Source: Candidatus Latescibacterota bacterium
GTDB lineage: Bacteria > Latescibacterota > UBA2968 > SICM01
Assembly (NCBI GenBank): GCA_009694805.1
Contig: SICM01000004.1
Location: 635 to 64,634, forward strand
DNA: 64,000 nt
Reading direction: 5' to 3'
Shown: positions 1 to 64,000 of the stretch, one piece after another
Position numbering within the stretch: the stretch's first letter is position 1
Layout of the letters: every line of letters starts with the position of its first letter
The notes under the pieces: model-generated
Seen by the model: only the letters and a program-made list of their open reading frames with translations
What the model was told of the DNA's origin: nothing
Database searches by the model: none
Translations under genes and position numbers: made by a program

Positions 1-263
1 CCGCACCGCTCGGCCTCCTGCTCGATGATCTCCTTGCAGGGTTTCTTGGTCCCCACGAACAGCACCGACTCCCCATTCTCCACAGCCTCACGGACGACCT
101 TGCACGCCTCTTCGATGCTTCGCAGAGTCTTTTGCAGGTCGATGATATAGATGCCGTGTCGCTCCGTGAAGATGAACTTCTTCATCTTGGGGTTCCACCG
201 GCGCGTCTGGTGGCCGAAATGAACCCCGGCCTCCAGAAGTTCTTTCATGGTCACATCACTCAT
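1..263 (-). CDS. rpsB: 30S ribosomal protein S2, N-terminal part (3' end lies outside the window)
   Basis: Reverse translation from ATG at 263 gives [46 protein letters not shown], the canonical S2 N-terminus. GGAGGAG lies upstream. Confidence 0.9.
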
Positions 264-364
264 CAACTCCTCCTGTCGGGTTGAGCCTCTGCATCCGTCT
301 TTTCGCGCCATCGCCCGCCTGGACGGGCACCCGTGGACTGCGATCAGGATGCATGTGAGATATA

Positions 365-384
365 GGGGGCGATTCATCGCGCCC
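365..384. repeat. hairpin with GATTCATC/GATGAATC loop region
   Basis: gggggcgattcatcgcgccc, just downstream of the rpsI stop. Confidence 0.7.
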
Positions 385-391
385 TAAAAAC

Positions 392-781
392 TTATCGCTT
401 CGAGAACTGGAACCGCTTTCGAGCGCCCGGCTGTCCGGGCTTCTTCCGCTCGACCATACGAGGGTCGCGGGTCAGAAAGCCGGCCATGCGAAGCGTCTTC
501 CGGAGCGCCTCGTCGTGTTTCAGGAGCGCCCGGGCGATGCCAAGGCGCACCGCGCCGGCCTGGCCTGCCAGTCCGCCCCCTTTGGCCATGACGTGGATGT
601 TGAACTTGCCGATCATCTCCGTCAGTTTCAGGGGCTGCTCGATGAGCATGACGAGCGTCTCCCTGCCAAAATACTCGATCGGAGAACGGCCATTGACCGA
701 TATCTGCCCCCCGCCCGATACGAGCCTCACGGTGGCGGCCGACTCCTTCCGCCGACCCGTGGCAATCAGCGCATTTGCCAA
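392..781 (-). CDS. rpsI: 30S ribosomal protein S9
   Basis: 129-aa ORF ending ...[11 protein letters not shown], the S9 signature C-terminus. TTG start with GGAGGTG upstream. Confidence 0.95.
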
Positions 782-803
782 ATCTTCACCTCCTTTTCAA
801 AAG

Positions 804-896
804 CAGGCAATAGGCAGAAGGCAGTAGGCAATAGTTCCCCACCCTTCCGTTTTTGTTTTTTAGGTTTTACTATTGCCTGTTGCCTGTTGCCCTATT
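804..896. repeat. heptamer array pair: (AGGCAnn)x4 and inverted (TTGCCTG)x3
   Basis: aggcaat aggcaga aggcagt aggcaat ... ctattgcct gttgcct gttgcc, in the rpsI-rplM spacer. Confidence 0.85.
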
Positions 897-1326
897 TTCC
901 CACCTTCAGCGGCTCCGGTTGCTGGGCCGTATGCAGGTGGTCAGGACCGGCGTAAACCTTGAGCTTCTTGCTCATCTGGCGTCCCAGCCGATTGTGCGGG
1001 AGCATGCCGCACACGGCGCGTTCGATGATCCGTTCGGGCTTCTCACCCATGAGCTTGTTATAGCCGATCTTCCTGAGCCCCCCCGGATAGCCGGTGTACC
1101 GGAAATACTCCTTCTGCTCCGCCTTCCGGCCGGTCATCATGACCTTCTCTGCGTTCACGACAACCACGTAATCGCCCGTGTCCACGTGGGGGGTGTAGAT
1201 CGGCTTGTGCTTCCCCCTCAGGATCTTCGCGATCTCGGAGGCGAATCGTCCGAGGACCTTTCCCTCGGCGTCAGCCACATACCATTTGCGAGTGAACGCG
1301 CCCTTTTTGGCGTTGTAAGTTCCCAT
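892..1326 (-). CDS. rplM: 50S ribosomal protein L13
   Basis: ORF 892..1374. L13-like sequence starts at [27 protein letters not shown] (ATG 1326). Sits in the conserved rplM-rpsI order. Confidence 0.93.
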
Positions 1327-1405
1327 CAGACAACCTTTCCTACAAGGGTGGAGAACACGCCCCAAAACGGACATGGGCGGATATGCTGTTAAGTAGAAGC
1401 TTTAA

Positions 1406-1434
1406 AAGCTACTATTTACATCTGTTTTTGTCAA
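1406..1434 (-). promoter_or_regulatory. possible sigma70-like promoter for rplM-rpsI
   Basis: Minus-sense TTGACA, 17-nt spacer, TAGCTT (weak -10). Confidence 0.3.
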
Positions 1435-1471
1435 GGGGGAAATGAGATACACAGGGCATGTCGTTTTAACA

Positions 1472-1500
1472 TTGACATTCCCCCCACCGTCCGGTATCTT
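1472..1500 (+). promoter_or_regulatory. sigma70-like promoter for the Ldh_2 gene
   Basis: TTGACA, 17-nt spacer, TATCTT, in an AT-rich divergent region. Confidence 0.45.
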
Positions 1501-1556
1501 TGCCCCCCGCTTTGAAACCCCCGAAAGGTCCAAACCCTGAGAGGAAAGGGCATCGC

Positions 1557-2594
1557 GTGCCGACGTTTTCTGCCGACACCCTCCGGGACGTCGCCGTCCG
1601 CATCCTGAAGGCCGCAGGCGTCCCCGCCGGAGAGGCCACGATCGTGGCCGATCTCCTGGTCGATTCCAACCTGGCCGGGCACGACTCGCACGGAATCCTC
1701 CGGCTCCGCCAGTACCTCGGTATGATCCGGGACGGAGCGATCTTCCCCGGCGCACCGTCGAAGATCGTCCAGGAGACCCCGGCCACGGCGGTCCTGGACG
1801 GGGGATGGGGATTCGGGCAGGTCGTGGCGCGCAGAGCCGTGGAACTGTCCATCCAGAAGGCGCGGACCTCCGCCGTCGGAGCCGTGGCCGTGCGCTGCTG
1901 CAACCACATCGGACGCCTCGGGGCCTATGCGGCCCTCCCCTGCGAGGCAGGAATGGTGGGCCTGCTGTTGGTCAACGGCCACGGGGGAGACCAGGGGGTC
2001 GCTCCCTACGGGGGCCTCGCCCGTCGGCTCGGCACCAACCCCTTCGCAGCGGCCGTCCCGTCCGCGGGCGGACCCCCTGTGGTCATGGACATCACGACCA
2101 GCATCGTGGCCGGTGGCAAGATAAGGCTTGCCCGCGCGCGCGGGGAATCGGTCCCGGAGGGGTGTCTCATCGACGCCCACGGCAACCCTGCCACCGACCC
2201 CAACGTCTACTACGACCCTCCCAGGGGGGCCCTCCTCCCCTTCGGCGGACACAAAGGGTATGGCCTGAGCGTGATGATCGACCTCCTGGCCGGGACCCTG
2301 TCCGGGGCAGGGGCCAGCGCCCCCGGGTCTCCCAGACCGGGCAATGCCTTTCTCGCGATCGCCATCGACATTGAGCGGTTCATCCCGGTCGACACGTTCC
2401 GGGAGGAGGTCCGGCAGTTCATCGCCTACCTCAAGACCTCCCCAAAAGCCCCCGGTGTGGCCGAGATCCTGGCCCCTGGCGAAAGGGCTTTTCGGGAACG
2501 GGAGCGGAGGCTCCGGGAGGGCATCGAGGTCGAGGACCGGACGTGGGAACAGGTCCTCGACGCCGCCAGGAGTCTGGGTGTAGAATTACCCTAA
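1557..2594 (+). CDS. Ldh_2 family (malate/L-lactate/ureidoglycolate-type) dehydrogenase
   Basis: ORF 1500..2594 contains the HDSHGILRL motif region typical of the Ldh_2 family. GTG at 1557 follows GAGAGGAAAGGG, and the ORF-track start would overlap the predicted -10. Confidence 0.8.
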   Translation: MPTFSADTLRDVAVRILKAAGVPAGEATIVADLLVDSNLAGHDSHGILRLRQYLGMIRDGAIFPGAPSKIVQETPATAVLDGGWGFGQVVARRAVELSIQKARTSAVGAVAVRCCNHIGRLGAYAALPCEAGMVGLLLVNGHGGDQGVAPYGGLARRLGTNPFAAAVPSAGGPPVVMDITTSIVAGGKIRLARARGESVPEGCLIDAHGNPATDPNVYYDPPRGALLPFGGHKGYGLSVMIDLLAGTLSGAGASAPGSPRPGNAFLAIAIDIERFIPVDTFREEVRQFIAYLKTSPKAPGVAEILAPGERAFRERERRLREGIEVEDRTWEQVLDAARSLGVELP

Positions 2595-2625
2595 AGTAGG
2601 GGCGACCCGGCGGGTCGCCCCTACT
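2595..2625 (+). terminator. GTAGGGGCG...CGCCCCTAC hairpin after the Ldh_2 gene
   Basis: AGTAGGGGCGACC-CGGC-GGGTCGCCCCTACT, near-perfect stem directly after the stop. No U-tract follows. Confidence 0.45.
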
Positions 2626-2636
2626 CTGTGATAAAT

Positions 2637-3815
2637 ATGTCCGAAGACAACACCATCGTCGAACTCAAGCGCCGGGCGCGTCGGACGACGGTCCTCGACC
2701 TGATCCGCCGACGCGGGCCTGTCTCCAGGGGGGACATCGCCCGGCTGACCCATCTCCAGATCCCCACCATCACCCACCTCATCACCGACCTGATGGCCGA
2801 GGGGCTGGTGAAGGAAGACGGGTATTGCGAGACGGGACGTGGTCGGCGTTCGGCCCGCCTCGCCATCGACCCGGCGTCCGCCTTCGTCGGAGGCCTGTGC
2901 GCGGGACGCGGGGGGGTCCTCGCCTCGGTCGTCAGTCTGGACGGAAACCCTTCCCGGCCGGTGCGCTCTGAAGGCGCCCTGGCGCCGGACGCCCTGGTCG
3001 AGGGACTGCATAAGGCCATCCTGGCGGCCACGGAGGGCGCGGGTCTGCCCCCGGAGCGCCTCCGGGGGATCGGCATCGGCCTCGACGGTTACCCCCGGGC
3101 CTCCTTCCAGGAACTGGAAGAGACGCTGGGGGGGATGTTCGGCATCCCCGTGCGCGCCGAGAACGACGTGGAGGCCGCAGCCCTGGGCGAGGGCTGGTTT
3201 TCAGGAGACCGCAGCGTCCTGTTCGTTCAGGTGGGCGACTGCATCCGGTCGGGCCTGGTTGTCGAGGGCTGCATGCATCGGGGGGCCGTGGCCGGGCTGG
3301 GGCTGGGGCAGGTGGTCGTCGAAGAGAGGGAAGGGGGACGATTCGGGTCGGGAGGAGGCGGCACGCTTCAGGAAGTGGCCTCCGGACAGGCGATCTGCGA
3401 GGCCGTGCGGCGCGAGCTGGGCCGGGGCATCCGGTCCAAACTGCCCGACCTGGTGGGGGGGGATCTGTCGAACCTGACGCCGGGGATCGTGAGCGACGCG
3501 GCCGGGGCCGGGGACATCCTGGCGTTCAACCTCCTCGACCAGACCGGCCGCTGGATCGGCGCCGCGCTCGCCTGGGCCGTCTGCATCCTCAACCCGGCCC
3601 GCCTGCTCCTCTCCGGAGACCTCGTCCGGGACGGTGGGCCGCTCACCGACGCCATCCGGCGCGAGATCTCCCTCAAGGTCCCTCCCGAATGGGAGGTCGA
3701 GCGCCGTCTCGCCTTCGCGCCCTCGGACGAGGAGACATTCGTGCGGGGGGCTGCGGCCCTGGCCGTCCGCCACCTCTTCGGGCAGGACGACGCGGAGGCC
3801 ACGATCTGCGTGTAG
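2637..3815 (+). CDS. ROK family transcriptional regulator (NagC/XylR-like)
   Basis: N-terminal winged-helix segment (VLDLIRRRGPVSRGDIARLTHLQIPTITHLITDLMAEGLV) followed by a sugar-kinase-like ROK body. Start could be 2628 (GTG) or 2637 (ATG). Confidence 0.8.
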   Translation: MSEDNTIVELKRRARRTTVLDLIRRRGPVSRGDIARLTHLQIPTITHLITDLMAEGLVKEDGYCETGRGRRSARLAIDPASAFVGGLCAGRGGVLASVVSLDGNPSRPVRSEGALAPDALVEGLHKAILAATEGAGLPPERLRGIGIGLDGYPRASFQELEETLGGMFGIPVRAENDVEAAALGEGWFSGDRSVLFVQVGDCIRSGLVVEGCMHRGAVAGLGLGQVVVEEREGGRFGSGGGGTLQEVASGQAICEAVRRELGRGIRSKLPDLVGGDLSNLTPGIVSDAAGAGDILAFNLLDQTGRWIGAALAWAVCILNPARLLLSGDLVRDGGPLTDAIRREISLKVPPEWEVERRLAFAPSDEETFVRGAAALAVRHLFGQDDAEATICV

Positions 3816-3874
3816 GGGAGACCCCACCCCCGGCCCGCCACCCACCCTGTCGCTCCCGTGGGTCGCGACCCCTG

Positions 3875-4113
3875 CCCTCCTACAAGAGGGGAGGGGGGAA
3901 GTGCAATAAACCAGTGCGACGTACAGATCAAAAGCAGGCGCGCCGCCAGAAACCCCCACCACCGGAGTTCAGCAGAAGCAACCCACACGCCGGGGGCACA
4001 TCATGGCGTGCGACAACTGAATGTTAAGGTTGCGGCGCGCCAAAGCCCCCCGCGGCGCATGAGCGGGCGTGCTTCTTTGGCCCCACCTTTCTTGCACGAG
4101 CAAGAAAGGTGGG
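3875..4113 (+). repeat. composite structured element, copy A (core 3936-4113)
   Basis: CCCTCC-TACAAGA-GGGGAGGG hairpin, GTACAGATCAAAAGC, GGCGCGCCGC...GCGGCGCGCC closing stem, loop-GGCGCATGA hairpin, terminal CCACCTTTCTTGC-ACGA-GCAAGAAAGGTGG hairpin. Confidence 0.85.
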
Positions 4114-4134
4114 AATGCCGCTAAGAGAATCGTC

Positions 4135-4156
4135 GGGCAGGCACAGGGGCCTGCCC
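4135..4156 (-). terminator. GGGCAGGC / GCCTGCCC hairpin downstream of the D-aminoacylase gene
   Basis: 8-bp GC stem with a 6-nt loop, flanked by CCCCTAC like the GTAGGGGC family. No U-tract. Confidence 0.35.
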
Positions 4157-4183
4157 CTACCTTTATAGTAAATCGCCTGGGTC

Positions 4184-5752
4184 TTAGCCTTTAAATCTCA
4201 GCGCCCTTCCCGGCAACTTCTCCCCCAGCCCCTCCACCGCCTTCCCCTCCTCCAGAACGACCACCCCGTTCACGATCACATAGCGCATCCCCTCCGAGAG
4301 CTGATGGGGCTCCCCGTAGGTGGCCCGGTCCCGCACGCCTTCTGCGTCGAAGACCACCAGGTCCGCGAAGGCCCCCTCCCGGATCACCCCCCGATCCTTC
4401 AGCCCGAACCGTTCCGAGGGGTATCCGCTCAACTTCCGCACCGCCTCCTCCAGCGAAAACAGCTTTCGATCCCGCACCAGCGGCCCGATCAGCCGCGAGG
4501 CAGAGCCGTACATGCGCGGGTGGACCGCCCCCCCCTCAAAATAGATCCCATCCGTCCCCATCATGTATTTCGGATGCTGGAGAAAAGCATCCACCAGCCG
4601 ATCCTCTCCCTGATGGAACACCAGGAGCACCGCCAGGCCCTCCTCGATCAGCAGATCACACAGGGCGTCCGCCGTCCCCTTGCCCGTCTGCGCCACATAT
4701 TCCTGTAGCTTCATCCCCTGGTACCGGGTGTTGTCCTTGCTCCCGACCCAGGCGATGTGGATCTGATCGAGCTTCAGCGCATAACTATCCAGAAGCGCCC
4801 CGAACCGCTCCCGGACGACCGGGTCCGTCAACCTGGCCGCCGCGTTCAACGGCCCCCCCTCCCACACCTCGTAGGGCAGGAGGTAGCTGAGCATCGTGGA
4901 GCCGGGCAGGTAGGGGTAGACATCGAACGAGAAGTCCACCTCCTTGCTGGCCACGTTGTCCACGTAAGAGAGTATCTCATCCACCTCTCCGGCCGAGGTC
5001 CCTTTCAGATGGGAGATGTGTACCGGCACCCCGGCCCTGCGTCCGATCTCCACGGCCTCCTTCAGCGCCCCCATCGTCCCTTTTTTATATCGCATGTGGG
5101 TGACGTAGAGCCCCCCCCACGGGGCCATCGCCTCGCAGACCTCGACGATCTCATCCGTGGTCGAAAAACACTCAAACGGGTAGTCGATGCCCGTGGAGAC
5201 CCCCACCGCCCCCTCCTCCATCCCCTTCCGAACCTCCTGCCGCATCTGGTTCACCTGCACGTCGTCCGGGACCGCCCGCCCCCAGCCGCAGGCCAGCGTG
5301 CGCACGTTGGCGTAGGGGATGTGCGGGATCGTATTCTGGACGTTCCGGCGGTCCAGCAACGCCATGTAGTCGGAGATGCTGCGCCAGCCCGTGTAGTCCT
5401 GGAACTGGAGCCCGTTCAGCGACCGGAGGTAATACAGCCAGTGAGGCGCGGTGGTGGGCGTCACGGGCGCGTAGGAGATCCCGTCCACCATGAGCGCCTC
5501 CGTCGTGAACCCCTGGCTCGTCTTGGACAGCAGGTGAGGGATCTTGAGCACCCAGCCGTCCGAGTGGTTGTGGACGTCCACGAAGCCCGGCGCGACGACC
5601 AGCCCGGCGGCGTCGATGACGCGATGCCCACCCGTCTCCCCAGACCCACCTGTCCGGACGATCCGGTCCCCCTTCACCGCCACATCCCCCTTCCGGCGCG
5701 GGCCCCCGGTCCCGTCGATCACCGTACCGTTGCGAATGATCAGATCGTACAA
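4184..5752 (-). CDS. D-aminoacylase / N-acyl-D-amino-acid deacylase family amidohydrolase
   Basis: 522 aa, MYDLIIRNGTVIDGTG...VVAPGFVDVHNHSD metal-binding motif. TTG start preceded by AGGAG. Confidence 0.85.
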   Translation of the reverse strand: MYDLIIRNGTVIDGTGGPRRKGDVAVKGDRIVRTGGSGETGGHRVIDAAGLVVAPGFVDVHNHSDGWVLKIPHLLSKTSQGFTTEALMVDGISYAPVTPTTAPHWLYYLRSLNGLQFQDYTGWRSISDYMALLDRRNVQNTIPHIPYANVRTLACGWGRAVPDDVQVNQMRQEVRKGMEEGAVGVSTGIDYPFECFSTTDEIVEVCEAMAPWGGLYVTHMRYKKGTMGALKEAVEIGRRAGVPVHISHLKGTSAGEVDEILSYVDNVASKEVDFSFDVYPYLPGSTMLSYLLPYEVWEGGPLNAAARLTDPVVRERFGALLDSYALKLDQIHIAWVGSKDNTRYQGMKLQEYVAQTGKGTADALCDLLIEEGLAVLLVFHQGEDRLVDAFLQHPKYMMGTDGIYFEGGAVHPRMYGSASRLIGPLVRDRKLFSLEEAVRKLSGYPSERFGLKDRGVIREGAFADLVVFDAEGVRDRATYGEPHQLSEGMRYVIVNGVVVLEEGKAVEGLGEKLPGRALRFKG

Positions 5753-5761
5753 AAGGATCTC

Positions 5762-6739
5762 CTATGAGAGGACCCGGCACTCCGGGTCCGTGGCCATGGA
5801 CGGCGCGGGCGAATGGACGTGGTCCATCGGGGGCGTGATGAGATAGTGGTAATACAGGATGCACGGCTTCTGTTCAAACGGGAAGATCGCCCGGAACCGC
5901 CCGTCCGGCCCGGACTCATAACGAACGGACCCCGCATCCGACCAGGCCCCCACCACCGCCACGTCCACGGTGGATGTCCAGTCCGTCACCACGGCCCAGG
6001 TCGTGGACTTCCCATCCCCCCGCTGACGCGCCCCGAACGCCGTGGACAGGGGCGCGGCCGGGAGGTTGAAGTCGCTCTCCACGATCACCGAGGCGATCTG
6101 CGCCACATCCCCCGACACGACCTCGTGCTCGGCCAGGATCCAGGACACCCGCGAAAAACAGGTGATCCGCGTGACGAACCCGAACCCGCCGGGATAGACC
6201 CCCTCCACACGCAGCCGTCCCGCGCGCGGACCCCGCGTCTCCGTCTCGATCCGCGCCTCCCCCTCCGGCAGAAGCTCCTGCCCATCCTTCAGGACAAGGA
6301 CAATCCCCCGTGACCCGGGCCGCAGAAACAGCTTCTCGCCGAAGATCATCTGATCCACGAGATTGAACCCTTTCCGCCGGACCTGGTAGATCACCGGCCC
6401 CTGCTGCACCTCCACGGGGTCCCCCCCGTCTCGGACCTCGATCGGACTCAACTGTTTGGCCTCAGGCGTCGCGCCCTCCCCGTACTCGAACTTGAAGACC
6501 CTCTCCCCCCTGGCCGGAATGCGGGCCGAGAAGGTCACGTCCGCCGTCCGGACGCTCCCGTCCTCCCACGCCCGTACGGCGTCCACCTGAATGGCCTGCT
6601 CCTGTCCTTCGGGGTCGAACAGCCGGGCCGGGCCTCCGGGATGAAACGCCCCCCGGTCAAGATCCACGGTGAAGGTACACGGGACGGCCTTTCGCTCGAA
6701 GCCATCTCGTTCTGTGATGCGAACGCTCTTTGTCTTCAT
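5762..6739 (-). CDS. hypothetical protein (beta-rich, no recognisable family, no signal peptide seen)
   Basis: 325-aa ORF with GGGAGGA SD, packed between two operon genes. I recognise no motif. Confidence 0.6.
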   Translation of the reverse strand: MKTKSVRITERDGFERKAVPCTFTVDLDRGAFHPGGPARLFDPEGQEQAIQVDAVRAWEDGSVRTADVTFSARIPARGERVFKFEYGEGATPEAKQLSPIEVRDGGDPVEVQQGPVIYQVRRKGFNLVDQMIFGEKLFLRPGSRGIVLVLKDGQELLPEGEARIETETRGPRAGRLRVEGVYPGGFGFVTRITCFSRVSWILAEHEVVSGDVAQIASVIVESDFNLPAAPLSTAFGARQRGDGKSTTWAVVTDWTSTVDVAVVGAWSDAGSVRYESGPDGRFRAIFPFEQKPCILYYHYLITPPMDHVHSPAPSMATDPECRVLS

Positions 6740-6756
6740 CGATCCTCCCCAAAAGC

Positions 6757-6870
6757 AGGTGCCAGGTGTCAGGTATCAGGTGTCAGGAAAGGCAAAGACA
6801 GGTGTCAGATATCAGGTTTCGGCAAAAACCGAGATCGTTTTTGTTCCCCCGAAACCCGACACCCGACCCC
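6757..6870. repeat. heptamer array pair: (CAGGTGn)x4-6 and inverted (CCCGACA)x2
   Basis: caggtgc caggtgt caggtat caggtgt cagg ... cccgaca cccgacc. Confidence 0.85.
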
Positions 6871-6900
6871 GCTGTTGTCTTTTTCCCATCCCTATTTTTT

Positions 6901-7899
6901 CTACTCGATCCTCAAAAACCCCCCTCCACGCTTCGCCGATTCCTGCGCCATCAGACACGCCCGGGACACTCCCAGCACGTCCGACGTGGAGATGAAATGC
7001 TCCTCCCCGCGCGCGAGCGCCGCGACCATGTCCTCTACGAACGCATCGTGCTGCGCCGGCGGCAGCGTCGGCTCGTACGCCCCCTTGCCGTCCGCCACGA
7101 TCAGCAGATGATCCCCGGCGTAGGCCCGCAGATGCGCCGACCCCTTCGTCCCCATCAGAATGAACCGCGTATCCCCGAAAGACGGCGAGTCCTGGGGCGT
7201 CAGCCAGTCCGCCGTCAAGAACGCCAGGGACCCGTTGCTCAACTGAAACGACGCCTGCACGTGATCCGCCAGCCTCGGCGCCTCCACGAACTTCTTGCAC
7301 GTCTCCAGCGCGTGGACCCCCACGCACTCGGCCCCCGTCAGCCACCGCACCTGGTCCACCCCGTGGCAGGCCACGTCGTGGAACGTCCCCGTGTAGGCGT
7401 TCGGGTCGAAATACCAGGCCGGCGCCGTCTTCCGGGTGATCTTGTGCGGGTGCGTGGAGATCAGGCTCACGACCTCCCCCAGCTCCCCCGCCAGGATCGC
7501 CTCCCGCAGCACGATGAACGGTGGATGACTCCGGGACGTGAACCACATCGAGAGCTTGACGCCGCTCCGCTGGACCGCCGACCGGATGCGTCCCCAGTCG
7601 TCCAGCGTTCGGCAGAGTGGCTTGTCCAGCAGCGCGTGCGCGCCCGCAGCCGCGCACGCCTCCACGAACGCAGCCTTCTCCGGGTGCGTGATCCCCTCCA
7701 GCACCAGCTCCGGCCGGGCCTTCTCCAGCATCTCTTCCAGCGTTCGGTAGCGGGGGACCTTCCGGTCCTTCGTGTAGCGTTCGTAGAGCGCGTCGTCCGC
7801 CTCCACGACCCCCACCATCTCCCCGTTCGCCGCCTTCGCCGCCGACCGGAACATCCCCCCGATGTGCCCGTAGTGCAGCCCCATCACACCGATACGCAT
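6901..7899 (-). CDS. Gfo/Idh/MocA family oxidoreductase
   Basis: MRIGVMGLHYGHIGG... Rossmann N-terminus at ATG 7899 with GGAGAGGAG SD. The ORF-track N-terminal extension runs through a repeat array. Confidence 0.85.
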   Translation of the reverse strand: MRIGVMGLHYGHIGGMFRSAAKAANGEMVGVVEADDALYERYTKDRKVPRYRTLEEMLEKARPELVLEGITHPEKAAFVEACAAAGAHALLDKPLCRTLDDWGRIRSAVQRSGVKLSMWFTSRSHPPFIVLREAILAGELGEVVSLISTHPHKITRKTAPAWYFDPNAYTGTFHDVACHGVDQVRWLTGAECVGVHALETCKKFVEAPRLADHVQASFQLSNGSLAFLTADWLTPQDSPSFGDTRFILMGTKGSAHLRAYAGDHLLIVADGKGAYEPTLPPAQHDAFVEDMVAALARGEEHFISTSDVLGVSRACLMAQESAKRGGGFLRIE

Positions 7900-7918
7900 G
7901 TCACGCTCCTCTCCAAAG

Positions 7919-8001
7919 CATGCAAATGGCAAATGTGAAGCGTATCTCGTATCTCGTAGGAATCTTTTTCGCTTCACGCTTCACGCTTCACGCTTCACGC
8001 C
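7919..8001. repeat. heptamer arrays GCAAATG x2, TATCTCG x2, CGCTTCA x4
   Basis: Direct reading. The last CGCTTCA units encode the C-terminus and TGA stop of the FAD oxidoreductase. Confidence 0.85.
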
Positions 8002-9136
8002 TGATCGCAAACCTCACCCGCACCGCCTCGAACTCCGGCACCTCCGTCCGCCCCTTCAACGCCAACTCGGCCAGGACCCGGCCCGTCAGCGGCCCGAACT
8101 TGAACCCGTGTCCTGAACAGCAGGAGCCGATGACAACGCGCGAGTGGTCGGGGTGAAGGTCCATGATGAAATCCTTCGTCCCGTTCATCGTGTAGAGACA
8201 CGTCTCCCCGCCCAGAAACCGTTCGATCCGGGGGACGAACTGCCACTCCAGGAACGCCCGCAGGCGCTCGACCTCCTCATCGTCCACCGCCTCCACCCCC
8301 TCCTGGGGGTCGTCCCCCGCACCGACCGTCAGATCCCGGGCGACCTTGATCCCCTCCCGGCCAAATTCGGGCAGGCCATAATAGACCCTGTCCCCCCCCT
8401 CTCCCAGATAGCCCCAGACCGGAAACCGCCCCACGCAAAAATCCTCCGGCGGCCCGGCAGGCTTGAAATAGCAGACCCTCTGCCGGATGACCTTCAGGCG
8501 ACCCTTCAAGAAAGGGAGCAGGTCCGGAACCCACGCCCCCGCCGTGACCACCAGCCGCTCCGTCTCCATCGCCCCCCGCTCCGTCTCCACCCGGACCGGA
8601 TCGCGCGTCGGGTCGATGCCCGTCACCCGGCATTCCTCGTGTATCTCGACGCCATTCCGGCGACAGAGGCCGGTCAGAGCGGAGATCGTCTCGGCGGCGG
8701 CCACCAGCCCGGCCGTGCGGTCGTGGAGCGCACCCACTGCGTTCTCGAACCGGAATTGCGGAAAACGCCGCCGCGCCTCCGCCACGTCGAGCGGCTCCAC
8801 ATCCACCCCCATCTGCGCCACGGCGCGGGCGTAGGCAGGGTAGCTTCCCCCGGGCGGCCCGAAGAAAAACCCGGGGGTGCGGTGGATCAGCCGCTGGCCC
8901 GCGTCGCGCTCCAGCCTGGGCCACTCCTGGCCGTGTACGACCTGCATGAGACGGACGTAATCAGGGTCAAAATACACGCTCCGCGTGATCCGGGAGTGCC
9001 CGTGCGAGCTGCCCCGGTCGTGCCCGAGCCGGAACTGCTCAACCAGCCCCAGCCGCCGACAGCCGAGCCGGTGCAGGTGGTAGAGGGCCGATAGACCGTT
9101 GATCCCCCCCCCGATCACCAGCGCCTCGTAGACCAT
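7988..9136 (-). CDS. FAD-dependent oxidoreductase (sarcosine / N-methyltryptophan oxidase-like, DAO family)
   Basis: MVYEALVIGGGINGLSALYHL dinucleotide-binding motif at ATG 9136. The upstream ORF extension is repeat-derived. Confidence 0.8.
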   Translation of the reverse strand: MVYEALVIGGGINGLSALYHLHRLGCRRLGLVEQFRLGHDRGSSHGHSRITRSVYFDPDYVRLMQVVHGQEWPRLERDAGQRLIHRTPGFFFGPPGGSYPAYARAVAQMGVDVEPLDVAEARRRFPQFRFENAVGALHDRTAGLVAAAETISALTGLCRRNGVEIHEECRVTGIDPTRDPVRVETERGAMETERLVVTAGAWVPDLLPFLKGRLKVIRQRVCYFKPAGPPEDFCVGRFPVWGYLGEGGDRVYYGLPEFGREGIKVARDLTVGAGDDPQEGVEAVDDEEVERLRAFLEWQFVPRIERFLGGETCLYTMNGTKDFIMDLHPDHSRVVIGSCCSGHGFKFGPLTGRVLAELALKGRTEVPEFEAVRVRFAIRREA

Positions 9137-9155
9137 GCTTTTTTCCTTTAAATCA

Positions 9156-9247
9156 GACCTCACCCACCCCCTTCCCCCTCCCTCTCCGCTTGCGGAGAGG
9201 GAGGGGAGATAAGAGCCTCTCCCCTTAAACATGGGGAGAGTGAGGTC
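9156..9247. repeat. nested GC-rich hairpin element (GACCTCACCC ... GAGTGAGGTC family)
   Basis: Outer GACCTCAC/GTGAGGTC stem encloses CCCTCCCTCTCCGC/GCGGAGAGGGAGGG and CTCTCCCC/GGGGAGAG hairpins. Confidence 0.85.
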
Positions 9248-9269
9248 GCTTCACGCTTCACGCTTCACG
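9247..9269. repeat. heptamer array CGCTTCA x3
   Basis: cgcttca cgcttca cgcttca. Contains the esterase stop codon. Confidence 0.85.
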
Positions 9270-10313
9270 ACTTTTCAGCCATCTGTCGAACCAGTCCAGC
9301 GACTTCCGCCCGCTGAACTGGTGATCGTCCGGGAAACGGTCCGGCACGATCCGGTCCCCTGCGCCCGCCGCCCGGTAGATCCGCGCCAGGTGGTGATAAG
9401 CCTTCTGCACGTCCTCAATCACGAAGCATGTATCCTTCTCTCCCATCTCCACGCACAGCGGTCGGGGGGCGATCAGCCCGGCCACGTCCGGGATGTCTCC
9501 AATCGTCAGCAGTCCCGGCATGTACTGCGCCCCGCAGGTGTTGGCCCGCCCCCGCATCCCCAGGGCATCGCCCCGGACCGTGCTGACGTAGCCGCTGATG
9601 CAGGCGCACCCGATCCGTCCGTCCAGCGCCGACAGAAAGGTCGTCATCGTCCCCCCGAACGACACCCCCACGCACCCGAGTCGATCCGGGTCCACCTCCG
9701 GTCTGGACTGAAGATAGTCGAGCGTCCGCATCGCATCGCAGATCTGCAACGTCAACAGGTGGTAGCCCCGGTAGCCCTCGGCCATGTAATTCACATTGCA
9801 CGGATCGCGCCCCTGCCGCACCCACGCCGCCGGGCTCTTCCGCTCCCCGAATCCCCGCCAGTCCGGGGCGATCACGACGTAGCCTCTCCGCACCAGTTGC
9901 ACGCCGAGCTGGTGCTGGTAGTCCTCGTGCGGCTGCTCCTCCATATTCAGCCCCACCAGCGGATTCTTTCCCAGCCCGTGTCCGTGCGCCGCCAGAATGC
10001 CCGGCCTCCGATCTCCCTTTTTCAGCCCCTTCGGAGTCAGCACCCAGGCCGGCACGCTCGCGTAGCGCTCCGAGTCATAGACCACCTTCTCCCGCACATG
10101 GTCCCCCATATCCTCCCGCTTGAGCACCTCTGCCCGGAGCGGAACCTTCTCTGGCATCGGCCCCAGCAGCCTGGCCAGCCGCGACCGGAACGTGCGCCGC
10201 CAGGCCCGCCAGTCGTCCGTCGTCTTGCCGGCGAAAGACAGCGCCGGCCTCTCCCCCGCAATCCACGCGTGCACGGAGTCGTAGGAAGAAAAATATCGCT
10301 TTCGTTTGGACAT
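9258..10313 (-). CDS. alpha/beta hydrolase (acetyl-xylan-esterase / dienelactone-hydrolase-like)
   Basis: GVSFGG nucleophile elbow and AXE1-like N-terminal region. ATG 10313 lies 7 nt after GAGGAG. Confidence 0.75.
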   Translation of the reverse strand: MSKRKRYFSSYDSVHAWIAGERPALSFAGKTTDDWRAWRRTFRSRLARLLGPMPEKVPLRAEVLKREDMGDHVREKVVYDSERYASVPAWVLTPKGLKKGDRRPGILAAHGHGLGKNPLVGLNMEEQPHEDYQHQLGVQLVRRGYVVIAPDWRGFGERKSPAAWVRQGRDPCNVNYMAEGYRGYHLLTLQICDAMRTLDYLQSRPEVDPDRLGCVGVSFGGTMTTFLSALDGRIGCACISGYVSTVRGDALGMRGRANTCGAQYMPGLLTIGDIPDVAGLIAPRPLCVEMGEKDTCFVIEDVQKAYHHLARIYRAAGAGDRIVPDRFPDDHQFSGRKSLDWFDRWLKSREA

Positions 10314-10415
10314 GATGAGGCTCCTCTTGTTCACCGCAGGATCGTGAAATGATCAGCGGTTCGACTTCACTCAGATTTCCTTGGAGTCGTAGCTACAATT
10401 GTATATATTATTGTC

Positions 10416-10685
10416 ATGAAATTTGAATGGGACGAAAGAAAACGCAGGCTCAACCTCGAACGACACGGCATCGACTTCGAGGACGCCAAGCACATCTTTT
10501 CCGAACGTCCCGTCTATCTTTTCAGCAATATGCGTCACGGTGAACTCCGGCGACTTGCCGTTGGCCTGCTGAATGAAATTGAGATCACCGTTGTTTTTAC
10601 GATGCGCGGTGAAACCATCCGCCTCATCTCTGCCCGGAGGTCCAGAAAAAATGAGCGAAAAATCTATTGGGAAAACAAAATATAA
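10416..10685 (+). CDS. brnT: BrnT family toxin (DUF497)
   Basis: 89 aa, MKFEWDERKRRLNLERHGIDFEDA... typical BrnT N-terminus. Visibly AT-richer than the flanks. Confidence 0.85.
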   Translation: MKFEWDERKRRLNLERHGIDFEDAKHIFSERPVYLFSNMRHGELRRLAVGLLNEIEITVVFTMRGETIRLISARRSRKNERKIYWENKI

Positions 10686-10938
10686 AGGTAAAACCGACTG
10701 GGCGCGACTGCGGGCGATGACGGAAGAAGAGATCGAACGCAATGCCCGGCAGGACCCCGACAGTCTGCTTTTAGAGGACTGCGATATGTCCACACTGAAG
10801 GTATTTGTCCCTCCCCCAAAGCGGCTGGTGTCTCTGCGGGTCGATTCGGATGTGCTGGAGTGGTTCCGCAAAAAAGGCAAGGGCTACCAGACCAGAATCA
10901 ACGCTGTCCTGAGGGCCTATGTGAATGCCCAGAAATGA
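10651..10938 (+). CDS. brnA: BrnA family antitoxin
   Basis: MSEKSIGKTKYKGKTDWARLRAMTEEEIERNARQDPD...LRVDSDVLEWFRKKGKGYQTRINAVLRAYV, a BrnA-like C-terminal RHH region. Overlaps the brnT 3' end. Confidence 0.8.
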   Translation: MSEKSIGKTKYKGKTDWARLRAMTEEEIERNARQDPDSLLLEDCDMSTLKVFVPPPKRLVSLRVDSDVLEWFRKKGKGYQTRINAVLRAYVNAQK

Positions 10939-10964
10939 CGAATAGACAGGGGACGTCCCGACTT

Positions 10965-13667
10965 TCAAAACGTCACAGTTAATTTCTGTCCCTCCCTCAC
11001 TTCCACCCCTTCTCCCAGCGCCACCTCCACCAACCCCTTCTCCACTGTCCGGCACGTCGCCCGGATCGCCCTGCCGTCCAGCCTCGCCGTGACCTTCTCC
11101 CCGCTCCCCTGCACGACCAGACGCCTCAGCGTCACCGCTCCATACCCCACCCCCACGCCCACCGTCCGCGTCCCCTTCGCGACCTTCTGCGTCAGCGTCC
11201 CCCAGCCCGACGCGGTCGTGAACGCGCATCGGAAGTCCTCCCCCGACACCTTCGGGGAAAACCGCATCCGGCCCTCCACGGCGGAGTAGTGGTACCCGCA
11301 CAGCGCCAGCAGCACCGACCAGCTCGACATCGCCCGCGCGTAGTGATGCCCGCACTCAAACTCGTCCCATGGGTTGCGCCGCACCCCATCGTGCCGGTCT
11401 CGCACGCCCTTCACCACGGCCAGCCCCTCCGCCACAAATCCCTCATAGATGAGATGCGCGGCCACGTGGTATTCAATGCCCGTCCAGACCTCATCCGAAT
11501 ACACGAAAGGAAGCCTCGGACGATTCCCGCGCGGCCAGGAACAGAGCAGCAGCCCGGCCTCGTCGTTCAGCGCGTAGATCCGCTGGACATTGCTGAAGCC
11601 CCCGACCGGCCTGCGGAAGTTGTATCGGAAGATACTCTCCACCGTCTTCCCCACGCGCTTCGGGTCGAGCACATAGCCCAGCCCCGCCACGTGGCACGCC
11701 CACTGTCCCAGGAGCTGGTCGGACAGACATCCCTCCCCGTACTGGTACTTCACCTCAAACCCCTCCAGCGCAGCCGTCTTCGGGCCAGGCACCTCATTGC
11801 ACGCGCAGTCCTCCTCGCACGCCGTCGGCCCTCGCAGGTGCTCCGGCACGGTCAGGCCGGGCATCACCTCCACCTTCTGAATGTAATATTCGCCGTTCCA
11901 GAGCAGCGCGTCCGTCTTCTTCCGCCCGCTTTCATAGATCGCCCGGTATTCCTCCGCCTTCTCCTCTTCGCCCAGGTGCCGCGCCATCTCCTCCGCCGCG
12001 CGCAGGGCCCCCAGATACATCGCGCCCATCAGCGTGTTCGGACCATAGAACTCGATGTCGTAGGTGTTGTGCTGGCACCCCTCCATCACCCCGTCCCGGT
12101 CCGGGTCCCAGCCGTTCGGCTCCGTCCACGCGTACTCCAGCGCCCGCTTCAGGCTCGGCCAGATCTCGCGCAGGAAGGCCTCGTCCCCGCTCAACTGCCA
12201 GTCCCGATACGCCCGGATGATCGCCCCCATCTGCCCGTCCCCACACGCATGAAACGCCCTCGTCCGCACGCTGGCCGGCATACTCGTCCGGAACGTCATG
12301 TGCCCCCTGGCGTCCGTCGAGTTCAGGAACTCGTTCCGCCGGATGCTCCGTTCCAGCTCCGGGAACAGGAAGGCCAGCGCCTGCTCGTAGTTCCAGACGT
12401 GCGTGCAGGTGCCGTGGCAGCAGCCCACGTCGTCGCTGCATCCTTCCCATCCATAAAACTGTCCGTCGGCCAGGCGGATACAGGTGTTCGTCCGGATGAT
12501 GGACGCCTGGCTGGTGACCGCGTCGATCACCTGCTCAGGCAGGCTGCTGTCGAAGACCGTCCCGTGCCAGCGCCTCGACGCCTCCGTCAGACGCGGCATG
12601 TGCCGCGCGGCGTAGCGCGCCGCATCCCACGCATCCGTGAACCGCTGGCTCACGTACGTCCGGACCGGCGCCCCCTCCCCCCACGCCTTCAGGTACGGGA
12701 AGTGCCAGGAGATCATCACCGGCAGCGTCACCTCTCCCTTTGCGGGGACCGTCGCGCGCAGGGACAGCGCCCCGGCCTCGCCCCTTTCGGTCCCCCCGGT
12801 CGGCTTCTCACCGGGCACGTATTCGCTCTCCACCAGCGCCTCCAGCCGACCATCCTCCGCGAAGTCGTCCCACAGCACGTGCGCACTGTCCCACCCCCCC
12901 CCCCGGTAGAGCCGTGTCTGCGCGTCCACCTCCGTCCACGAAGTCATCAGCGCCGCCGTGCCGAAGTTCGGATCATAAACCGTCAGCTCCGGCGCCGTGA
13001 ACCAGAGCCCGCGCAACAGGTCATCCTGCCGGAACTGGTTCAGCTTCCCCGGAAACGGCTTCGTCTCGATCCCAATATCCTGCCATCCGAGCGGGTTCGT
13101 CATCGTCGCCAGCAGAGACAGCGCCACCGGCTTCGACGAAGGGTTCTCGAACCTCCAGTTGAACACCGCGGCCGGAATCGAGCTGTCGTCCGCGTTCAGG
13201 GGGATGAACGGATTGAACGCCTCCAGCCGGGCGCGCACCGGCAACTCCGCGTCCTGGAAGTCGATGAACGCGAAAGGATATTCCCCTCTGAACACCGCTT
13301 CATCCAGCCGCGCCACGCCGCCCAGGTGGCTCCGATCCATCCCGTGCCCGCGCACGTGGGTGTAGGGTGGCAGCAGCTTTCGCTCCAGGACCTTGGCCAC
13401 GGCCGCTTCGCCCCTCGGCTTCGCCCAGACCGCGAAGAGGGTCATCGGCAGGTCCTTGCCCTTGGCCGGGCGGTTGAAGATCTCCCAGTCGCGCAGGTTG
13501 CCCCGCCCGCCCAGGCTGATCGTGCCCGTCCCGATCCCCCCCAGCGGAAATGCGACCTCCTTCAGCGACGCGCCCGTGAACGTGCGCTGCTTCCCCGGCT
13601 CAAACAGTTCTTTCCGGGAATATGGAACCTGCGCCCTGGAGATCCGCGCCTTACCTTTCGTGGACAT
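10965..13667 (-). CDS. GH116 family beta-glucosidase / non-lysosomal glucosylceramidase-like hydrolase
   Basis: About 900 aa with a GBA2-type N-terminal domain and (alpha/alpha)6 catalytic domain features. ATG 13667 with GGGAGGGGG SD. Confidence 0.85.
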   Translation of the reverse strand: MSTKGKARISRAQVPYSRKELFEPGKQRTFTGASLKEVAFPLGGIGTGTISLGGRGNLRDWEIFNRPAKGKDLPMTLFAVWAKPRGEAAVAKVLERKLLPPYTHVRGHGMDRSHLGGVARLDEAVFRGEYPFAFIDFQDAELPVRARLEAFNPFIPLNADDSSIPAAVFNWRFENPSSKPVALSLLATMTNPLGWQDIGIETKPFPGKLNQFRQDDLLRGLWFTAPELTVYDPNFGTAALMTSWTEVDAQTRLYRGGGWDSAHVLWDDFAEDGRLEALVESEYVPGEKPTGGTERGEAGALSLRATVPAKGEVTLPVMISWHFPYLKAWGEGAPVRTYVSQRFTDAWDAARYAARHMPRLTEASRRWHGTVFDSSLPEQVIDAVTSQASIIRTNTCIRLADGQFYGWEGCSDDVGCCHGTCTHVWNYEQALAFLFPELERSIRRNEFLNSTDARGHMTFRTSMPASVRTRAFHACGDGQMGAIIRAYRDWQLSGDEAFLREIWPSLKRALEYAWTEPNGWDPDRDGVMEGCQHNTYDIEFYGPNTLMGAMYLGALRAAEEMARHLGEEEKAEEYRAIYESGRKKTDALLWNGEYYIQKVEVMPGLTVPEHLRGPTACEEDCACNEVPGPKTAALEGFEVKYQYGEGCLSDQLLGQWACHVAGLGYVLDPKRVGKTVESIFRYNFRRPVGGFSNVQRIYALNDEAGLLLCSWPRGNRPRLPFVYSDEVWTGIEYHVAAHLIYEGFVAEGLAVVKGVRDRHDGVRRNPWDEFECGHHYARAMSSWSVLLALCGYHYSAVEGRMRFSPKVSGEDFRCAFTTASGWGTLTQKVAKGTRTVGVGVGYGAVTLRRLVVQGSGEKVTARLDGRAIRATCRTVEKGLVEVALGEGVEVREGQKLTVTF

Positions 13668-13702
13668 GAACCCCCTCCCATACCGGTCGCTTACGCTCCA
13701 CT

Positions 13703-13722
13703 CCCGGCGATGAATCGCCGGG
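13703..13722. repeat. hairpin CCCGGCGA-TGAA-TCGCCGGG
   Basis: Perfect 8-bp stem in the spacer upstream of the GH116 gene. Confidence 0.8.
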
Positions 13723-13755
13723 CTACGAAAAACATATCCCCCCTCCACACCCCTT

Positions 13756-13777
13756 GCGCAGGGATGAATCCCTGCGC
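13756..13777. repeat. hairpin GCGCAGGGA-TGAA-TCCCTGCGC
   Basis: Perfect 9-bp stem with the same GATGAATC centre as 13703-13722. Confidence 0.8.
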
Positions 13778-13811
13778 CTCTGCGGCCCTTGGCGCTCTGG
13801 ACGGCCTGGGG

Positions 13812-14810
13812 TTATTTCTTCAGGATACCATCCACAAACCGATACGCCTCCTCCCGCACCTCCGGCGGGAAATCGTGCTCGCAATCAGGCTGCACGATCA
13901 CAAGCCTGTCCAGCGCCTTGAGCAGCGCGTATACGGGCCTGGCCGCCTCCACGCAATCATCGACCCCCGACAGGAAATTGCCGTCCTTCAGCGGGGCGTT
14001 GATGAACACGGACCTCGGCGCCATCGCCCCGAGGATCTCCGTGAAATCGAACGGCATCTTCGCGGGGTCCTTGCCGTAGACCTCGGCGATGCGCGGCATG
14101 TAGCCTTTGTGGCTCCAGCCCGTCAGGTCTCCCCCATAGTACTTGGAAAAGGAGTTGAACCCGCAGCTCGTCACCACCACCTGAATCCGCTCGTCAAACG
14201 TCGCGACGTACAGGGAATTGTGCCCGCCCAGGGAATGCCCGATGCACCCGATGCGCGCCCCGTCCACCTCCGGCAGCGACTGAAGCAGGTCCACCGCCCG
14301 CATATGGTTCCAGATCCCCTTCATCGTCGCGCTCACATAGCCCCGCGCGTACACATCGATCTGGTAATCGCCGAAATTGGGATAATCCGGCGCGAGCGTG
14401 ACATATCCGCGCCCGGCCAGTTCCTCCGCGTAGTGGAGGTTCGGGAGCCCCCCCACGCCCGCCGGTTCCCCCTTGCCGATCTTCGTCGTCTGATGCAGAC
14501 AGAGCATCGCCGGGACCTTGCCTTTCAGCCCCTTCGGGATGAACAGGTACGCAGGGACCCGGTCGTCCTGCTCGACAGCAAACGTGATCTTCTTCCGCGT
14601 GAAGGTCGGAAACTCGACCTCCTCTACTTCCTGAACATCGAGCGGGACCCTTTTCCCCTCGTCCGGCTTCTTTCCCATGACTTCCTGCATGTTCGCCAGG
14701 ATATGCGCCCGCCGCTTCTTCCAATCCTCGACGCTCTTGACCTCATGGGCCTTCCCCTGGCCATCCAGGTAAACCATCAGATCCTTCTTGCCCGCATAAA
14801 ATGGTGTCAC
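13812..14810 (-). CDS. alpha/beta hydrolase (dienelactone hydrolase / acetyl esterase-like)
   Basis: GHSLGGHNS nucleophile elbow. GTG 14810 lies 5 nt after GAGGGAG and overlaps the upstream stop as GTGA. The ORF track gives 14840. Confidence 0.72.
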   Translation of the reverse strand: MTPFYAGKKDLMVYLDGQGKAHEVKSVEDWKKRRAHILANMQEVMGKKPDEGKRVPLDVQEVEEVEFPTFTRKKITFAVEQDDRVPAYLFIPKGLKGKVPAMLCLHQTTKIGKGEPAGVGGLPNLHYAEELAGRGYVTLAPDYPNFGDYQIDVYARGYVSATMKGIWNHMRAVDLLQSLPEVDGARIGCIGHSLGGHNSLYVATFDERIQVVVTSCGFNSFSKYYGGDLTGWSHKGYMPRIAEVYGKDPAKMPFDFTEILGAMAPRSVFINAPLKDGNFLSGVDDCVEAARPVYALLKALDRLVIVQPDCEHDFPPEVREEAYRFVDGILKK

Positions 14811-16798
14811 AACAACTCCCTCTTGAATGTCCTTACCCACCGCCGCTCAAAATGCTTCAGCCCATTGAACGTCAGATTGAGATCCACCGTCACGTGAAAC
14901 GCCGACTCCGTGCTCCGCAGCGTGCAGTTCGTGTCCACCGTCGTCACCCCGTCCACCCGTACGATCCTGCGATGGTGCCGCCCCGTGGCCACCGCGTCCC
15001 CCGGGTCCCGGTTGGACACGCTCACCTCCAGCCGCGCATCGCTCGCGACCTCCGTCGTCGGATTCGCCCGGTTCGTCCCTCGCGTGTGCGTCCGCAGGAC
15101 CGTCCGGTCGTTCAGCAGATCCTGCGCGATCTCCCACGGGGCCTCGCCCGGCGAGAGCTGGTAGGCCTGCGTGGCAGGGTCCGCCGGCTGAAAGACGGGC
15201 TGATCGTCCCCTGTCGAAAGCGGGACCACCGGCAGCGTCAGCCGCGACGCGTGGCCGGACCCGCGATACACCCGGTTCGTCCCCGGCTGCGGCGTGGGCC
15301 AGAGATTCGGAAAGTCGCTGCTGCACACCGCCAGCCGGATGCGATGCCCCTTCTGGAACCGCCAGCTCGTGCAGTCGATCTCGACCTCCAGCTCGTAGAC
15401 CTCCCCTGGCGTCATCGGCCTGGGATGCGTCAACGACGCCCGCCGCGTCCCGTTCAGCACCCCATTGGCCACCAGCGCGGACGTCCCGTCCGGGGCCACG
15501 TCCGACAGCCGCGCCACAAACGCCATCACCTCCGCCGTGGACGAGACGTGCAGGACCGCCCGCGCCCAGCCCAGGATCTCCACCTCCTCCTCCAGCGGCG
15601 GCGTGGTGTAGACCAGCGAGTGAATCTCGTCGGGCCGCTGGTCCGTCGGCAGCCCGAACGGCACCCCCCCGCTCCACAGCCCCCCGCAGACCCCCACCGT
15701 CGGACGATAGTCATACGCGTCAGACCCGTCCGCGCCGGGCGATGCCGAGAGCGCCCCGCCCGCGTCGAGATGGTAAACCTGCTCCTTCGCCCCCGGCGTG
15801 GGGAACGCCCGGTCCTGCCGCCAGTGGCCGCTCGTGACCAGCCGGTCCGCCTTCGGGTCGTCGTAGGTCTGCGTGTACACGCAGACCGCCGGCTCGTCCA
15901 TCACCCCGTTCGGCTCCCCCTTCAGCCAGTAGTCGCACCACCGCACGACCTCGTGCATGTAGTCGATACGCGGGCCGGGGATCGCCCCGTTCGGCCGCGC
16001 GTGATTCCAGGGGCCGACCAAAACCTTCTTCGGGACCTTCAGGTGCGTGAACGTCCTCAGCGGCGGGTTCGGGTACCCGTCCCGCCATCCCCCGATCATG
16101 AACACGGAACACTTCACCCTGTCGTACTGCCCGCGCAGGCTGGCCGGACGCCAGTAGGCGTCGTCCGTCTGGTGCTGGAGCCAGGTCAGAAGATACGGCT
16201 CGTTGTTCTCCAGGTGCGCCTCCCAGATACGCGCCCAGTCGTCCCCGCTCACCTCCGGATACGTCGGCATGGCGTTCATACCGATCATGCTCGACCCATA
16301 GGCCCCGATGTCGTAGTAGCACCGCAGGCACCCGCCCCGGTAGTGGCAGTCGTCCGTGTACCGGTCGTCCGTGAAATAGACCGGGATGATCGTCGTCAGG
16401 TGCGGGGGCTGGCGCGTGGCCACCTGCACGCAGGTGAACCCCCCGTAGGACGCCCCGAACATCCCGATCTTCCCGCTGCACCACGGCTGCTGCGCCAGCC
16501 ACTCGATCGCGTCGCAGGCGTCCAGTTGCTCGATGGGGACGTATTCATCCTTGTTGATCCCCTCGCTCGCCCCCGATCCCCGCACATCCAGCCGCGCCCC
16601 GATGATCCCGTGCTGCGCGAGATAGTGATGATGCCCGGTAAAGGGCATCGCATCGTCCTTCCGGTAGGGGATGTACTCCAGGACGAGCGGGAACGGCCCG
16701 TCCCCCTCCGGCACGTGCATGTCCAGCGCCAGCCGCGTCCCGTCCCGCACGGGGATCATGACATTCTTGACGAACTTGACCTCGTGAAGTTCCGCCAT
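14807..16798 (-). CDS. CocE/NonD family hydrolase (X-Pro dipeptidyl-peptidase S15-like)
   Basis: MAELHEVKFVKNVMIPVRDGTRLALDMHVPEGDGPFPLVLEYIPYRKDD plus GASYGG. ATG 16798 with GAGGAG SD. Confidence 0.85.
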   Translation of the reverse strand: MAELHEVKFVKNVMIPVRDGTRLALDMHVPEGDGPFPLVLEYIPYRKDDAMPFTGHHHYLAQHGIIGARLDVRGSGASEGINKDEYVPIEQLDACDAIEWLAQQPWCSGKIGMFGASYGGFTCVQVATRQPPHLTTIIPVYFTDDRYTDDCHYRGGCLRCYYDIGAYGSSMIGMNAMPTYPEVSGDDWARIWEAHLENNEPYLLTWLQHQTDDAYWRPASLRGQYDRVKCSVFMIGGWRDGYPNPPLRTFTHLKVPKKVLVGPWNHARPNGAIPGPRIDYMHEVVRWCDYWLKGEPNGVMDEPAVCVYTQTYDDPKADRLVTSGHWRQDRAFPTPGAKEQVYHLDAGGALSASPGADGSDAYDYRPTVGVCGGLWSGGVPFGLPTDQRPDEIHSLVYTTPPLEEEVEILGWARAVLHVSSTAEVMAFVARLSDVAPDGTSALVANGVLNGTRRASLTHPRPMTPGEVYELEVEIDCTSWRFQKGHRIRLAVCSSDFPNLWPTPQPGTNRVYRGSGHASRLTLPVVPLSTGDDQPVFQPADPATQAYQLSPGEAPWEIAQDLLNDRTVLRTHTRGTNRANPTTEVASDARLEVSVSNRDPGDAVATGRHHRRIVRVDGVTTVDTNCTLRSTESAFHVTVDLNLTFNGLKHFERRWVRTFKRELL

Positions 16799-16850
16799 AC
16801 GTCGCTCCTCGAAGGAAGTGAAACCGCCCCCCATCCCTCCCCCATCATAG

Positions 16851-16930
16851 AGTGCCAAGTGTCAAGTGCCAAGTGCCAAGTAATCCCCTACGGATTTGAC
16901 GTGGCACGTGATACGTGGCACGTGGCACTT
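16851..16930. repeat. heptamer array pair: (AGTGCCA)x4 and (CGTGGCA)x4
   Basis: agtgcca agtgtca agtgcca agtgcca ... cgtggca cgtgata cgtggca cgtggca. Confidence 0.85.
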
Positions 16931-16975
16931 TGCAAGAGAGGGAGGGGGTGGGGGGGTGGAAGGGAGGCTTCCCTC

Positions 16976-17683
16976 TCACGTCACCAGCTCTCCCGGCAGA
17001 TGATCTGTCCGGTTCGAAAACTGAAGGGTGGCCCCTTCCGGCACGACGTCCAGCCGGCAGATGGAAGTGTTGTTCATGCGAAACCGGACCTGCGGCGTGA
17101 AAGGCAGCCCCAGCAGGGCATCGACCAGATAGCTCCCGATCCCCCCGTGATTCACAATGCCCACCCGTTCGTCCGTCTCCGCCAGTTCCCGCAACGCCCC
17201 GGCCACGCGCTGCGCGCGGGCATAGGCGCTCGCAGCGTCCTCCCACGGGCGGTTCCACCAGCCGTCTTCCCGCACCTCCGCCGGCAGCACAAAATGAGGG
17301 AATCGCTCCTGCATCTCTGCGCGTCCCAGCCCGGACATCCCCACCGGCCCGCGTCCGTCGCCCGAATCCAGCCAGACCCCGCCCGCCTCGTGCGTGTCGG
17401 TCCAGACGTAGGGGATCAACCCGGTCGTCTGCCGGATCGCCTCCGCTGTCTCCAGCGTCCGCAGCATCGGGCTCGCATAAAGGCGCGTGAGCCGTTGACC
17501 CCGCTTGGCCCCGGCCTCATCGTAGGACACCCGCGCCCAGTCCAGGGCCTTCAGCCGCTCGGCCACCCGCCGGGCCTGCTCCCGTCCCGCCTCCGTCAGC
17601 GGCGGCTCGCACACCCGGGGCTTTCCGGTCTCTTCATCGGCGTTGTTGGCGGACTGTCCGTGTCGGATCAGGTAAAGCTCCAT
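16976..17683 (-). CDS. histidine phosphatase family protein (phosphoglycerate-mutase-like)
   Basis: MELYLIRHGQSANN catalytic RHG motif. Confidence 0.85.
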   Translation of the reverse strand: MELYLIRHGQSANNADEETGKPRVCEPPLTEAGREQARRVAERLKALDWARVSYDEAGAKRGQRLTRLYASPMLRTLETAEAIRQTTGLIPYVWTDTHEAGGVWLDSGDGRGPVGMSGLGRAEMQERFPHFVLPAEVREDGWWNRPWEDAASAYARAQRVAGALRELAETDERVGIVNHGGIGSYLVDALLGLPFTPQVRFRMNNTSICRLDVVPEGATLQFSNRTDHLPGELVT

Positions 17684-17686
17684 GAA

Positions 17687-18736
17687 CTATCCATGCCTTT
17701 CTCTGAGTCTCCTGGCGGCCTCTGCTTCGTGCTTCAGTTTGCGGTACGCCTCGTCCAGCGGGATGTCCGCCGCGCTGCCGGGCGCGAACCCGCAGTCCGG
17801 GTTGAGCGTGACCCGCTCCGCGGGGAGGTAGCGCAGCGCCTGCTCCACGCGCGCGACGATCTCCTCCGGCGTGTCCACGTGCTCGCCCCGCACGTCCACG
17901 CACCCCACGCCGATCTCCCGGTCCTCCGGCAGTTCGCGCAGCACCTCCAGGTCCCCCGCAACCGGGATCGAGAACTCCATCACGTACTGGTGGACCCGGA
18001 GCCTCCGCAGGAACGGTAGGATCGGCCCGTACCCCCCCTCCCCGACCCACCCCTCCCGCCCCTTGTTCCGCCGGCAGAGATGCACCGCGACCTTCACCCC
18101 GTCCACGCCCTCCACGATCTGGTTCAGCAGGTCCACGCACAGGTCCGCCTCGGCCTCCCAGCGGTCGTACTCCGCCCGCACCCGCCCGTCCACGAACAGG
18201 CAGAGGTGCGGGTCGTCGAACTGCGCCACGTCCGCGCCCGCGTCGCGCACGGCGATCAACTCCCCCCGCAGCACGGGGACAAGGGCCTGCATGAACGCCT
18301 CCCGCGTCGGGTAGGCCTCGCGCGAGCGGTCCGCCTCCCACATCCGCTGGCCCAGCAGGTAGGGCGAGGGCAGGCAGACCTTCACCTTCCGGCGGGTGTG
18401 CGCCCTCAGAAACCGGACTTCCTCCGCGATCAGCCCCGGCCGTTCCACGCGCAGGGGTCGAACCGCCGTGTGCCACGACCGCCCCTCGCGCACGCCGCGC
18501 TCAAACCCATCGCAGATGTCCGCGATCACCCCGATGTAGGAGCGCCGTCGCCACTCCCCGTCCGAAATGACATCCAGCCCCGCCTCTTCCTGAAGCGCGA
18601 CCGCGAACGCGGCCGCCGCGTCCATCCGTTTTTGATACACCTCCGGCGTCAGCGTGTCCTGCTCCTCCAGGAGATCGCGCACGAACTGCGGGCGCGGCAG
18701 ACTGCCCACGACCGAGGCCGGAAAAAGATCACTCAT
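17687..18736 (-). CDS. cobalamin-independent methionine synthase C-terminal-domain-like protein (MetE-like, COG0620)
   Basis: MSDLFPASVVGSLPRPQFVRDL..., single-domain MetE-like. Confidence 0.78.
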   Translation of the reverse strand: MSDLFPASVVGSLPRPQFVRDLLEEQDTLTPEVYQKRMDAAAAFAVALQEEAGLDVISDGEWRRRSYIGVIADICDGFERGVREGRSWHTAVRPLRVERPGLIAEEVRFLRAHTRRKVKVCLPSPYLLGQRMWEADRSREAYPTREAFMQALVPVLRGELIAVRDAGADVAQFDDPHLCLFVDGRVRAEYDRWEAEADLCVDLLNQIVEGVDGVKVAVHLCRRNKGREGWVGEGGYGPILPFLRRLRVHQYVMEFSIPVAGDLEVLRELPEDREIGVGCVDVRGEHVDTPEEIVARVEQALRYLPAERVTLNPDCGFAPGSAADIPLDEAYRKLKHEAEAARRLRERHG

Positions 18737-19490
18737 AAGATGATCTCCACGCCTGCTGCGCGATGAGGTAGTCCTCCGTCGTGTCCACTTCCATGTAGTC
18801 CCCCTGCGTGTCCACCTTATGCACCGTCACGCCCCGTTCGATCATGTTCTGGATGAGATGGATGAAGTAAGCCTTCTGCACCGACGGCGCCCCCTGAAAC
18901 GGCTGCCCGTCATAGTCGCGCTGTACGCGACGGTGGTGCTCCCGCAGAACCCCGGCCCCCCTCGGCGTGAACCGGGCCACCCCGATGTATTCGCCGTGCG
19001 CCCGCTCCGGAGATACCTCCCGACTGACGCTCAGCAGTCGGTCCCCCTCCACCACCACCTTCTCCGCATCGTCCTCCGGATGCTGCGTGCGCAGACGATA
19101 CCGGTCGCGCCAGGCCGTGTCCACGGCGAGCGTAATGTCGTGCGGGCTGGACATCAGCGATTCGACGATCCGGGGGCGGTAGAGGATGTCCGCGTAGGAG
19201 CAGACGAACCCCTCCGAAAAGTGTTCCTCCGCGCAGAACAGGGAGGCCAGGATGTTGTTCTGCTCCCACGCCGCGTTGTGGCAGAAGGTCAGGTGCGGAT
19301 ACGCCGCGCGGACCTTCTCGATCTGATACCCCCCGATGAAGACCACCTCGCGCAGCCCCGCTGCCCGGAACGCCTCCAGCGCCCAGTCCAGTATCCGCTT
19401 CCCCCCGACCTCGGCGAAACACTTCGGCGTCTCCTCCGTCAGCGGCATCAGCCGCCGTCCCCGCCCCGCCCCGATGATGATGGCTTTCAT
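18729..19490 (-). CDS. nucleotidyltransferase (NTP_transferase / LicC-like sugar- or alcohol-phosphate nucleotidylyltransferase)
   Basis: MKAIIIGAGRGRRLMPLTEETPKCF G-rich NTP-binding loop. 8-nt overlap with the downstream gene. Confidence 0.8.
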   Translation of the reverse strand: MKAIIIGAGRGRRLMPLTEETPKCFAEVGGKRILDWALEAFRAAGLREVVFIGGYQIEKVRAAYPHLTFCHNAAWEQNNILASLFCAEEHFSEGFVCSYADILYRPRIVESLMSSPHDITLAVDTAWRDRYRLRTQHPEDDAEKVVVEGDRLLSVSREVSPERAHGEYIGVARFTPRGAGVLREHHRRVQRDYDGQPFQGAPSVQKAYFIHLIQNMIERGVTVHKVDTQGDYMEVDTTEDYLIAQQAWRSSYE

Positions 19491-19495
19491 GGTCG

Positions 19496-19560
19496 CATCT
19501 CGTATCTCGTATCTCGTAAACCCTTCTATGCTTCACGGGTTTTCACGCTTCACATTCACC
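19496..19560. repeat. heptamer arrays TATCTCG x3 and degenerate CGCTTCA units
   Basis: catctcg tatctcg tatctcg ta ... gcttcacgggttttcacgcttcacattcac. Contains the Gfo stop codon. Confidence 0.8.
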
Positions 19561-20582
19561 ACGCCCCCGCCGTGCGCGCTGTCGTAGACCGCCTCCCCAA
19601 ACAACAAAGACCAATAGCTGTCCCACAGGTCCGGCCCCCCCTGAACCTCTCCGAGACATCTTCTGGCGAAGTGCTGCACCTCGCCCCAGTAGCCGAAGGT
19701 CATGGCGCTGCGGGCGATGCCGGTCCACGACGGGGAGAAGGTGTGCAGGTAGCGTCCTGTGCGGGGCACCGCCTTCGTGAAGTCCTCCCGGTCCTGCCAC
19801 CGGAGCTTGAGCATGTCCTCGCAGACAATGTGGGTCTCGAACCCCACCAGCTCCAGCTCCTCCACGATGTCCCGGAAGCCGGACTTGCACGCCAGGCTGT
19901 TCAGGTCGAGCTGCCCGATCCCCCCGGACTGGAACTCCACGTTCACGGCGTACGCGAACTGCGTCGGTGTGACCTCGAGATAGAAGGCGTGTACGGTCTT
20001 CGGGTCACCCCCGAAGTACCGGGTGAGGTCAAAGATATGACAGATCTGGCCGATCAGCATGGCCCGCTTCGCCGAGTCGATCCCCCAGATCTGGGGATAT
20101 GGCCCCTGCGCGAATTTGCACTTCACCACGTGCAGCGGGCCGAACTCCGGCCGGCCGAGGATCTCCTTCGCCATCGTGTACACATCCGCGAACCGCTTCA
20201 TGAACCCCACCTGCCCCCACGTGCCGTGGGCCTCCGCCAGCTCCGCCAGCTCCTTCGCCTGGGCCGAGGTCACCGCCGAAGGCTTCTCCACGTAGACCGG
20301 GATGCCCCGACGCAGCACGCGGGGCGCAAGCTGGTACTGCTGGGGTGCGGGCCCGATCGCGAACACCCCGTCCAGCTCCTCCTTGTCCAGCATCTCCTCC
20401 AGATCCCCATAGACCCGGCGCGCCCCGAAGTTGCGGGCATTGCGCTCCGCCTTGTCCCGGTCGATGTCACAGACGGCCACCAGGTCGATCTGGGGCACGA
20501 GGGGGATGTTCGGAAAGATCGACGCGGTGGCGAAACTCCCGCAGCCGATGAAAGCAAGTTTAGCCTGGCGCTGAGTGGACAT
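19533..20582 (-). CDS. Gfo/Idh/MocA family oxidoreductase
   Basis: MSTQRQAKLAFIGCGSFATASIF Rossmann start at ATG 20582 with GGGAGGAG SD. Confidence 0.85.
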   Translation of the reverse strand: MSTQRQAKLAFIGCGSFATASIFPNIPLVPQIDLVAVCDIDRDKAERNARNFGARRVYGDLEEMLDKEELDGVFAIGPAPQQYQLAPRVLRRGIPVYVEKPSAVTSAQAKELAELAEAHGTWGQVGFMKRFADVYTMAKEILGRPEFGPLHVVKCKFAQGPYPQIWGIDSAKRAMLIGQICHIFDLTRYFGGDPKTVHAFYLEVTPTQFAYAVNVEFQSGGIGQLDLNSLACKSGFRDIVEELELVGFETHIVCEDMLKLRWQDREDFTKAVPRTGRYLHTFSPSWTGIARSAMTFGYWGEVQHFARRCLGEVQGGPDLWDSYWSLLFGEAVYDSAHGGGVVNVKRENP

Positions 20583-20657
20583 ATCTCCTCCCTCTGCGGG
20601 TTTCTCTGCGATCTTCCACCCCCCCGGACGATTCACAGGATCGTCTCCCCTCCCTGG

Positions 20658-21377
20658 TTAATGTTTCTGTTTTCTCCCTCGATATAATTGCGCGCGCGGA
20701 CTCGGGTCGAACGACGCGGGCACGAAGTTCGACACCGCCTCCGAGTAGCGCACCGCGCTCAGGGCGATCACCCCTCCGTCCTCGAACTGCACGAGAGGTG
20801 GCCCCTCCGCCGGCAGCAGGTGCGCCCGCCCCTTCTTCAGATAGTCCAGAATCTGCTCCCGGTGCGGGGACGGCGGCAGCCACGCGGCCAGCCGCTCCTC
20901 CATCCCCGCCGCCTCCGCCTCTCTCCCCTCCCGGTCCCACCCCCGGCCCCCCTCGACCTCCCGGTAGAGCCGCCCCACCTCCATGGCCACCTCCTTGGAG
21001 CGGCGGAGCAACTGCTCCATCTCCCCGGCCACGCTTCGCACCTCCTCGGCCTGTTCCGACAGCCCCGCGACCTCCTCCGCGCTCAGGGCACGCCCCTCCG
21101 TGAAGCGTCGCATCATCGCCCCGGCGAACTGGATCCCATCCGATCTGCGGGAATCGCCGATCATCTGCATCCGCTCCACCAGCCCGGCGGCCTCGTCCCT
21201 GAACCGCTGAAACTCCCCCAGCCTCAGTTCCATCCGCTCCAGCATGTGGATGCAGTCCTGCACGAACCCCACCAGAACCTCCGGCGTCCTGGCCTCCGGC
21301 CCCTCGTTCAGCATCCGCTTCAACTCATCCACGGTCCCGCACACATCGCTGAATCGCGTCTCTCTCAACCCTGCCAT
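20658..21377 (-). CDS. hypothetical protein (helical / coiled-coil-like N-terminal two-thirds)
   Basis: ATG 21377 lies 4 nt after the stop of the upstream epimerase gene. The ORF-track extension to 21686 overlaps that gene. No family recognised. Confidence 0.55.
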   Translation of the reverse strand: MAGLRETRFSDVCGTVDELKRMLNEGPEARTPEVLVGFVQDCIHMLERMELRLGEFQRFRDEAAGLVERMQMIGDSRRSDGIQFAGAMMRRFTEGRALSAEEVAGLSEQAEEVRSVAGEMEQLLRRSKEVAMEVGRLYREVEGGRGWDREGREAEAAGMEERLAAWLPPSPHREQILDYLKKGRAHLLPAEGPPLVQFEDGGVIALSAVRYSEAVSNFVPASFDPSPRAQLYRGRKQKH

Positions 21378-21381
21378 CCCA

Positions 21382-22152
21382 TCACTCCTCGCGCACCCGG
21401 TATTGCTCCAGATCACCCCGATACACCAGCCCCAGCGCCTCGCGGGCGCGGGCCGTGTTGCACGTGGCGTCCGCCTCGGGCGTGCCCACGACGTGAAAGA
21501 TGTCGAAATCGACTGTCTCCGACTCCACGGCCAGCCGGCACGCCTCGGCCAGGTCGTGACGGCAGACCCATCCGTTGCGCAGAGGCCGGCCTCCGGCCCC
21601 CAGCTTTTCGCGGTGCCGCCCGATGCCCAGACGGGTGTCCACAATGTAGTCGGGCCGCAGCACGATGATTCGCATGCCGTGGGCATCGTGGAAGCTGCGG
21701 CACATCTCCTCCTGAAGCCGTTTGGTCAGAGGATAGAGCCCCCCGTCCGGTCGGCGCACCTCCGAGGTGAAGAAGACCCCCTTCGAATGCACGGTCGGGC
21801 ACGACCCCAGGTGAACGATGTGCCGGATGTTCCGCTGCCGGGCCGACTCCAGGACATTGTAGAGCCCCTTCAGATTGACCAGAAAGGGCTGTTGGTCGTC
21901 CACCCCGTAGGCCCCCTTCTCAGACGAGAAGTAGACCGCGACGTGGATGATGCCGTCCATCCCCTCCGTGGCCCGGTGGACCGTCTGAAAGTCCAACATA
22001 TCCCCGTGTACGACCTCCCCGTCCCACGGCGTCTGCTCCACGGCCCACGCCTCCGGTCCCCGGTCGAACGCCCGGACCGTGTGGCGTCCCTTCATGTTCT
22101 CCAGCACCGCGCGGCCCAGCCATCCGGCCGCGCCGAATAAGACGACCTTCAT
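21382..22152 (-). CDS. NAD-dependent epimerase/dehydratase family protein
   Basis: MKVVLFGAAGWLGRAV Rossmann motif at ATG 22152 with AAAGGAG SD. Confidence 0.8.
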   Translation of the reverse strand: MKVVLFGAAGWLGRAVLENMKGRHTVRAFDRGPEAWAVEQTPWDGEVVHGDMLDFQTVHRATEGMDGIIHVAVYFSSEKGAYGVDDQQPFLVNLKGLYNVLESARQRNIRHIVHLGSCPTVHSKGVFFTSEVRRPDGGLYPLTKRLQEEMCRSFHDAHGMRIIVLRPDYIVDTRLGIGRHREKLGAGGRPLRNGWVCRHDLAEACRLAVESETVDFDIFHVVGTPEADATCNTARAREALGLVYRGDLEQYRVREE

Positions 22153-22182
22153 AAACGGAACTCCTTTCTGAAATCGTGCGCC

Positions 22183-22211
22183 AATGTACAAAGGTGTGCG
22201 CAACGTGTCAA
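22183..22211 (-). promoter_or_regulatory. sigma70-like promoter for the epimerase operon
   Basis: Minus-sense TTGACA, 17-nt spacer, TACATT, about 30 nt upstream of ATG 22152. Confidence 0.45.
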
Positions 22212-22226
22212 CGCAAATTCGATCCA

Positions 22227-22320
22227 GACCTCACCCCCCGGCCTCCTCTCCCTCCTTCGACTACGCGGCTAACGCCGCTCCGCTCAGGATGCGGGAGAGG
22301 GGGAGAAGCACCCCACCCCC
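22227..22320 (+). repeat. GACCTCACCCC / CCTCTCCC...GGGAGAGG element with long loop
   Basis: The loop tccttcgactacgcggctaacgccgctccgctcaggatgc is homologous (in inverted orientation) to 48823-48935. Confidence 0.85.
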
Positions 22321-22322
22321 TT

Positions 22323-22580
22323 CCCCTCCCCTACAAGAGGGGAGGGGAGAGATAGTGTACAGATCAAAAGCAGGCGCGCCGTCCCGGCTTTCAAGCAGGA
22401 GGTTCGTTCAGGCACGGTGGGGTACGAGCGCCGAAGGCGCGGGGGTACGGCGGAAGGGGCTCGGTCTACCACGGGACCGCGATTACGCAACCCGAACAGA
22501 GTACGGCGCGCCCAGCCCCTCCGGCGCTTGAGGAGCGTGCTTCTTTTGCCCACTTTTCTTGCACGAGCAAGAAAAGTGGG
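22323..22580 (+). repeat. composite structured element, copy B (core 22372-22580, alternative interior)
   Basis: Same 5' and 3' modules as copy A, but the closing stem is GGCGCGCCGT...ACGGCGCGCC and it encloses an unrelated ~120-nt interior. Confidence 0.85.
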
Positions 22581-22605
22581 CAAGCCGTTCAGGGACACGG
22601 TTATC

Positions 22606-23445
22606 CTACCGGTTCAGCATCCGATTCAGCGTCTCCCCCAGAATCAGCTTCTTATCCCCCTCCGGAATGAACGCGCAGTGCGTCCGAAACGCCTCCAGCG
22701 CGTGCTGGTAGGTCATGGTGAACCGGACGACCGGATAGTCCGACCCCCAGCAGAGACGATGCGGCCCGTAATGCTCATACAGCGCCCGGACGATCCACCC
22801 CGTGTCCGAGAAGGGGTAATCCCACCTCACCTGCGAGACATAAGCGAACCCCGACATCTTGATGCAGACATTCTCCTGCCGCGCCGAGGCCAGGACCTCC
22901 TTCAGCATCGGGTGCGGGTACGCCTCCGACGCCTTCGCCCCGGCCATGTGGTGGCACAGGAACGGGACGGACGGAAACCGTCCGGCCAGCTCCCGCACCA
23001 CCGGCTGCAGCCGGGGACCGATCGCCAGGCTGGCGATCAGCTTCAGCTCCTCGGCCTTCCGGAAGAACGCCAGCCCCTCCTCTGACAGAAACCAGGCCCC
23101 GTCGTCCTCCCCCCGCACATAGTGCGTGAACCCCTTGATCGGCCAGCGCCGGGCCGTCTCCGCCAGCCGGCCGGCGGCCCCCGGGGTGTGATAGGTCGAA
23201 GACCAGGAACAGTCCACGTCCGCGAACTGGTGGAGGCGCGTCGGGTGCTTCGCCACGCACCCCGCGACATAGGCGTTGTTGTCCGGGTTGTGGTCGATCT
23301 GCGCGCAGACCAGCACGGCCTGGTCCACCCCGTGAAGGTCCATCTCGTGGAGCAACTGCTCGACCCGGCCCCGGCTCTCCCCGTCCGGCACGGGCGGCTG
23401 ATACGGCCAGCGCTCCCAGGCGTGGGTATGCGAGTCTATGATCAT
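22606..23445 (-). CDS. amidohydrolase_2 family (TIM-barrel metal-dependent hydrolase)
   Basis: MIIDSHTHAW metal-binding motif at ATG 23445 with AAGGAG SD. Confidence 0.85.
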   Translation of the reverse strand: MIIDSHTHAWERWPYQPPVPDGESRGRVEQLLHEMDLHGVDQAVLVCAQIDHNPDNNAYVAGCVAKHPTRLHQFADVDCSWSSTYHTPGAAGRLAETARRWPIKGFTHYVRGEDDGAWFLSEEGLAFFRKAEELKLIASLAIGPRLQPVVRELAGRFPSVPFLCHHMAGAKASEAYPHPMLKEVLASARQENVCIKMSGFAYVSQVRWDYPFSDTGWIVRALYEHYGPHRLCWGSDYPVVRFTMTYQHALEAFRTHCAFIPEGDKKLILGETLNRMLNR

Positions 23446-23468
23446 GAGATTCTCCTTGGCCTGCGAAG

Positions 23469-23497
23469 TTGACACGGACGCCCCCTGGTAGTATATT
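23469..23497 (+). promoter_or_regulatory. sigma70-like promoter for the large membrane protein gene
   Basis: TTGACA, 17-nt spacer, TATATT. Confidence 0.5.
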
Positions 23498-23582
23498 AGA
23501 CTCCTGTCGGAAACAGGGGTTTTAGTCCTATTTTTACAGGGCGAAATCGCTATTTCCGATAAAGCCTATTCCTCAACCTCCT

Positions 23583-25529
23583 ATGGAAACTCCCTTGCCA
23601 GACGCGAACCGCGCCCTGACCTTCCGCGCCCTCTGCATCGGCGCCGTCGCCGCGGCCCTCATCAACGCCGTGGCCCCGTACTCCGAGTGGGTGGTCCGCT
23701 CCACCTACATGACGACCAGCTACTTCCCCCTGGGGCTGGTCTTCGCGTTCATCCTCGTGGTGGCCGTCCTCAACCCGCTCATCAAGCTCTTCCGGCGCTC
23801 CTCCGGCCTGCGCGAGGACGAACTGGGCGTGATCTACCTCATGCTCCTCGCCGCCGTGTCCGTCCCCACCTACGGCATCACCGGCTATGTGATCTCCATC
23901 GCCGCCTCCCCGTTCTACTTCGCCACCACGGAGAACCGGTGGGCCGACTTCCTCCTCCCCCACATCCCCAGAGGCATCGCGCTGCGGGAGGGGGACGCCC
24001 TCACCTATTTCTTCGAAGGGCTGCCCCCGGGCCGGGACATCCCCTGGGGCGCGTGGACCGGCCCACTCTGCTGGTGGACCCCCCTCATCGTCGCCATCCT
24101 GATGTTCTCCACCTGCCTGGTCGCCCTCTTCCGCAAGCAGTGGGTGGAGCGAGAGCGGCTCAACTTCCCCCTCGCCGAGGTCCCCCTGGAGATGCTGCGG
24201 GGGGCCGATGACGACCGCCTCCTGCCCCGCTTCATGCGCAGCAGACTCTTCTGGGCGGGCTTCGTCCTCTCCATCTTCCGGATCGTCTGGAACATCCCCG
24301 GCTACTTCCAGCCCCAGTGGGCATCCATCCCCCTCATCGTCCTGAACCTCCCCCGGGGGCCGATCTTCCCCGGCATCTGGACCTACGTCTCCTTCTGGCT
24401 GATCGGCCTCTGCTACTTCGTGAACGTGGACGTGATCTTCAGCGTCTGGTTCTTCTACCTGTTCAACACGATGGAGACGATCCTGTTCAACCGGACGGGC
24501 TTCAGCATCGGCGCGTCCGAGACCTACTCCATCGACCCCTCGACCCTGGCCTGGCAGGGGTTCGGGGCCTTTGCGGCGATGGTGGCCGGAGGCGTGTGGG
24601 TCGCCCGGAGCCACCTGAAGGACGCCTTCCGAAAGGCCTTCCGGGGCGACCCGTCCGTGGACGACACCGGCGAGATCCTCTCCTACCGCGCGGCCGTCTT
24701 CGGCCTCCTCTTCTCCGCCCTGTTCATCCTGCTCTGGCTCAACGCGGTCGGCATCTCCCTTCCCGCGGCCCTCCTCCTGCTCCTGAGCGTGGCCGTCATC
24801 TACCTCGGCCTGACGCGCATCACCGTGGAGGGCGGCCTGGTCTTCGTGCGCAGCCCCCTCGTGCCCCAGGCCTTCCCCCTCTACACCCTGGGCCCGGGCA
24901 ACCTGAGCGGGTCCACGATGGCGGGCCTGGCCCTCTCCTACGGATGGGCCTGCGACCCCATCGCCATCTTCATGCCCTCCGGCGCGAATGCGGCCAGGAT
25001 CCACAGCGACCGCCGCTTTCCGAGGAGGACCTACGTCGTGGCCATCGCCCTGGCGCTGGCCGTCAGCCTCGTCGTCTCCTTCTACGGCTCGCTGAAACTG
25101 GCCTACGCCTTCGGAGGCTACAACTTCGGCGAATGGGTGTTCACCGGCGGAGGGCGCGTGCCCTACGACACGATGGTCCAGAAGATCCGGGCCGCCGAGG
25201 GCGTGGGCGTGGGACGCCTCGGCTTCATGGCCCTCGGCGCGCTGGTCACCCTGGGCCTCACCGCCATGCGCCACCGCTTCATCTGGTGGCGGTTCCACCC
25301 CATCGGGTTCTCCGTGGCCTCCGTGGGGCAGGTGCGCCTGTCCGTGCTCTCCCTCTTCCTGGCCTGGCTGGTGAAGATGACCCTCCTCCGCGTCGGCGGC
25401 CTGATCCTCTACAACCGGGCCAGGCCCTTCTTCGTCGGCCTTGTCCTGGGCCACTTCACCGGCGCGGGCCTCTCCTTCCTCATCGACGTGATCTGGTTCC
25501 GGGGCCAGGGGCACAGCCTCTACTGGTGA
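23583..25529 (+). CDS. large polytopic membrane protein of unknown function
   Basis: 648 aa with many hydrophobic helices. The 682-aa antisense ORF is a compositionally biased (G/E/D/A) shadow. Confidence 0.75.
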   Translation: METPLPDANRALTFRALCIGAVAAALINAVAPYSEWVVRSTYMTTSYFPLGLVFAFILVVAVLNPLIKLFRRSSGLREDELGVIYLMLLAAVSVPTYGITGYVISIAASPFYFATTENRWADFLLPHIPRGIALREGDALTYFFEGLPPGRDIPWGAWTGPLCWWTPLIVAILMFSTCLVALFRKQWVERERLNFPLAEVPLEMLRGADDDRLLPRFMRSRLFWAGFVLSIFRIVWNIPGYFQPQWASIPLIVLNLPRGPIFPGIWTYVSFWLIGLCYFVNVDVIFSVWFFYLFNTMETILFNRTGFSIGASETYSIDPSTLAWQGFGAFAAMVAGGVWVARSHLKDAFRKAFRGDPSVDDTGEILSYRAAVFGLLFSALFILLWLNAVGISLPAALLLLLSVAVIYLGLTRITVEGGLVFVRSPLVPQAFPLYTLGPGNLSGSTMAGLALSYGWACDPIAIFMPSGANAARIHSDRRFPRRTYVVAIALALAVSLVVSFYGSLKLAYAFGGYNFGEWVFTGGGRVPYDTMVQKIRAAEGVGVGRLGFMALGALVTLGLTAMRHRFIWWRFHPIGFSVASVGQVRLSVLSLFLAWLVKMTLLRVGGLILYNRARPFFVGLVLGHFTGAGLSFLIDVIWFRGQGHSLYW

Positions 25530-25541
25530 TACCCCGCAAAA

Positions 25542-25615
25542 AAAATGCAAAATGTAAAATGCAAAATACACATTCATCTTCCACTTTTTGTTTTGCACTT
25601 TGCACTTTGCACTTT
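25542..25615. repeat. heptamer array pair: (AAATGCA)x4 and (CTTTGCA)x3-4
   Basis: aaatgca aaatgta aaatgca aaataca ... ttttgca ctttgca ctttgca cttt, in a convergent spacer. Confidence 0.85.
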
Positions 25616-25633
25616 ATTCTCTCAGGTCAGTCC

Positions 25634-26779
25634 CTATCCTTCCCGCAACACCGCCGCTGCCTCCGCGACCGAGGCCAGCTTGCGCGCGGCCAGATCGGGC
25701 GTGTTCATGGGTCGCCTGGAGAAGGTGCCGAACCCGCAGTCCGGGTTCAGAAAGATCCGCTCCGGCGGCAGGTGGCGCAGCGCCTCCCGGACCCGCGCCA
25801 CGATCCCCTCCACGCCCTCCACCTCCGGCGTGCGCGGGTTGACCACGCCCAGGCCCAGCTCCTTCCCCTCCACGACCACCAGGTCCCCGGCGCGCGGCGT
25901 CGCGTACTCCAGCACGAGCTGCTGCACGTCGATCCGGTCCAGAGTGGGCACGAGCGGGTGGTACGACCCGCGCAGCAGCGTCTGCTCCTTCTGGCTCCAG
26001 TTGCCCCGGCAGATGTGCAGGCCGGTCCGCACCCCCTCCAGCCCTGCGACCACCCGATTGATCAGCCCGACCGCGAATGCCAGCTCCTCCTGAGGGTCCT
26101 TGCGGGCCGCGAGCGCCGCGCACATGAACGTCCGCGTCTGCCCCTGAGTAAAAACCAGTTCGGCCAGCACCGGCTCGTCGAGCTGGATGAAGTCCACGCC
26201 CGCGTCCCGTAGCGCGAAGACCTCCTCGCGCAGGACGCGGACCACATCCTCCGCCAGGTCCTCTTTGGTAGGGTAGATCGAGCGCGTCACCTCCTGGACC
26301 CACATGGCGCGCGTCAGCAGGTACGGGCCGGGGAGCGGGACCTTGATCGGGCGGTCCGTGTGCTGGCGCAGGAAAAGGTACTCGTCCACCGCCAGCGGCG
26401 CCCGGCGCGCGATCCGCCCGACGCAGGTCGGGTTCTGGATCGAGAAGGCCGGCACGTCCAGGGTCTGCAGGATACGCTCGAACCCCGCCTTATCCTCCAC
26501 CACGTCCAGCATCTCCGCCAGCGACATCAACCGAACGCCTTCCAGCTTCTCCGCCACGAACGAATAGAAGTTGTCCCGCCGCTGCTCGCCGTCGGTCACC
26601 AGGTCCACGCCGGACGACTCCTGATGGCGCAGCGCCTCCAGCACGGCGGCGTCGGCCACGCGGTCGAACGCCTCCTGAGAGAGCTGGCCCCGCTGCTTCC
26701 GGGACAGCGCGCGCAGCAACTCGGGGGGGCGCGGCCAGCTCCCCACGGTCGTGACGGGGAAGGGCGGGAGAGGCCTCAC
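25634..26779 (-). CDS. cobalamin-independent methionine synthase C-terminal-domain-like protein (second MetE-like paralog)
   Basis: VTTVGSWPRPPELLRAL... and GEQRRDNFYSFV motifs. Confidence 0.78.
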   Translation of the reverse strand: MRPLPPFPVTTVGSWPRPPELLRALSRKQRGQLSQEAFDRVADAAVLEALRHQESSGVDLVTDGEQRRDNFYSFVAEKLEGVRLMSLAEMLDVVEDKAGFERILQTLDVPAFSIQNPTCVGRIARRAPLAVDEYLFLRQHTDRPIKVPLPGPYLLTRAMWVQEVTRSIYPTKEDLAEDVVRVLREEVFALRDAGVDFIQLDEPVLAELVFTQGQTRTFMCAALAARKDPQEELAFAVGLINRVVAGLEGVRTGLHICRGNWSQKEQTLLRGSYHPLVPTLDRIDVQQLVLEYATPRAGDLVVVEGKELGLGVVNPRTPEVEGVEGIVARVREALRHLPPERIFLNPDCGFGTFSRRPMNTPDLAARKLASVAEAAAVLREG

Positions 26780-27597
26780 GCGGGCCCCTCAAAAAAACGC
26801 TGTTGATCCACGGCCTCGGTCAGGGCCGCGTAGCCCGTGGTCCGCCCCGGCAGCCACGCCTTGAGCCCCTCCATGTCCATCATCTCACGATGGTCCGGGT
26901 TCTCGTAGCGCATCCGGAACAGCGCCTCCGTCCAGCGTCCCTCCGCCTCGCGGGAGAAGCCCTCCGGCACGGTGAAGTTGCAGTGGTCGAACGGCTGCGT
27001 CGTGGCCAGGACCGCCAGCCGCCCGGGCTCGGCGGTGCCGTCGGCCTGCCAGCGGTCCAAGTTCAGATCCAGCACGGCGCAGGCGTCGCTCTCCCCCTGT
27101 TGCAGGCTGCGCAGGGCCTCCTGCTCGCCCCCGATGTGGTCCCCATGCTTGCCCACGAGCAGGTCGAACCGCCGGACGGTGAAGTCCCGGCCCGGCGTCA
27201 GACCCTGCCCCTGAAGCAGGTGCAGGGGGAGCAGCGTGGCCTGGGGAGAGTCTTTGGCCCCCGTGGCCACGGTCTTCCCGCGCAGGCCGGCCACACCCGT
27301 GATCCCGCTCTCCTTGCGAACGATCAGGTGAGACACCCGGTCCCGGTCCGTGTCCCGCATGGCGATGGCCCGGCACTTCCCCCCGGTGCGCCGCTGGGCG
27401 TCCACCCAGGCCAGCGGCGAGTTCCAGGCGATGTGAATATGGCCCGCCAGGAGTGCGTCCACCTGCAGCTTGTAGTTGCTGTAGAAGACGCAGTCCATCG
27501 GGCAGCCTTCGGCCTCAAAAAATCTTGTGATTAACTCCCAGATCAGCGCCACCTTCGGGTCGTAGATGACCGCGCCGACAAGAATCGGTGAACTCAT
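26776..27597 (-). CDS. PhnD/SsuA-like periplasmic-binding-protein-fold protein lacking a signal peptide
   Basis: Starts MSSPILVGAVIYDPKVALIWE at ATG 27597. 4-nt overlap with the downstream gene. The ORF-track N-terminal extension overlaps the ACAD gene. Confidence 0.68.
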   Translation of the reverse strand: MSSPILVGAVIYDPKVALIWELITRFFEAEGCPMDCVFYSNYKLQVDALLAGHIHIAWNSPLAWVDAQRRTGGKCRAIAMRDTDRDRVSHLIVRKESGITGVAGLRGKTVATGAKDSPQATLLPLHLLQGQGLTPGRDFTVRRFDLLVGKHGDHIGGEQEALRSLQQGESDACAVLDLNLDRWQADGTAEPGRLAVLATTQPFDHCNFTVPEGFSREAEGRWTEALFRMRYENPDHREMMDMEGLKAWLPGRTTGYAALTEAVDQQRFFEGPA

Positions 27598-27608
27598 GAG
27601 GGTCTCCC

Positions 27609-28673
27609 CTAAAACAGCTCCATGCCGCACAGGGCACGGCCGATGAAGTCGTGGATGACGTCGGTGGTGGGCGCCATGACGGTGGCCGCCCGCGCGTCCC
27701 GGAAGTTGCGCTCCAGGCTCAGATGGCGGCTGAAGGCCGCCCCGCCGCACGCCTGCATGCCCAGGTCCGTCACGCGCACCGCCGCCTCGGCAGCGGCGGC
27801 CTTGGACTCCAGCACCATCAGCATCGTCTGCGGGCCGGGCTGCTCCACCGCATCAATTATGCTCGCCAGGTGCGCTCGGGTGCGGTCCGTCTCGATGCGC
27901 ATCTGCGCCAGGCGCGCCCGCAGGTTGGGCAGCGAGGCCAGGGGGCTGTTCAGGTGTTCCAGACGCCCCCCGGCCAGATGCGCGACCGTCGCAGCCGTGG
28001 CCGCCTCCGAGACCCCCGCCGAGATGGCCGCGCTGCCCAGTTGGAACCAGGGCAGCACCACGCCGAGCATCGTGTCGAACCCCTTGCTCGGTGCGCAGAG
28101 CGCCCGCTCCGCGGGTATGGCGCAATGGTCAAACGCCATCGGGGCGCTCGCGTTGCCCCGCAGCCCCAGGGCGCTCCAGGGCCCGCTGACGCTCACGCCC
28201 TTCTCCCCCTTCAGCACCAGGTAGAGCATCGTGTCCGTCGGCGCGCTCCCCCCCGGCGTCCGCGTGGAGACCACGTACCCGTCCGCCTCCCCGGCGGAGG
28301 TCACCCAGGACTTCTGCGCGTTCAGCACCACACGCCCGTCCTCCTGCACGCCCTGGCTGACCGGCGCCCAGAAGTGGCTGCGCGACCCCTTCTCGCTCCA
28401 GGCCAGCGTGCTCAGGTGCCGGCCCGAGGCCGCCTGGCGCATGGCCGCCCCGGCCGCCTGGGGCGCGGCAACGTAGCACGCACAGCCGCACACGTGCATC
28501 AGGTAGACCATCGCCGTGGACGCGCAGCGCTGGGCGATCTCGTCCAGCACGGCGCAGGTGACCCGAATCCCCTGCCCCATGCCCCCGAACTCCGCCGGCA
28601 GCGTCAGCCCCAGAAACCCGGCCTTCCCCAGCGCATCCACGGCCTCGCGCGGGAAGCGCCCCTGCGCGTCCAC
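27609..28673 (-). CDS. acyl-CoA dehydrogenase family protein (N-terminus interrupted by an in-frame TAG, see findings)
   Basis: ACAD-like body. Longest uninterrupted ORF starts at GTG 28673. In-frame upstream lies MYRLDDSQKILVEKVRQIADE-TAG-IAPRAVEV with a good SD before ATG 28760. Confidence 0.75.
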   Translation of the reverse strand: MDAQGRFPREAVDALGKAGFLGLTLPAEFGGMGQGIRVTCAVLDEIAQRCASTAMVYLMHVCGCACYVAAPQAAGAAMRQAASGRHLSTLAWSEKGSRSHFWAPVSQGVQEDGRVVLNAQKSWVTSAGEADGYVVSTRTPGGSAPTDTMLYLVLKGEKGVSVSGPWSALGLRGNASAPMAFDHCAIPAERALCAPSKGFDTMLGVVLPWFQLGSAAISAGVSEAATAATVAHLAGGRLEHLNSPLASLPNLRARLAQMRIETDRTRAHLASIIDAVEQPGPQTMLMVLESKAAAAEAAVRVTDLGMQACGGAAFSRHLSLERNFRDARAATVMAPTTDVIHDFIGRALCGMELF

Positions 28674-28796
28674 CTCAACGGCGCGGGGCGCGATCTACTC
28701 GTCGGCGATCTGGCGGACCTTCTCGACCAAAATCTTTTGCGAATCATCCAGGCGATACATGGTCACCTCATAGTAGTATTGTGATAGATCATGAGC

Positions 28797-29246
28797 CTAA
28801 ACCATCACCCGCAGAGTCAGAGAGAGCGCCACGCATCGCGTCAGCGTGTGGACCAGGGGGGAGCGTTCCAGCGTGGTACGCCACACCGTTTCCAGGGTCG
28901 CCTCATCGGCGTCCGCGCTCACGTAGAGCGTCCCCGTGATGGCCTCGAACCCGGGATGCCCTGCCTCGCCGACGACGCCGAGATGCGTCAGGACGTTGTT
29001 CAGCCGGCCGGAGAGGGTCAGTTCCACGGCATCGACCGTCACCCGCTGCCGCGCGGCCTGGGCCCGGAAACCGCTGACGAGGTCCCCCCCCAGCGCGCCC
29101 AGCAGGTATTCGACCGCGCTCGGGCGAGGATCGCGCTCATCAAAGCTGGCCTGCTGCCCCACGGTGAAGGCATGGTTGCGCGCGTAGACCTTCGCCTCCC
29201 GGTCGCCCGCGCCCTGCACGCGCACGGTCCACGTGTAATCGCTCAT
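28797..29246 (-). CDS. OsmC family peroxiredoxin-like protein
   Basis: 149 aa, OsmC-like size and pattern (PSAVEYLLGALGGDL...). Confidence 0.8.
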   Translation of the reverse strand: MSDYTWTVRVQGAGDREAKVYARNHAFTVGQQASFDERDPRPSAVEYLLGALGGDLVSGFRAQAARQRVTVDAVELTLSGRLNNVLTHLGVVGEAGHPGFEAITGTLYVSADADEATLETVWRTTLERSPLVHTLTRCVALSLTLRVMV

Positions 29247-29264
29247 AACCCTCGCCAGTCCGTC

Positions 29265-30404
29265 TCAGCGCCCTCCGATCAGTACCTCCCGCAGACGCCT
29301 GGCCACCACCTGCTCCTCCCCGTCGAACATGGGGGACGTGGCCAGGAGGAACCAGTTCCCGCCCCCGCGTGTCCAGATGCCCGGCGTCCCCTCTCGCAGG
29401 GCCTGGATGACCTGGACCGCCGTCTTCCCCAGCCCCTTTTCGTCCAGGGTCACGCGCACCCCGCTGGACAGGCTCCGCGAATCCGGCGTCCATTCGGCCG
29501 TCACGTGCGGCATCCCCTCAATCGCCCGGAGGATGACCCCTCCCTTCCGCTCGTGCTCCGCCAGCCGCGCCGCGTGATCCATCACCAGCCAGTCGCGCAA
29601 CGCCACCACCACGGCGATGATCCCCTGCCGGTCCACCTTCAGCGGCCTCCCTATCCCCCGATACCTGCCCGCCTCAAACCCGATGAAGCAGTGCCGGAAC
29701 GCCGCGTCCACCAGCGCCTTCCGCCCGCACAGGATCCCCGTCGAGTGGAAGGACCCGAAATACTTCGCGCCATAACACACGAGGTCCGCCCCCAGCCCCG
29801 TGTAGCGCTTCATCAACTCCAGGGGAAACAGTTGCGCCGCCGCGTCCACCAGCACGGGCACGCCCCGCGCCTTTCCGACCCGGATGACCTCCTCGACAGG
29901 CAGCACACCTTCACCACCGCCCGGCGCGAAGTAGTGGAGGGCCGCCGTCCGGTCCGTGATCGCCGCCTCCAGTTGGGCCGCTGTCGTCCCCTCCTCATCT
30001 CCGACCTCCACGAGCTTTGCCCCGAAGATCGTCAGACACCGGTCGTACGAGTAGCGTTGCCGCTTCTGGATCAGGATCTCATTCTTCATGCCCGTCGTGT
30101 CCGGCATCCGCTCCATCTTCTCCGGGTCGCTCCCCGACACGCACGCCGCCGCGCCCAGGGCCAGCGCCGCCCCGCACCCCGACGTCACGAACGCCGCCTC
30201 CGCCCCGAAGACGCCCGCGATGTACTCCCCTGACTTCTTTAACAGCTCCTCCATGTCCACGTAGTAGCGGTTCGCCTGCGCCACCGCCTCCAGCACCCTG
30301 TCCGGGACCCGCGATCCCCCGATCAGAGTGACGTTCCCCGCCGCGTTGATGAGCGGCTTGACGCCCAGCTCCTCGTAGATCCGCCTGCCGTCCTCGCTGC
30401 TCAT
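29265..30404 (-). CDS. SelA-like PLP-dependent enzyme (L-seryl-tRNA(Sec) selenium transferase / DgaE-like family)
   Basis: MSSEDGRRIYEELGVKPLINAAGNVTLIGGSRV... typical of stand-alone SelA-like (COG1921) proteins. Confidence 0.7.
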   Translation of the reverse strand: MSSEDGRRIYEELGVKPLINAAGNVTLIGGSRVPDRVLEAVAQANRYYVDMEELLKKSGEYIAGVFGAEAAFVTSGCGAALALGAAACVSGSDPEKMERMPDTTGMKNEILIQKRQRYSYDRCLTIFGAKLVEVGDEEGTTAAQLEAAITDRTAALHYFAPGGGEGVLPVEEVIRVGKARGVPVLVDAAAQLFPLELMKRYTGLGADLVCYGAKYFGSFHSTGILCGRKALVDAAFRHCFIGFEAGRYRGIGRPLKVDRQGIIAVVVALRDWLVMDHAARLAEHERKGGVILRAIEGMPHVTAEWTPDSRSLSSGVRVTLDEKGLGKTAVQVIQALREGTPGIWTRGGGNWFLLATSPMFDGEEQVVARRLREVLIGGR

Positions 30405-30429
30405 GGCCTGCTCCTCTCTTTAGCCGTGA

Positions 30430-30828
30430 TTACAGGGACTTTATCAGAGATCGAATATCCGCCAGAAACGCCTCGCATGCCTCAATCTTTTCTCGCACAT
30501 ATTCGGCATCAAATTCGGCAAATTCAACATAATCGCCCTCCTGTCGATCCCGGAAGAGCTGATTATACAGATCGCCGTGCTTCCGGCCGAGACGCCCGGT
30601 CTTGATGATCTCCCTGTTGAAAGCCGCTCGAACGCCGCTGTGCTTTTTAAACCGGCGACTCTCTTCAATCAGCAAAGCGCTGACAGCATAGAACAGGGCA
30701 TAGTAAGCTCGATTGATAGCAAAACCAAAGGCGTCTGCAGCCAGTTCTCGGCGGGCAGCGTTCAGGCTCTCAAAAGCTTTATCCCACCAGTAGCGAACAG
30801 CCTCCTCCTTCGAATTTCTCTCACTCAC
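30430..30828 (-). CDS. HEPN domain protein (HepT-like toxin of a HEPN/MNT pair)
   Basis: 132 aa. Matches HEPN (COG2250-like) by size, pairing with the MNT partner and overall resemblance. The Rx4-6H motif was not located. AT-richer region. Confidence 0.8.
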   Translation of the reverse strand: MSERNSKEEAVRYWWDKAFESLNAARRELAADAFGFAINRAYYALFYAVSALLIEESRRFKKHSGVRAAFNREIIKTGRLGRKHGDLYNQLFRDRQEGDYVEFAEFDAEYVREKIEACEAFLADIRSLIKSL

Positions 30829-31169
30829 AACCGGACCCCTTCTTCCTCAACCTCCTGGTGGATCGGTAACACAGAACCCAGCCCATGATCCCAGGTTTCA
30901 CGATCTACAATCAATTCACTGAGGTTCGTATCATATTCCAGGTTGATATCCAAGATCAAGCGTGTGATGCGGTCGCGTGTGCGATGATCCGGACGCTTGG
31001 TGAGGACGACAAGGAGATCCGCATCAGATTCTTCATCCAGTTCTCCCCGGGCTGCGGAACCAAAGACGACCATTCGATCCACGTCGAATTCTACCATGAT
31101 CCGATCTCTCGCCGCCTGAAGCGCATCACGAAGCATTTGGCTGAGTTGCAGATTTTGCACGGTTTTCAT
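30825..31169 (-). CDS. MNT-type nucleotidyltransferase (MntA-like antitoxin)
   Basis: VVFGSAARGELDEESDADLLVV GSx10DxD nucleotidyltransferase motif. ATG 31169. 4-nt overlaps on both sides. Confidence 0.85.
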   Translation of the reverse strand: MKTVQNLQLSQMLRDALQAARDRIMVEFDVDRMVVFGSAARGELDEESDADLLVVLTKRPDHRTRDRITRLILDINLEYDTNLSELIVDRETWDHGLGSVLPIHQEVEEEGVRL

Positions 31170-31777
31170 GGCATATCGCTCCTTTTCCGCATCTCCACCA
31201 GCCACTCCCTGCCCAGCCGGTTCTCGAACGAATCTTCCGGCCGGGTACAGCTTATGATCTCGAAATGCCCTGAAAAATGCCTCCGCACGTCCTCGTCCGT
31301 CGTCCGGAACGGCGGCCCGTCCTCCTTCTCCGTCTCGTAGAACAGCCCGATGATCCGTCCGCCGCCCGCGAGGACCCTCGCGATCACCTCCGCGTAGGCG
31401 TCCCGCATCTCCAGCGGGATGGCGCAGAAGCACGTATGCTCGACCACCAGGTCGAAACACCCGGCCATGTCCTTGTCTATTGAAAAGAGGTCGCGCTCCA
31501 GGGCACGGATCGGCAGCCCCTCTGCCCGCGCCTTCAGATAGGCCACCGCCGAGGGCGCGAAGTCCACCGCCGTCACCTCGAACCCCTCCTGCGCCAGGAA
31601 CAGCGCCTCGTGCCCGCGGCCGCACCCCGGCGTCAGGACGCGCGTCCCCTTCGGGAGCCCGGCCCCCCGAACCGCCCGCACGAGCGGGGGCGCGGCCTCC
31701 CCCTTGTCCCACGGCGGAGAGTCGCTCTCCTCATAGACCGCCTGCCAGTAGGCGGCGTCCCTAGGCGTCGCTTCCAT
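31166..31777 (-). CDS. class I SAM-dependent methyltransferase (thiopurine-S-methyltransferase-like)
   Basis: VLTPGCGRGHEALFLA SAM-binding motif I. ATG 31777 with AAGGAGG SD. Confidence 0.8.
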   Translation of the reverse strand: MEATPRDAAYWQAVYEESDSPPWDKGEAAPPLVRAVRGAGLPKGTRVLTPGCGRGHEALFLAQEGFEVTAVDFAPSAVAYLKARAEGLPIRALERDLFSIDKDMAGCFDLVVEHTCFCAIPLEMRDAYAEVIARVLAGGGRIIGLFYETEKEDGPPFRTTDEDVRRHFSGHFEIISCTRPEDSFENRLGREWLVEMRKRSDMP

Positions 31778-31821
31778 AAGACCTCCTTTTTGCCCTAATA
31801 TACACCCCTCCCCCGGACCCG

Positions 31822-32664
31822 TCAACCCCGTTTGACCCCGGCCTTCTCAAACGCCGTTGACAGCGTCCGGCAGGATAGGTCCGCGGCGGCGAAGGGGTCG
31901 TAGTCCGGCCTCCGCTGGACCATGACGCTCACCTCTACGGTGATATAGTCCTTATATCCCGCCGCCGCCATGGCCTTCAGGTAGCGCACGTAGTCGAACG
32001 TCCCCTCGCCGGGGATCAGAAACTCATGGTCAGGGGCGCGCCCCCGCTGGTCCTTCACGTGTGTGTGGACCGAGTGGGGGGCCAGGGCCGACACCGTCTC
32101 CTCGATGCCCATGCCGATCACGTCAAAGTGGCTGATGTCGAAATTCACCTTGAGATAGGGGGAGTTCACCCGCTCCATCAGCCAGAGCACCCGGTCCGGC
32201 CGGTCCACGCTCGCCCCCACGTGCGGCTCCAGCGCCAGGGTCACGCCCCGCGCCCCTGCGCGCCGGGTCATCTCCCCCACCCGCTCGACGAGCCGGTCGC
32301 GCACGGTCTCCCATTCGTCGGGACGCCCGCCCAGCGTGGTGTCCACCGCCGGAGGGGTCGGTCCCTGGGCCAGGTCCGCCGCCAGGTCCACGGCCCCGGC
32401 CAGACGGTCCATGTTGGACCTGTGCCGCTCCGCGTCAGCCTCCAGAAACGTCGTGTGCGCGGCGATGGCCGGCAGGTCCAGGCCCTGCTGCCGGTAGAGT
32501 TCCCGGATGCGTCGCCGCTCCGCAACATGGAGCGTGCTCAGTTCCGTCGCATAACCCGGAATCACCGTCAGTTCCACCCCCTCAAACCCCAGCCCCGCCA
32601 GGTGTGCGAGCGCGCGGTCGATCGGGACCTTCGGCATGCCCCACGTACTGTAGCCGAGTTTCAT
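31822..32664 (-). CDS. sugar phosphate isomerase/epimerase (xylose-isomerase-like TIM barrel)
   Basis: MKLGYSTWGMP...GFEGVEL pattern of the AP_endonuc_2 family. Confidence 0.85.
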   Translation of the reverse strand: MKLGYSTWGMPKVPIDRALAHLAGLGFEGVELTVIPGYATELSTLHVAERRRIRELYRQQGLDLPAIAAHTTFLEADAERHRSNMDRLAGAVDLAADLAQGPTPPAVDTTLGGRPDEWETVRDRLVERVGEMTRRAGARGVTLALEPHVGASVDRPDRVLWLMERVNSPYLKVNFDISHFDVIGMGIEETVSALAPHSVHTHVKDQRGRAPDHEFLIPGEGTFDYVRYLKAMAAAGYKDYITVEVSVMVQRRPDYDPFAAADLSCRTLSTAFEKAGVKRG

Positions 32665-32749
32665 AAAAGGCTCCTTTTCTCTTTCCTTGTCGTCCCCTTT
32701 CGATTATCTTATCCCCTCACGTCCATCTCTCTCTTTCACTGGAGATTTC

Positions 32750-33700
32750 ATGAAACTCGTCACCACGCACCGCCTCCCCGAAGAGGCTGTCCGCGCCATC
32801 TCGCCGGACATCGAAATCATACAGGTCAGCGGACACGACGCGCTCCTCCAGGCCGCAACCGACGCCGACGCCATCATCGGAGGGTTCGGCGGGACGCCGT
32901 TCCGACAGATCCTGCAGGCCGCCAGGCGCGTCCGCTGGATCCACACCTCCAGCGCCGGGGTGGACACCCTGATCTGCCCGGAACTCCTCTCCCGGGACAT
33001 CGTCCTGACCTGCGGCAAGGGGCACGCCGTCGGAACACTCCTGGCCGAGCACGCCTTCGCCCTGGTCCTGGCCCTGACGCGGGGGATCGCGGCGTGCGCC
33101 CGGATGAAGACGTGGGGGCGGAACACAAAGACCGGTCGAAGCGTCTTAGAACTCAGAGGCAGGACCATGGGACTCGTCGGGTTCGGGGGCGTCGGCCTGG
33201 CCCTGGCCCCCCGCGCCAGGGCGTTCGACATGGACGTGGTGGCGGTCAGAAGGACGCCCCCGGACAGCGCGCCGGAGGGCGTGACCCTGTGGGGGATGGA
33301 CCGCTTCCCCGACCTGCTGGCCCGCTCCGACGTCGTCGTCGCCTCCGTCCCGCTGACGGAAGAGACCCGGGGCATGTTCAACCGGCAGGCCTTCGAACGG
33401 ATGAAACCGACGGCCCTCCTGGTCAACGTGGGCCGGGGAGAGGTCGTGGACACGGTGGCCCTGGTCGACGCGCTGAGGGACAACAAAATCGCAGGCGCAG
33501 GGATGGACGTGTTCGAGCAGGAGCCCCTGCCGGACGACAGCCCCCTCTGGGGCATGGAGAATGTCATCATCACCCCCCACATCGCCGGGAACTCCCCCGA
33601 CCGGGGTGGCCGCAACCAGGAGACCGTGCTGGAGAACCTCCGGCGGTTCGTGCAGGGCCAGGCCCTGATCGGCGCCGTGGACAAGTCCGCGGGCTACTGA
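32750..33700 (+). CDS. D-isomer-specific 2-hydroxyacid dehydrogenase family protein
   Basis: GLVGFGGVG NAD motif and the ITPHIAG catalytic His region. ATG 32750 after GGAGA. Confidence 0.85.
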   Translation: MKLVTTHRLPEEAVRAISPDIEIIQVSGHDALLQAATDADAIIGGFGGTPFRQILQAARRVRWIHTSSAGVDTLICPELLSRDIVLTCGKGHAVGTLLAEHAFALVLALTRGIAACARMKTWGRNTKTGRSVLELRGRTMGLVGFGGVGLALAPRARAFDMDVVAVRRTPPDSAPEGVTLWGMDRFPDLLARSDVVVASVPLTEETRGMFNRQAFERMKPTALLVNVGRGEVVDTVALVDALRDNKIAGAGMDVFEQEPLPDDSPLWGMENVIITPHIAGNSPDRGGRNQETVLENLRRFVQGQALIGAVDKSAGY

Positions 33701-33744
33701 AGGAACGACATCGAAAGAAAAATGTCAAGTCTTAAGGAGGTCTC

Positions 33745-34743
33745 ATGGCTGAAGAGCGGATGGGCGACCGGGAGATCGTGGAACGTCTGCAGGAGGCTAA
33801 GGAGAAAGTGGCCGGAGAGGTAGGAAAGGTGATCGTCGGCCAGAAGGAGATCATCGAGCAGCTCCTGATCGCCCTCCTGTGCGGCGGGCACTGCCTCCTG
33901 GTGGGCGTCCCGGGCCTGGCCAAGACCCTTCTGATCAACACCCTGTCGAGGGCCCTGGACCTCTCCTTCGGCCGCATCCAGTTCACGCCCGACCTGATGC
34001 CCTCGGACATCACCGGGACCGAGGTCCTGGAGGAAGACCTGTCCACCGGCCGCAAGGTGTTCCGGTTCGTGAAAGGCCCCATCTTCGCGAACGTGGTCCT
34101 GGCCGACGAGATCAACCGGACCCCGCCCAAGACGCAGGCGGCCCTGCTCCAGGCCATGCAGGAACACGCGGTGACGGCGGGGGGAGAGACGATGAAGCTC
34201 TTCGAGCCCTTCTTCGTCCTGGCCACCCAGAACCCCATCGAGCAGGAGGGGACCTATCCCCTGCCCGAGGCGCAGCTCGACCGGTTCATCTTCAACCTCT
34301 GGATCGACTACCCCACGGAGGAGGAGGAGCGCGAGATCGTCCGCCAGACGACCAGCGCCTACGTCGGGGAGGTGCAGAAGGTGCTGGACGCAGGCCAGAT
34401 CGTCGAACTCCAGCGCCTCGTCCGCCGGGTGCCCGTGCCGGGGCCCGTGATCGACTACGCCGTTCGCCTGGTCACCAGCACGCGGCCAGGAAACAGCAGC
34501 GCGCCGGCCTACGTCCGGGAGATGGTGAGCTGGGGAGCGGGACCCAGGGCCTCCCAGTGCCTGATCATGGGGGCCAAGGCGCGGGCCGTGCTCGACGGCC
34601 GTCCGTCGGCCTCCATAGAGGATGCGCGGGCCATGGCCATCCCCGCCATGCGGCATCGCATCGTCACGAACTTCAACGCCGAGGCCGAGGGCATCGGCGC
34701 CGTGGACATCGTCAAACGGCTTCTGGAAGAGATCAAGGCGTAA
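33745..34743 (+). CDS. MoxR family AAA+ ATPase
   Basis: LLVGVPGLAKT Walker A, VLADEINR Walker B, MoxR-like length. Confidence 0.9.
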   Translation: MAEERMGDREIVERLQEAKEKVAGEVGKVIVGQKEIIEQLLIALLCGGHCLLVGVPGLAKTLLINTLSRALDLSFGRIQFTPDLMPSDITGTEVLEEDLSTGRKVFRFVKGPIFANVVLADEINRTPPKTQAALLQAMQEHAVTAGGETMKLFEPFFVLATQNPIEQEGTYPLPEAQLDRFIFNLWIDYPTEEEEREIVRQTTSAYVGEVQKVLDAGQIVELQRLVRRVPVPGPVIDYAVRLVTSTRPGNSSAPAYVREMVSWGAGPRASQCLIMGAKARAVLDGRPSASIEDARAMAIPAMRHRIVTNFNAEAEGIGAVDIVKRLLEEIKA

Positions 34744-34773
34744 ACCCTCACCCCTAATGTTTTAGGTCCCTCC

Positions 34774-35703
34774 TTGCCCGACCATCGCGAATTCCTGAGA
34801 CCCGACGTGGTCTCCCGTCTCTCCCGCCTGGACATCGTGGCCCGGCTCGTGGTGGAAGGGTTCATCACGGGCCTCCACAAGAGCCCCTACCACGGGTTCT
34901 CGGTGGAGTTCGCGGAGTACAGGCCCTACATGCCGGGGGATTCCATTCGGGACGTGGACTGGAAGGCCTACGCCAAGACCGACCGGCTCTACGTGAAGGA
35001 GCACGAGGAGGAGACGAACCTCAAGGCCTACCTCCTGCTGGACGCCAGCGGGTCCATGGGCTACGGGTCGGCCGGCATCACCAAGTTCCGCTACGGCTGT
35101 CTCACCGCCGCCGCCCTCAGCCACCTCATGCTCCGGCAGCGGGACGCCGTGGGACTGGTGCTGTTCGACGCGGGCATCCGGCGCTACATCCCCCCCCGGT
35201 CGGTCACCACGCACCTGCACACCCTCCTCGGGGAGATCGAGGCTGCGAAGGCGGGCGCGGACACGGACCTGTCCCGGACGTTCCACGACCTGGCCGAGCG
35301 GATCCGACGACGCGGCCTGATCATCGTCATCTCGGACTTCACGCCCACGGAGGACTGCGACAGCCTCTCGAAGCGGCGGGACCACGTGGGCCGTGTGCTC
35401 TCAGGACTCAAGCACTTCCGCCACCGGAAACACGAGGTCATCGTCTTCCATCTCCTGGACCCGAAGGAGCTGGACCTGACCTTTGACCGGGAGACGCGGT
35501 TCGTGGGCCTGGAGCGGGGGGCGGAGGTGGCCACCGAGCCCTGGCACATCGCGGAGGACTACCGGCGCGTCATGCGGGAGGAGATCGCCCGCTACCGGCG
35601 GGAGTGTCGGGAGGGCCTGATCGACTACGTGCCGGTGAACACCGCGGAGCCATTCGATACCGTTCTGTTCAACTACCTGGCCAAGCGAAAAAAACTGGGA
35701 TAA
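34774..35703 (+). CDS. DUF58 domain protein (vWA-like MoxR partner)
   Basis: GLHKSPYHGFSVEFAEYRPYMPGDSIRDVDWKAYAKTDRLYVKEHEEE, the DUF58 hallmark. TTG start. Confidence 0.85.
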   Translation: MPDHREFLRPDVVSRLSRLDIVARLVVEGFITGLHKSPYHGFSVEFAEYRPYMPGDSIRDVDWKAYAKTDRLYVKEHEEETNLKAYLLLDASGSMGYGSAGITKFRYGCLTAAALSHLMLRQRDAVGLVLFDAGIRRYIPPRSVTTHLHTLLGEIEAAKAGADTDLSRTFHDLAERIRRRGLIIVISDFTPTEDCDSLSKRRDHVGRVLSGLKHFRHRKHEVIVFHLLDPKELDLTFDRETRFVGLERGAEVATEPWHIAEDYRRVMREEIARYRRECREGLIDYVPVNTAEPFDTVLFNYLAKRKKLG

Positions 35704-35709
35704 TCTGCG

Positions 35710-36567
35710 ATGAGCGATCAGATCTTCGACGTCAACGGAGCCGATTTCAAACAGAAAGTGATTGAAGAATCCTTCCGCCGGGCCGTGGTGGTGGATTTCT
35801 GGGCGGCCTGGTGCGGGCCCTGCCGGACCCTGGGCCCCGTCCTGGAACAGGCGGTGACCGCCCAGGGCGACCGCGTCGCCCTGGCGAAGGTGGATGTCGA
35901 CCGGAATCCGGAACTGTCCGTGACCTACCAGGTCAGAGGCATCCCGGCCGTCAAGATCTTCCGGGACGGGAAGGTCGTCAGGGAATTTGTGGGGGCACTG
36001 CCCCGATCCGAGGTCGAGGCCATCCTGAAGTCCGTGGTGCCCGACGAGAATGACGACCTCCTGAAACAGGCCGACGCCCTCGCGGAACGCGGCGACGCGG
36101 CCGGCGCGGCCGATCTTTACGAACGAGTCCTTCTGGACAGGCCGGACGACGAACGCGCCACGGTTGGGCTCGCTCACGCCTTCCTGAACCTGAAGCGCCA
36201 CCCCCGCGTCCGGGAGCTGGCCGGAAAGATCCAGGAGGGCAGTCCCTTCTACGACAGGGCCAGGGCCCTCCTGAAGCAGGTCGACTACGCCGAATCCTGC
36301 GGGACGGCAGGGGGCCGCGCCGCCTGTGAAAAACGGGTGGCGGAGAACCCGGAGGACCTCGACGCCCGCTTCGACCTGGCCGTCTGCTGCGCCACGGAAG
36401 GGGACTACGCCGCCGCCCTGAAGGAGTGGCTCACCATCGTGGAGCGCAAAAAGAGGTTCCGGGACGGGGCGGCCAAGGACGCCATGGTCTCCATCTTCCA
36501 CCTGCTCGGCCAGAACCACGAGATCGTGGGGGACTACCCGCAGCGCCTCTACCGGGCGCTGTATTGA
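35710..36567 (+). CDS. thioredoxin-domain plus TPR-like protein (YbbN/CnoX-like)
   Basis: WAAWCGPC thioredoxin motif followed by a helical repeat C-terminal half. Confidence 0.85.
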   Translation: MSDQIFDVNGADFKQKVIEESFRRAVVVDFWAAWCGPCRTLGPVLEQAVTAQGDRVALAKVDVDRNPELSVTYQVRGIPAVKIFRDGKVVREFVGALPRSEVEAILKSVVPDENDDLLKQADALAERGDAAGAADLYERVLLDRPDDERATVGLAHAFLNLKRHPRVRELAGKIQEGSPFYDRARALLKQVDYAESCGTAGGRAACEKRVAENPEDLDARFDLAVCCATEGDYAAALKEWLTIVERKKRFRDGAAKDAMVSIFHLLGQNHEIVGDYPQRLYRALY

Positions 36568-36650
36568 CCTCACCCCCCGGCCCCCTCTCCCACGGGAGAG
36601 GGGGAGAAGAGCACCCCTCCCCCGACCCCTCCTCGACACGGAGAGGGGAG
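36566..36650 (+). repeat. GACCTCACCCC / CCCTCTCCC-ACG-GGAGAGGG hairpin element
   Basis: Starts within the stop codon of the thioredoxin-TPR gene and lies immediately 5' of composite element copy C. Confidence 0.8.
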
Positions 36651-36696
36651 CAAAAGAAATCAGAAGTAAAACAAGCAAGACGTACAGGGCAAAAGA

Positions 36697-36873
36697 AGGC
36701 GCGCCGCCAGAAACCCCCACCACCAGAGCTCAGCAGAAACAACGAACCCGCCGGGGGCACAAATTTCGGTGCGTCCACAAAACGTTGAGGTTGCGGCGCG
36801 CCCAAGCCCCTCCGGCGTCTGAGGAGCGTGCTTCTTTTGTCCAACTTTTCTTGCACGAGCAAGAAAAGTTGGA
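36697..36873 (+). repeat. composite structured element, copy C
   Basis: Aligns with copies A and D throughout. Terminal hairpin is TCCAACTTTTCTTGC-ACGA-GCAAGAAAAGTTGGA with compensated changes. Confidence 0.85.
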
Positions 36874-36930
36874 AAGTGGCCGGGGAGCGGTTGGGCGGTT
36901 GGGCTTTTATTTAACCAGAGGAGGACGCTC

Positions 36931-37575
36931 ATGAAATCCGCACTCATGGTCCAAGGCGGCTGGCAGGGCCACGAACCCAAACAGTGTGTGGAGGTCTTCG
37001 CCCCCTTCCTGCGGGCACAGGGCTACGAAGTGGAGATCGCCGACACCCTCGACGTCTACCTCGACGAGCCCAGAATGAAATCCCTCAGCCTCATCGTGCC
37101 CGTCTGGACGATGGGGACCCTCGCACGCGAGCAGGAGAAGGGGCTTCTGGAGGCCGTGAAGAGCGGCGTGGGCCTCGCGGGGTGGCACGGCGGGATGGGC
37201 GACGCCTTCCGCAACAACACCGAATACCAGTTCATGGTCGGCGGCCAGTGGGTCGCGCACCCCGGCGGCATCCTCGACTACGAGGTCCGCATCGTGAACC
37301 ACGACGACCCCGTCACCGCCGGACTCAAAGACTTCAGGATGAAGTCCGAGCAGTACTACATGCACGTGGACCCGTCCAACGAGGTCCTGGCCACCACCAT
37401 CTTCGGGGGCGCGCACACCCCCTGGATCGAAGGCTGCGTCATGCCCGTGGTCTGGAAGCGGAAGTGGGGCCAGGGTCGAGTGTTCTACTGCTCTCTCGGT
37501 CACGTGGCGAAGGACTTCGACGTGCCCGAGGCCCGCGAGATCGTCCATCGCGGCATGCTCTGGGCCAGCAGATAA
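36931..37575 (+). CDS. ThuA domain protein (trehalose-utilisation-like)
   Basis: 214 aa with ThuA-like GWHGG...HP pattern. Confidence 0.82.
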
Positions 37576-37576
37576 A

Positions 37577-37654
37577 GCAGGGGTCAGGGGTCAGGGGTCA
37601 GGAAAGCAAAGATCATTGGCCTCTGTTTTCCCCGACCCCCGACCCCTGGTCCCC
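37577..37654. repeat. heptamer array pair: (CAGGGGT)x3 and (CCCCGAC)x2-3
   Basis: caggggt caggggt caggggt cagg ... ccccgac ccccgac ccctggt cccc. Confidence 0.85.
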
Positions 37655-37688
37655 GGCCCTGCCGTTATCTTTGAAGGAGCCTCCATTC

Positions 37689-38798
37689 ATGTCCATCCCC
37701 CCCACCCCAATCGGCATCATCGGCTGCGGCACGATCAGCAAAGTCTACCTGGAGGTGAGCAAGACCCTCGAAATCCTCGACATCGTCGCCTGCGCGGACC
37801 TGTTCCCGGAGCGGGCGAAGGCGAAGGCCGAGGAGTTCGGCATCCCCAGGGCCTGCGGTGTCCAGGAACTCCTGGAAGACCCGGAGATCAAGGTCATCCT
37901 CAACCTCACCATCCCGAAGGCCCACGCCGAGATCGGCCTCGCGGCGCTCGAGGCCGGCAAGTCCGTGTACAGCGAGAAGCCGCTGACCGTCAGCCGGGAG
38001 GACGGCCGGCGGATGCTGGAGATGGCCAGGTCCAGAAAGCTCCTGGTCGGCGGCGCGCCCGACACCTTCCTGGGAGGCGGCATCCAGACCTGCCGCAAGC
38101 TGATCGACGACGGCTGGATCGGCCAGCCCGTCGCGGCGGCCGCCTTCATGACCTGTCACGGCCACGAAGGCTGGCACCCGGACCCCGACTTCTACTACCA
38201 GCCCGGCGGCGGCCCGATGTTCGACATGGGGCCTTACTACCTGACCGCCCTGGTCGCCCTGCTGGGCCCCATCCGGCGGGTCACCGGCTCCGCGCGGGTC
38301 ACCTTCCCCGAACGGACCATCACCAGCCAGCCCAAACGCGGCGCGAAGATCCAGGTCAACACCCCCACCCACATCGCCGGCGTGATGGACTTTGCCAGCG
38401 GCGCGGTCGGAACGATCCTCACCAGCTTCGACGTCTGGGCCGCGCAGCTCCCCCGCATCGAAATCTACGGCTCGGAAGGCTCGCTGAGCGTGCCGGACCC
38501 CAACGGCTTCGGCGGCCCCGTACGCATCCGGCGCGCCGGCACAACCGATTGGAGCGAGGTCCCCCTGACCCACGGCTATGCCAAGCAGAACCGTGGCCTA
38601 GGCGTCGCGGACATGGCCTACGCGCTCCGCTCCGGCAGGCCCCACCGGGCCAGCGGCGAACTGGCCTATCACGTCCTGGACGCCATGCACGCCTTCCACG
38701 ACGCCTCCCGCGAGGGCCGGCACGTGGAGCTGGCCAGCACCTGTGCCCGTCCCGCCCCCCTGCCGCTGGGCCTGCGCGAGGGCATTCTGGACGAATGA
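37689..38798 (+). CDS. Gfo/Idh/MocA family oxidoreductase
   Basis: [20 protein letters not shown] Rossmann start and the EKPL motif. The ORF-track 5' extension (from 36984) runs out of frame through the ThuA gene. Confidence 0.85.
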
Positions 38799-38801
38799 CC
38801 T

Positions 38802-38831
38802 GTAGGGGCGGGTTTGAAAACCCGCCCCTAC
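38802..38831 (+). terminator. GTAGGGGCG...CGCCCCTAC hairpin after the Gfo/Idh/MocA gene
   Basis: GTAGGGGCGGGTTT-GA-AAACCCGCCCCTAC, 14-bp stem 4 nt after the stop. No U-tract follows. Confidence 0.45.
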
Positions 38832-38848
38832 CTGACGGATGACATCTG

Positions 38849-38877
38849 TTGACTTTGTAGCGCTTTTTGGTGATATT
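38849..38877 (+). promoter_or_regulatory. possible promoter at the head of the plus-strand arm of the glycan cluster
   Basis: TTGACT, 17-nt spacer, GATATT, downstream of the hairpin at 38802-38831. Confidence 0.35.
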
Positions 38878-38984
38878 TGGGGTCGCGCACCTCGCATCGT
38901 CAAAGACCAGCTTCAACCGTCCGAGACCTGCCGAAACTTGACCGCCGGGCGCTGATAGATTCTTCGAGCGGGAGCGACATCGCC

Positions 38985-39746
38985 ATGAACTTCGACATCG
39001 GACCCATCGTGGAAGGGTGGGAGTTTGATCCCAACGACATCTGCGCCCGGAAGATCACGGGAGTGGATGGGAGGCCCAAGCTGCAGGTCCGGCTCGACCT
39101 GGGCCTGTTGCAGATGGAGATGGAGGGCCGGCCGGATGGGCAGCAGCCTTTCGGCATGGAGTCTCTGCTGGAGCACTATGAGGAAGAGCTGGACACCTAC
39201 AGGTCCGAGCACGGGTCGGACACGGGGTTCCAGCTCGACCACGAGACCTGCGGCCTCCTGGGGCAGGAGAGCCTTCAGTATTACCACCGCTATGTCTGTC
39301 TGTTCCGCCTCGAAGCGTTTGAGGAGGTGGAACGGGATACGGCGCGCAACCTGCGCCTGTTCGACTTCGTCCGTCAATACGCCACGGACGAGGAGGACCG
39401 CACGCACATGGAGCAGTACCGTCCTTATGTCATCATGATGAACACCCGCGCGAAAGGAGCCCTCCACGTCAACCGCAAGGACTACGACGCGGCGCTCCGG
39501 CAGATCGAGGCGGGGATCGAGCGGATCAGGGCCTTTCTCCAGGAGGCCGGCCAGGTGGAGGAGATCGAATCGAGCAACGAGATCGGTTTCCTCCGGCAGT
39601 GGGAGGAGGAGGTGCGGGGGAGCCGGCCCCTGACCCTCAAACAGCGCCTCCAGCAGCAGCTCCAGGAGGCCATCGCGCAGGAGGAGTTCGAGCGGGCCGC
39701 GGAGATCCGGGACCAGGTCCGAAAACTGGAACAGCACAACCCCTGA
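38985..39746 (+). CDS. UVR-motif-containing protein of unknown function
   Basis: C-terminal EEFERAAEIRDQVRKLE (UvrB/UvrC-type motif). ATG 38985 chosen as the first ATG after a promoter-like region. Confidence 0.62.
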   Translation: MNFDIGPIVEGWEFDPNDICARKITGVDGRPKLQVRLDLGLLQMEMEGRPDGQQPFGMESLLEHYEEELDTYRSEHGSDTGFQLDHETCGLLGQESLQYYHRYVCLFRLEAFEEVERDTARNLRLFDFVRQYATDEEDRTHMEQYRPYVIMMNTRAKGALHVNRKDYDAALRQIEAGIERIRAFLQEAGQVEEIESSNEIGFLRQWEEEVRGSRPLTLKQRLQQQLQEAIAQEEFERAAEIRDQVRKLEQHNP

Positions 39747-39760
39747 GGTCTGCCCCGGAA

Positions 39761-40714
39761 ATGGCCCTCGTCTCCGTCGTCATCGCCAACTGGAACGGCG
39801 TCCGCCACATCCGGAGATGCCTGGATGCGGTGTTTGATCAGACCTGGGCGGAGATCGAGGTCGTCGTCGTCGACAACGGATCGACGGACGGATCGAAAGA
39901 GATCATCCGGAGGAACTACCCTCAGGCGAGGCTGATCGAGAACCCGGCGAACAGAGGGTTCGGCGTGGCCTACAATCAGGCCATACGGGCCGCTCACGGG
40001 CCTTACCTGCTGGCCCTCAACGCGGATGTCTTTCTGGACCGGGAGTTTGTCCGCCTCGCCGTGGTCGGCATGGAGCGGGACCCCGGCATCGGAACGGTGG
40101 CGGGCCGCATCTACCAGGACGGCACGCAGGACCTGATGAACGCTGGCGTCTACCTGCGAAAACGCCTGTCGCTCGTCAACAGCGCCAATGTCGATCAGGA
40201 AGAATTCGTCTTCGCCTCCAACGGCGCGGCGCCGTTCCACCGGCGGGCGATGCTGGAGGACGTGAAGGTCTTCGACGAATATTTCGATGAGTCCTATTTC
40301 GCGTATCAGGAGGACATCGACCTGGCCTGGCGGGCGCAACTTCGGGGATGGAGATGTCTCTACGTGCCGGAAGCCACGGCCCATCACGTCGGCTCAGCCT
40401 CCGTAGACGGCAAGGTCCGGCTGATCGACAAACCCCCCTTCTTCCAGCGTCACGTCCTCAAAAATCGTTACATGACTCTCACCAAGAACTGCTCGCCGGG
40501 CCTCTTCCTCTCCCTGTTCCCCTCCCTCCTGCTCACCGAACTGCTGACCTGGCCCTATTTCCTCCTGAGGCGTCCACTCCGGGTGCCCTATCTCGCCCTG
40601 GCCATCGTCGACTATCTCCGTCTGCTGCCGCTCACGCTCCGCAAGCGACGCCTCATCCAGGGCCGGCGGCGGGTGAACGACCGGTACATCCGGCAGTTCT
40701 TCAAAGGATTCTGA
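39761..40714 (+). CDS. glycosyltransferase family 2
   Basis: VSVVIANWNG...VVVVDNGSTDGS...ALNADV GT2 (DxD) pattern. Confidence 0.85.
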   Translation: MALVSVVIANWNGVRHIRRCLDAVFDQTWAEIEVVVVDNGSTDGSKEIIRRNYPQARLIENPANRGFGVAYNQAIRAAHGPYLLALNADVFLDREFVRLAVVGMERDPGIGTVAGRIYQDGTQDLMNAGVYLRKRLSLVNSANVDQEEFVFASNGAAPFHRRAMLEDVKVFDEYFDESYFAYQEDIDLAWRAQLRGWRCLYVPEATAHHVGSASVDGKVRLIDKPPFFQRHVLKNRYMTLTKNCSPGLFLSLFPSLLLTELLTWPYFLLRRPLRVPYLALAIVDYLRLLPLTLRKRRLIQGRRRVNDRYIRQFFKGF

Positions 40715-41889
40715 CCCTGCGCCGAATCAAGGTCCTGCACGTCATCACCCGGCTGTCCGTGGGAGGCGCCCCTCAGAACCTCCTCGCCATCGCCGGAGGG
40801 CTGGACAGGGATCGCTACGAGGTCTCCGTCGTCTGCGGAACGGGCGATCCGTCGGAGGGGAGCCTGATGGACCGCGCAGCGGCCCTGGGCGTCCCGGTCC
40901 GCGTCCTCCCCGGCCTCCAGCGGGAGATCGCCCCCGCGCAGGACCTCCTCACCTTCTGGCGTCTCTTCCGGACGATCCGGAGGGGTGGATACCAGATCGT
41001 CCACACGCACATCTCGAAGGCCGGCGTGCTGGGACGCCTGGCCGCGGCCGCCGCGGGCGTCCCCGTCATCCTGCACACCTACCACGGGGACGTGTTTCGG
41101 TCCTACTTCAGCCCGTTCAGGAGCCGCGTCCTCCTGACGTTCGAGCAGGCCGCAGCCGCCGTCTCGGACCGGCTGATCGAGGTCAGCCAGGCCACACAGG
41201 ACCGCCACGTGGCCTACGGCGTCGCGCGTCCGGACCGGTTCACCGTCATCCCCAACGGCATCGACCTGGCCCCCTATGACCGGACGCCCCCGGAGGCCCG
41301 TGCCATTCGTGCGCAACTCGGCCTCCCCCCGGAGGCCCCGGTCATCGGGACCGTGGCCATGCTCGTCCCGGTGAAACGCATCGACGTCATGATCGCAGCC
41401 ATGGAGACCGTCGTCCGGGCGCTCCCCGAAGTGTTGCTGCTGATCGTCGGCGACGGCGGGCTGCGCACCGCGCTTCAGGAGAGAGCGACCACCCCGTCGC
41501 TGTCCGGTCGCATCCGTTTCCTCGGCCTCCGGGACGACGTGCCGAACCTGTTGCCCGCCTTCGACGTCTTCGCCCTGTCGTCGGACGACGAGGGATACCC
41601 CACCTCCCTGATCGAGGCGATGGCCGCCGGACGCCCCGTCGTGGCGACCGATGTGGGCGGCGTCTCCGAAGTCGCAAGACACGGCGAAAGCGGCCTGCTG
41701 GTCCCCCGCAGAGACCCGGATCGCCTGGCCGACGCCCTCCTCTCGCTCCTCAACGCCCCCGACCGGGCGAGGGCGATGGGCCTCAGGGGACGCCAGACCG
41801 CGCAGGAACGGTTCGACGTGCGGCGGATGGTGGAGCGGGTGGACGCGCTGTATCAGGAATTGCTGCGCGAGAAGGGGATAGAAACATAG
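40711..41889 (+). CDS. glycosyltransferase family 4 (GT-B, RfaG-like). Start codon uncertain and non-canonical.
   Basis: IKVLHVITRLSVGGAP N-terminus and the C-terminal EGYPTSLIEAMAAGRPVVATDVGG motif. No ATG/GTG/TTG lies near the conserved N-terminus. Confidence 0.78.
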   Translation: MTLRRIKVLHVITRLSVGGAPQNLLAIAGGLDRDRYEVSVVCGTGDPSEGSLMDRAAALGVPVRVLPGLQREIAPAQDLLTFWRLFRTIRRGGYQIVHTHISKAGVLGRLAAAAAGVPVILHTYHGDVFRSYFSPFRSRVLLTFEQAAAAVSDRLIEVSQATQDRHVAYGVARPDRFTVIPNGIDLAPYDRTPPEARAIRAQLGLPPEAPVIGTVAMLVPVKRIDVMIAAMETVVRALPEVLLLIVGDGGLRTALQERATTPSLSGRIRFLGLRDDVPNLLPAFDVFALSSDDEGYPTSLIEAMAAGRPVVATDVGGVSEVARHGESGLLVPRRDPDRLADALLSLLNAPDRARAMGLRGRQTAQERFDVRRMVERVDALYQELLREKGIET

Positions 41890-41902
41890 CATAGACTCAG
41901 GA

Positions 41903-42076
41903 AGGCGCGCCGCCAGAAACCCCCACTACCGGAGCATAGCAGAAGCAACCCACTCTCCGGGGGCACATCATGACGTGCGACAACTGAACGTCAAGGTTGC
42001 GGCGCGCCAAGCCTCCCTGGCGCTTGAAGGGCGTGCTTCTTTTGCCCACTTTTCTTGCACGAGCAAGAAAAGTGGG
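41903..42076 (+). repeat. composite structured element, copy D
   Basis: Aligns with copies A and C. Terminal hairpin is CCCACTTTTCTTGC-ACGA-GCAAGAAAAGTGGG. Confidence 0.85.
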
Positions 42077-42123
42077 AATGCGGGACGGGTTGGTGGGGGA
42101 TCTATAAAGTAAAGCGAGGATTC

Positions 42124-42972
42124 ATGATTCTCGTCACCGGCGCGACCGGCTACACCGGCCCCTTCGTCGTGGAGGCGCTCATACGGGCGGAGGAGGAGGT
42201 CAAGGTGTTCGTGCGGCGAACGAGCGATACCGCAGCCATCCGGGAGGCCGGCGCAGACGTCGTCCTCGGAGACCTGGAGGACGAGCGCTCCCTCCTGGAC
42301 GCCCTGGACGGCGTGGACGCCGTCGTCGGGGTCGCTCACATCCGCCACGCCCCGACCCTGGTCCGGGCCTGCGCAGCGCGAGGCGTGACGCGGGGCATCT
42401 TCTTCAGCTCGACCCGTCTGGCCTCCAGAGTCCCCTCTCCCACCGTGCAGGAGGTGATCGACGGAGAGGCCGCCGTGGCCGGGTCCAGGCTCGACTTCAC
42501 GCTCCTCCGCCCCACGATGATCTACGGCCCCGGCGAAGATCGGAACATCTCCCGCATCCGGAGACACATCCGGACGCACCGGATCATCCCGGTGTTCGGG
42601 AGCGGAGAGCGCCTCCAGCAGCCCGTGTTCGTCCGGGACGTGGCCCAGGCCGTGCCCCGGGTGCTCTGCCGGGCCGCCACGACCCGGAAGGCCTACGTCC
42701 TGGCCGGCCCGAAGCCGGTCTCCCACATCGGCCTGATCGACGCCGTCGCGGCAGCGGAGGGGCGGTGGGTCGTGAAGGTCTATCTCCCTGTCCGGATGTC
42801 CGCCTGGGGGGCCGGGGTCTACGAGCGATTTTCGAGCGAACCCCGCATCACCGCCGAACAGGTCCGGAGATTCGACGAGGGGAAGGTGTTCGACATCTCC
42901 GACGCCCGGCGGGACTTCGGGTACGACCCGGTCCCGTTCGAGGAAGGACTCAGATTAAGCAATACATGCTGA
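42124..42972 (+). CDS. NAD(P)-binding epimerase/dehydratase-like (atypical SDR) protein
   Basis: MILVTGATGYTGPFVVEAL Rossmann motif at ATG 42124. Confidence 0.8.
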   Translation: MILVTGATGYTGPFVVEALIRAEEEVKVFVRRTSDTAAIREAGADVVLGDLEDERSLLDALDGVDAVVGVAHIRHAPTLVRACAARGVTRGIFFSSTRLASRVPSPTVQEVIDGEAAVAGSRLDFTLLRPTMIYGPGEDRNISRIRRHIRTHRIIPVFGSGERLQQPVFVRDVAQAVPRVLCRAATTRKAYVLAGPKPVSHIGLIDAVAAAEGRWVVKVYLPVRMSAWGAGVYERFSSEPRITAEQVRRFDEGKVFDISDARRDFGYDPVPFEEGLRLSNTC

Positions 42973-43037
42973 GGGGTACCCCCCCCTTCCTCCCCCGATC
43001 CTGGGGGCTGCCTTCACTCGTCACTCGTCACTTTCTT

Positions 43038-44111
43038 ATGACCCCTGACCCCCTGCGAGTTTTCCTCGGCGCGGCCCTCGTATCGGCCGTCGTGATCTTC
43101 CTGGTCCGGGCGTTTGCCCTGCGGGCGCGCCTGCTCGACATCCCGAACGAGCGGAGCTCGCACACGGTCCCGATCCCGCGACTCGGCGGCGTGGGCCTGG
43201 TGTGCGGCGTCTGGGCCGTGGCCCTGACGGCGTCCACCGTGCGGGCTCATCCGATGTTCTGGATGGCGCTCTTCAGCACGCTCCCCCTCTACCTGCTGAT
43301 CTACGACGATATCCTCGCCGCCTTCGGCAGGCACATGAGACAGATGCCGAAGTTCGCGACCCAGTTCACGGCATCTGCCCTGTTCATCCTCAAATCGGGC
43401 TTCGTGTTGCATACCATCACCCTCCCTGCCGTGGGACCTATCCACCTCGGCTGGTGGATCGCGGCCCCCGCCACGTTCCTCTGGATCCTCTACGTCACGA
43501 ACATCTATAACTTCATGGACGGCCTCGACGGCCTGGCGGGCAGCCAGGGCCTCCTGATCGCCACGACCCTCTTCGGCATCGCGGTCAGCGCCGGTTCGGC
43601 CACGCTGTCGTTCCTCGCCCTGGCCGTGGCCGGCGCGTCGACGGGGTTCCTGATCTTCAACCGCCCCCCGGCCACCATCATCATGGGCGACGTGGGGAGC
43701 GCCTTCCTCGGCTTCCTGCTGGCCGCGTCCGGCGTACTCTGCGAGCGGGAGGGCGTCTCGTTCCTGACGATGCCCATCCTGCTCAGTCCCTTTCTGTTCG
43801 ACGCGACCTACACCCTCCTGCGGAGACTGCTGCGGGGCGAGGACATCTTCCAGGCCCATCGATTCCACCTCTACCAGCGGCTCGCCCACCTCGGCATCAA
43901 CCCGGCGGTGGTGAATACCCTGTATGTCGCAGCCCTCCTCCCCTGCGGCCTCAGCGCGACCTTTCTGCACCAGGGCAGGACTTCGGCCGCTCTGGCCGCA
44001 TTCACAGCCTTCCTGGTCCTCGGTATCGCCGGAATCGGGTGGGTGGAACGGGCGTGGAGTAAGGGCGTTCAATTGAACGCCCCTACAGACCTCCCAACCC
44101 CTAACCCCTGA
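43038..44111 (+). CDS. polyprenyl-phosphate N-acetylhexosamine-1-phosphate transferase (MraY/WecA family)
   Basis: NIYNFMDGLDGLAG motif and multiple TM helices. The last ~17 codons run through a hairpin repeat. Confidence 0.85.
   Translation: MTPDPLRVFLGAALVSAVVIFLVRAFALRARLLDIPNERSSHTVPIPRLGGVGLVCGVWAVALTASTVRAHPMFWMALFSTLPLYLLIYDDILAAFGRHMRQMPKFATQFTASALFILKSGFVLHTITLPAVGPIHLGWWIAAPATFLWILYVTNIYNFMDGLDGLAGSQGLLIATTLFGIAVSAGSATLSFLALAVAGASTGFLIFNRPPATIIMGDVGSAFLGFLLAASGVLCEREGVSFLTMPILLSPFLFDATYTLLRRLLRGEDIFQAHRFHLYQRLAHLGINPAVVNTLYVAALLPCGLSATFLHQGRTSAALAAFTAFLVLGIAGIGWVERAWSKGVQLNAPTDLPTPNP
44063..44082. repeat. perfect 20-bp palindrome GGGCGTTCAATTGAACGCCC (GTAGGGGCG-family member) inside the WecA-like 3' end
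   Basis: Flanked as GTAAGGGCG...CGCCCCTAC. Lies within the last ~17 codons of ORF 43038..44111. Confidence 0.8.
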
Positions 44112-44129
44112 CCCCCGACCCTTGATCTT

Positions 44130-45377
44130 ATGACCTACGAAACCCTCATCGCCCGCCGCTACCTCCGCTCCATCCGGGGCCGGGGCCGCATCTCGGTCAC
44201 GGCCTGGATCGCGGTGTTTGGCGTGGCCCTCGGCGTGGCCGCGCTCATCATCGTCCTCTCCGTGATGAACGGATTCGCCGGCGTCGTGCGGGACCGCCTC
44301 CTCGGCGTCAACGCCCACATCACCATCCGAAAAGTCTACGGAGCGCGAATCCCGGACTACGCCAGGGTGACGAAGGCCGTCGCCGGGGCAGACCCTGCCA
44401 TCCTGGGCGCCTCCCCCTTTGTTCAGAGCGAAGGGATGCTCTGCGCCAAGGAGCGTATCGCAGGCGCGATCATCCGGGGCTTGGACCCGGCCTCCCTGGG
44501 GACGGTGAGCGATCTGATGCACTACACGGACGAGAAGACGCTGGACCTGAAGGATCGGATGGTGGAGGGTCGGCCGGTGGGAGGCATGGCCATCGGGCGA
44601 TACCTGGCCGACAGATTGGGCGTGGAGCCTGGCGGGGAGGTCTTTCTGCTGGTGCCGGAATTTTCGTCTGTGGGCGCGCCGGTCACCCCCCGCTACTGGA
44701 GGTTCATCGTGACCGGCATCTTCAACACGGGCTATTACGAGTTCGATTCCGGCCTGGTGATCGTGTCCATCCAGGCCGCGCAGCGCATCCTCGGCTGGGG
44801 GGACGAGGTGTCGGGCATCCGCGTGAAGGTGAGGGACCCCCTCGACGCCGACGCCGTGGCCAGGGCCATCCGGAGCACCCTGCAGCCCATCGACGCCGGC
44901 CTCTACGCCGCCTCGTGGGTCAGGGAGAACGGCAATCTGTTCGTCTGGATCAGGCTGGAGAAATGGTTCAGCTTCCTGGCCCTCAGCCTGATCGTGCTCG
45001 TGGCCTCGTTCAACATCATGAGCATCCTGTCCATGATCGTCATGGACAAGCGGCGGGAGATCGGCATCCTGAAGACCATGGGGGCCACCCGGAAGAGCCT
45101 CCAGCGCATCTTCACACGCATCGGGTTGATCATCGGACTGTCCGGCGTGGCCCTCGGGGACCTGATCGGTTTCACCCTCTGCTATCTCCAGCAGCGCTAT
45201 GAGTTGATCGCCCTGCCGGGGGACGTCTACATCATCAGCGCCCTGCCCGTCGACATGCACGCTGCCGACTTCGGTGCCATCTCCGGAATCGCCCTCGTCA
45301 TCTGCTACCTGATGGCCCGCTTCCCCGCCCGCAGCGCCGCCGCCCTGGAGCCGGTGGAGGCGATCCGGTACGAGTGA
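44130..45377 (+). CDS. ABC transporter permease, LolC/LolE (FtsX/MacB-type) family
   Basis: MTYETLIARRYLRS... and C-terminal FtsX-like 3-TM region. No adjacent ATPase. Confidence 0.85.
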   Translation: MTYETLIARRYLRSIRGRGRISVTAWIAVFGVALGVAALIIVLSVMNGFAGVVRDRLLGVNAHITIRKVYGARIPDYARVTKAVAGADPAILGASPFVQSEGMLCAKERIAGAIIRGLDPASLGTVSDLMHYTDEKTLDLKDRMVEGRPVGGMAIGRYLADRLGVEPGGEVFLLVPEFSSVGAPVTPRYWRFIVTGIFNTGYYEFDSGLVIVSIQAAQRILGWGDEVSGIRVKVRDPLDADAVARAIRSTLQPIDAGLYAASWVRENGNLFVWIRLEKWFSFLALSLIVLVASFNIMSILSMIVMDKRREIGILKTMGATRKSLQRIFTRIGLIIGLSGVALGDLIGFTLCYLQQRYELIALPGDVYIISALPVDMHAADFGAISGIALVICYLMARFPARSAAALEPVEAIRYE

Positions 45378-45398
45378 CGGACGAGGCTGTTCATGACC

Positions 45399-45422
45399 CA
45401 ATTTTGCGGACGTCCGCAAAAT
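45399..45422. promoter_or_regulatory. perfect 24-bp palindrome AATTTTGCGGAC|GTCCGCAAAATT
   Basis: Direct reading. Lies in the 129-bp convergent spacer between the LolE-like and SDR genes. Confidence 0.6.
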
Positions 45423-45452
45423 TCAACGATTGTCGCACAACAAGTTACAGGG

Positions 45453-45474
45453 CATTTTGCGCACACGCGCAAAA
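45453..45474. promoter_or_regulatory. related inverted repeat ATTTTGCGC-ACAC-GCGCAAAAT
   Basis: 9-bp arms sharing the ATTTTGCG half-site with 45399-45422. Both are followed by TTCAA. Confidence 0.55.
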
Positions 45475-45506
45475 TTCAAGGCTGTCATCCAGCGAGTGAC
45501 GCGGCC

Positions 45507-46295
45507 TTACGCCCACGCCCCCTTCGCCATCAGCCCCCCGTCCACGCACACGTACTCCCCGGTCATGAACGACGCCCGGTCGCTCGCCAGGAACAGCACG
45601 ACCTCCGCGATCTCCTCCGGCCTCCCGATCCGCCCGATGGGGTGCGCCGCGTCCAGCCTGGCCCGGACCACCTCCTCCTTCTCCGTGGAGGTGCGGATGC
45701 TCGCCTCCAGCATCGGCGTGTCGATGGCCCCCGGGCAGATGGCCAGCACACGGATGCCGTCCGGCGCATAGTCCAGCGCAAGCTGCCGGGTCAGGGACAG
45801 CACCCCGCCCTTGCTGGCCGCGTAGGCCGGGACCTGATGCGCGGACTGGAGCCCCTGTACGCTGGCCGTGTTGAGGATCACCCCGCCCTTCCGCTTCCGC
45901 ATCTCAGGGATGCAATATTTGCTCATGAGAAAATGGCTCTTCAGGTTCACGTCCAGAATGCGGTCCCACATCTCCTCCGGGCATTCGTGCGCCATCAGAT
46001 AGCTGTCCGTCGGCTGGATGCCCACGTTGTTGAACAGGACATCCACGCCCCCAAAGGCCGAGACCGCCTCCGCCACCAGCGCCCGGCACGCCTCCGCGTC
46101 GGCCACATCCGCTTTCCGGAACAGCGATACCCCGGCCAGTTCGGCGGCCTCCTGCGCGACCTGCTCTCCGGCGGCCGCATCCACGTCCGCGCAGACCACC
46201 GCCGCACCCTCCCGCGCGAACGCCAGACAGCTCGCCCGGCCGATGCCCTTGGCCCCGCCGGTCACGATGACGACCTTATCCTTGAACGTCTCCAG
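45507..46295 (-). CDS. SDR family oxidoreductase (probable CTG start)
   Basis: TGGAKGIGRA, NNVG, YxxxK (YAASKGG) motifs. The beta-1 strand KVVIV lies upstream of the only canonical start (GTG 46265). Confidence 0.78.
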   Translation of the reverse strand: METFKDKVVIVTGGAKGIGRASCLAFAREGAAVVCADVDAAAGEQVAQEAAELAGVSLFRKADVADAEACRALVAEAVSAFGGVDVLFNNVGIQPTDSYLMAHECPEEMWDRILDVNLKSHFLMSKYCIPEMRKRKGGVILNTASVQGLQSAHQVPAYAASKGGVLSLTRQLALDYAPDGIRVLAICPGAIDTPMLEASIRTSTEKEEVVRARLDAAHPIGRIGRPEEIAEVVLFLASDRASFMTGEYVCVDGGLMAKGAWA

Positions 46296-46403
46296 GTCGC
46301 TCTCCTCATTCCTATATCCTGCCCATCCCTTCGACCACCCAACCTGTCGCTCCCATCAGGTCGCGACCCTCCACCCTGCTCAGGACAAGCCTGTGCATCC
46401 CTG

Positions 46404-47705
46404 TTAAGCCTTCTTCACCGCCTCCCGCACCGCCTCCACCAGCCGTTCCCCCCCATCCTTCTCCTCGACCCTCGCCACCGCCTCGATGATCCGCTCCGCC
46501 GCGTCTCCCCCGATCACCGGCCCGGTCAACCACCGGAACTTCGCCTCCACCTCCTCGTCCGACAGCGGCGTGTGCGCATCTCCCCTGGCCGGAATCAGGT
46601 CACTCCTGAACCATCGCCCGTCCATCGTCTCAACCTCCACCCACGCCAGCGCCTCCGCCGGAAACCGCGCCTGGATCTCCGCCTCGACCACCGCCTCCAC
46701 GACGCCCGCGACCCGCTGCATCACCCTGTCCGTCAGCGCCTCCTCCCCCACCTGCCGGGGTCCGACTTCACCCTGGACCAGCGCCGCCGCAATCGGCCAC
46801 GACAGGTGGTACTGCGCCTCCTCAGGCGTGCGGGGCGGCGTCTTCTGCAGATCCGCCGCCTCGCGGAACGTGTGGACCACGATCCGCTTCGCATCGCCGT
46901 GCGTCAGCCCGTGTCGCCGTTGGAGCCCCAGCACGGCATCCACCGCCGGCTGCGCCCACCGGCAGCAGGCGTAGGGCTTGAAGTACAGGTCGAGGACCCG
47001 CCAGCGCATCCCCAGGTCCGTAATCAGATCCCCATTCTCCGGCTCATCCAGCAGACACGGGATGCCCGTGAACCCCTTCTCGGCCAGGCCCACGGCGCAC
47101 GCCCCCCAGCCGATCCCGTCCTTCGTCATCGCCGGGTGCGCCAGGCAGCGCTCCATGGGCGACAGCGCCGCGTGATACTCCGCCAGCCCCAGCGCCCACC
47201 CCATCCGCTCCGCGTCCAGCCCCGCGATCCGTCCGATGCACGCCGCCGCGCCCAGCGCGCCCCACGACCCGGAGGCGTGATAGTGCGCGTAATGGCGGTG
47301 CGTCGCGACCCCGGCCCGCGTCGCGACCTCGTAGCCCGCGGCCACGGCGCATAGTAAATCCCCTGCCCCGCAGGCCTCGCACGCCGCCAGCGCCGGCATG
47401 ATCACGAACCCGCCCGGATGCCCCTTCACCTGCCGGTACCCGTCGTCGATGTCGTACGCGTTCGCCGCCACGACGTTGGCCAGCACAGCAGGGGCCAGCG
47501 CCAGCCGCCGCCCGGACGCCAGGACCGTCGCCGGGCCGTCCCGCCCCATCTCCTCCGCAAACGCCGCCGCGATCTGCCCCGTCCGGGTCCGCGACCCCGC
47601 GACCGCCGCCCCGACCCCGTCCAGCAGACAGCGCCTGATCTGCCGACGCACGGCCTCCGGCAGATCCTCATATTTCAGGCGGAGAATCCATTCGGCTACA
47701 TTCAC
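46404..47705 (-). CDS. MmgE/PrpD family protein (2-methylcitrate-dehydratase-like)
   Basis: VNVAEWILRLKYEDLPEAV...LLDGVGAAVAG N-terminus typical of the family. GTG 47705 overlaps the upstream stop as GTGA. Confidence 0.78.
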   Translation of the reverse strand: MNVAEWILRLKYEDLPEAVRRQIRRCLLDGVGAAVAGSRTRTGQIAAAFAEEMGRDGPATVLASGRRLALAPAVLANVVAANAYDIDDGYRQVKGHPGGFVIMPALAACEACGAGDLLCAVAAGYEVATRAGVATHRHYAHYHASGSWGALGAAACIGRIAGLDAERMGWALGLAEYHAALSPMERCLAHPAMTKDGIGWGACAVGLAEKGFTGIPCLLDEPENGDLITDLGMRWRVLDLYFKPYACCRWAQPAVDAVLGLQRRHGLTHGDAKRIVVHTFREAADLQKTPPRTPEEAQYHLSWPIAAALVQGEVGPRQVGEEALTDRVMQRVAGVVEAVVEAEIQARFPAEALAWVEVETMDGRWFRSDLIPARGDAHTPLSDEEVEAKFRWLTGPVIGGDAAERIIEAVARVEEKDGGERLVEAVREAVKKA

Positions 47706-48802
47706 AGACACGCCTCGTACACCGCCTGCGTCTCCTCGGCCATCCGGGACGCCGAAAAACACGCCTCGGCCCGCGCCCGTCCCCGCCGACCCATCGCCTC
47801 CCCCCTCGCCGGGTCGCGCAGCAGGCCGATCAGCGCGTCCGCGAGACACGCCACATCCCCCACCGGCACGAGGACCCCCGTCTCCCCATCGGCCACCGCC
47901 TCCGGCACCCCGTCCACCGCCGACGCCACCACGGGCAGGCCGCACGCCATCGCCTCCAGGGCGACCAGCGGAAGTCCTTCGTAGACCGACGGCAGCGCCA
48001 GGACCTGCGCCCCCCGCATCAGATCATGCACGTCCCGCCGCTCGCCGGCGAAGATAATCCGCTCCCCCACGCCCGACGCCTGTCCCATCCGTTCCAGCTC
48101 CCCCCGCAGTGGCCCGTCTCCCACAATCAGAAACCCCGCGTCCGGCACGGCCCGGACCACCTCCGGTGCGGCCTGGATCAGCGTATCCAGCCCCTTCTGA
48201 GGCGTCAGCCGCCCGACTGCGATCACGACCCTCAACCCCTTCATGGCCTCATGCGCCACCCCGGGTCCCGGCGCGAACCGCTCCACCTCGATCCCGTTGC
48301 GGACCACCGTCAGCCCTCCCCGCCGCGCCCCGAAATGTCGGATCAGGAGATCCGCTCCCGCTTCGCAGACCGCGATGACCCGGTCCAGCGCCCCCATCAC
48401 AACGCGCTCCAGCAGCCGTCCCCCGACCGACGCCGTGCGCATCCTGGGCGGCAGGTGATAGGTCGCCACGAGTCTGGAAGTCCCCCGCGCCGCCAGGATG
48501 CTGTACTGGCCCTGATAGGCATTGAAGAGGTTGAAATGGATCAGATCCGCCCCGGCCTCCCGGAACAGCCGCCGCTGCCGCATCATCCCCCCCACGTCCC
48601 ACTTTCCCCGGACAGGCGCGACGAACCGCACCGCCACGTCCCGATCTCGGGCCGTCTCGACCAGCGTCTCCGGCGTGTCCGGATGGCAGAACAGCGTGGG
48701 TGTGAACCGGCGTCGGTCCATCCGCGCCCACAGGATCGCCAGGTAGCGTTCCGCCCCCCCGAAGGTGACGGCCTCGGAGACATAGAGGATACGATGAGGC
48801 AT
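47702..48802 (-). CDS. glycosyltransferase family 4
   Basis: ILYVSEAVTFGGAERY N-terminus and EGLPLVALEAMACGLPVVAS C-terminal motif. Confidence 0.85.
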   Translation of the reverse strand: MPHRILYVSEAVTFGGAERYLAILWARMDRRRFTPTLFCHPDTPETLVETARDRDVAVRFVAPVRGKWDVGGMMRQRRLFREAGADLIHFNLFNAYQGQYSILAARGTSRLVATYHLPPRMRTASVGGRLLERVVMGALDRVIAVCEAGADLLIRHFGARRGGLTVVRNGIEVERFAPGPGVAHEAMKGLRVVIAVGRLTPQKGLDTLIQAAPEVVRAVPDAGFLIVGDGPLRGELERMGQASGVGERIIFAGERRDVHDLMRGAQVLALPSVYEGLPLVALEAMACGLPVVASAVDGVPEAVADGETGVLVPVGDVACLADALIGLLRDPARGEAMGRRGRARAEACFSASRMAEETQAVYEACL

Positions 48803-48822
48803 GAAGATGAGGAATGAGTTCA

Positions 48823-48935
48823 GCCCTCACCCCGTCAGGCTATGCCTGCCACCCCTCTCCCTGCCTGCCCTGAGCGGAGCGGCGCTTTCGCGCCGCGCAG
48901 TCGAAGGGTGGGAGAGGGGCCGAGGGTGAGGGCCG
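48823..48935 (-). repeat. GCCCTCACCC ... GGGTGAGGGC nested hairpin element, long-loop variant
   Basis: Outer 10-bp stem and inner CCCCTCTCCC/GGGAGAGGGG stem. The reverse complement of the loop aligns with 22250-22300. Confidence 0.85.
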
Positions 48936-48936
48936 C

Positions 48937-49006
48937 GTTTGCCGTCTGCCGCTTGCCGCCTGCCTTCTGCCTTCTGTCTTTTGCCGTCTGCCGTCTGCCG
49001 TCTCAC
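48937..49006. repeat. heptamer array (nnCTGCC) x10
   Basis: gtttgcc gtctgcc gcttgcc gcctgcc ttctgcc ttctgtc ttttgcc gtctgcc gtctgcc gtctcac. Confidence 0.88.
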
Positions 49007-49737
49007 GTCCCCTTCCGCCCCACGCAGAACACCGAACTCCCGAACGGAAACGAGGACCGGGCCACCCACCGGTTCTCCACGGCAAGGAGTCGCCGGAGCA
49101 GCGCGTTCAACAGGCCGGGCGTCTTCTGAACGTCCGAGACCTCTCCGGCCCTCCGGGAGCGCAGGAGGCGAACCAGGCAGATCAGCGGGAACAGCAGGGC
49201 GTTCCAGTACGTGGCCTTCAGCACGGAGAACCCGGCCTCCTGGAGCAACGCGACGACCTCCGGCCTTCGATACCGGTGCCGGGTGTGGACCGCCCGGTCG
49301 TGCGAACTCCTCATGAACTCAAACGCCGGGAGGTTGAGCGCCAGCACCCCGCCCGGCTTGAGGACGCGAAAGAACTCCCGCAACGCCCGTCGGTCGTCCA
49401 CCCCCTCGATGTAGAGCACGTCCAGAGAGGTCACGGCATCGAATGCCCCGTCCCGGAACGGCAGGCCCTCCACGGAGGCCCGCGCCACCGGGAGCGGTTC
49501 AGCGCTCCGCAGATAGCGGATCGCGTCCGGAGAGAGGTCCACCCCGCAGGTCCTGAGCGTCTTCGAACGCCGACTCAAATACCGCAACAGCCCCCCGGTC
49601 CCGCACCCCGCATCCAGCACCCGCTCCCCGTCCGGACAGTACTGGCGAAGACTCCGTAACGTCAGCTCCCGCAGGCCGAGGAACCACCAGTGGGTGTCCT
49701 CCACCTCGGCCATGACCCTGTATTCACGGGGCTCCAT
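49003..49737 (-). CDS. class I SAM-dependent methyltransferase
   Basis: VLDAGCGTGGLLRYL motif I. Its stop lies inside a heptamer array. Confidence 0.8.
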   Translation of the reverse strand: MEPREYRVMAEVEDTHWWFLGLRELTLRSLRQYCPDGERVLDAGCGTGGLLRYLSRRSKTLRTCGVDLSPDAIRYLRSAEPLPVARASVEGLPFRDGAFDAVTSLDVLYIEGVDDRRALREFFRVLKPGGVLALNLPAFEFMRSSHDRAVHTRHRYRRPEVVALLQEAGFSVLKATYWNALLFPLICLVRLLRSRRAGEVSDVQKTPGLLNALLRRLLAVENRWVARSSFPFGSSVFCVGRKGT

Positions 49738-49751
49738 ATTCCGCCCAAAAA

Positions 49752-49816
49752 AGTCCAGAGTTCAGAGTCCAGAGTCATAGGCTTTGACCCTGGACCCCGG
49801 ACTCTGGACCCGTGAC
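49752..49816. repeat. heptamer array pair: (AGTCCAG)x3 and (GACyCyG)x4
   Basis: agtccag agttcag agtccag agtc ... gaccctg gaccccg gactctg gacccgt. Confidence 0.85.
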
Positions 49817-50916
49817 TAACGACCCATAGCTTTCCGGACCGCCGCGATCACCGTTCCGACCTCCTCGTCCGTCAGTTCCGGAAAGCTCGGCAGGCTCACG
49901 ATCTGCGGGGCCATCAGATCCGTCTGCTCCAGATACCGCGCCTGCCCCTGCGTCTCGGCGTAGGCCTCCTGCCGATGGATCGGCACCGGATAGTGGATCA
50001 CCGTCTGAACCCCCGAAGCGAGCAGGCGCTCCTGGAACCGGTCGCGCCCCGAAACCCGCACCACGTACAGATGATAGTTGTGCCACCGGCCCGAAGCCTC
50101 GACCGGGCAGACCACGTCCGTGTCCGAAAGCCCCTTCGTGTAGGCCGCCGCGATCTCCCGCCGCCGCGCGTTCCACCCGTCCAGATGGGACAGCTTGGCC
50201 AGCAGGACCGCGGCCTGCAACTCGTCCAGCCGGCTGTTGAATCCCTTGACCTTGTGGTAGTACCGGCGCTCCTGGCCGTAGTTCCGGAGCTGCTTCAGTC
50301 GCTCCGCCAGCCCGGCGTCGTTCGTGGTGACCAGCCCCCCGTCCCCGACGGCCCCCAGGTTCTTGCTCGGGTAGAAGCTGAAACACCCCGTATCCCCCAT
50401 CGTCCCCGCCTTCCGGCCCCGGTACGTGGCCCCGTGCGCCTGGGCGCAGTCTTCGACCACGCGAAGCCCCCGGCGTCGCGCGATCTCCAGGATCGGGTCC
50501 ATGTCCGCGCACTGTCCGTACAGGTGGACCGGCAGGATCGCCCTTGTCCGATCCGTGATCCGATCCTCGATCTTCCCGGGGTCCATCGTATAGGTCACGG
50601 GGTCCGCGTCCACCAGCGCGGGGCTCGCCCCCGAGGACGACACCGCCGACAGCGTGGGCACACAGGTGTTGGACACCGTGATCACCTCGTCCCCCGGCCC
50701 CACGCCGCAGGCCACCAGGCTCAGGTGGAGGGCGTCCACCCCTGACCCCACGCCCACGGCATACTTCGCCCCGCAATACTGCGCGAACGCCGTCTCAAAC
50801 TGCTCGACCTTCTCGCCCAGGACGTACCACCCCCGCGCCAGGACCTGGGCCACGGCCCCGTCGATCTCCGACTGCATCCCCCGGTACTGCCTGGCAAGAT
50901 CACCGAACGGTATCAT
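49816..50916 (-). CDS. DegT/DnrJ/EryC1/StrS family sugar aminotransferase
   Basis: MIPFGDLARQY..., SFYPSKNLGA PLP-lysine motif. ATGA overlap with the upstream gene. Confidence 0.9.
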   Translation of the reverse strand: MIPFGDLARQYRGMQSEIDGAVAQVLARGWYVLGEKVEQFETAFAQYCGAKYAVGVGSGVDALHLSLVACGVGPGDEVITVSNTCVPTLSAVSSSGASPALVDADPVTYTMDPGKIEDRITDRTRAILPVHLYGQCADMDPILEIARRRGLRVVEDCAQAHGATYRGRKAGTMGDTGCFSFYPSKNLGAVGDGGLVTTNDAGLAERLKQLRNYGQERRYYHKVKGFNSRLDELQAAVLLAKLSHLDGWNARRREIAAAYTKGLSDTDVVCPVEASGRWHNYHLYVVRVSGRDRFQERLLASGVQTVIHYPVPIHRQEAYAETQGQARYLEQTDLMAPQIVSLPSFPELTDEEVGTVIAAVRKAMGR

Positions 50917-51920
50917 TCGGACGGCTCCCAGTAGTGAACGGCGTGCTGCGTGTAATACGCCAGCGTGCGCCTCAGCGTCTCCCGCAGCGGGACCCCCGGC
51001 GTCCACCCCAGCGCCTGGCGGATGGCCGTGTAGTCGCCGTAGTAATGGCCGATGTCGATCGCCTTCCGGTCCGCCGGGAACGGCACGATCCGGAACGTCC
51101 CTTTTTCGTGGATCTCCACCAGAAGCGCGGCCAGGTCCTTCAGGTTGATCACCTCCGCGCTGCCCAGGTTGAACACCTTGCCGTTCGCCCCCTCGTGGGC
51201 CGCCGCCAGCAGAAAGGCCTCCACCGCGTCGTCCACATCGTTGAAGTCGCGCAACTGCGTCCCGTCCCCGAACACCTGGATGTCCTTTCCCTCGATGACC
51301 TGCCGGATCCACCATCCCAGAAAGGTCTGCCGTGCGTCCTTCACCCGCATGCGCGGCCCGATGGTGTTCGTCAGCCTCAGCGCGCACGCCCGGATCCCGT
51401 AGACGTTGTTGTACACGATGTGATACCACTCCCCGGCCATCTTGTTGACCCCGTTGACATCGGTGGGGTGCAACAGGTGCTTCTCGTCCACCGGCAGGTA
51501 GTCCGGCGTCCCGTAGATCTGCCGCGTGCTGGCGAACACCACCTTGATGCCGGGGTTGTATCGACGACACGCCTCCAGGATGGAGAGCTGGGCGCGGCAG
51601 TTGATCTCCAGGTCCGTGTACGGCTCCCGCATCGAATCGATATGGCTGGTCTGCCCCGCCAGGTTGAACAGGTAGTCCTGCCCCTGGACCAGGTAGTTCA
51701 TGCTATACTGGTCCCGAACGTCGGCGATGTTCACCCGCACCCGGTCCTCGATCCCCGCGAGGTTGAACAGGTTCCCCCCGTACTCGGGGATCAGGGAGTC
51801 CACGAGCGCCACCTCGGCCCCGGCGTCCACCAGCCGGCGGGCCAGCGTGGACCCGATGAAGCCCAGTCCCCCCGTGATCAGGACCCGTTTCCCCTGGAAT
51901 GTCGATCCGTAGGATGCCAT
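50913..51920 (-). CDS. NAD-dependent nucleotide-sugar epimerase/dehydratase
   Basis: VLITGGLGFIGS Rossmann motif, extended-SDR length. Confidence 0.88.
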   Translation of the reverse strand: MASYGSTFQGKRVLITGGLGFIGSTLARRLVDAGAEVALVDSLIPEYGGNLFNLAGIEDRVRVNIADVRDQYSMNYLVQGQDYLFNLAGQTSHIDSMREPYTDLEINCRAQLSILEACRRYNPGIKVVFASTRQIYGTPDYLPVDEKHLLHPTDVNGVNKMAGEWYHIVYNNVYGIRACALRLTNTIGPRMRVKDARQTFLGWWIRQVIEGKDIQVFGDGTQLRDFNDVDDAVEAFLLAAAHEGANGKVFNLGSAEVINLKDLAALLVEIHEKGTFRIVPFPADRKAIDIGHYYGDYTAIRQALGWTPGVPLRETLRRTLAYYTQHAVHYWEPSE

Positions 51921-51984
51921 GAATCATCCACTCCTGGCCACAACAAAACAAGAAAAGCACCACATCAAATGCGTAGAGATTTTA

Positions 51985-52015
51985 CTTGGCACGTGACACT
52001 TGACACTTGACACTC
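51985..52015. repeat. heptamer array (CTTGACA-like) x4
   Basis: cttggca cgtgaca cttgaca cttgaca, same word family as 16851-16930. Confidence 0.8.
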
Positions 52016-52764
52016 TATTCACGGGTCTGCTCGATCTCCTCCCGGTGCGCGATGGCGACGGGGGTATTCCGCCGGACCATCAACCTCCACCAGAGCCTGA
52101 AGATGTTCATCCCCGTGGCGAACAGCCTCCGGAAGTTGAAAAACTGGGAGCGCCCGTAGGTCCGGTGATAGTGGTGTACGGGAAACTCCACGAACCGGTA
52201 CCCCGCCAGTTCCAGCTTCTTCACCAGCTCCAGACAGATGACCCCGCTGGTGTGCTCCAGATGGATGCTCTGCACGGCCTCCCGCCGGATCAGACGGAAA
52301 TCGCAGTCCACGTCCCGCACGTGGAAGTTGAACAGCAGGCGCATCAGTCGCATGTAGGTCGTGCCGATCACGATGCGGTGCAGCGGGTCCGACCGCGAGA
52401 TTTTGTACCCGTTGACCACGTCCACCCCCTCCTGCATGATCGGCAGGAGCCTGCGCAGCTCAAACACGTTGTACTGACCGTCCCCGTCCGTGTAGAACAC
52501 GTAGTCCTTGCTGGCCGTGCGAAACCCGGACTGCAGGGCCCCGCCGTAACCCCGGTTGACCTCGTGGAACACCAGCTTCAGCTTCGGGTACCGCTCCTGG
52601 AGGCTCACCAGCAATTCGCGGCTGCTGTCCCGGCTCCCGTCGTCCACCACGATGATCTCATAATCAGCGGTGAATTCTTGAGCAACCGTGTCCGCCTGGG
52701 CGACCATGCTCCCGATGGTCCCCGCATCGTTATAGCAGGGGAAGAAGACGCTCAATGACGGCAT
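52015..52764 (-). CDS. glycosyltransferase family 2, polyprenyl-phosphate sugar synthase-like (GtrB/DPM1-like)
   Basis: SVFFPCYNDAG...IIVVDDGSRDSS...YTDGDGQY...DCDFRL pattern. ATG 52764. Confidence 0.82.
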   Translation of the reverse strand: MPSLSVFFPCYNDAGTIGSMVAQADTVAQEFTADYEIIVVDDGSRDSSRELLVSLQERYPKLKLVFHEVNRGYGGALQSGFRTASKDYVFYTDGDGQYNVFELRRLLPIMQEGVDVVNGYKISRSDPLHRIVIGTTYMRLMRLLFNFHVRDVDCDFRLIRREAVQSIHLEHTSGVICLELVKKLELAGYRFVEFPVHHYHRTYGRSQFFNFRRLFATGMNIFRLWWRLMVRRNTPVAIAHREEIEQTRE

Positions 52765-53945
52765 TGCCTGTACACCTCCTCCATCCGGTCCACCACCATC
52801 TCCCAGTCGTAGCGCTCCTCGCACAGCCCCCGGCCCCGCGCCCCCATCGCCCGCCTCAGGTCCGCGTCCCTCAGCAGGCGGATCAGGGCCTCCGCCAGGC
52901 GCGTTGGGTCTCTCGGAGGGACCAGCAGCCCGGACCCTCCGTCCTCCACGACCTCCGGAACCCCCCCGACGCCGCAGGCCACCACGGGCTTCTCCGACGC
53001 CATCGCCTGAAGCAGGCTGACCCCGAACGCCTCGGCGAGCGTCGGCAGGCAGAACACCGCGCACCGGCGGTAGAACGGGGCGATTCGGTCGAAGGGGATC
53101 GCCCCCGCGAACCGCACCCGGTCGGCCACGCCCAGCCGGCCCGCCAGCGCCTCGAAGAGCGCCCGATCCGGCCCATCCCCCGCGACGGTCAGGTGCGCCT
53201 CCGGGACCTGCCGGATCACCTCCGGCATGGCCTCGATCAGGTATTGCACCCCCTTGGTCCGCAGGAGGTTCCCGGCATACAGGATCTCGCCCGCCTCCTC
53301 CCCGTCGCCAGGCCGGAAGACCCCCGTGTCCACGCCCAGCGGGATCACCGGCGTCCTCCCCGCGCACGACGCCGGCAGAAACGCCCGTGTCGCGGCCACG
53401 GATACCGGCACGCTCGCGGCCTGCGCCATCGTCCGCTGCCAGAGGTACGCCCCGACGGTCATGTTCAACCGGTCGGCCAGCTTCCCCTCGATCCGGTCGC
53501 GCAGACCCTGCGGGGGCGCGGTCGCCGTCTCCGCCCCCTCCGGCAGAGACGCCGTCATCGGCAGGCTCACCGGTCCATACACGAAAGGGGCGTCCAGCCG
53601 CCAGCAGAGGCTGAACCGGCCCGGAAACGCCGGACGGATGTGGTGCGCCACGTCGATCCGCGTCCTTCGGGCCACGGCCTCCGCCTCCTGGTACGCCCGC
53701 CACGTGAACCCCCACCACCGCCAGTGGTACGGGGCGTAGCGCCGCCGGTCCAGCAGGTCGTACGGCCCGACCTCCCGGACCTCCACGCCGGAAATCGCCG
53801 CCCTCAGCCGGACCTGCGGGGCCAGGACGAAGAGCCGGTGCCCGCGCCGGGCCAGCCGCTCGACCAGGGCGTAGGCCACCTGAAACTCCCCGCCCGGCAC
53901 GTGATCGGAGAAGACATAGGAGGCGGAGGAGATCAGGATGGTCAT
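52752..53945 (-). CDS. glycosyltransferase family 4
   Basis: C-terminal EAFGVSLLQAMASEKPVVACGVGG motif. ATGA overlap upstream. Confidence 0.85.
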   Translation of the reverse strand: MTILISSASYVFSDHVPGGEFQVAYALVERLARRGHRLFVLAPQVRLRAAISGVEVREVGPYDLLDRRRYAPYHWRWWGFTWRAYQEAEAVARRTRIDVAHHIRPAFPGRFSLCWRLDAPFVYGPVSLPMTASLPEGAETATAPPQGLRDRIEGKLADRLNMTVGAYLWQRTMAQAASVPVSVAATRAFLPASCAGRTPVIPLGVDTGVFRPGDGEEAGEILYAGNLLRTKGVQYLIEAMPEVIRQVPEAHLTVAGDGPDRALFEALAGRLGVADRVRFAGAIPFDRIAPFYRRCAVFCLPTLAEAFGVSLLQAMASEKPVVACGVGGVPEVVEDGGSGLLVPPRDPTRLAEALIRLLRDADLRRAMGARGRGLCEERYDWEMVVDRMEEVYRQCRH

Positions 53946-54883
53946 GGCACAAAGGTCTTAATTCTCAGCATTCCATACAGCGACCCGGCGTGGTACACGA
54001 TCTCGCTCGCCTTGTCGATGGCCGGAAACGCCGCGCTCTCAACGAGGCTCAGGCCCTTCCGGCGATACCGCCAGGCGTGGATTGGCCACTTGACCAGGGA
54101 GATCGCCATCCAGAGGATATGTCCCGTCACCGCACTCAGGGAGAGCCTCCGCCCCTCCACCCGGTACCAGAGGACGCGGTTGACGCCGAAGTTGAACCGC
54201 TCCTTCATCACCGTCCTGAAGGAGGTCTTCTGATGATGGTCCGTGATCGCGGAGGGGACGTAGGCCAGGCGATATCCGGCCTGGCGGAGGCGCATCGAGA
54301 ACTCCGTGTCCTCCCCGCCCGGCGCCACCCCCTTGAAGAAAGACGCGAACCGCTCGTCGAACGGCCCGGCCCGTTCCACGGCCTCCCGCCGGAAAGCCGA
54401 GTTGCCCGTGACCAGGTACAGGACCTCCCCGCCCTCGATCTTCGGGGCCTCGTGCGCCCGGTGAAAGCAGAGGTAGCGGGAGATCAGCGCAGGACCGGCC
54501 ACGGCCCGCCCCCGCCCGCTCACGCCCCCTACCCCGGGGTCCTCCAGGGCGCGGCAGATGTCCTGTAACCACGTCTTCGTCGCCACGTGGTCGTCGTCCA
54601 GAAATGCGATCACCGCCCCGCACGCCCCCGCCAGGCCTGCGTTCCGGGCCACGGCCACCCCCCGGTTCTGCTGGCGGAAATAGACGAGGGGGACAGGATA
54701 CCCCGGAACCAGGCCCGCCACCATCGCCTCTGTCCCGTCCGAACTCCCGTCGTCCACCACCACCACCTCGTAACCCCCGTCGAACGCCTGTTCGGACAGC
54801 GCGCCCAGGCACTGGGCCAGCATGTCCCGCCGGTTGTACGTGGCGATGACCACGCTTGCGCAGATCGAATCGGGCGCGCTCAT
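53942..54883 (-). CDS. glycosyltransferase family 2
   Basis: SVVIATYNR...VVVVDDGSSDGT...FLDDD pattern. Confidence 0.85.
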   Translation of the reverse strand: MSAPDSICASVVIATYNRRDMLAQCLGALSEQAFDGGYEVVVVDDGSSDGTEAMVAGLVPGYPVPLVYFRQQNRGVAVARNAGLAGACGAVIAFLDDDHVATKTWLQDICRALEDPGVGGVSGRGRAVAGPALISRYLCFHRAHEAPKIEGGEVLYLVTGNSAFRREAVERAGPFDERFASFFKGVAPGGEDTEFSMRLRQAGYRLAYVPSAITDHHQKTSFRTVMKERFNFGVNRVLWYRVEGRRLSLSAVTGHILWMAISLVKWPIHAWRYRRKGLSLVESAAFPAIDKASEIVYHAGSLYGMLRIKTFVP

Positions 54884-55407
54884 GACCGCTTCTGCAACGC
54901 CTTCTGGTAGAGCGCCGTGCTGTAGAACTCATACGAGGCCGCCTTGTCCGGCACGTCCAGCAGATGCACCGTGAACCGGGCCGGCACCCCGTTGTCCGGC
55001 AGGGAGTCCCGGAAGAAACCCCGGTAGCCCTCGGCATAGGCCTTGCGCAGCCGCTCCTGCTCCGCCGCGTAGCCCGCCGGGTCCACCAGCGGGTTCGGGG
55101 ACTTCGGCTGGCAGCCGAAGGCGTGGACCTCGATGAAGTCCACATGCTTCAGAGAGTCGCAGATGCCCGCCTCCTTCAGCCACGCCTCCCAGCTCTGGAA
55201 CACCAGCGGGATCTCCCGCACCGGGTCCATCGTGACCAGTTCCTCCCGGTTCAGAACCCCCTTGGCCGAATACCCGCCCGTCAGCCCTGAAAAGTAGATC
55301 TTCAGGTCCCCGTCCGGCAGTTCTTCGGTGACCAGGGACGACAGGACCGGGTGATCGCCCTGGTAGTAGTACGTCAGCTTCCCGCGCTTCTTGACATTGA
55401 AGGCCAT
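54880..55407 (-). CDS. hypothetical protein (175 aa, no recognisable family)
   Basis: ATG 55407 lies 8 nt after AGGAGG. ATGA overlap with the downstream GT2. Confidence 0.55.
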   Translation of the reverse strand: MAFNVKKRGKLTYYYQGDHPVLSSLVTEELPDGDLKIYFSGLTGGYSAKGVLNREELVTMDPVREIPLVFQSWEAWLKEAGICDSLKHVDFIEVHAFGCQPKSPNPLVDPAGYAAEQERLRKAYAEGYRGFFRDSLPDNGVPARFTVHLLDVPDKAASYEFYSTALYQKALQKRS

Positions 55408-55453
55408 GGCCCGTTCCTCCTGGTCACTCACGCTTCCAGCTCAGACTCTGTCC

Positions 55454-55531
55454 CATTTGCATTTTGCATTTTGCATTTTCTGCCTTCTGCCTTCTGCCTT
55501 CTTATCTGCGTCTATCTGCGTCTATCTGCGG
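55454..55531. repeat. modular array: (ATTTTGC)x3 + (TTCTGCC)x3 + 10-mer (TCTATCTGCG)x3
   Basis: Direct reading of the spacer between the 175-aa orphan and paralog 1. Confidence 0.9.
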
Positions 55532-55536
55532 ACCCG

Positions 55537-56730
55537 TTACGCCCGCCCATGCTGGGACTCCGCCGGCGCACGATACACCACCTTCAGATGCGGCGTCTCC
55601 AGCCGCCCGTGCCCCTGGAGGCGCGAGGTCAGGCAGCTCTCCAGCATCCCGCTGACGATCAGCGTCCGCTCCGCCGGAAACGGGGCCCTGCCGGTCTCAA
55701 TCATCTCCTCGATCTTGGCCACCAGACAGGCCGAGTAGGTCACATTGGGGATCGGCGTCAGGAAGAACTGCGTGGAGACCGGCGCGGGCGCTCCCTTGAG
55801 CCGCGCCGCGAAGCAGAAGTCCCTGACCGCGCCGTTGAGCATCAGCAGCGTGGCCTTCAGACCGTCATTATACTCGATGAAATAGGCCACCGGTTTCTCC
55901 ACCAGCTTCGGGAGTTCTCCCTGGCCCAGCAGGTCGTAGGTGCGCCCGTCCTCCACCGGGAGGCCGCACGGGCTGTCGCTCCGGGACAGCGCCGCCTCCA
56001 GAAGCGCCTTCGACCAGCGCCCCTCCTCCCCCGCCTTCCACACGGCCTCCCCCTCGATCATCTGCACAGCCCTCACCCCCGTCTCCCCACCCTTCCGCCG
56101 TTCTATCATACATTGCATGGCCTCCAGGGCGTGGTAGTCCATCGCATCTGACCCGCCCCCGCCCACCATCAGCGCGTCCTCGACCTCGCAGTCCAGGGGC
56201 AGCTCCAGGTCCGGCAACCGCCACGTCACCGGCAGGGACGACCCCGCCAGCACGGGAAACCGGAGACGCCGGGCGTCGTCCAGCATCTCCCTGGCCTTCT
56301 CGAAGCTGGTGGAGAGGTGCTTGTCGTTGTAGACCGGGACCCCTCTGCCGTCCGCTTCAAACACCTTGACGCACGCCTTGAAGAACGCGTGGCGCGGGTA
56401 GAGCTTCTGCCCCAACTCATTGGTCGGGTAATCCCCGTGCTCCCCGATGATCAGGACAGCATCCACGGCCAGCCGGTCGCCCCCGCAGCGCAGCGCCTCG
56501 GCGATCGTGGGGTACACGCGAAACCCGAACTCACGCGCCCGGTCCACGCTCTGGTCGCCTCCGGGTTTCTGGTCCACATACAGGGAGACGACCCGCATGT
56601 CGGGCCGCCGCCAGCGCCCCTCGTAGGGGTACCCGACCAGGAAGCGGTCCACGAAGTGCTGGGCGTGCGACAGGTAGCGGTAGACCGTGGCGACCACCGC
56701 GATGCGTTTGGGAGAGGAACCGGAAGTCAT
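55537..56730 (-). CDS. uncharacterised 397-aa protein, paralog 1 of a tandem pair
   Basis: AAGGAGAA SD. Collinear similarity to 56887..58080 along the full length. Confidence 0.65.
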   Translation of the reverse strand: MTSGSSPKRIAVVATVYRYLSHAQHFVDRFLVGYPYEGRWRRPDMRVVSLYVDQKPGGDQSVDRAREFGFRVYPTIAEALRCGGDRLAVDAVLIIGEHGDYPTNELGQKLYPRHAFFKACVKVFEADGRGVPVYNDKHLSTSFEKAREMLDDARRLRFPVLAGSSLPVTWRLPDLELPLDCEVEDALMVGGGGSDAMDYHALEAMQCMIERRKGGETGVRAVQMIEGEAVWKAGEEGRWSKALLEAALSRSDSPCGLPVEDGRTYDLLGQGELPKLVEKPVAYFIEYNDGLKATLLMLNGAVRDFCFAARLKGAPAPVSTQFFLTPIPNVTYSACLVAKIEEMIETGRAPFPAERTLIVSGMLESCLTSRLQGHGRLETPHLKVVYRAPAESQHGRA

Positions 56731-56756
56731 GCGGAAGGTTCTCCTTCGAATGCTGA

Positions 56757-56891
56757 ATGTCGAATGTCGAATGTCGAATCCCCCATTCGCACTTCGTCAT
56801 TCGTCCTTCGCACTTCTGGTGCGGATCACATCTTACAGGTTTTATCTGCGTTTATCTGCGCCCATCTGCGGATTACGCTTTACGCTTCACG
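56757..56891. repeat. modular array: (GAATGTC)x4 with inverted (CATTCGn) units + 10-mer (nnnATCTGCG)x3 + (TTACGCT)x2
   Basis: Direct reading of the spacer between the two 397-aa paralogs. Confidence 0.9.
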
Positions 56892-58080
56892 TCCTCCAGA
56901 ACGTCGATTCTTGAGTCGGCGGGTACGCGATGTCCAGGTGGGGCGTCTCCTGCCGTTTCTGCTCCTGATGCAGGCTCTCCACCCCGGCGGCCACCAGGCC
57001 CGTGGTCAGCAGCGTCCGCTCCACCGGATACGACGGCCTGCCGGTCAGGAACATCTGCTCGATGTGGTGGATCTGCGGGGAGAAGAAGTTGGCCAGCGTC
57101 GCGCGGTCCGGCGGCATCGGCAGGTACATCTGCGTGGACAGAGGACTTTCGCGGTCCTCCAGGTGCGCGGCGAAGTTGAAGTCCTGCACCAGGCCGTTCA
57201 GCAGGACCATCGTGCACCGCAGCCCGTCCAGATGCTCGTAGTGATACGCGATCGGGTCCTTGACGATCTCTTTCATCTCATCCCGCGTCGGGAAGACGTG
57301 GTTGAACCCCTTCCGCGACGGCGTGAGGGTGTGGCTGCGGCAGAGCGCGGCCTCGAACAGCTCGCGCGACCAGACCCCCTCGTGATGCGCCTCCCAGAAT
57401 TTGTCACCCCGATAGGCCTGGAGCCACCGCACCCCCTTTTCGCCCCCCTCCCGGCGCTCGGCCATGCACTGGATCGTCTCCAGCGCGTGGAAGTCGTAGC
57501 TGTCCACGCCGCCATAGCCCACGCACAGCGCCTCCCGGACGCGCGCGCCCAGGGGCATGTCCAGAGCGGGCGTGCGCCAGGTGACCGGCAGGGATGAACC
57601 GGCCATGAACGCGAACCCCATCTCCCGCGCCGTGTCGTACATCTCCCGCGCCCATGCCCACTTCCAGGACAGATGCTTGTCATTGAACAGGGGCGCGGTC
57701 CGGCCGCTCATCCTGTAGACCGCCGCGACCTGCTGGAACAGCTCATAGCGCGGGTAGAGGCGCTGCTCCTTTTCGGTCTTCCGGTAGTCCCCGTGCTCCC
57801 CGATCAGAAGCACCCCGTCCACGGCCAGGTCCCGTCCGCCCAGCGTCAGGGCATCCGCGACCGTCGGATAAACCTTCATGGACGGAAAGCGGGCGGCCCG
57901 GTCCGCGCTCAGATCGCCCTCCTTGACCTGGTCCACATAGAGCGAGACCAGGTCCATCTCCGGACGGTGGTGCCGGCCATTCCAGCCGTAGCCCTCTAAG
58001 AACCGGTCGATGAAGTGCTGCGCGTGGGCGTACTTCTGGACGATCGTGACGATGGCCGCGATCTTGGGGCGTCTGGTCAT
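56887..58080 (-). CDS. uncharacterised 397-aa protein, paralog 2 of a tandem pair
   Basis: GGCAGGAG SD. Shares HAQHF-DRFL-GY, VSLYVDQ, IGEHGDY, NDKHLS, AGSSLPVTWR, HALE--QCM-ERR-GGE-GVR blocks with paralog 1. Confidence 0.65.
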   Translation of the reverse strand: MTRRPKIAAIVTIVQKYAHAQHFIDRFLEGYGWNGRHHRPEMDLVSLYVDQVKEGDLSADRAARFPSMKVYPTVADALTLGGRDLAVDGVLLIGEHGDYRKTEKEQRLYPRYELFQQVAAVYRMSGRTAPLFNDKHLSWKWAWAREMYDTAREMGFAFMAGSSLPVTWRTPALDMPLGARVREALCVGYGGVDSYDFHALETIQCMAERREGGEKGVRWLQAYRGDKFWEAHHEGVWSRELFEAALCRSHTLTPSRKGFNHVFPTRDEMKEIVKDPIAYHYEHLDGLRCTMVLLNGLVQDFNFAAHLEDRESPLSTQMYLPMPPDRATLANFFSPQIHHIEQMFLTGRPSYPVERTLLTTGLVAAGVESLHQEQKRQETPHLDIAYPPTQESTFWRT

Positions 58081-58104
58081 GGGCGACTCCTGCCTCTCAG
58101 TTTC

Positions 58105-58206
58105 TCATTTTGCACTTTGCATTTTGCATTTTCTGCCTTCTACCTTCCGTCTTTCGCCTTCCTATCTGCGTTCATCTGCGCCCATCTGCGGATCACGCCT
58201 TACGCC
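58105..58206. repeat. modular array: (yTTTGCA)x4 + degenerate (TTCTGCC)x4 + 10-mer (nnnATCTGCG)x3 + CACGCCTTACGCC
   Basis: Same module order as 55454-55531. Overlaps the 3' end of the GT2 gene. Confidence 0.9.
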
Positions 58207-59118
58207 GCTCCTCGCCGCCTCAATCATCCTCCGCTCCTCCCGCCGCCTCCGCACAATGCAAAAGAAGTGCCGGGCGACCCAGAGGTGCGTCAGCGCCATG
58301 TGAGCGGCCAGCCTCCGCCGCGTCAGCCCGGCGTAGCGCCGCGTGAGGCTCAGGCGCGCGTAGTCCAGGACGTTCCGCATCAACCCCTGGCCGGGGTTCT
58401 TCAGCGTGAACAGGAACTCGTTCCGCACGCTCAGGTGGCGGATGCGCCAGGACATCAGCTCTGGATGCGCCGTCGCCCGCCAGTGTCGCACGACGCTCCG
58501 GGGGGCCGCCCCGATCCGGTACCCGGCCAGCGCCGCCCGTCGGCAGAGGTCCGTCTCCTCGAAATACGCGAAGTACAGAGGGTCGAACAGCCCCACCCGC
58601 TCGAACACCTCCCGCCGGACGAACATCGCCGCGCCGTTGGCCTTCGGGAGGTCGTAGAAAGGCCCCGGCGACCCCGCCGTCAGATCCCGCCGGAAGGCCT
58701 CGTTCCGGTCCGCCAGCTCCCGGAAGACCCGGTCCAGGTCCGTATCCTCGTAGTTCCGGAGCAGCGGGTTCAGGATCCCGGCGTCCGGGTTCGCCTCCGC
58801 GGCGCGCACCAGCTCTATCAGCCAGGAAGGGGTCACGACCGTGTCCTGGTTCAGGAGGACGAGGTACCGACGCCCCTGTGCCAGGGCGCGCCGGATACCG
58901 ATGTTGTTCCCCTCCGCAAACCCCACGTTGACCGGGCTGGCAATCATCTCCACGTCCGGAAACCGCTCGCGGAGATACGCCGCGCCCCCGTCCGTCGAGG
59001 CATTGTCCACGACCAGCGCCCGGAAATTCGGGTAGTCCGTCGCCAGCACGGACGACAGGCAGGCGTCGATCCATCGCCGCCCGTTATAGAGCACGATGAT
59101 CACGGTCACGGACGCCAT
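58162..59118 (-). CDS. glycosyltransferase family 2
   Basis: VTVIIVLYNG...LVVDNASTDG...LLNQD pattern. TGATG junction with the upstream gene. The last ~10 codons are read from a 10-nt repeat array. Confidence 0.85.
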   Translation of the reverse strand: MASVTVIIVLYNGRRWIDACLSSVLATDYPNFRALVVDNASTDGGAAYLRERFPDVEMIASPVNVGFAEGNNIGIRRALAQGRRYLVLLNQDTVVTPSWLIELVRAAEANPDAGILNPLLRNYEDTDLDRVFRELADRNEAFRRDLTAGSPGPFYDLPKANGAAMFVRREVFERVGLFDPLYFAYFEETDLCRRAALAGYRIGAAPRSVVRHWRATAHPELMSWRIRHLSVRNEFLFTLKNPGQGLMRNVLDYARLSLTRRYAGLTRRRLAAHMALTHLWVARHFFCIVRRRREERRMIEAARSGVRRDPQMGADERR

Positions 59119-61047
59119 CACGGCAACCGCAGACGATAGAGATGGACGCCCGCGACGCTGTCCACCGGTTCAAACCGGAATCGCGCCCGGAGCGGGAGGT
59201 CCTCTCCCCTCAGATCGGAGTCGTCACAGTACACGGCCCGCCCCCCGGTCAGATATCCGGAGATGAGGTCCGGCGATTCCAGCGCCACGATCTCCACCGG
59301 ACGCCGCCCTCCCCGCGCCAGCGCCCACGCCGCATACCGACCCGGATCGCGAGCCACCTCCCCCGGCACGTCCTCCAGGATCGGTCTTGGCAAAACGACC
59401 TTGCTGGCGTACTCCACGCGGCGGGAGGTGGGGATGGCCAGACGCCCCGACGTGACCCCCAGGAACAGCGGATCGATCCCCGACACGACCACGGCGTCCG
59501 CCTCCGTTCGCCGGGCGATCAGCCTGGCCGTCTCATACCTGCGGGGGACCGAGGCCGCGCCCCCCGCCCCCACGGCGATCAGACCCTCGGCGATGACCCA
59601 CAGGAAGAGGAGGTTCCAGAGCGCGGTCCGTCTCCGCCGCCATCCGGAAGGGTGAAGGTCCACCACAGCCGCGACGCCGCAGCCCGCCAGCAGCATCAGC
59701 AGGGGGATGGCCGGGGCCAGGAACCGCCGCTCCGCGAAGAAATAGAGCGCGTAGAACAGGAACGTCACCGCCGTCGTCCCCAGGACGAACACGGCCAGGG
59801 ATCGACTCGTCATCAGGAGCGGACCTGAGGGGACCCGTGACCCGCGACTTCTCACTTTGCCCCAGCGCAACGACCGCCCCGATGACCACGAACGCCGCCG
59901 TCGGGAGCGCGTAGCACGACCTCCCCCACCCGGCCAGCAACCCGCCGTAAAACAGGGCATTTGGAAGGCCGGTGACCTCCCCCAGAGCCGGACTCTGGAA
60001 GGCGTACCGGAGGTTGAACGTATGCCCCGACGCCTCGTAATAGTAAGGTACCCAGAACGCATACCCGGTCCTGAGCAGCCCGCCGAACGTCTCCGCCTGG
60101 TAGATGAGCACAGGCAAAAGAGCGAGTCCACACCCCCCGCACAGGCAGGCGACGGCCAGAAGAGGTCTATCCTGTACATCCTGTCCATCCCTGTTTCTCC
60201 CCTTCCACAAGAGAACCAGCGCCGCAGGCCCCAGCAGCAGGGCGTTTGTGAACCGGACGGTCGCCCCGGCCCCGATGCAGATTCCCAGCAGCCCCCACAT
60301 CCACGCCGCCCGCCGGCGCTCCATCAGGCGGACGAGCAGCCACGCGGCCAGGGTCATCGCCAGCATCGCCGCAGACTCGCTCATCACCGACCGTCCCGCA
60401 TCGATCGCCGTCCGACTGGACAGCGTCAGCAGGCCCGAGGCCACGCCCGCCGTCCGGCCCCAGACCCGCTCCCCCGTGCGGTAGGCCAGCGCTGCCGTCA
60501 GCCCAACAAGCGTCAGGGAGCAGAGGACCGCGTGGGACAACGCCGGCCCGAACAACCCGTAAAACGGCACGATCAGCAGCGGATACCCGAAGAGGTAGCG
60601 CGGCGGCCACACGGCCTCTCCTACGGGGAGGGTGTAGGACCCTGCAACCATCAACCTCCGGGCGGAGACCGCGTATTCGGCGGCGTCCGGCGTGGGCCTC
60701 AGGTCCGAGACCAGATACGGATCGACGTAGACCCCGATGACGGCGTACCCGAAGATCAGCCCGGCGAAGATCCCCCACGACCCCGGATGGGCGTTGAGCC
60801 TGCGGAGCCGGTCCCGGAGCGACGCGCTTCCCACGGCCCACGCCGCCAGGAGGCCACCTGCCCCCATGAAGATCAGCCGGACCCGCACGGTCCAGAGCAG
60901 CGCCCCTGTCCTGGCCTCCACGACTCCGTCCGAACTGGCGTAGCGCGCAACCAGGCCGGTCAAAGCTGCGCCCAGGACGAGCGACGCGACGCCTCCGGCG
61001 GCCAGACAGAGCGCCGCAAGTTGTCGATGGGATGAGGGACTGGCCAT
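59118..61047 (-). pseudogene. GT-C-like (ArnT/PMT_2-like) polytopic membrane glycosyltransferase split over two frames
   Basis: Frame A (61047 down to about 59830) encodes about 400 aa of TM-rich sequence. Frame B (59813..59118) continues with two more TM helices plus a soluble domain. Each frame is junk beyond the junction. Confidence 0.55.
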
Positions 61048-61088
61048 TAAAAATAGAGGAGGATTTTACTGTCTTTCCGCGTATCCCC

Positions 61089-62186
61089 CTATCGCTGGCG
61101 CCCCAGGCTTTTCAAAAACTGATAATGGGACTTGACAGCCGACCATACGGTGGGGTAACAGGTGTAGGGGATGGCGAACTCCCGGCAGGTCTCCTCGACG
61201 ATCTTGCTGATGGCCGGGTAATGAACGTGACAGACTTTCGGAAAGAGATGATGCTCAATCTGAAAATTCAACCCCCCCAGGTACCAGGCTGCCAGCCTGC
61301 TCCGGGGGGCGAAATTCGCCGTGGTGTCCACCTCGTGGATGGCCCACTCGTTCTCCATCTCGCCGGTCCTGGCGTCGGGCCTGGGGAAGGTGTTTCCCTC
61401 CACGGCGTGCGCCAGTTGAAACACCGTCGCAAAAGTGAGCCCCAGGATCATATGGACGCCCAGGAACGCGATGAAAACGTACAGCGGGGGGTGAAAAAAA
61501 CAGGGCAGCACGAGCGCATACCCAAAGTAAAAAGCCTTCATGAGAAAAAACAGGACCGACTCCCACAAGGCCGGACGGTGTATCTTCTGGCTGCCGATGC
61601 GGCCTGAAAAGAATTTGTGAAAATCGGAAAAGGTGACCAGTGAAAGGGTCAGCAGACTGTAAATCGGAAAGGCATACAGGTGCTGAAAACGATGATAAAA
61701 ATGCCACGTCTGGTCCGGGCTCAGGCGCATCACACCTTGGGTGCAGATGTCCGGGTCCAGTTCGTGGATGTTAGTATAGGTGTGGTGCAACAGGTTATGC
61801 TTTCGCCGCCAGAAAATGTGGCTGCCCCCGATCATATCCAGCATGAACCCCATGGTCCAGTTGACCTTCCGGTTTCTGGAGTAGCTGCCGTGCGCGCCGT
61901 CGTGCATCACGTTGAAGCCGATGAGCACGGAACCCTGCGCAACGGCCAGGGCAGCCACGGAAGCCACGATCCACGAGGTGGAACCAAAGACCAGCAGAGC
62001 GTAGGCCCCCGCGAACCCCGCCAGAATGATGCCGGTCTTCAGAAACACGCGCCAGTCTCCGGTTTGAGGAACTCCCTTTTCTGCAAAATATTCGTGGACG
62101 CGCCGCTTCAAGGCGTCGTGAAAACCCACGCAGTGATGAAACCGGGCCTTCTTCACGCCAGCAACTTCTTCTTTTGTAACCACCAT
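61089..62186 (-). CDS. membrane fatty-acid desaturase
   Basis: Three histidine boxes HDGAH, HNLLHH, HHLFP. AT-richer than its neighbours. ATG 62186 after GGAGGG, with alternative GTG 62156. Confidence 0.85.
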   Translation of the reverse strand: MVVTKEEVAGVKKARFHHCVGFHDALKRRVHEYFAEKGVPQTGDWRVFLKTGIILAGFAGAYALLVFGSTSWIVASVAALAVAQGSVLIGFNVMHDGAHGSYSRNRKVNWTMGFMLDMIGGSHIFWRRKHNLLHHTYTNIHELDPDICTQGVMRLSPDQTWHFYHRFQHLYAFPIYSLLTLSLVTFSDFHKFFSGRIGSQKIHRPALWESVLFFLMKAFYFGYALVLPCFFHPPLYVFIAFLGVHMILGLTFATVFQLAHAVEGNTFPRPDARTGEMENEWAIHEVDTTANFAPRSRLAAWYLGGLNFQIEHHLFPKVCHVHYPAISKIVEETCREFAIPYTCYPTVWSAVKSHYQFLKSLGRQR

Positions 62187-63619
62187 TCTTGAATATCCCT
62201 CCGCAGGTTTTTGTCTGAGACAAGAAGCGTAACGATATAGACCGCCAGTCCGGCCCCGGCGGCGACCCCCGCGCGCATCCACCATGCGCTGCCCTCCAGG
62301 GCGTTTGTCGCCGTCACGACCATTCCCCCCATGGTGATGCCCGGAAGCATCGCGGGGTACAGAACGCCAAAGTGCGCCCGAAAACCGGCGCCCGTAGCCC
62401 TCCCGACCTCGCCGACGACCAGCAGGGAGGCCAGCAGATTGCCCGCGGCCACCGCTGCCCCCACCCCCGCGATCCCCCACGTCCGGCCCATCGGGTACAG
62501 GATCACGGCAAAGACGAAAAGCTGGATCAGCATCACCCGTTCGAGACGTTCCGGGTGGCCCGTGGCCTGGAGGAGCGACCCCGGCGCGGTGTTGAAGGCC
62601 TTCAGAAAGCCGAAGACCGAAAGGATCTGCACGACCGGAATGGCGGGGCCCCAGCGCTCCCCGTAGAATCCCCGCACCAGGTCGGAGGCCAGGGTCATGA
62701 GCAGGAGGGAGGCGGGAAGGGTCAGCAGCACAATGGCTCTGACCGTGCGGAGATATCCCCCGCGCAAGGCCTCTGGCTCATCCTGCATCCGGGCGTAGAC
62801 CGGAAAGGCCACCCGCCCCACCACGCTGGAGATGCCGGAGGCCGGAAGGCTGGCCAGGTTGTAGGCGAGCGCGTAGACCCCCAGGGCGGCGATCCCCAGA
62901 ACGCGCCCGACGAAGGCGTTGTCCCCCTGCATCAGAAAGAAGAGGAGGATGCCCGTGACCATCACGTGCCTGCCGTAGCCGGCGATCCCCCGGAACGCCC
63001 CCCGGTCGAACCGGAACGCCGGACGGAACGGCGACAGGGCGTAGGAGGCGACCATCTTCGCGAGGACCCCGGTCACCTGACCGGCCACCAGGGCCCAGAC
63101 GCTCCGGGTGACAAAGAAGGCCATCCCCAGGGTCACAGCCGTGGTGAGCGCCTCCGAGACCTGCTCAAAGATCGTCTGCCGGCGGAAATCGAGATCCCGC
63201 CGGAAGGCCACGACGCCGATGTTGACGAAGCCCTCGATCAGAAAGACCAGGGAGAGAACCCGCAGCACCGGCCCGGCCCGCGCATCCCCGAAGGCCCGCG
63301 CCACCAGCGGGGCGCTCAGGAAAGCCATCGCAAACAGAAGCCCCCCCCGGCAGACGCAGAGGGCCCAGCCGGTGTCCAGATCCCGCCGCGTCGCGTCAGA
63401 TCGCCGGATGAGGGCCAGGTCCACGCCGGTCTGCGTGAACACCCCGAACACCCCCACCGCGAACATGGCCACGCCCATCAGGCCGAAGTCTTCCGGCAGG
63501 AGCAGTCGGGCCAGGACGACCATCTGGGCGAAGGCCAGGATGCGGGTCGAAAAAAACGAGACTCCCGTCCAGAGCCCGCCCCGCAGGACGCGCCCCCGAA
63601 GCCTCTCCATCCCGCTCAT
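62153..63619 (-). CDS. polysaccharide biosynthesis protein / Wzx-type flippase (MOP superfamily)
   Basis: About 489 aa, 12-14 predicted TM helices, typical N-terminus ...FSTRILAFAQMVVLARLLLPEDFGLMG. Confidence 0.85.
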   Translation of the reverse strand: MSGMERLRGRVLRGGLWTGVSFFSTRILAFAQMVVLARLLLPEDFGLMGVAMFAVGVFGVFTQTGVDLALIRRSDATRRDLDTGWALCVCRGGLLFAMAFLSAPLVARAFGDARAGPVLRVLSLVFLIEGFVNIGVVAFRRDLDFRRQTIFEQVSEALTTAVTLGMAFFVTRSVWALVAGQVTGVLAKMVASYALSPFRPAFRFDRGAFRGIAGYGRHVMVTGILLFFLMQGDNAFVGRVLGIAALGVYALAYNLASLPASGISSVVGRVAFPVYARMQDEPEALRGGYLRTVRAIVLLTLPASLLLMTLASDLVRGFYGERWGPAIPVVQILSVFGFLKAFNTAPGSLLQATGHPERLERVMLIQLFVFAVILYPMGRTWGIAGVGAAVAAGNLLASLLVVGEVGRATGAGFRAHFGVLYPAMLPGITMGGMVVTATNALEGSAWWMRAGVAAGAGLAVYIVTLLVSDKNLRRDIQEWWLQKKKLLA

Positions 63620-64000
63620 CGGGTCACGAGCAGCCGCCGGGAAAGACGCCAGGGCTTCTTCTCGTCTTCGGGTTCCTGGGCGGCCTTCGCCTCCTCCGCC
63701 TCCAGTTCCGGAATGACGATCACGATGCCCGCCAGCAGCCAGAAGGGCTCCATGATGCGGACGATGATGAAGGTGTTCGCCGTCAGGGCGTGAGCGGTCA
63801 TGGCCACAACCCCGACCAGGAACCCCATGGCCACGCTCCGGAAGAAGGGATCCTTCGTCACCTTGAACACACTCCACGACTCCCGGTAGATCGACCAGAG
63901 CAGGTAGAGAAAGGCCACCAACCCTACGGCGCCGGTCTCCAGCAGCGTTCGAAAGAACTGCGCGTCGATGAACCGCCATCCCGTCACGCCGTACCCGAAC
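63616..64000 (-). CDS. O-antigen ligase / Wzy-like polymerase, C-terminal part (5' end outside the window)
   Basis: FIDAQFFRTLLETGAVGLVAFLYLL resembles the Wzy_C motif region. The reading frame stays open to the window edge. Confidence 0.65.
   Translation of the reverse strand, partial: FGYGVTGWRFIDAQFFRTLLETGAVGLVAFLYLLWSIYRESWSVFKVTKDPFFRSVAMGFLVGVVAMTAHALTANTFIIVRIMEPFWLLAGIVIVIPELEAEEAKAAQEPEDEKKPWRLSRRLLVTR

Follow-up and report, generated by a model that had tools for sequence, protein, structure and literature searches.

Heptanucleotide arrays and their setting

The stretch of DNA analyzed here (the window, 64 kb) comes from an uncultured lake bacterium, probably of Lake Baikal, whose nearest named relative is Candidatus Handelsmanbacteria, and it carries 16 arrays of tandem 7-nt words. 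An earlier note, made from the letters, had described most of them. TRF returned a period-7 match at every coordinate given there, with the letters agreeing with the description, and added two arrays absent from that list (43014-43032 and 44088-44121), the copy numbers in the window ranging from 2.4 to 9.7. By the gene calls, all 16 lie in spacers or cover the last codons of a gene, and the claim that they are confined to intergenic spacers can be accepted once some gene 3' ends are included. They occupy the interval that separates a stop codon from the following ribosome-binding site, the gap between convergent genes, or a gene's final few codons; none of the 16 falls in a 5' coding region, and none of the divergent promoter gaps of the window holds an array. 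From the end of an array to the start codon it is 5-60 nt; that the arrays adjoin the ribosome-binding site is simply what results when the sole free space after a stop codon is filled.

About half of the arrays are paired with an inverted array, much as the earlier note had described, and stable hairpins are predicted for them (fold z of -4 to -6.7 at 804, 6757, 16851, 25542, 37577 and 49752; loops of 11-37 nt). In the rplM-rpsI spacer (804..896), a GGCAGNA/CAATAGG array is followed by a T-rich loop and an inverted TTGCCTG array (-41.7 kcal/mol, z -5.4). The spacer between a GFO oxidoreductase gene and a 325-aa gene (6756..6871) has a direct array of CAGGTGT x4.6, a second CAGGTGT-like arm, a loop and an inverted CCCGACA arm (-62.9 kcal/mol on the sense strand, z -5.4), and the insert is flanked by a 9-nt direct repeat, GAGGATCGA. 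The ThuA-GFO3 spacer (37577..37654) consists of CAGGGGT x3.6, AAAGCAAAGA, a loop and an inverted CCCCGAC array (-57.7 kcal/mol, z -5.0), and the DegT-MT spacer (49752..49817) of AGTCCAG x3.6, a loop and inverted GACCCTG x3.7 (-47.4 kcal/mol, z -5.0), with T6 after the hairpin on the sense (-) strand. Between the convergent DUF6785 and Meth_synt_2 genes (25542..25615), AAAATGC x3.7, a loop and inverted TTTGCAC x3.4 fold with z -4.0 on both strands, and T8 follows the hairpin on the - strand. The His_Phos-PepX spacer (16851..16930) holds AGTGCCA x4.4, a loop and inverted ACGTGGC x4.3 (z -4.0 and -4.7); its helix has one mismatch per 7 nt, the variant position being specific to each arm. A promoter-like TTGGCA-17-TATGAT match also occurs inside this array. 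Units within an arm are as alike as, or more alike than, units of the opposite arm, a pattern of arm-wise homogenization with periodic mismatches. CTTTTG follows the hairpins at 804 and 6757, and a U-tract is absent after hairpins other than those at 804, 6757, 49752 and 25542 (- strand). A rho-independent terminator combines a GC-rich stem and a short loop with a U-tract directly 3' of them; a consensus terminator scan showed no enrichment and did not pick up the array hairpins, as their loops are longer than it allows. Sense folds were stabler than antisense folds in six of eight co-directional cases, a difference that is not significant.

The remaining spacers have direct arrays without an inverted partner in the fold analysis, and several run into coding sequence. 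The DAO-GFO spacer (7919..8001) combines TATCTCG x2.6 with CGCTTCA x4.4, the TGA that ends the DAO gene being part of the array; at the 3' end of an alpha/beta hydrolase gene (9247..9269), CGCTTCA x3.3 encodes the final codons together with the stop. In the GFO2-NTP_transferase spacer (19493..19560), TCGTATC x3.7 precedes degenerate CGCTTCA units. Of the two added arrays, TCACTCG x2.7 (43014..43032) is 5 nt upstream of the start of the Glycos_transf_4 gene, and AACCCCT/GACCCCC x4.7 (44088..44121) runs over the end of the Glycos_transf_4 gene and stops 8 nt before the MacB start. The MT-GT4 spacer (48936..49009) has a direct CGTCTGC/TTCTGCC x9.7 array with no inverted partner, and the GT2-epimerase spacer (51984..52014) a direct ACTTGAC x4.4 array. 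Three direct arrays abut at 55456..55531 (TTTGCAT x3.4, TTCTGCC x3.6 and the 10-mer TATCTGCGTC x2.8), and the 397-aa gene upstream of them has its stop codon within the 10-mer array. The spacer between the two 397-aa paralogues (56746..56891) contains TCGAATG x4.9 with an inverted TTCGCAC arm, the 10-mer TTTATCTGCG x2 and TTACGCT x2.7, which includes the upstream stop codon; it carries repeat family D11, and in contig L097 the module sits after a different gene. Upstream of a 397-aa gene and over a GT2 gene 3' end (58105..58206), CATTTTG x3.9 is joined by a degenerate TTCTGCC array, the 10-mer ATCTGCGCCC x2.7 and ACGCCTT units, with repeat families D11 and D13. CRISPR repeats are 24-48 nt long, are separated by unique spacers of similar length and usually accompany cas genes; the units here, of 7 or 10 nt, abut directly and Pfam scans of the window found no Cas domains, which bears out the view that the arrays are not CRISPR.

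Excess of period 7 and differences among relatives

A periodicity scan of the window, in which a run was counted at a score of at least 12, gave 15 period-7 runs, whereas 20 dinucleotide-preserving shuffles averaged 0.05; the earlier note had proposed a comparison with shuffled sequence on a genome-wide scale. No runs of periods 4-6, 8 or 11-13 were found in the same scan, and the four of period 14 occur because 14 is a harmonic of 7. The density of period-7 runs is 0.23/kb in the window and 0.011/kb in 80 unrelated bacterial loci (1.16 Mb). Two more distant relatives (L082 and L083) have heptamer arrays as well, built of different words, one of them (ACGAATC)x19.4. Among viral contigs of a public collection, arrays of arbitrary heptamers are 12-17 times commoner than matching octamer arrays, for which one base was added to each heptamer word, in line with the heptamer bias and the slippage proposal in the literature.

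Strain L089 is 99.5-99.6% identical to the window over 11.3 kb and differs by four indel events in total, two of which are exact 7-nt unit changes in arrays, each in one arm: the 6756..6871 array has one unit more in L089 and the 7919..8001 array one fewer. Unit-number variation between strains, which the earlier note had suggested looking for, is thus present. The spacer downstream of 9247..9269 is replaced as a whole by a different heptamer hairpin in L089. The syntenic relative L087 keeps the gene order from GH116 to rpsI with junctions of 4-17 nt and no arrays, compared with 90-160 nt of arrays in the window, and its junction at the position equivalent to the 9247..9269 spacer measures 4 nt. 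At rplM-rpsI there is a graded series: no insert, two units, two arrays, a hairpin. Any insert follows the stop codon and precedes a conserved AAGGAGGTGAAG ribosome-binding site, and its words are different each time. Two interpretations of the earlier note are not supported by these comparisons. The short L087 junctions and the differing or missing rplM-rpsI words speak against a spacer design placed systematically in front of ribosome-binding sites. Its denial of ordinary microsatellite behavior is not borne out either, as the arrays act as long SSRs do, with two one-unit differences at 99.5% identity.

Head-to-tail 7-nt units beyond the expectation from composition, a preference for non-coding DNA and unit-number polymorphism between close strains characterize heptanucleotide long SSRs, and all three were found here. 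We regard the arrays as probably heptanucleotide SSRs, that is, long SSRs of the cyanobacterial STRR or Xanthomonas GGGAATC kind. Rather than a conserved design, the comparisons appear to record rapid turnover, driven by slippage, within the space that is tolerated after a stop codon and before the ribosome-binding site. Replication slippage with a 7-nt preference would give rise to the arrays and homogenize them, and they would persist because that space tolerates them.

The STRR family is defined for heterocystous cyanobacteria, and its STRR1-3 words are CCCCAGT, TTGGTCA and CAACAGT; the words of the window differ from these, as does the phylum. MIRU-type minisatellites have tandem units of 40-100 bp at operon junctions, and the units carry overlapping stop and start codons; the unit here is 7 nt, and the operon-junction placement and in-array stop codons are similar. 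The window is a dense case of a repeat type known from cyanobacteria, Xanthomonas and others, not a new system, and the statement that no named repeat family could be assigned is not supported, since heptanucleotide repeats have been described (Mrázek 2007, STRR, Xanthomonas GGGAATC, Geobacter paired sites). As in the STRR family of Calothrix, Anabaena and Nostoc, whose existence is cited in PMC4692102, several different heptamer words have each been amplified in tandem and scattered through intergenic regions, also inside operons. Mrázek, Guo and Shah (2007), as represented in PMC4679880 and PMC4692102, found intergenic heptanucleotide tandem repeats to be over-represented; their long SSRs are phylogenetically sporadic, the heptamer is the dominant non-triplet unit, and polymerase slippage was proposed. 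All of these traits were reproduced in the present analysis; the window differs in belonging to a candidate phylum outside that survey as there described, in reaching about 0.23 arrays/kb and in having many word classes together. The Xanthomonas GGGAATC and Nostoc GGGGA(T/C)T repeats (Rehm et al. 2015, PMC4692102) are likewise intergenic and in high-GC genomes, with 2-26 units, many convergent inverted pairs capable of forming stem-loops (in Xanthomonas, about 186 arrays per genome, 70-75 as inverted pairs) and lengths that vary between close relatives, position often being retained (PMC4692102). In those genomes a single G-rich word with G-quadruplex potential dominates (PMC4692102), whereas the window has many words, of which only CAGGGGT/CCCCGAC are rich in G-tracts and most are unable to form a quadruplex, and here relatives differ even in the word.

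Re-used words and shared modules

The same words do occur at unlinked loci far more often than by chance, as the earlier note had claimed: unlinked spacers share six exact-class word pairs (0.38 expected) and 20 pairs at up to one mismatch (6.5 expected), values reached by none of 2000 shuffles. The lead-in that it had reported, AAAGCAGG, has five matches in the window, all on the + strand, against 0.92 expected; two of the five belong to another, non-heptameric repeat. Whole modules recur too. The spacers at 6757 and 37577 have in common the AAAGCAGG lead-in, a CAGGNGT array, an AAAG(G)CAAAGA motif and a CCCGAC arm, and those at 7919 and 19496 align with two identical words in the same order. 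Modules of 77 and 43 nt at 55.4, 56.8 and 58.1 kb are 81-93% identical (55456-55531 and 58116-58192 are 81% identical over 77 nt), and the paralogous genes that flank them have only 47% protein identity. The element (CGTGAAG)n, loop, (ACGAGAT)2, then ACGCTTCACG occurs twice in the window. Of 120 metagenome contigs, with GC contents spanning 41-68%, roughly 10-24 have it too, and the metagenome loci L111, L159 and L161 can be aligned with the 7919..8001 module.

Pure slippage leaves three things unaccounted for: the recurrence of the same words and ordered modules at unlinked spacers, the GTGAAGC plus GAGATAC module in unrelated metagenomes, and the origin of an inverted array beside a direct one. 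Multi-word modules are probably copied between spacers, by recombination or by a small mobile hairpin element, and such copying would yield the re-used vocabulary of the genome. Alternatively, the hairpin spacers could be dispersed MITE- or REP-like copies with heptad arms, spread by transposition or a REP-associated transposase and remodeled afterwards by slippage. The ordered modules, their similarity at 55.4-58.1 kb beside diverged paralogues, the whole-spacer swap between 99.5% identical strains, the metagenome distribution of the GTGAAGC/GAGATAC module and the resemblance of the GAGGATCGA repeat around the 6757 insert to a target-site duplication all fit this reading. We nevertheless consider it unlikely, as that duplication is seen at a single element, conserved terminal inverted repeats are lacking beyond the arms themselves, most arrays are direct and partnerless, and words at the same site differ in close relatives, which fits in-place turnover better than insertion. 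MITEs have terminal inverted repeats and a target-site duplication and are either wholly present or wholly absent; seen here were one 9-nt flanking repeat and one whole-spacer swap, and unit-wise changes as well. REP/REPIN elements are imperfect palindromes of 20-40 nt, dispersed in hundreds of copies, with a cognate RAYT transposase; no transposase or Y1/RAYT domain was found by Pfam scans among the approximately 60 window proteins.

It seems decidedly improbable that some hairpins, with the (CGTGAAG)n element as the example, belong to a heptad-armed element family, sequence-conserved across unrelated bacteria, in which arrays come from an active generating mechanism and not from passive slippage. 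If they did, a horizontally mobile mini-element would seed heptamer arrays, or a shared host factor would recognize CGT-anchored heptads, and the frequent arrays at one junction in the clade would be products of that active mechanism.

Possible roles of the arrays

With the arrays read as slippage-prone SSRs, a role at the RNA level would be secondary. If an array has an inverted partner, a polycistronic transcript would bear an intercistronic hairpin of 20-35 bp, which would probably act as a 3' stabilizer or leaky terminator and uncouple translation of neighboring genes; we regard this as a side effect, of which selection may at times make use, and not as the reason why the arrays exist. REP/BIME elements are intercistronic stem-loops, comparable in placement to the paired arrays. 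[quoted passage not shown] Both kinds of stem-loop differ from the arrays in having no tandem short units and in a function that has been demonstrated experimentally and here is inferred.

Direct regulatory roles have been proposed for two similar repeats. In marine Beggiatoaceae, TAACTGA occurs as direct repeats of 2-6 copies only a few nucleotides 5' of start codons, ribosomal-protein operons among them, and the word is found in distant phyla (MacGregor 2015, PMC4679880). Geobacter metallireducens has 3-5 tandem units of 7-9 nt in opposite-strand pairs at dozens of loci, interpreted as global-regulator binding sites, some at a fixed distance from IS elements (PMC2700814). By analogy with these precedents, the closeness of the arrays to start codons and the re-use of words at many operons could suggest such a role. 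We find this very unlikely, because there are at least 15 word classes in 64 kb, orthologous junctions have other words or none, copy number varies between strains, and arrays are equally ready to occur between convergent genes (25542). The arrays also differ from TAACTGA in being followed by strong GGAGG sites and from the Geobacter sites in that no IS element was seen in the window.

As half of the arrays (8 of 16) lie in a glycosyltransferase/EPS cluster at 48.9-58.2 kb, they might instead be contingency loci, modeled on SSR-mediated phase variation in pathogens, where changes in unit number switch or grade the expression of surface-polysaccharide genes. Unit numbers are indeed polymorphic, and in several places an array extends over the 3' end of a gene, where the gain or loss of one unit would alter the C-terminus. 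Phase-variation SSRs, on the other hand, lie in 5' coding regions or promoter spacers, and these arrays lie 3' of stop codons and 5' of ribosome-binding sites, with none in a 5' coding region or in the -35/-10 interval of a recognized promoter. Arrays are equally found in housekeeping and catabolic operons (e.g. rplM-rpsI, sugar oxidoreductases), both polymorphisms seen fall outside the EPS cluster, and the recovered EPS-cluster contigs are identical to the window, all of which makes this reading highly improbable.

Finally, the concern raised in the earlier note that the arrays are assembly artefacts from collapsed or chimeric low-complexity reads is almost certainly unfounded: short-read contigs often terminate within arrays, and L097 fuses one to a different upstream gene, but independently assembled contigs from other runs and samples (Logan L001 and L094-L098; ENA L089 and L090; NCBI L091) are 99.4-100% identical through the arrays and already refute it by reproducing them, at least five assemblies from different runs and pipelines match base for base or by clean 7-nt steps, and related genomes in contigs of 5.5-5.8 Mb carry similar arrays.

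Heptamer arrays in the gene spacers

Period-7 arrays with 2.4–9.7 copies were recovered by Tandem Repeats Finder at all of the positions where an earlier note had described spacers composed of tandem 7-nt words, and its description of these spacers agrees with the sequences as we read them. Two further arrays absent from its list were found at 43014 and 44088, and three arrays are made of 10-mers (55503, 56841 and 58164). The heptamer arrays are above chance, with 15 strong period-7 runs in our periodicity scan of the window versus 0.05 in dinucleotide-preserving shuffles; periods 4–6, 8 and 11–13 gave zero strong runs, and period 14, a harmonic of 7, gave four. Arrays are about 20-fold denser here than in 1.16 Mb of unrelated bacterial loci, in which the commonest non-triplet period is also 7, clustered in a few genomes. 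The array-bearing spacers number 16 and have a summed length of about 1.7 kb. The feature is real and strikingly dense, and belongs to an already known kind of repeat. Heptamer tandem repeats have been remarked on in several genome papers. Their over-representation in intergenic DNA of scattered bacteria, for which polymerase slippage was suggested, is credited to Mrázek et al. 2007 (PMC4679880, PMC4692102). Xanthomonas genomes have about 186 GGGAATC arrays each, 70–75 as convergent inverted pairs, with lengths that vary among species at positions that are mostly kept (PMC4692102). Further precedents are cyanobacterial heptamers (PMC4692102), the Beggiatoaceae TAACTGA repeats that precede start codons (PMC4679880) and Geobacter paired tandem-repeat sites (PMC2700814), and all four groups are without established function.

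An assembly artefact can be set aside, as Logan, ENA and NCBI (GCA_945861745.1) contigs, assembled from other runs by other pipelines, are 99.4–100% identical across the arrays. Short-read contigs tend to stop within arrays, with the consequence that assemblies of these genomes break there. Runs SRR8561390 and SRR8561391, which a metagenome study of Lake Baikal cites, contain identical contigs.

The window has a GC content of 66% and the majority of its genes on the - strand, and Pfam scans together with gene calls of public contigs identified sugar/oxidoreductase operons, rplM-rpsI and a long glycosyltransferase/polysaccharide cluster. The arrays had been proposed to lie just 5' of ribosome-binding sites within operons, and this placement holds in a slightly wider form: 16 out of 16 are in the gap between stop codon and ribosome-binding site, in a convergent gap (25542), or over the final codons of a gene, while the divergent promoter gaps of the window have none. 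The DAO, hydrolase and 397-aa genes take their stop codons from TGAAGCG, three units of which provide stops in all three reading frames, and two further genes take theirs from CGCAGATNNN 10-mers. Gene 3' ends can be array-encoded, which matters for annotation, and operon structure is not reliably read from spacer length in these genomes. A general selection of words for their stop codon was rejected: across the 73 metagenome arrays whose flanks were long enough, adjoining long ORFs were no commoner on the TGA-sense side (21%) than on the other (26%). Rfam searches at gathering thresholds gave no match in the window, and no tRNA genes were found in it.

Spacers at 804, 6757, 16851, 25542, 37577, 49752 and part of 56757 are of a hairpin type, with a direct array, a loop of 11–37 nt and an imperfect inverted array (fold z-scores of -4 to -6.7), while those at 48936, 51984, 55456 and 58105 have one or several adjoining direct arrays without a partner. 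Units of a hairpin arm are at least as similar to one another as to the opposite arm, and the arms are often unlike at one fixed position per unit. The resulting helix, with one mismatch every 7 nt, is what internal homogenisation of each arm would give. Four of five systematic arm differences are A/G, giving G-U pairs on the - strand irrespective of gene direction, which is equally compatible with a window-wide strand compositional skew and with RNA-level selection. A subset of the hairpins is followed on the sense strand by a U-tract (T6 at 49752; CTTTTG at 804 and 6757), and T8 follows the 25542 hairpin on the - strand. A consensus terminator scan of the window, whose loop limit the array hairpins exceed, showed no enrichment.

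As a separate observation, words of the arrays at 16844–16872 and 51979–52006 (- strand), TTGGCA and GTGTCA, resemble sigma-70 -35 hexamers, 16–17 nt from TATGAT/TAAAAT. Gain or loss of one unit in either array would bring another repeat into register with the -10 element.

Word sharing and turnover

The re-use of words at unlinked spacers is confirmed, with six exact-class pairs versus 0.38 expected and 20 pairs versus 6.5 at one mismatch; 0 of 2000 shuffles reach either value. Ordered modules are shared as well as single words. The spacers at 6757 and 37577 have a common lead-in, word family and AAAG(G)CAAAGA motif, those at 7919 and 19496 both have TGAAGCG followed by TACGAGA, and those at 55.4, 56.8 and 58.1 kb have common modules of 43–77 nt at 81–93% identity, flanked by paralogue proteins that are just 47% identical. 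The lead-in AAAGCAGG, said to open several arrays, is enriched (five + strand matches versus 0.92 expected); two of the five lie in another repeat, about 200 nt long. In a Logan contig (L097, SRR8561391; 1–240 versus window 56844–56897), the 3' module GTGAAGCGTAAAGCGTAATCCGCAGATGG sits after another upstream gene, whose stop codon is inside the array, before the sequence runs into the 397-aa gene; this junction either reflects structural variation or was mis-joined at a module present elsewhere in the genome.

A 17-kb ENA contig from another sample (L089) is 99.5–99.6% identical over window 1–11339, with four indel events in total. Its DAO-GFO array is shorter by one GCGTGAA unit, its 6757 hairpin has an additional TCGGGCT unit in one arm, and its hydrolase-DAO spacer is wholly swapped for another heptamer hairpin (GTGAAAC/GGCAGAC and GCCGTTT arrays); the fourth event is a 6-nt duplication elsewhere. 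By these events, the arrays are indel hot spots that change by whole units, one arm per event. Of the further strain contigs reached via the MT, His_Phos, ThuA and 175-aa proteins, those with DNA are identical to the window; because these look-ups gave only identical or DNA-less sequences, the polymorphism described is that of window 1–11339.

The claim that the arrays are a systematic spacer design is not supported by the syntenic relative L087 (DAO 74% identical), in which the genes from GH116 to rpsI follow in the same order, with junctions of 4–17 nt where the window arrays span 88–161 nt, and just two weak heptamer arrays occur in 21 kb. At the rplM-rpsI junction, 2 nt separate the stop codon from the ribosome-binding site in L087; other relatives have (CAAGAGA)x2 (L085 and L086), (GAGGGCA)x2 with (GTCTAC-type)x2 (L084), or TGAAAAT and AGACGTC arrays (L082 and L083), and the window has a full hairpin. 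The place of the insert is constant, from the stop codon to a conserved AAGGAGGTGAAG ribosome-binding site, with unlike words in each case. By these comparisons, array presence is a clade property, while neither the words nor even presence at a given junction is conserved. Together with the single-unit strain differences, these steps from an empty junction through two units and two arrays to a hairpin form a favourable natural series that makes array birth, turnover and effect on operon expression directly testable. The value of the feature lies in this series and in a cross-lineage module.

Other differences were seen between these genomes. On its 5.46-Mb contig, L083 has a perfect (ACGAATC)x19.4 array (16829–16964) adjoining a 37-nt tandem repeat (x3.1, 16162–16274). 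Between hydrolase and GH116, the window has a BrnT/BrnA toxin-antitoxin pair (10370–10940, + strand) that is likewise among the gene calls of L089; in L087 its place is taken by a HigB-like toxin/HTH pair plus a histidine kinase.

No close named relatives were found among the L13 and DAO homologues, and an L13 scan of genome contigs gave relatives of 55–70% identity from many phyla among the matches listed. The DUF6785 protein shares 89% identity with that of Candidatus Handelsmanbacteria RIFCSPLOWO2_12_FULL_64_10 (candidate phylum Handelsmaniibacteriota), and by this one protein the host probably belongs to that phylum. Our literature search found no paper tying such repeats to Handelsmanbacteria.

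Distribution and origin

At least 120 metagenome contigs, ranging from 31% to 70% GC, contain (TGAAGCG)x3; among those listed, 12 have an inverted partner nearby and 46 have other heptamer arrays, and 142 different words are in use in the contigs seeded with TGAAGCG. A small vocabulary universal across bacteria was rejected, as two scrambled words of TGAAGCG composition gave 35 and 83 matches in viral contigs, versus seven for TGAAGCG and five for CGAGATA. Octamers made by adding one base to the scrambled words gave two and seven. The preference for heptamers is therefore general, and the vocabulary large and not universal. In unrelated metagenome contigs, CGAGATA-type words are 5–10 fold enriched within 200 nt of TGAAGCG arrays, and a composite of (CGTGAAG)n, a loop, (ACGAGAT)2 and ACGCTTCACG is alignable between two window copies and three metagenome loci (L111, L159 and L161). 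Words near TGAAGCG arrays (L099–L218; window 7919–8001 and 19493–19560) have a CGT anchor in common (CGTGAAG, CGTGAAA, CGTGAAT, CGTGAGA and CGTATCT, complement AGATACG), which suggests a degenerate family, CGT+NNNN, instead of independent words.

The best-supported explanation is that the arrays are slippage-driven simple-sequence repeats with module copying between spacers. Such repeats would fill the sole tolerated space of compact operons, modules would be copied from spacer to spacer, and paired arrays would place hairpins of 20–35 bp between cistrons. By analogy with intercistronic stem-loops that serve as terminators or 3' stabilisers in other bacteria (PMC4423207, PMC8219983), the paired-array hairpins may act as leaky terminators or 3' stabilisers, a role to which the U-tracts after some of them point and which the terminator scan does not support. 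The main rival, a mobile hairpin element behind the arrays, gains support from the ordered modules common to several spacers, the whole-spacer swap in L089, the module recurring across metagenomes and one 9-nt direct repeat flanking the 6757 insert, and loses it from the absence of a transposase in the window and from the unit-wise changes between strains. Phase variation and binding of a regulator to specific words are less likely than either slippage with module copying or a mobile element.

Other repeats near the arrays

A second dispersed element, non-heptameric and about 170–230 nt long, has four copies in one orientation in the longest intergenic gaps (3908–4115, 22357–22585, 36669–36876 and 41875–42081). 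It has no Rfam match. In its predicted structure, a long-range stem, GGCGCGCCG...CGGCGCGCC, closes off about 120 nt and is followed by two hairpins, of which the second is near-perfect (CCCACTTTTCTTGC-ACGA-GCAAGAAAAGTGGG), with compensatory changes at eight predicted pairs; an sRNA, a leader and a MITE are all candidate identities. G/C-rich palindromes of the types CTCTCCCC-N8-GGGGAGAG and CCCCTCCCTCTCC-GCAAGC-GGAGAGGGAGGGG are repeated in spacers and beside this element (window 9139–9240, 3870–3900 and 22310–22350; L087 4990–5060), and strain L089 has a heptamer hairpin in place of the copy at 9139–9240. In the convergent MacB/SDR gap (45395–45470), two tandem copies of the palindrome ATTTTGCG-N6-CGCAAAATTCAA, about 50 nt apart, may serve as paired operators or represent a further small family of repeats.

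Follow-up and report, generated by a model that had tools for sequence, protein, structure and literature searches.

What is a hairpin-rich intergenic sequence that recurs four times, always on the plus strand, in a 64,000-nt stretch of a Candidatus Latescibacterota genome (GCA_009694805.1, contig SICM01000004.1, positions 635 to 64,634; hereafter the window)? A preliminary description, made from the letters alone, left two readings side by side, a new structured RNA and a miniature mobile element. Here we ask how far each of them holds.

Results

The four copies had been placed at 3936-4113 (copy A), 22372-22580 (B), 36697-36873 (C) and 41903-42076 (D), and both positions and strand were borne out, as was the arrangement of the flanking genes, which are convergent around A, both on the minus strand around B and both on the plus strand around C and D. 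The bounds were nearly right, but the true unit begins ∼15-20 nt further upstream, at GTACAGATCAAAAG. Each of the four copies contains the linker GCGTGCTTCTTT once and the rest of the window has none, and the hairpin core pattern TTCTTKSNNNNSMAAGAA gave 4 matches there against 0.02 expected; four copies are far beyond chance. The stem motif GGCGCGCC was considered as a special site in its own right and rejected, its 8 occurrences outside the elements being close to the 6.4 expected by chance for the whole window.

The units are 180-250 nt long, contain no conserved open reading frame and share a constant frame: a short, A-rich leader; a stem of 10-12 bp built on GGCGCGCC; a G+C-rich small hairpin with the loop GGCGYNUGA (GGCGYNTGA in DNA); the linker, as the stretch GCGUGCUUCUUU(U)G; and a terminal hairpin of 14-15 bp that is rich in A/U. 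This frame encloses an exchangeable structured insert of ∼85-125 nt, which occurs in five types or more; type 1 is present in copies A, C and D, type 2 in copy B. The closing stem of 10 bp had been described correctly (GGCGCGCCGC/GCGGCGCGCC, in copy B GGCGCGCCGT/ACGGCGCGCC), and so had the small hairpin with its 9-nt loop, the linker and the terminal hairpin with an ACGA loop. Copy B, in contrast, is not a longer version of the others; the interior enclosed by its stem is unrelated in sequence and defines a separate subtype.

Copy A (plus strand, as all features given here) is preceded by a C/T-rich hairpin, CCCTGCCCTCC TACAA GAGGGGAGGGG at 3870-3898, read directly as an accompanying module. 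Its leader GTACAGATCAAAAGCA (3921-3936) is common to B (GTACAGATCAAAAGCA) and C (GTACAGGGCAAAAGAA), and its closing stem (3937-3946 and 4032-4041) holds the type-1 insert, the whole spanning 3937-4041. The small hairpin follows at 4044-4073, with CCCGC at 4049-4053, the loop GGCGCATGA at 4054-4062, GCGGG at 4063-4067 and additional outer pairs; then come the linker, an exact match at 4067-4078, and the terminal hairpin CCCCACCTTTCTTGC ACGA GCAAGAAAGGTGGG(A) at 4081-4114. Copy B has two C/T-rich hairpins upstream (22242-22347; individually 22242-22303 and 22317-22347), and its element runs from the start of the leader at 22357 to 22581, with stem octamers at 22373-22380 and 22505-22512, linker at 22535-22546 and terminal hairpin at 22548-22581. 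Two C/T-rich hairpins (36581-36648) likewise precede copy C, whose leader starts at about 36681 and whose element ends at 36873 (octamers 36698-36705 and 36795-36802, linker 36826-36837, terminal hairpin 36840-36873). Copy D (41890-42076; octamers 41904-41911 and 42001-42008, linker 42031-42042, terminal hairpin 42045-42076) is without a C/T-rich hairpin and lies between a GT4 glycosyltransferase gene, which stops at 41889, and an epimerase gene, which starts at 42125. C/T-rich hairpins thus precede the unit in A, B and C, and they accompany most copies elsewhere.

Several alternative pairings are apparent. The linker is invariant among the four copies, as had been claimed, but it is not simply an unpaired spacer, as its 5' half can extend the small hairpin and then leaves UUCUUUU(G) as a U-rich tract. 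The leader of copy A, as read from the sequence, is partly an inverted repeat of the linker, and for the closing stem a second pairing is possible, with the 5' half of the small hairpin. In type 1 the loop AGAAGCA is complementary to UGCUUCU of the linker, a possible pseudoknot in which the linker side is fixed by the pattern of the metagenome scan. One hairpin inside type 2 varies at its tip, which differs in nearly every copy and is fully paired each time. The terminal hairpin carries extra inserted hairpins in some copies, and in three loci (L110, L139 and L142) the ACGA loop is replaced by a 44-nt sequence; we rejected an insertion sequence at this place, the 44 nt being a short variant insert.

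The compensatory changes that had been listed are real and hold when more copies are aligned. In the type-1 alignment (A3, 16 sequences) 98.9% of cells are paired and 8 pairs show two-sided changes, a covariation that none of 500 shuffles reached, and slid controls pair at 40-54%. The type-2 alignment (A4, 11 sequences) gave 97.8% and again 8 two-sided pairs, with 0 of 500 shuffles as high. One pair of the small-hairpin stem occurs in three pair types (UA, CG and GC), and a stem mismatch of some copies (GGCGCGAC as against GGCGCGCC) is compensated in another (GGCGCGACGC/GCGTCGCGCC). Covariation had been claimed for three helices; it stands for the small and the terminal hairpin and weakly for the closing stem, where one pair changes from C-G to U-A. 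The helices are maintained by compensatory change.

Folding energy was of no use for choosing the strand and was dropped as uninformative, since the antisense strand folds as well or better (consensus energy by comparison with the reverse-complement alignment: −70.2 antisense and −64.7 sense for type 1, −55.7 and −57.1 for type 2). Wobble pairs, which differ between strands, were informative. At the five outer stem positions of the terminal hairpin, 54 distinct copies contain 25 G.T against 2 A.C, and therefore one strand folds. The pairing of the tail is preserved on one strand only, in support of the earlier claim that selection acts on a single-stranded folded form. This form may be RNA or single-stranded DNA. 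Quasi-palindrome template-switch repair could create seemingly compensatory changes without selection, and we keep this as a caveat; template switching would yield perfect pairs and not a strand-specific excess of G.T.

Metagenomes supplied ∼35 further copies with this frame and a genome bin six, and copies at unrelated loci are 80-90% identical. The tail, that is the linker with the terminal hairpin, extends much further: beta- and gamma-Proteobacteria and Clostridia have repeat families that contain it. The pattern of the tail scan consisted of the 20-nt hairpin core only, with the linker and outer stem left free, and the linker GGCGTGYTCTTTKG together with a paired outer stem was recovered in Stenotrophomonas, Rhodanobacteraceae, Halothiobacillaceae, Rhodocyclales, Comamonadaceae and several Clostridia bins. 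The tail is hence common to repeat families in other phyla. In Proteobacteria it also forms head-to-head pairs 450-500 nt apart.

No known RNA class had been recognized in the copies, and with Rfam 15 no family reached its gathering threshold anywhere in the window (0 matches); permissive scans of both strands, covering copies A and B and loci with other subtypes, returned chance-level miRNA-type matches only. Plasmids, phages and E. coli genomes yielded no BLAST match to a window unit or to proteobacterial units. Literature searches by sequence string and by topic returned primers, unrelated papers and one useful precedent, ssr9 of ISPpu9. The four copies are members of a large, unannotated family of non-coding hairpin repeats, in an uncultured lineage to which Candidatus Handelsmanbacteria is the closest relative with a name.

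Presence/absence polymorphism, suggested earlier as a comparison to make, was found at the site of copy D, where the gene order GT2-GT4-epimerase is conserved among relatives. The site is empty in three more distant relatives (L098, L100 and L102, with a GT4 protein 66-80% identical to that of the window): the GT4 and epimerase genes overlap in L102 and are separated by 55 nt in L100 and 94 nt in L098. In the relatives whose site counts as filled, GT4 identity to the window is 87-88%; the stretch in L104 begins with a type-1 unit, and that in L103 opens with a C/T-rich hairpin on a contig that ends 34 nt past the stop codon. Because orthologous sites are empty in more distant relatives, the elements arrived by insertion. 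The units entered the DNA between genes, and one has been kept at the same position in closer relatives. Identity of the orthologous copy is 87.4%, as compared with 79.5% at third codon positions of the flanking gene.

The mobile-element reading gains further support from the many copies in related genomes, from a chimera in L110, in which a 5' type-2 fragment is joined to a complete type-1 unit and a C/T-rich hairpin lies inside the complete element, and from the hemJ-accA spacer of Stenotrophomonas, where a unit occurs in either orientation depending on the species. However, this mobility should be interpreted with some caution. Among the copies found no two are identical and no insertion is recent, and mobility is therefore historical and not demonstrated; the elements are old. 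Clean terminal inverted repeats, proposed as a mark of an ordinary MITE, were not found. The leader and stem AAAGAAGGCGCGCC and the linker GGCGTGCTTCTTT match imperfectly (∼13/15), the GGCGCGCC pair is internal to the unit, and full inverted tails occur only as the head-to-head doublets of Proteobacteria. Neither did a consistent direct repeat, as from a target-site duplication, surround the copies; the available empty sites are too diverged to align. Since both hallmarks were not found, an ordinary MITE is not established.

A mobilizing gene was not seen near the units. There was no transposase and no recurrent or multi-copy gene in 94 loci or in ∼490 kb around related copies, and clustering of the open reading frames around the 94 loci yielded only the repeat's own translations and local synteny. 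No autonomous relative, with an open reading frame bounded by the same ends, was present in 94 + 51 loci, nor was a RAYT (Y1 transposase) gene seen within 8-14 kb around each copy. Two tail pairs ∼1.2-1.4 kb apart enclose ordinary host genes, which from their translations we take to be a methyltransferase fragment and hypE.

For roughly half of the copies, the hairpin is followed after 9-100 nt by the start of a co-oriented gene. The genes that follow are unrelated to each other; one is mutS, and others are presumably a GNAT acetyltransferase, a ROK kinase and an amidotransferase, judging by N-terminal sequences alone. Copies in this position must therefore be read through as part of mRNAs. 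Convergent gene contexts (10) outnumber divergent ones (3). Terminator-like sites were called on both strands of copy A, at the linker on the plus strand and at the stem plus leader on the minus strand. The U tracts are interrupted, and, as had been pointed out, none follows the terminal hairpin, which speaks against a plain intrinsic terminator. A sigma-70 scan of the plus strand in and upstream of copy A called no promoter, and the leaders of the other copies, on reading, held no convincing or conserved −10/−35 elements. A discrete plus-strand RNA gene of 180 nt, as had been envisaged, is thus unsupported, because no promoter was found and the orientation relative to neighboring genes is not fixed.

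Discussion

On balance, our results favor the view that the units are a non-autonomous or formerly mobile mosaic repeat, REP/BIME- or MITE-like, that acts as hairpins within flanking transcripts, and we consider this explanation somewhat probable. According to this explanation the units would act as single-stranded hairpins within the transcripts of neighboring genes. The small hairpin with its U-rich tract could be a leaky terminator or a 3'-end protector, and the terminal hairpin may serve as an end-protecting or processing stem beside the start codon that follows or the stop codon of a convergent gene. The elements would have been spread by an enzyme that acts in trans, is encoded at another place in the genome and recognizes the conserved tail. 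An efficient terminator in the small hairpin would be harmful, given copies within operons (copy D) or 9-30 nt before start codons. That a tail of ∼35 nt is conserved in several phyla is not what REP or MITE families usually show, and it counts against our preferred explanation.

The closest resemblance is to the REP/BIME/REPIN sequences of E. coli, Pseudomonas and Stenotrophomonas (SMAG), which are mobilized by RAYT. These too are extragenic, multi-copy mosaics of hairpins and conserved linkers, lie mostly at gene ends, are vertically retained, mostly have no adjoining transposase, form inverted doublets (here in the proteobacterial relatives) and have been proposed to stabilize mRNA or terminate transcription. 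The differences are that the present unit has 180-250 nt and at least five helices and not a single palindrome of 20-40 nt, that it encloses an exchangeable structured insert, and that no link to RAYT was shown; there is no GTAG/CGTC at the hairpin foot, the tag being GGCGTGYTCTTTKG, with its CGTG 8-10 nt from the stem. Moreover, REP families are normally species- or genus-specific, whereas the tail is conserved across phyla. MITEs with effects at the RNA level (Correia elements of Neisseria, ERIC/IRU of enterobacteria) are likewise intergenic and non-coding, of 100-250 bp, fold stably when co-transcribed, show insertion polymorphism between relatives and have subfamilies with common ends and different interiors. 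Our units are short, non-coding and multi-copy as well; the 64 kb contain 4 copies and related contigs dozens. However, Correia and ERIC have clear terminal inverted repeats where ours is weak, Correia has TA duplications where we found none, and the two ends of our element are structurally unlike.

Could a single-strand DNA transposase instead act on the hairpins, namely an HUH enzyme such as serves REP/REPIN (RAYT) or IS200/IS605-derived PATE? The hairpins would then form in single-stranded DNA, the recognition or cleavage tag would be the conserved stretch 5' of the terminal hairpin, and structure would be kept since only foldable copies propagate and not through any use by the host. Structure specific to one strand fits this proposal, as does the combination, across phyla, of a hairpin with a conserved single-stranded tag beside it. 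Where one contig carries several copies, these share an orientation (4/4 in the window, 2/2 in L110 and 2/2 in Ga0209399_10000215; by our own calculation a chance probability of ∼1 in 32), the proteobacterial head-to-head doublets resemble REPINs, small hairpins are nested within the terminal hairpin, and finding no multi-copy transposase is what a single-copy domesticated enzyme would lead one to expect. PATE elements and the omega RNAs of TnpB also share with our units subterminal hairpins that act on one strand, ends without inverted repeats or duplications, and a structured RNA that ends at the element boundary. Still, we regard a single-strand DNA transposase as unlikely. No GTAG or CGTC stands directly at the hairpin foot, no Y1 transposase gene was seen beside any copy, and the upstream C/T-rich and terminal A/U-rich hairpins are unrelated in sequence, unlike the left and right ends of IS200/IS605; a conserved target tetranucleotide, a nearby TnpA or TnpB and an Rfam match are likewise lacking. 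By the usual GC-skew rule the C-rich strand is the lagging strand, and the top strands of IS200/IS605 lie on the lagging-strand template; the sense strand of the units is the C-rich one (GC skew of the window −0.02 to −0.18), that is, the lagging strand and not its template. Finally, locus-by-locus retention with compensated pairs suggests selection after insertion. A related and very unlikely proposal is that of orphan RNA modules hitch-hiking on an RNA-guided or site-specific recombinase, with ssr9 of the IS110-family ISPpu9, bridge, seek and omega RNAs as precedents. In Pseudomonas putida, ssr9 is a selfish module coding for a structured RNA, bounded by short boxes and present alone at several sites beside REP sequences (PMC12288879); our unit of ∼180-230 nt is similarly multi-hairpin, lacks clear inverted repeats or duplications, and mostly adjoins REP-like C/T-rich hairpins, the kind of target used by IS110-family elements. 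But the A'/B' boxes of ssr9 are shared with a transposase-bearing element, and we found no such partner; no IS110, TnpB or IscB gene was seen in any locus, no Rfam match to omega-RNA-type families was obtained, no programmable loops were identified, and copy numbers are far above those of ssr9, of which only a few copies exist (PMC12288879).

Free-standing small RNA genes, paralogous structured RNAs with their own promoters, distinct functions of the inserts and a common 3' domain bound by a conserved protein, would account for a conserved structure whose peripheral hairpins vary in length as in functional RNAs, for the conserved loop GGCGYNUGA, for orientation independent of neighboring genes and for conservation above that of synonymous sites; the small hairpin with its U-rich tract could end such an RNA. 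Yet the terminal hairpin would then follow the putative terminator, copies are found within an operon and 9-30 nt ahead of start codons, one unit is estimated for every 16 kb, Rfam offers no relative, and no sigma-70-like promoter was called on the plus strand in or upstream of copy A, the one copy scanned. We find this improbable. Even less can be said for ordinary, non-mobile terminators or riboswitch-like cis-regulatory leaders that are alike by descent or convergence. Terminator-like calls in copy A, the many copies that closely follow a stop codon or precede a start codon, and the second pairing possible for the closing stem would agree with it, and intrinsic terminators do resemble the small G+C-rich hairpin followed by UUCUUUU and, on the reverse strand, the GGCGCGCC stem followed by UUCUUUUG in copy C and CUGCUUUUG in A and B. 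In our units, however, the U tracts are interrupted, a second long hairpin without a U tract follows, copies lie inside operons and directly before start codons, some are antisense to both neighbors (copy B; five cases), and 80-90% identity at unrelated loci cannot arise by convergence. Empty orthologous sites and functionally unrelated neighbors come close to refuting this reading. A riboswitch or cis-regulatory leader was rejected because the downstream genes are unrelated; there is no fixed position upstream of functionally related genes, and many copies face a convergent gene. Also rejected were an integron attC site, as the units as read have no R''/R' cores (RYYYAAC ... GTTRRRY) and are multi-hairpin and not a single imperfect palindrome, and a CRISPR array, which was ruled out as the identity of the element.

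A bolder proposal is that some conserved machinery uses the tail (GGCGUGYUCUUUKG with the A/U-rich hairpin) as its recognition handle and copies or moves single-stranded units with interchangeable structured "heads". We think it doubtful that this is so. Candidates for such machinery are a reverse transcriptase, an HUH enzyme or an RNA-guided recombinase. If true, the family would be a bacterial counterpart of SINEs, in which the head varies and the 3' tail is common to all, or else a mobile structured RNA of a new class, spanning Proteobacteria, Clostridia and a candidate phylum.

In conclusion, a ∼14-nt linker with a covarying hairpin across distant phyla is of wider interest, given that REPs are normally confined to a genus and that MITE families are mostly genus-specific (PMC11602168). 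The cross-phylum tail points either to a binding motif of a conserved host factor or to a mobilizing enzyme of broad host range, and since carriers of the tail such as Stenotrophomonas, Comamonas and Acidovorax can be grown, the question is directly testable. At the density seen in the window, the units would make up a visible share of the intergenic DNA in this uncultured lineage and, because they adjoin the starts and ends of genes directly, probably influence mRNA ends and operon polarity.

Results

The preliminary description listed four intergenic units, and these were borne out when the stretches were read directly and aligned: copies A (3936-4113), B (22372-22580), C (36697-36873) and D (41903-42076), all on the plus strand. 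Across the window there are exactly four instances of the linker GCGTGCTTCTTT, one per copy, and a degenerate hairpin-core pattern gave 4 matches versus 0.02 expected. Each unit has a short A-rich leader, which in copies A and B reads GTACAGATCAAAAGCA, an insert enclosed by the closing stem GGCGCGCCGC/GCGGCGCGCC, a small G+C-rich hairpin (loop GGCGYNTGA) followed by GCGTGCTTCTTT(T)G, and a terminal A/U-rich hairpin of 14-15 bp with the loop ACGA. The type-1 insert (~85 nt) is common to A, C and D, and is unrelated to the ~120 nt type-2 insert of B. The 5' half of the linker is able to lengthen the small hairpin, leaving UUCUUUU as a U-rich tract; a simple scan of copy A called two terminator-like sites, one at this tract and one, in the minus-strand direction, at the stem and leader.

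The flanking genes are ordinary. Copy A lies between a ROK regulator (plus strand) and an amidohydrolase (minus strand) that both point toward it, and B between two minus-strand genes, a putative epimerase-like gene beginning at 22152 (named from its start MKVVLFGAAGWLG... alone) and an Amidohydro_2 gene with its stop at 22606. Copy C stands between plus-strand thioredoxin-TPR and ThuA genes, and D between plus-strand GT4 glycosyltransferase and epimerase genes. Co-orientation of copies within single contigs (4/4 in the window, 2/2 in the public locus L110 and 2/2 in one further contig) is suggestive only. GC skew is negative over all of the window (1-64000; -0.02 to -0.18 in 8-kb windows), and the plus strand is thus the C-rich strand.

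Metagenomes were scanned with a pattern whose only fixed elements were CGGCGCGCC, a gap and the linker; it returned 51 loci, ~35 of them true units. The terminal hairpin lay outside this pattern and, independently of it, was present with its ACGA loop in nearly all of the ~35. Enclosed inserts sort into discrete types (among the distinct units sorted, 14 copies of type 1, 4 of type 1b, 11 of type 2, 4 of type 3 and 2 singletons of other types), with some motifs common to types 1, 3 and 5. Additional small hairpins are nested in the terminal hairpin at L029, L110, L139 and L142. In three independent units (L110 at 12268, reverse strand; L139; L142) the ACGA loop is swapped for a common 44-nt sequence, CACCCCGCCTGTTGCTGCGCTCGCTCGCAACCCGCCCCGCTGA, with minor differences among copies.

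Covariation was counted on RNAalifold consensus structures. In the type-1 alignment (16 sequences) 98.9% of cells were paired and 8 pairs had changed on both sides; 0/500 shuffles scored as high, and slid controls were 40-54% paired. The corresponding values for the type-2 alignment (11 sequences) were 97.8%, 8 pairs, 0/500 and 38-57%. The stems and compensatory changes reported from the sequence alone were likewise found in the aligned copies. The outer terminal hairpin and the small hairpin gave the strongest covariation, one pair of the latter appearing as UA, CG and GC; the type-2 internal hairpin varies in tip sequence and length in almost every copy while its pairing stays complete. The closing stem is nearly invariant, with one pair changed from C-G to U-A and an A.G mismatch in several copies that is compensated to A-U in L110. 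At five positions of the outer terminal stem in 54 distinct copies we counted 25 G.T wobbles versus 2 A.C mismatches. Since transitions on either strand would yield both equally, tail pairing is kept on the strand as drawn. Helices shared within the type-1 alignment displayed a smaller excess (14 G.U versus 3 A.C cells).

Gene order around the copy D site (GFO/IDH-UVR-GT2-GT4-epimerase-GT-MacB) is kept in relatives, and the state of the GT4-epimerase spacer varies with their distance from the window. The two genes overlap (ATGA) in L102, where GT4 is 79% identical to that of the window, and the spacer lacks a unit in L100 (66%; 55 nt) and L098 (80%; 94 nt). L104 (88%) carries a C/T-rich hairpin and a type-1 unit within which the contig stops; L103 (87%) carries the hairpin, its contig ending 34 nt past the stop codon, so that no unit is visible there. 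One GT4 relative ~80% identical to copy D's neighbour has a member of its at least 90% cluster named Candidatus Handelsmanbacteria. Because the site is empty in more distant relatives and holds a type-1 unit in L104, the copy D unit was inserted and then inherited. The L104 unit is 87.4% identical to copy D over 95 nt; flanking coding DNA is 87.3% identical and third codon positions 79.5%, and the difference between the unit and the third positions indicates constraint or homogenisation. In the hemJ-accA spacer of Stenotrophomonas, the unit points one way in some species and the opposite way in others; the surrounding spacer sequence differs, so the units arrived independently. In a chimera at L110, a 5' piece of a type-2 unit is fused to an entire type-1 unit, C/T-rich hairpin included.

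Short public contigs of close relatives (L097, L103, L104) break in or beside the element or its C/T-rich hairpin. Short-read assemblies are thus fragmented by the repetitiveness of the family, and counts of it in metagenome bins are probably too low.

Scanning genomes with the 20-nt hairpin core alone gave at least 94 loci, whose core identity is by construction, the core being the scan pattern. Beyond the core, three features do not depend on that pattern: a sequence-variable G+C-rich hairpin, the linker GGCGTGYTCTTT(T)G, and an outer stem that is paired and lineage-specific (GTTAC/GTAAC, CCTAC/GTAGG, CCTCC/GGAGG, CTTCC/GGGAG and others). Among the matches listed, the tail is carried by Gamma-Proteobacteria (Stenotrophomonas, Rhodanobacteraceae, Halothiobacillaceae), Beta-Proteobacteria (Sulfuritalea and Denitromonas of the Rhodocyclales; Comamonas, Acidovorax and Inhella of the Comamonadaceae) and several clostridial bins, and window-type units by one bin labelled Gemmatimonas. 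The tail loop is not invariant, as a copy in L057 has TCGT in the same module orientation. No unit matches were found in plasmids, phages or E. coli.

In Proteobacteria the units are often paired head to head at a distance of 450-500 nt; short tandem 6-7-mers lie in the middle of such doublets and make a palindromic centre. The 5' ends of proteobacterial and clostridial units abut such arrays: (TTGCTG)n, (GATCTT)n, (GGCTGTT)n, (CTGTTAC)n and (CCGTTCC)n. The loci concerned, of the L024 type, are from Stenotrophomonas rhizophila (L022, L035, L048, L074, L087), Inhella (L012, L025, L066) or Oscillospiraceae (L005, L073); in the last group (GAAGCCCCCGCAGG)n follows the units. Within 2.5 kb of a Pseudomonadota bin (L029, 2100-4750), four same-orientation units alternate with short A+T-rich opposite-strand ORFs and GTAG-type REPs, resembling a cassette array; in two of them the terminal hairpin holds, in its 3' arm, a 66-nt insert that is identical in both and made up of three small hairpins. 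The two tail-bearing IMG/VR contigs, L095 (1-4000) and L096, start within a longer form of the element, which also has nested TCGCCCG...CGGGCGA stems and another, related A/U-rich hairpin. Past it L095 encodes Mu-like head genes (virion morphogenesis, Mu F-like, portal; named from ORF translations), probably an assembly break at a repeat beside a prophage.

A rough gene caller based on GC3 gave 10 convergent versus 3 divergent contexts, and the upstream gene is co-oriented with the unit in 19/29. About half of the units have a co-oriented gene starting 9-100 nt past the terminal hairpin, and about a third a convergent gene stop 12-70 nt past it. These contexts mean that the sense strand is predicted to be read through within mRNAs at many loci, in which case the small hairpin cannot be an efficient terminator. 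Downstream genes have no relation to one another; they include mutS and, named from N-terminal sequences alone, a putative GNAT acetyltransferase, ROK kinase, amidotransferase and dioxygenase.

Other repeats accompany the units. Copies A, B and C are preceded by C/T-rich hairpins, one or two in each case, with the form CCCCTCCCC-loop-GGGGAGGGG. C/T-rich hairpin doublets (CCCCTCTCC-loop-GGAGAGGGG) with GACCTCAC...GTGAGGTC as an inverted repeat at their borders constitute a second, REPIN-like family. A solitary doublet so bounded lies at 9150-9246, and the rest stand immediately 5' of A (3822-3898), B (22222-22347) and C (36556-36648), as they do for most copies in relatives. Short tandem arrays, with a period of 7 or, in a few, of 10, number at least 17 in the window, among them 6756-6787, 7970-8000, 9247-9269, 16851-16928, 19493-19518, 25542-25615, 37578-37602, 48936-49003, 49752-49776, 51984-52014, 55456-55530, 56746-56860 and 58106-58190. 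Those inspected are all intergenic, some immediately upstream of start codons, and two or three unlike arrays are adjacent in some spacers. Their units vary (CGCTTCA, TTTGCAC, TTTGCAT, TTCTGCC, CGTCTGC x9.7, CAGGGGT, others), and relatives have GGATCAC/GAACCAC upstream of the epimerase gene (L098) and TTTGCAT (L110). At 55500-58200, three tandem segments spaced by ~1.33 kb have coding-like similarity of 73-81%, with near-identical, repeat-filled spacers (families D7, D11, D13, D16); two 397-aa minus-strand ORFs tested there had no Pfam match.

Discussion

Our results somewhat favor the interpretation that the element is a REP/BIME- or MITE-like repeat, mosaic in build and non-autonomous, whose hairpins would act in neighbouring transcripts. 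Insertion brought it into intergenic DNA, the same site in a closer relative is occupied by a unit of that type, and its helices are maintained by compensatory change. The earlier proposal of a new structured RNA or a miniature mobile element is partly upheld, as regards covariation and insertion; clean terminal inverted repeats and a target duplication were not found for the element. The element has no Rfam match.

The main rival holds that the hairpins are substrates of a REP-RAYT-like single-strand DNA transposase, their structure being preserved solely for propagation. Folding energies do not discriminate RNA from single-stranded DNA (copy A, antisense -103.4 versus sense -94.0 kcal/mol; antisense alignments have consensus energies similar to sense). 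A REP-type GTAG or CGTC tag is absent from the element and no autonomous partner of it was found; we consider this rival unlikely. Template-switch repair of quasi-palindromes could produce paired changes without selection, but would not yield the strand-specific wobble excess. We hold a free-standing small-RNA gene family to be improbable.

An orphan RNA module carried by an IS110-type or other RNA-guided recombinase has a precedent in ssr9, which rides with ISPpu9 (PMC12288879). No recurrent neighbour protein was found at the 94 loci listed and no multi-copy protein in ~490 kb around related units, and we think this origin very improbable. Plain terminators or leaders, to which the terminator-like calls in copy A might point, are the least probable of all; a riboswitch-type leader is ruled out by the mutually unrelated downstream genes.

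The exchangeable structured insert in a constant frame, the unlike ends and the conservation of the tail across phyla are unusual features. MITE clusters were mostly genus-specific in a survey of 183,232 genomes (PMC11602168), whereas the tail of this element spans phyla. A mobile structured unit with a common 3' handle, recognised by unlinked conserved machinery, is improbable. In its working the element is closest to REP/BIME mosaics and to MITEs that act in RNA, such as the Correia and ERIC elements. Under our favored interpretation of a mosaic repeat acting in transcripts, the conserved tail would be the obvious handle for the enzyme that spread the element. The small hairpin and U-rich tract may then serve as a leaky terminator or 3'-end protector and the terminal hairpin as a stem for end protection or processing, and the AU-rich linker that separates them would be a likely cleavage site.

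Follow-up and report, generated by a model that had tools for sequence, protein, structure and literature searches.

The 64,000-nucleotide stretch of DNA analysed here (the window) contains four copies of an element that probably belongs to a modular, RNA-like family, in which a 3′ cap with the predicted form of a triplex pseudoknot is combined with a variable effector domain (P2) and which would have diversified by ectopic recombination. Each member of the family would consist of a loosely conserved leader, the P2 domain in a GC-rich stem, a small covarying hairpin (P3) and a highly conserved 3′ module. One of the four copies, copy B, shares the outer modules with the other three and encloses an unrelated interior; interiors of its kind recur in related genomes and in metagenomes, and at one orthologous locus the interior type has switched.

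Copies of the element and their closing stem

Searches with nhmmer profiles identified four plus-strand copies (A-D) of ~200 nt each in the window, corresponding to a density of about one per 16 kb, and no further copies beyond these (Table 1). The closing stem of copies A, C and D, with the arms GGCGCGCCGC and GCGGCGCGCC, encloses 85-nt interiors that can be aligned with each other at z = 17-26 over shuffles, as the sequence-only reading of this DNA had described. The comparison of the copy B interior with those of A, C or D yields z = -1.1 to 0.5, which is chance level and agrees with the earlier claim that the two kinds of interior are unrelated. The profiles draw the same border, because the type-1 profile (built on the kind of A, C and D) matches copy B solely from 22498 onward and the type-2 profile (the kind of copy B) matches A, C and D solely from the 3′ arm onward. 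Outside the interior, the conservation of the leader and the 3′ part was likewise confirmed: leader and 5′ arm are identical at 25 of 26 positions between B and A, and the 3′ part at 72-76 of 82 positions between B and the three other copies.

Table 1. Positions of the element copies in the window and of the modules of copy B, with predicted pairing partners
Feature	Position	Strand	Partner or remark
Copy A	3921-4118	+	type 1, interior at 3947-4031
Copy B, entire element	22357-22584	+	type 2; type-2 nhmmer profile match 22358-22584, E = 3e-66
Copy C	36682-36876	+	type 1; relatives hold a type-2 element at the orthologous site
Copy D	41893-42081	+	type 1; canonical leader absent; orthologous site in relatives empty
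Upstream poly-C/poly-G hairpin P0	22323-22347	+	CCCCTCCCC-TACAAGA-GGGGAGGGG, inverted repeat
5′ leader GTACAGATCAAAAGC(A)	22357-22372	+	identical in copy A
P2 closing stem, 5′ arm GGCGCGCCGT	22373-22382	+	pairs with 22503-22512
P2 interior, type 2	22383-22502	+	120 nt, predicted to fold separately
Apical hairpin GCGCC-GAA-GGCGC in the type-2 interior	22428-22440	+	100% paired
P2 closing stem, 3′ arm ACGGCGCGCC	22503-22512	+	pairs with 22373-22382
P3 hairpin CTCC/GGAG, loop GGCGCTTGA	22516-22535	+	covaries among copies
Pseudoknot strand S1a (CGUGC)	22536-22540	+	pairs with 22561-22565
Pyrimidine tract Y1 (UUCUUUU), predicted Hoogsteen third strand	22541-22547	+	parallel complement of 22569-22575
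P4 hairpin, lower stem	22548-22553 with 22576-22581	+	covaries across phyla
P4 hairpin, upper stem UUUUCUU/AAGAAAA	22554-22560 with 22569-22575	+	
P4 apex GCACG-AGC	22561-22568	+	S1b (22561-22565) and 3-nt loop L3

Both arms of the closing stem are changed in copy B with pairing kept, as had been claimed, and they are complementary at all ten positions (GGCGCGCCGT/ACGGCGCGCC) around the 120 nt enclosed. The consensus of the closing stem is GGCGCGCCGY/RCGGCGCGCC. Among 36 related elements the closing pair is C-G or T-A in 35, and the sole exception is an insertion-bearing element that was misparsed by the script. Type 1 comprises 14 elements with C-G and three with T-A, type 2 has 12 with T-A and one with C-G; since both states are found inside both types, the covariation of the closing pair is real and not a single coincidence. 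On the strength of this covariation the stem is taken to behave as an RNA helix that closes a variable peripheral domain, with G-U pairs on the plus strand only. The arms are conserved in sequence as well as in pairing.

The stem of P3 is replaced by CCCGC/GCGGG in copy A, by CCCT/AGGG in copy D and by CTCGC/GCGAG in relatives. The leader class of copy B also occurs in other genomes, with type 1 and with type 2, and pairing of the leader with the pyrimidine tract (a putative P1) showed no enrichment over shuffled leaders in Gemmatimonas-type elements. Hairpins resembling P0 lie upstream of most related elements, and these short poly-C/poly-G hairpins may constitute a REP-like family.

Interior types and their exchange at orthologous loci

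A scan of species-representative genomes with the invariant 20-mer of the 3′ hairpin as query returned, among the matches listed, a MAG labelled Gemmatimonas that carries the same element family. One of its loci, L038, shares 86.6% identity with copy B over 209 nt (22373-22580), a match that spans both the interior and the T-A closing pair. In addition, metagenomes were scanned for the 3′ arm together with the 3′ module, any interior being allowed, which returned 90 stretches; metagenome stretches, genome loci and the window together gave 33 distinct true elements. Their interiors fall into at least five discrete types within the GGCGCGCC stem, named 1, 1b, 2, 3, 4 and 5. Type 1 is the interior of A, C and D, and its subtype 1b has the T-A closing pair. 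Besides copy B itself, this set contains at least ten type-2 elements. Type 3 was found in four copies, one further element is a type 1 bearing an insertion, and a single metagenome sample (Ga0156186) contains types 1, 1b, 2 and 3.

Type 2 is represented by at least 13 further elements from relatives and metagenomes, including one at an orthologous locus, so the question of whether the interior of copy B occurs elsewhere is answered in the affirmative. Copy B is the sole one of its kind within the window, as would be expected if its interior were a unique local insertion or deletion product and its T-A closing pair a coincidence, but these further elements and the closing pair found in 35 of 36 elements refute that explanation.

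The type-2 fold, made of a long-range helix and a hairpin, is conserved in eight aligned copies. The helix joins 22383-22392 with 22452-22464 and is 97-100% paired with several G-U pairs, and the extension of the fully paired hairpin GCGCC-GAA-GGCGC covaries (AU, UA, CG). Of the two interior helices proposed from the sequence, this hairpin stands; the other, GTCCCG...CGGGAC, was rejected, being paired to 78% in the eight type-2 copies with its changes uncompensated and overlapping the closing stem, and the long-range helix fits the type-2 interior better. Judged by these pairing patterns, the type-2 interior forms a structured domain of its own rather than passenger sequence. The interiors are without open reading frames, and the 120-nt interior of copy B likewise has none of its own.

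Among Gemmatimonas-type elements, type 1 and type 2 have six P3 alleles and four leader classes in common, so that the interior reassorts against both flanks, and by the four-gamete argument these shared alleles point to recombination between the interior and each flank. Flank alleles tend to be common to one genome, as exemplified by the identical leader of window copies A and B. Such sharing within genomes is consistent with gene conversion having made the homologous flanks uniform and left the non-homologous interiors in place.

Orthologous loci in relatives show both stability and change of the interior type. At locus B, a relative whose flanking amidohydrolase is 87% identical carries a type-2 element in the same place and orientation; this element has an additional insertion inside, and its P4 apex is decayed. 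It follows that copy B is old and its type was stable. At locus C, the window and a 98.9%-identical sister assembly have type 1, whereas four relatives (L192, L196, L199 and L200) carry type 2 between the thioredoxin-TPR gene and thuA; the contigs of L192 and L196 share 85-87% DNA identity with the window, and the best match of the L192 element is window copy B (85%). In a blastn comparison of this locus between the window and L192, the alignment ends once the first upstream hairpin has been passed, and similarity is regained at the 3′ arm (36794). As leader, P3 stem and P4 lower stem differ in the relatives too, the change looks like the replacement of the whole element or a long conversion tract, and it is compatible with independent insertion and with gene conversion alike. 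Locus D is empty in the same relatives, which have a spacer of 94 nt there, and no clean insertion boundaries were seen at this empty site. Locus L122 had been considered as syntenic with locus A and was discarded because it shares a distant paralogous context only.

These observations bear on the proposal that the segment bounded by the AscI-like palindromic stem is exchangeable. It holds in part, since interior types reassort against the flanks and switch at locus C; site-specific swapping at the palindromic stem is unsupported, as there is no sign that the stem serves as a recombination site or that the stem-bounded segment moves alone, and the flanks at locus C differ as well. A site-specific system in which the palindromic arms act as attC-like recombination sites and the segment is exchanged as a unit is therefore highly improbable. 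It could account for the reassortment of the interior against both flanks, for the arms being conserved beyond pairing and for the resumption of locus-C homology exactly at the 3′ arm. However, the left breakpoint at that locus lies upstream of the leader instead of at the 5′ arm, P3 and P4 are altered as well, no recombinase gene stands beside any copy, the interiors are structured, RNA-like domains lacking ORFs, the closing pair covaries in the manner of an RNA helix and remains tied to interior type, and relatives outside this lineage have the same modular pattern without GGCGCGCC arms. The resemblance to integron attC sites and cassettes lies in the variable segment bounded by a conserved self-complementary sequence; unlike those, the element has no integrase, no ORF in the segment and no attC-type core sites, its arms pair as a putative RNA helix, and the genes flanking the copies are unrelated metabolic genes. 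The term 'cassette-like' is thus partly apt: it describes how the elements evolve and is unsupported as a mechanism.

Pseudoknot and predicted triple helix of the 3′ module

The 3′ module follows the motif GGCGUG(C/U)-UUCUUU(U)-G-[4-6 nt]-CUUU(U)CUU-GCACG-AGC-AAGAAA(A)G-[complement of 4-6 nt]. Its hairpin P4 (22548-22581) forms a 17-nt perfect inverted repeat in copy B. Across 64 distinct cores, the lower stem of P4 comprises 187 Watson-Crick and 56 G-U pairs and not a single A-C pair, and G-U pairs are numerous in the type-2 interior too. Because G-U is common and A-C absent, the plus strand would fold as a single strand, and folding of this strand as RNA is the natural reading of the pairing statistics.

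Two further relations connect the strands of the module. First, the five bases 5′ of the pyrimidine tract Y1 (S1a) pair with bases one to five of the 8-nt P4 apex (S1b); this pairing was found in 60 of the 64 distinct cores, whereas 5000 shuffles gave 41.6 on average and 48 at most. There are nine S1b alleles, each accompanied by a complementary S1a, and 16 of the 17 cores with minor alleles are compensated. The main combinations are CGUGC/GCACG and CGUGU/GCACG, the latter with a U.G pair, and eight others occur: CGUCC/GGACG, CGCCC/GGGCG, UCGCC/GGCGA, UGCCC/GGGCA, CGCAC/GUGCG, CGCAU/GUGCG, UGCAU/GUGCA and CGUGC/GCAUG. Compensated variants are also seen in the relatives compared at locus C, namely CGUCC/GGACG in L192 and CGCCC/GGGCG in L200. 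The loop L3 that completes the apex is AGC or AAC.

Second, Y1 complements the purine strand R of P4 in parallel orientation, with U opposite A and C opposite G, and not in the antiparallel one. The parallel rule holds over the full length in 61 of the 64 distinct cores with nine alleles (shuffle mean 25.8, maximum 40), and each of the three remaining cores breaks it by one base. The R/Y1 alleles are AAGAAA/UUCUUU, AAGAAAA/UUCUUUU, AAAGAAA/UUUCUUU, AAAGAAAA/UUUCUUUU, AAAAGAAA/UUUUCUUU, GAAAGAAA/CUUUCUUU, AAAGAGAA/UUUCUCUU, AAGAGAAA/UUCUCUUU and, in the clostridial variant, AAGAAAGAAAA/UUCUUUCUUUU. The statistics on pseudoknot and triplex were computed by script, with the shuffles given the same register freedom, because MAFFT placed the minor alleles among the 64 cores out of register. 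Outside the Gemmatimonas-like group, 76 of 90 elements have no Watson-Crick partner of Y1 between -420 and +200 nt, and none lies at a consistent position.

The order of the strands, S1a, Y1, S2a, S1b, AGC and S2b, is that of a classical H-type pseudoknot, in which L1 runs along the major groove of S2 in parallel with the 3′ strand of that stem. The single G after Y1 would span the remaining 5-6 bp of the P4 lower stem; in established pseudoknot geometry, one or two nucleotides suffice to cross 5-6 bp. With S1 pairing, a Hoogsteen rule between L1 and S2 and a short L3 all present in the predicted fold, covariation shows the putative RNA of the 3′ module to be an H-type pseudoknot. The module appears, moreover, to contain a predicted major-groove triple helix of 6-8 triples, or of 11 in one clostridial variant, made up, by the parallel rule, of U.A-U triples and a single C+.G-C. 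A large part of the covariation may ride on few module alleles spread by recombination, so that independent events are fewer than sequences. Some relatives have a 42-nt insertion in the P4 apex or a decayed apex, which indicates that individual copies are not all under strong constraint.

The triplex pseudoknots of telomerase RNA, SAM-II, SAM-V and preQ1-II have the same strand order (S1a, L1, S2a, S1b, short L3, S2b), and their L1 is parallel and Hoogsteen-complementary to the purine strand of S2, as in the 3′ module (PMC7583470). Bacterial riboswitch aptamers are known with two to three triples, telomerase RNA with three and MALAT1 with about ten (PMC7583470); compared with the two to three consecutive canonical triples of known triplex pseudoknots, the 6-8 (11 in one variant) predicted here would form a longer run. 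In contrast to the riboswitch pseudoknots, the module is multi-copy and does not lie in 5′ UTRs. The ENE triple helices of MALAT1 and PAN RNA share with the predicted module a long run of U.A-U triples broken by a single C+.G-C and a placement at the 3′ end of a non-coding RNA, and the role of the ENE class is protection from 3′-5′ decay (PMC7583470). They differ in architecture, as a U-rich internal loop clamps the 3′ A-rich tail in ENEs whereas the purine strand of the module is the 3′ strand of a hairpin in a pseudoknot, and in distribution, as ENEs are eukaryotic or viral and the 3′ module is bacterial.

As the known bacterial triple-helix pseudoknots are riboswitch aptamers (PMC7583470), the element might be read as a cis-regulatory RNA, in which P3 and the U-rich tract would form an intrinsic terminator and the triplex pseudoknot a SAM-II- or preQ1-II-like aptamer. 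P3 followed by CUUCUUUUG scored terminator-like in copies A and B, and all four window copies lie downstream of plus-strand genes. We nevertheless consider this reading improbable, because heuristic gene calls over about 120 elements gave no orientation bias relative to the flanking genes (in Gemmatimonas-type elements, 14 plus- and 10 minus-strand genes upstream and 18 plus- and 10 minus-strand genes downstream, also from heuristic calls), copies A and B lie between convergent genes, and genomes contain many copies. The genes flanking A-D are functionally unrelated, encoding a ROK regulator, amidohydrolases, a thioredoxin-TPR protein, ThuA, a glycosyltransferase and an epimerase, and the heuristic calls placed the elements in no consistent position or orientation before a coherent gene set. 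The missing orientation bias, as far as heuristic gene calls go, also rules out a 3′-UTR or 5′-UTR element. A promoter search for the elements found none.

Family range, possible mobility and proposed function

Among the matches listed, the 3′ module occurs many times per genome and in many phyla, with hosts such as Stenotrophomonas, Comamonadaceae, Rhodocyclales, Thiofaba, Oscillospiraceae, other Clostridia and Gemmatimonas-like genomes. Rfam gave no match at the gathering threshold anywhere in the window, and at E <= 10 copy B and the type-2 copy at L038 had chance hairpin matches only, with RF01731 not among them. In three gammaproteobacterial loci (L010, L016 and L071), by contrast to the window elements, the Rfam covariance model of the TwoAYGGAY RNA (RF01731), an RNA of two AYGGAY-loop hairpins on a common basal stem, finds matches immediately 5′ of this 3′ module, which reads GGCGUGUUCUUUG followed by the hairpin CUUU(U)CUUGCACGAGCAAGAAA(A)G. 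The other lineages tested with the TwoAYGGAY model gave no match; since TwoAYGGAY is absent from them and from L038, the unifying feature is the 3′ module. The domain 5′ of this module varies between lineages and, in the Gemmatimonas-type lineage, also between copies: the window elements are without AYGGAY hairpins, and their 5′ domain is closed by GGCGCGCC and of other types. They share with the extended TwoAYGGAY superfamily the succession of a hairpin, GCGUGY, a pyrimidine tract and the hairpin CUUUCUUGCACGAGCAAGAAAG with pseudoknot, including the same 20-mer.

A preprint of September 2026 describes a 'Minerva-extended' TwoAYGGAY RNA in Pseudomonadota, which has a longer basal stem, additional hairpins and a pseudoknot at the 3′ side, in 11-200 copies per genome with structural variants (bioRxiv 10.64898/2026.09.22.753630). 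The superfamily is thus partly described already for Pseudomonadota. The preprint places the extension in Pseudomonadota and has no mention of a triple helix or of Gemmatimonas-like genomes (bioRxiv 10.64898/2026.09.22.753630). A literature search for the core sequence found no paper, and as far as the literature shows, the Gemmatimonas-type branch, the interior types, the type switch at one locus and the predicted triple-helix core are new. The same preprint proposes that TwoAYGGAY RNAs bind Csr/Rsm through GGA motifs as a sponge (bioRxiv 10.64898/2026.09.22.753630); this idea is not backed for Gemmatimonas-type elements because GGA motifs are not conserved in their interiors, and Csr/Rsm-type GGA loops were rejected as a role of the interior, the GGA positions varying among type-1 and among type-2 copies.

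The foremost competitor of the modular-RNA reading, which we judge unlikely, is that the elements are non-autonomous mobile elements of the MITE or SINE kind, inserting as whole, independent units into intergenic hot spots, with the 3′ module as the handle for an enzyme acting in trans (a transposase or reverse transcriptase) and the interior as a subfamily-specific body. The high copy number in the window, the presence/absence polymorphism at locus D, the differences at locus C, which affect leader, interior, P3 and the P4 lower stem at once, the near-identical core spread across phyla and the fact that contigs of relatives break inside the element are all in keeping with it, and the preprint argues for a similar, mobile-element-like expansion of TwoAYGGAY (bioRxiv 10.64898/2026.09.22.753630). 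However, a repeat scan of 22300-22650 revealed neither terminal inverted repeats, such as would join the ends of a MITE, nor flanking target duplications. Around about 94 loci (+/-3.5 kb) there were no recurrent neighbour protein families, and the shared neighbours were solely spurious ORFs over the repeat and syntenic Stenotrophomonas genes; no recombinase, transposase, reverse transcriptase or integrase recurred there or stood beside the window copies. The family is also almost absent from plasmids and phages: copy B had no match in the plasmid and phage collections, and plasmid or phage matches of the betaproteobacterial version were limited to two megaplasmids. The gammaproteobacterial version had no match in E. 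coli. Further points against mobility are the retention of type 2 at locus B across species divergence and the empty locus D without clean insertion boundaries. On balance, the gain or loss at locus D, the difference of the entire element at locus C and the lack of an enzyme and of terminal repeats distinguish imperfectly between the modular-RNA and the mobile-element reading.

Among known repeats, REP/BIME, ERIC, pneumococcal BOX and Neisseria Correia elements are likewise intergenic, multi-copy and hairpin-forming, with module subtypes that evolve by recombination between copies. The window family resembles them in being intergenic, multi-copy, hairpin-forming and subtyped, and differs in its cross-phylum core of pseudoknot and predicted triplex, its plus-strand-specific G-U pairs and its lack of terminal inverted repeats. 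REP/REPIN sequences are short palindromes (20-40 nt) mobilised by a RAYT transposase, in contrast to the complex window element of about 200 nt.

For the modular RNA-like family that we favour, the same 3′ module would sit on different 5′ domains in Proteobacteria, Clostridia and Gemmatimonas-like bacteria, with the TwoAYGGAY RNA as the 5′ domain in Gammaproteobacteria. Ectopic homologous recombination or gene conversion among the many copies would homogenise and reshuffle the conserved flanks, while the non-homologous P2 domains would persist as discrete types and now and then be replaced at a locus. We assume that the plus strand is transcribed into a stable non-coding RNA, at whose 3′ end the triplex pseudoknot may act as a protective and/or recognition cap, with P2 as a variable effector (binding) domain; this combination is our best guess at the function. 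A bolder version, which is possible and which we advance tentatively, holds that the 3′ module is an unprecedentedly long bacterial triple helix (6-11 U.A-U/C+.G-C triples), locked by the pseudoknot into a universal 3′ cap or handle, on which unrelated and independently folding effector domains would be exchanged by recombination or through an RNA intermediate.

If true, the module would be a natural plug-and-play RNA chassis used across Proteobacteria, Clostridia and Gemmatimonas-like bacteria, the A- and B-type interiors being two of its payloads, and its core would exceed every other natural major-groove triple helix of bacterial RNA in length, extending to bacteria an idea otherwise known from MALAT1/ENE and telomerase. 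With a type switch recorded at one orthologous locus and an element gained or lost at another, the dynamics of this evolution can be measured directly in related genomes, and the 3′ module gives a concrete, testable handle on the stability, the possible partner protein and the mobility of TwoAYGGAY-type RNAs. The window would then provide a close view of a widespread, multi-copy class of modular bacterial RNAs with a cross-phylum core and interchangeable domains.

Changes at the P4 apex in relatives

Three relatives (L108, L160 and L164) have a 42-nt insertion, CACCCCGCCTGTTGCTGCGCTCGCTCGCAACCCGCCCCGCTGA, in place of the apical ACGA of P4, the 3′ hairpin of the element; with this insertion, the predicted pseudoknot strand S1b would be lost. 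Another relative, L187, has an orthologue of copy B that carries an additional internal hairpin; its GCACGAGC apex is gone, and the region reads CTTTTCTT-CTAA-AGAAAAG. Element copies can therefore decay individually.

Paired elements and elements at contig ends

A Thiofaba genome (L016) contains a tail-to-tail pair of elements whose matching arms are 347 nt apart. Both contain a TwoAYGGAY match, and in the second the sequence of the 3′ hairpin region is different and possibly degenerate. The arrangement resembles the doublets that a preprint describes for TwoAYGGAY RNAs (bioRxiv 10.64898/2026.09.22.753630). Metagenome contigs of relatives (L188, L189 and L199) terminate within the element, a pattern typical of assembly breaks at high-copy repeats.

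Neighbours of the elements

Poly-C/poly-G hairpins, exemplified by CCCCTCCCC-loop-GGGGAGGGG and CCCCCTCTCCC-ACG-GGAGAGGGGG and frequently preceded by CTCACCCCCCGGCC, form a family separate from the ~200-nt elements; they look REP-like. Two toxin-antitoxin-like gene pairs lie in the block syntenic with locus L194.

Coordinates of the features (window positions unless a locus is named)
Feature	Position	Strand	Remark
Poly-C/poly-G hairpins	3823-3901, 22230-22347, 36569-36655		Close upstream of the A, B and C copies
Further poly-C/poly-G hairpins	~20913-20949 and 48849-48930 (- strand)		Standing alone, without an element
HEPN + nucleotidyltransferase gene pair	~30430-31171 = L194 3492-4231	- (window)	Toxin-antitoxin-like; between copies B and C
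PIN/DUF433 pair	L194 19458-19987		Toxin-antitoxin-like; past copy D in the syntenic block
Terminator-like site, copy A	4057-4082	+	P3 hairpin and pyrimidine tract
Terminator-like site, copy B	22524-22548	+	P3 hairpin and pyrimidine tract
Copy B orthologue	L187 4880-5150	-	
Paired elements	L016 1717-2270		Thiofaba genome

A terminator-like site within copies A and B

In copies A and B, the P3 hairpin together with the pyrimidine tract that precedes P4 scored as intrinsic-terminator-like. If transcription ended at this site, the triplex hairpin would be left unmade.
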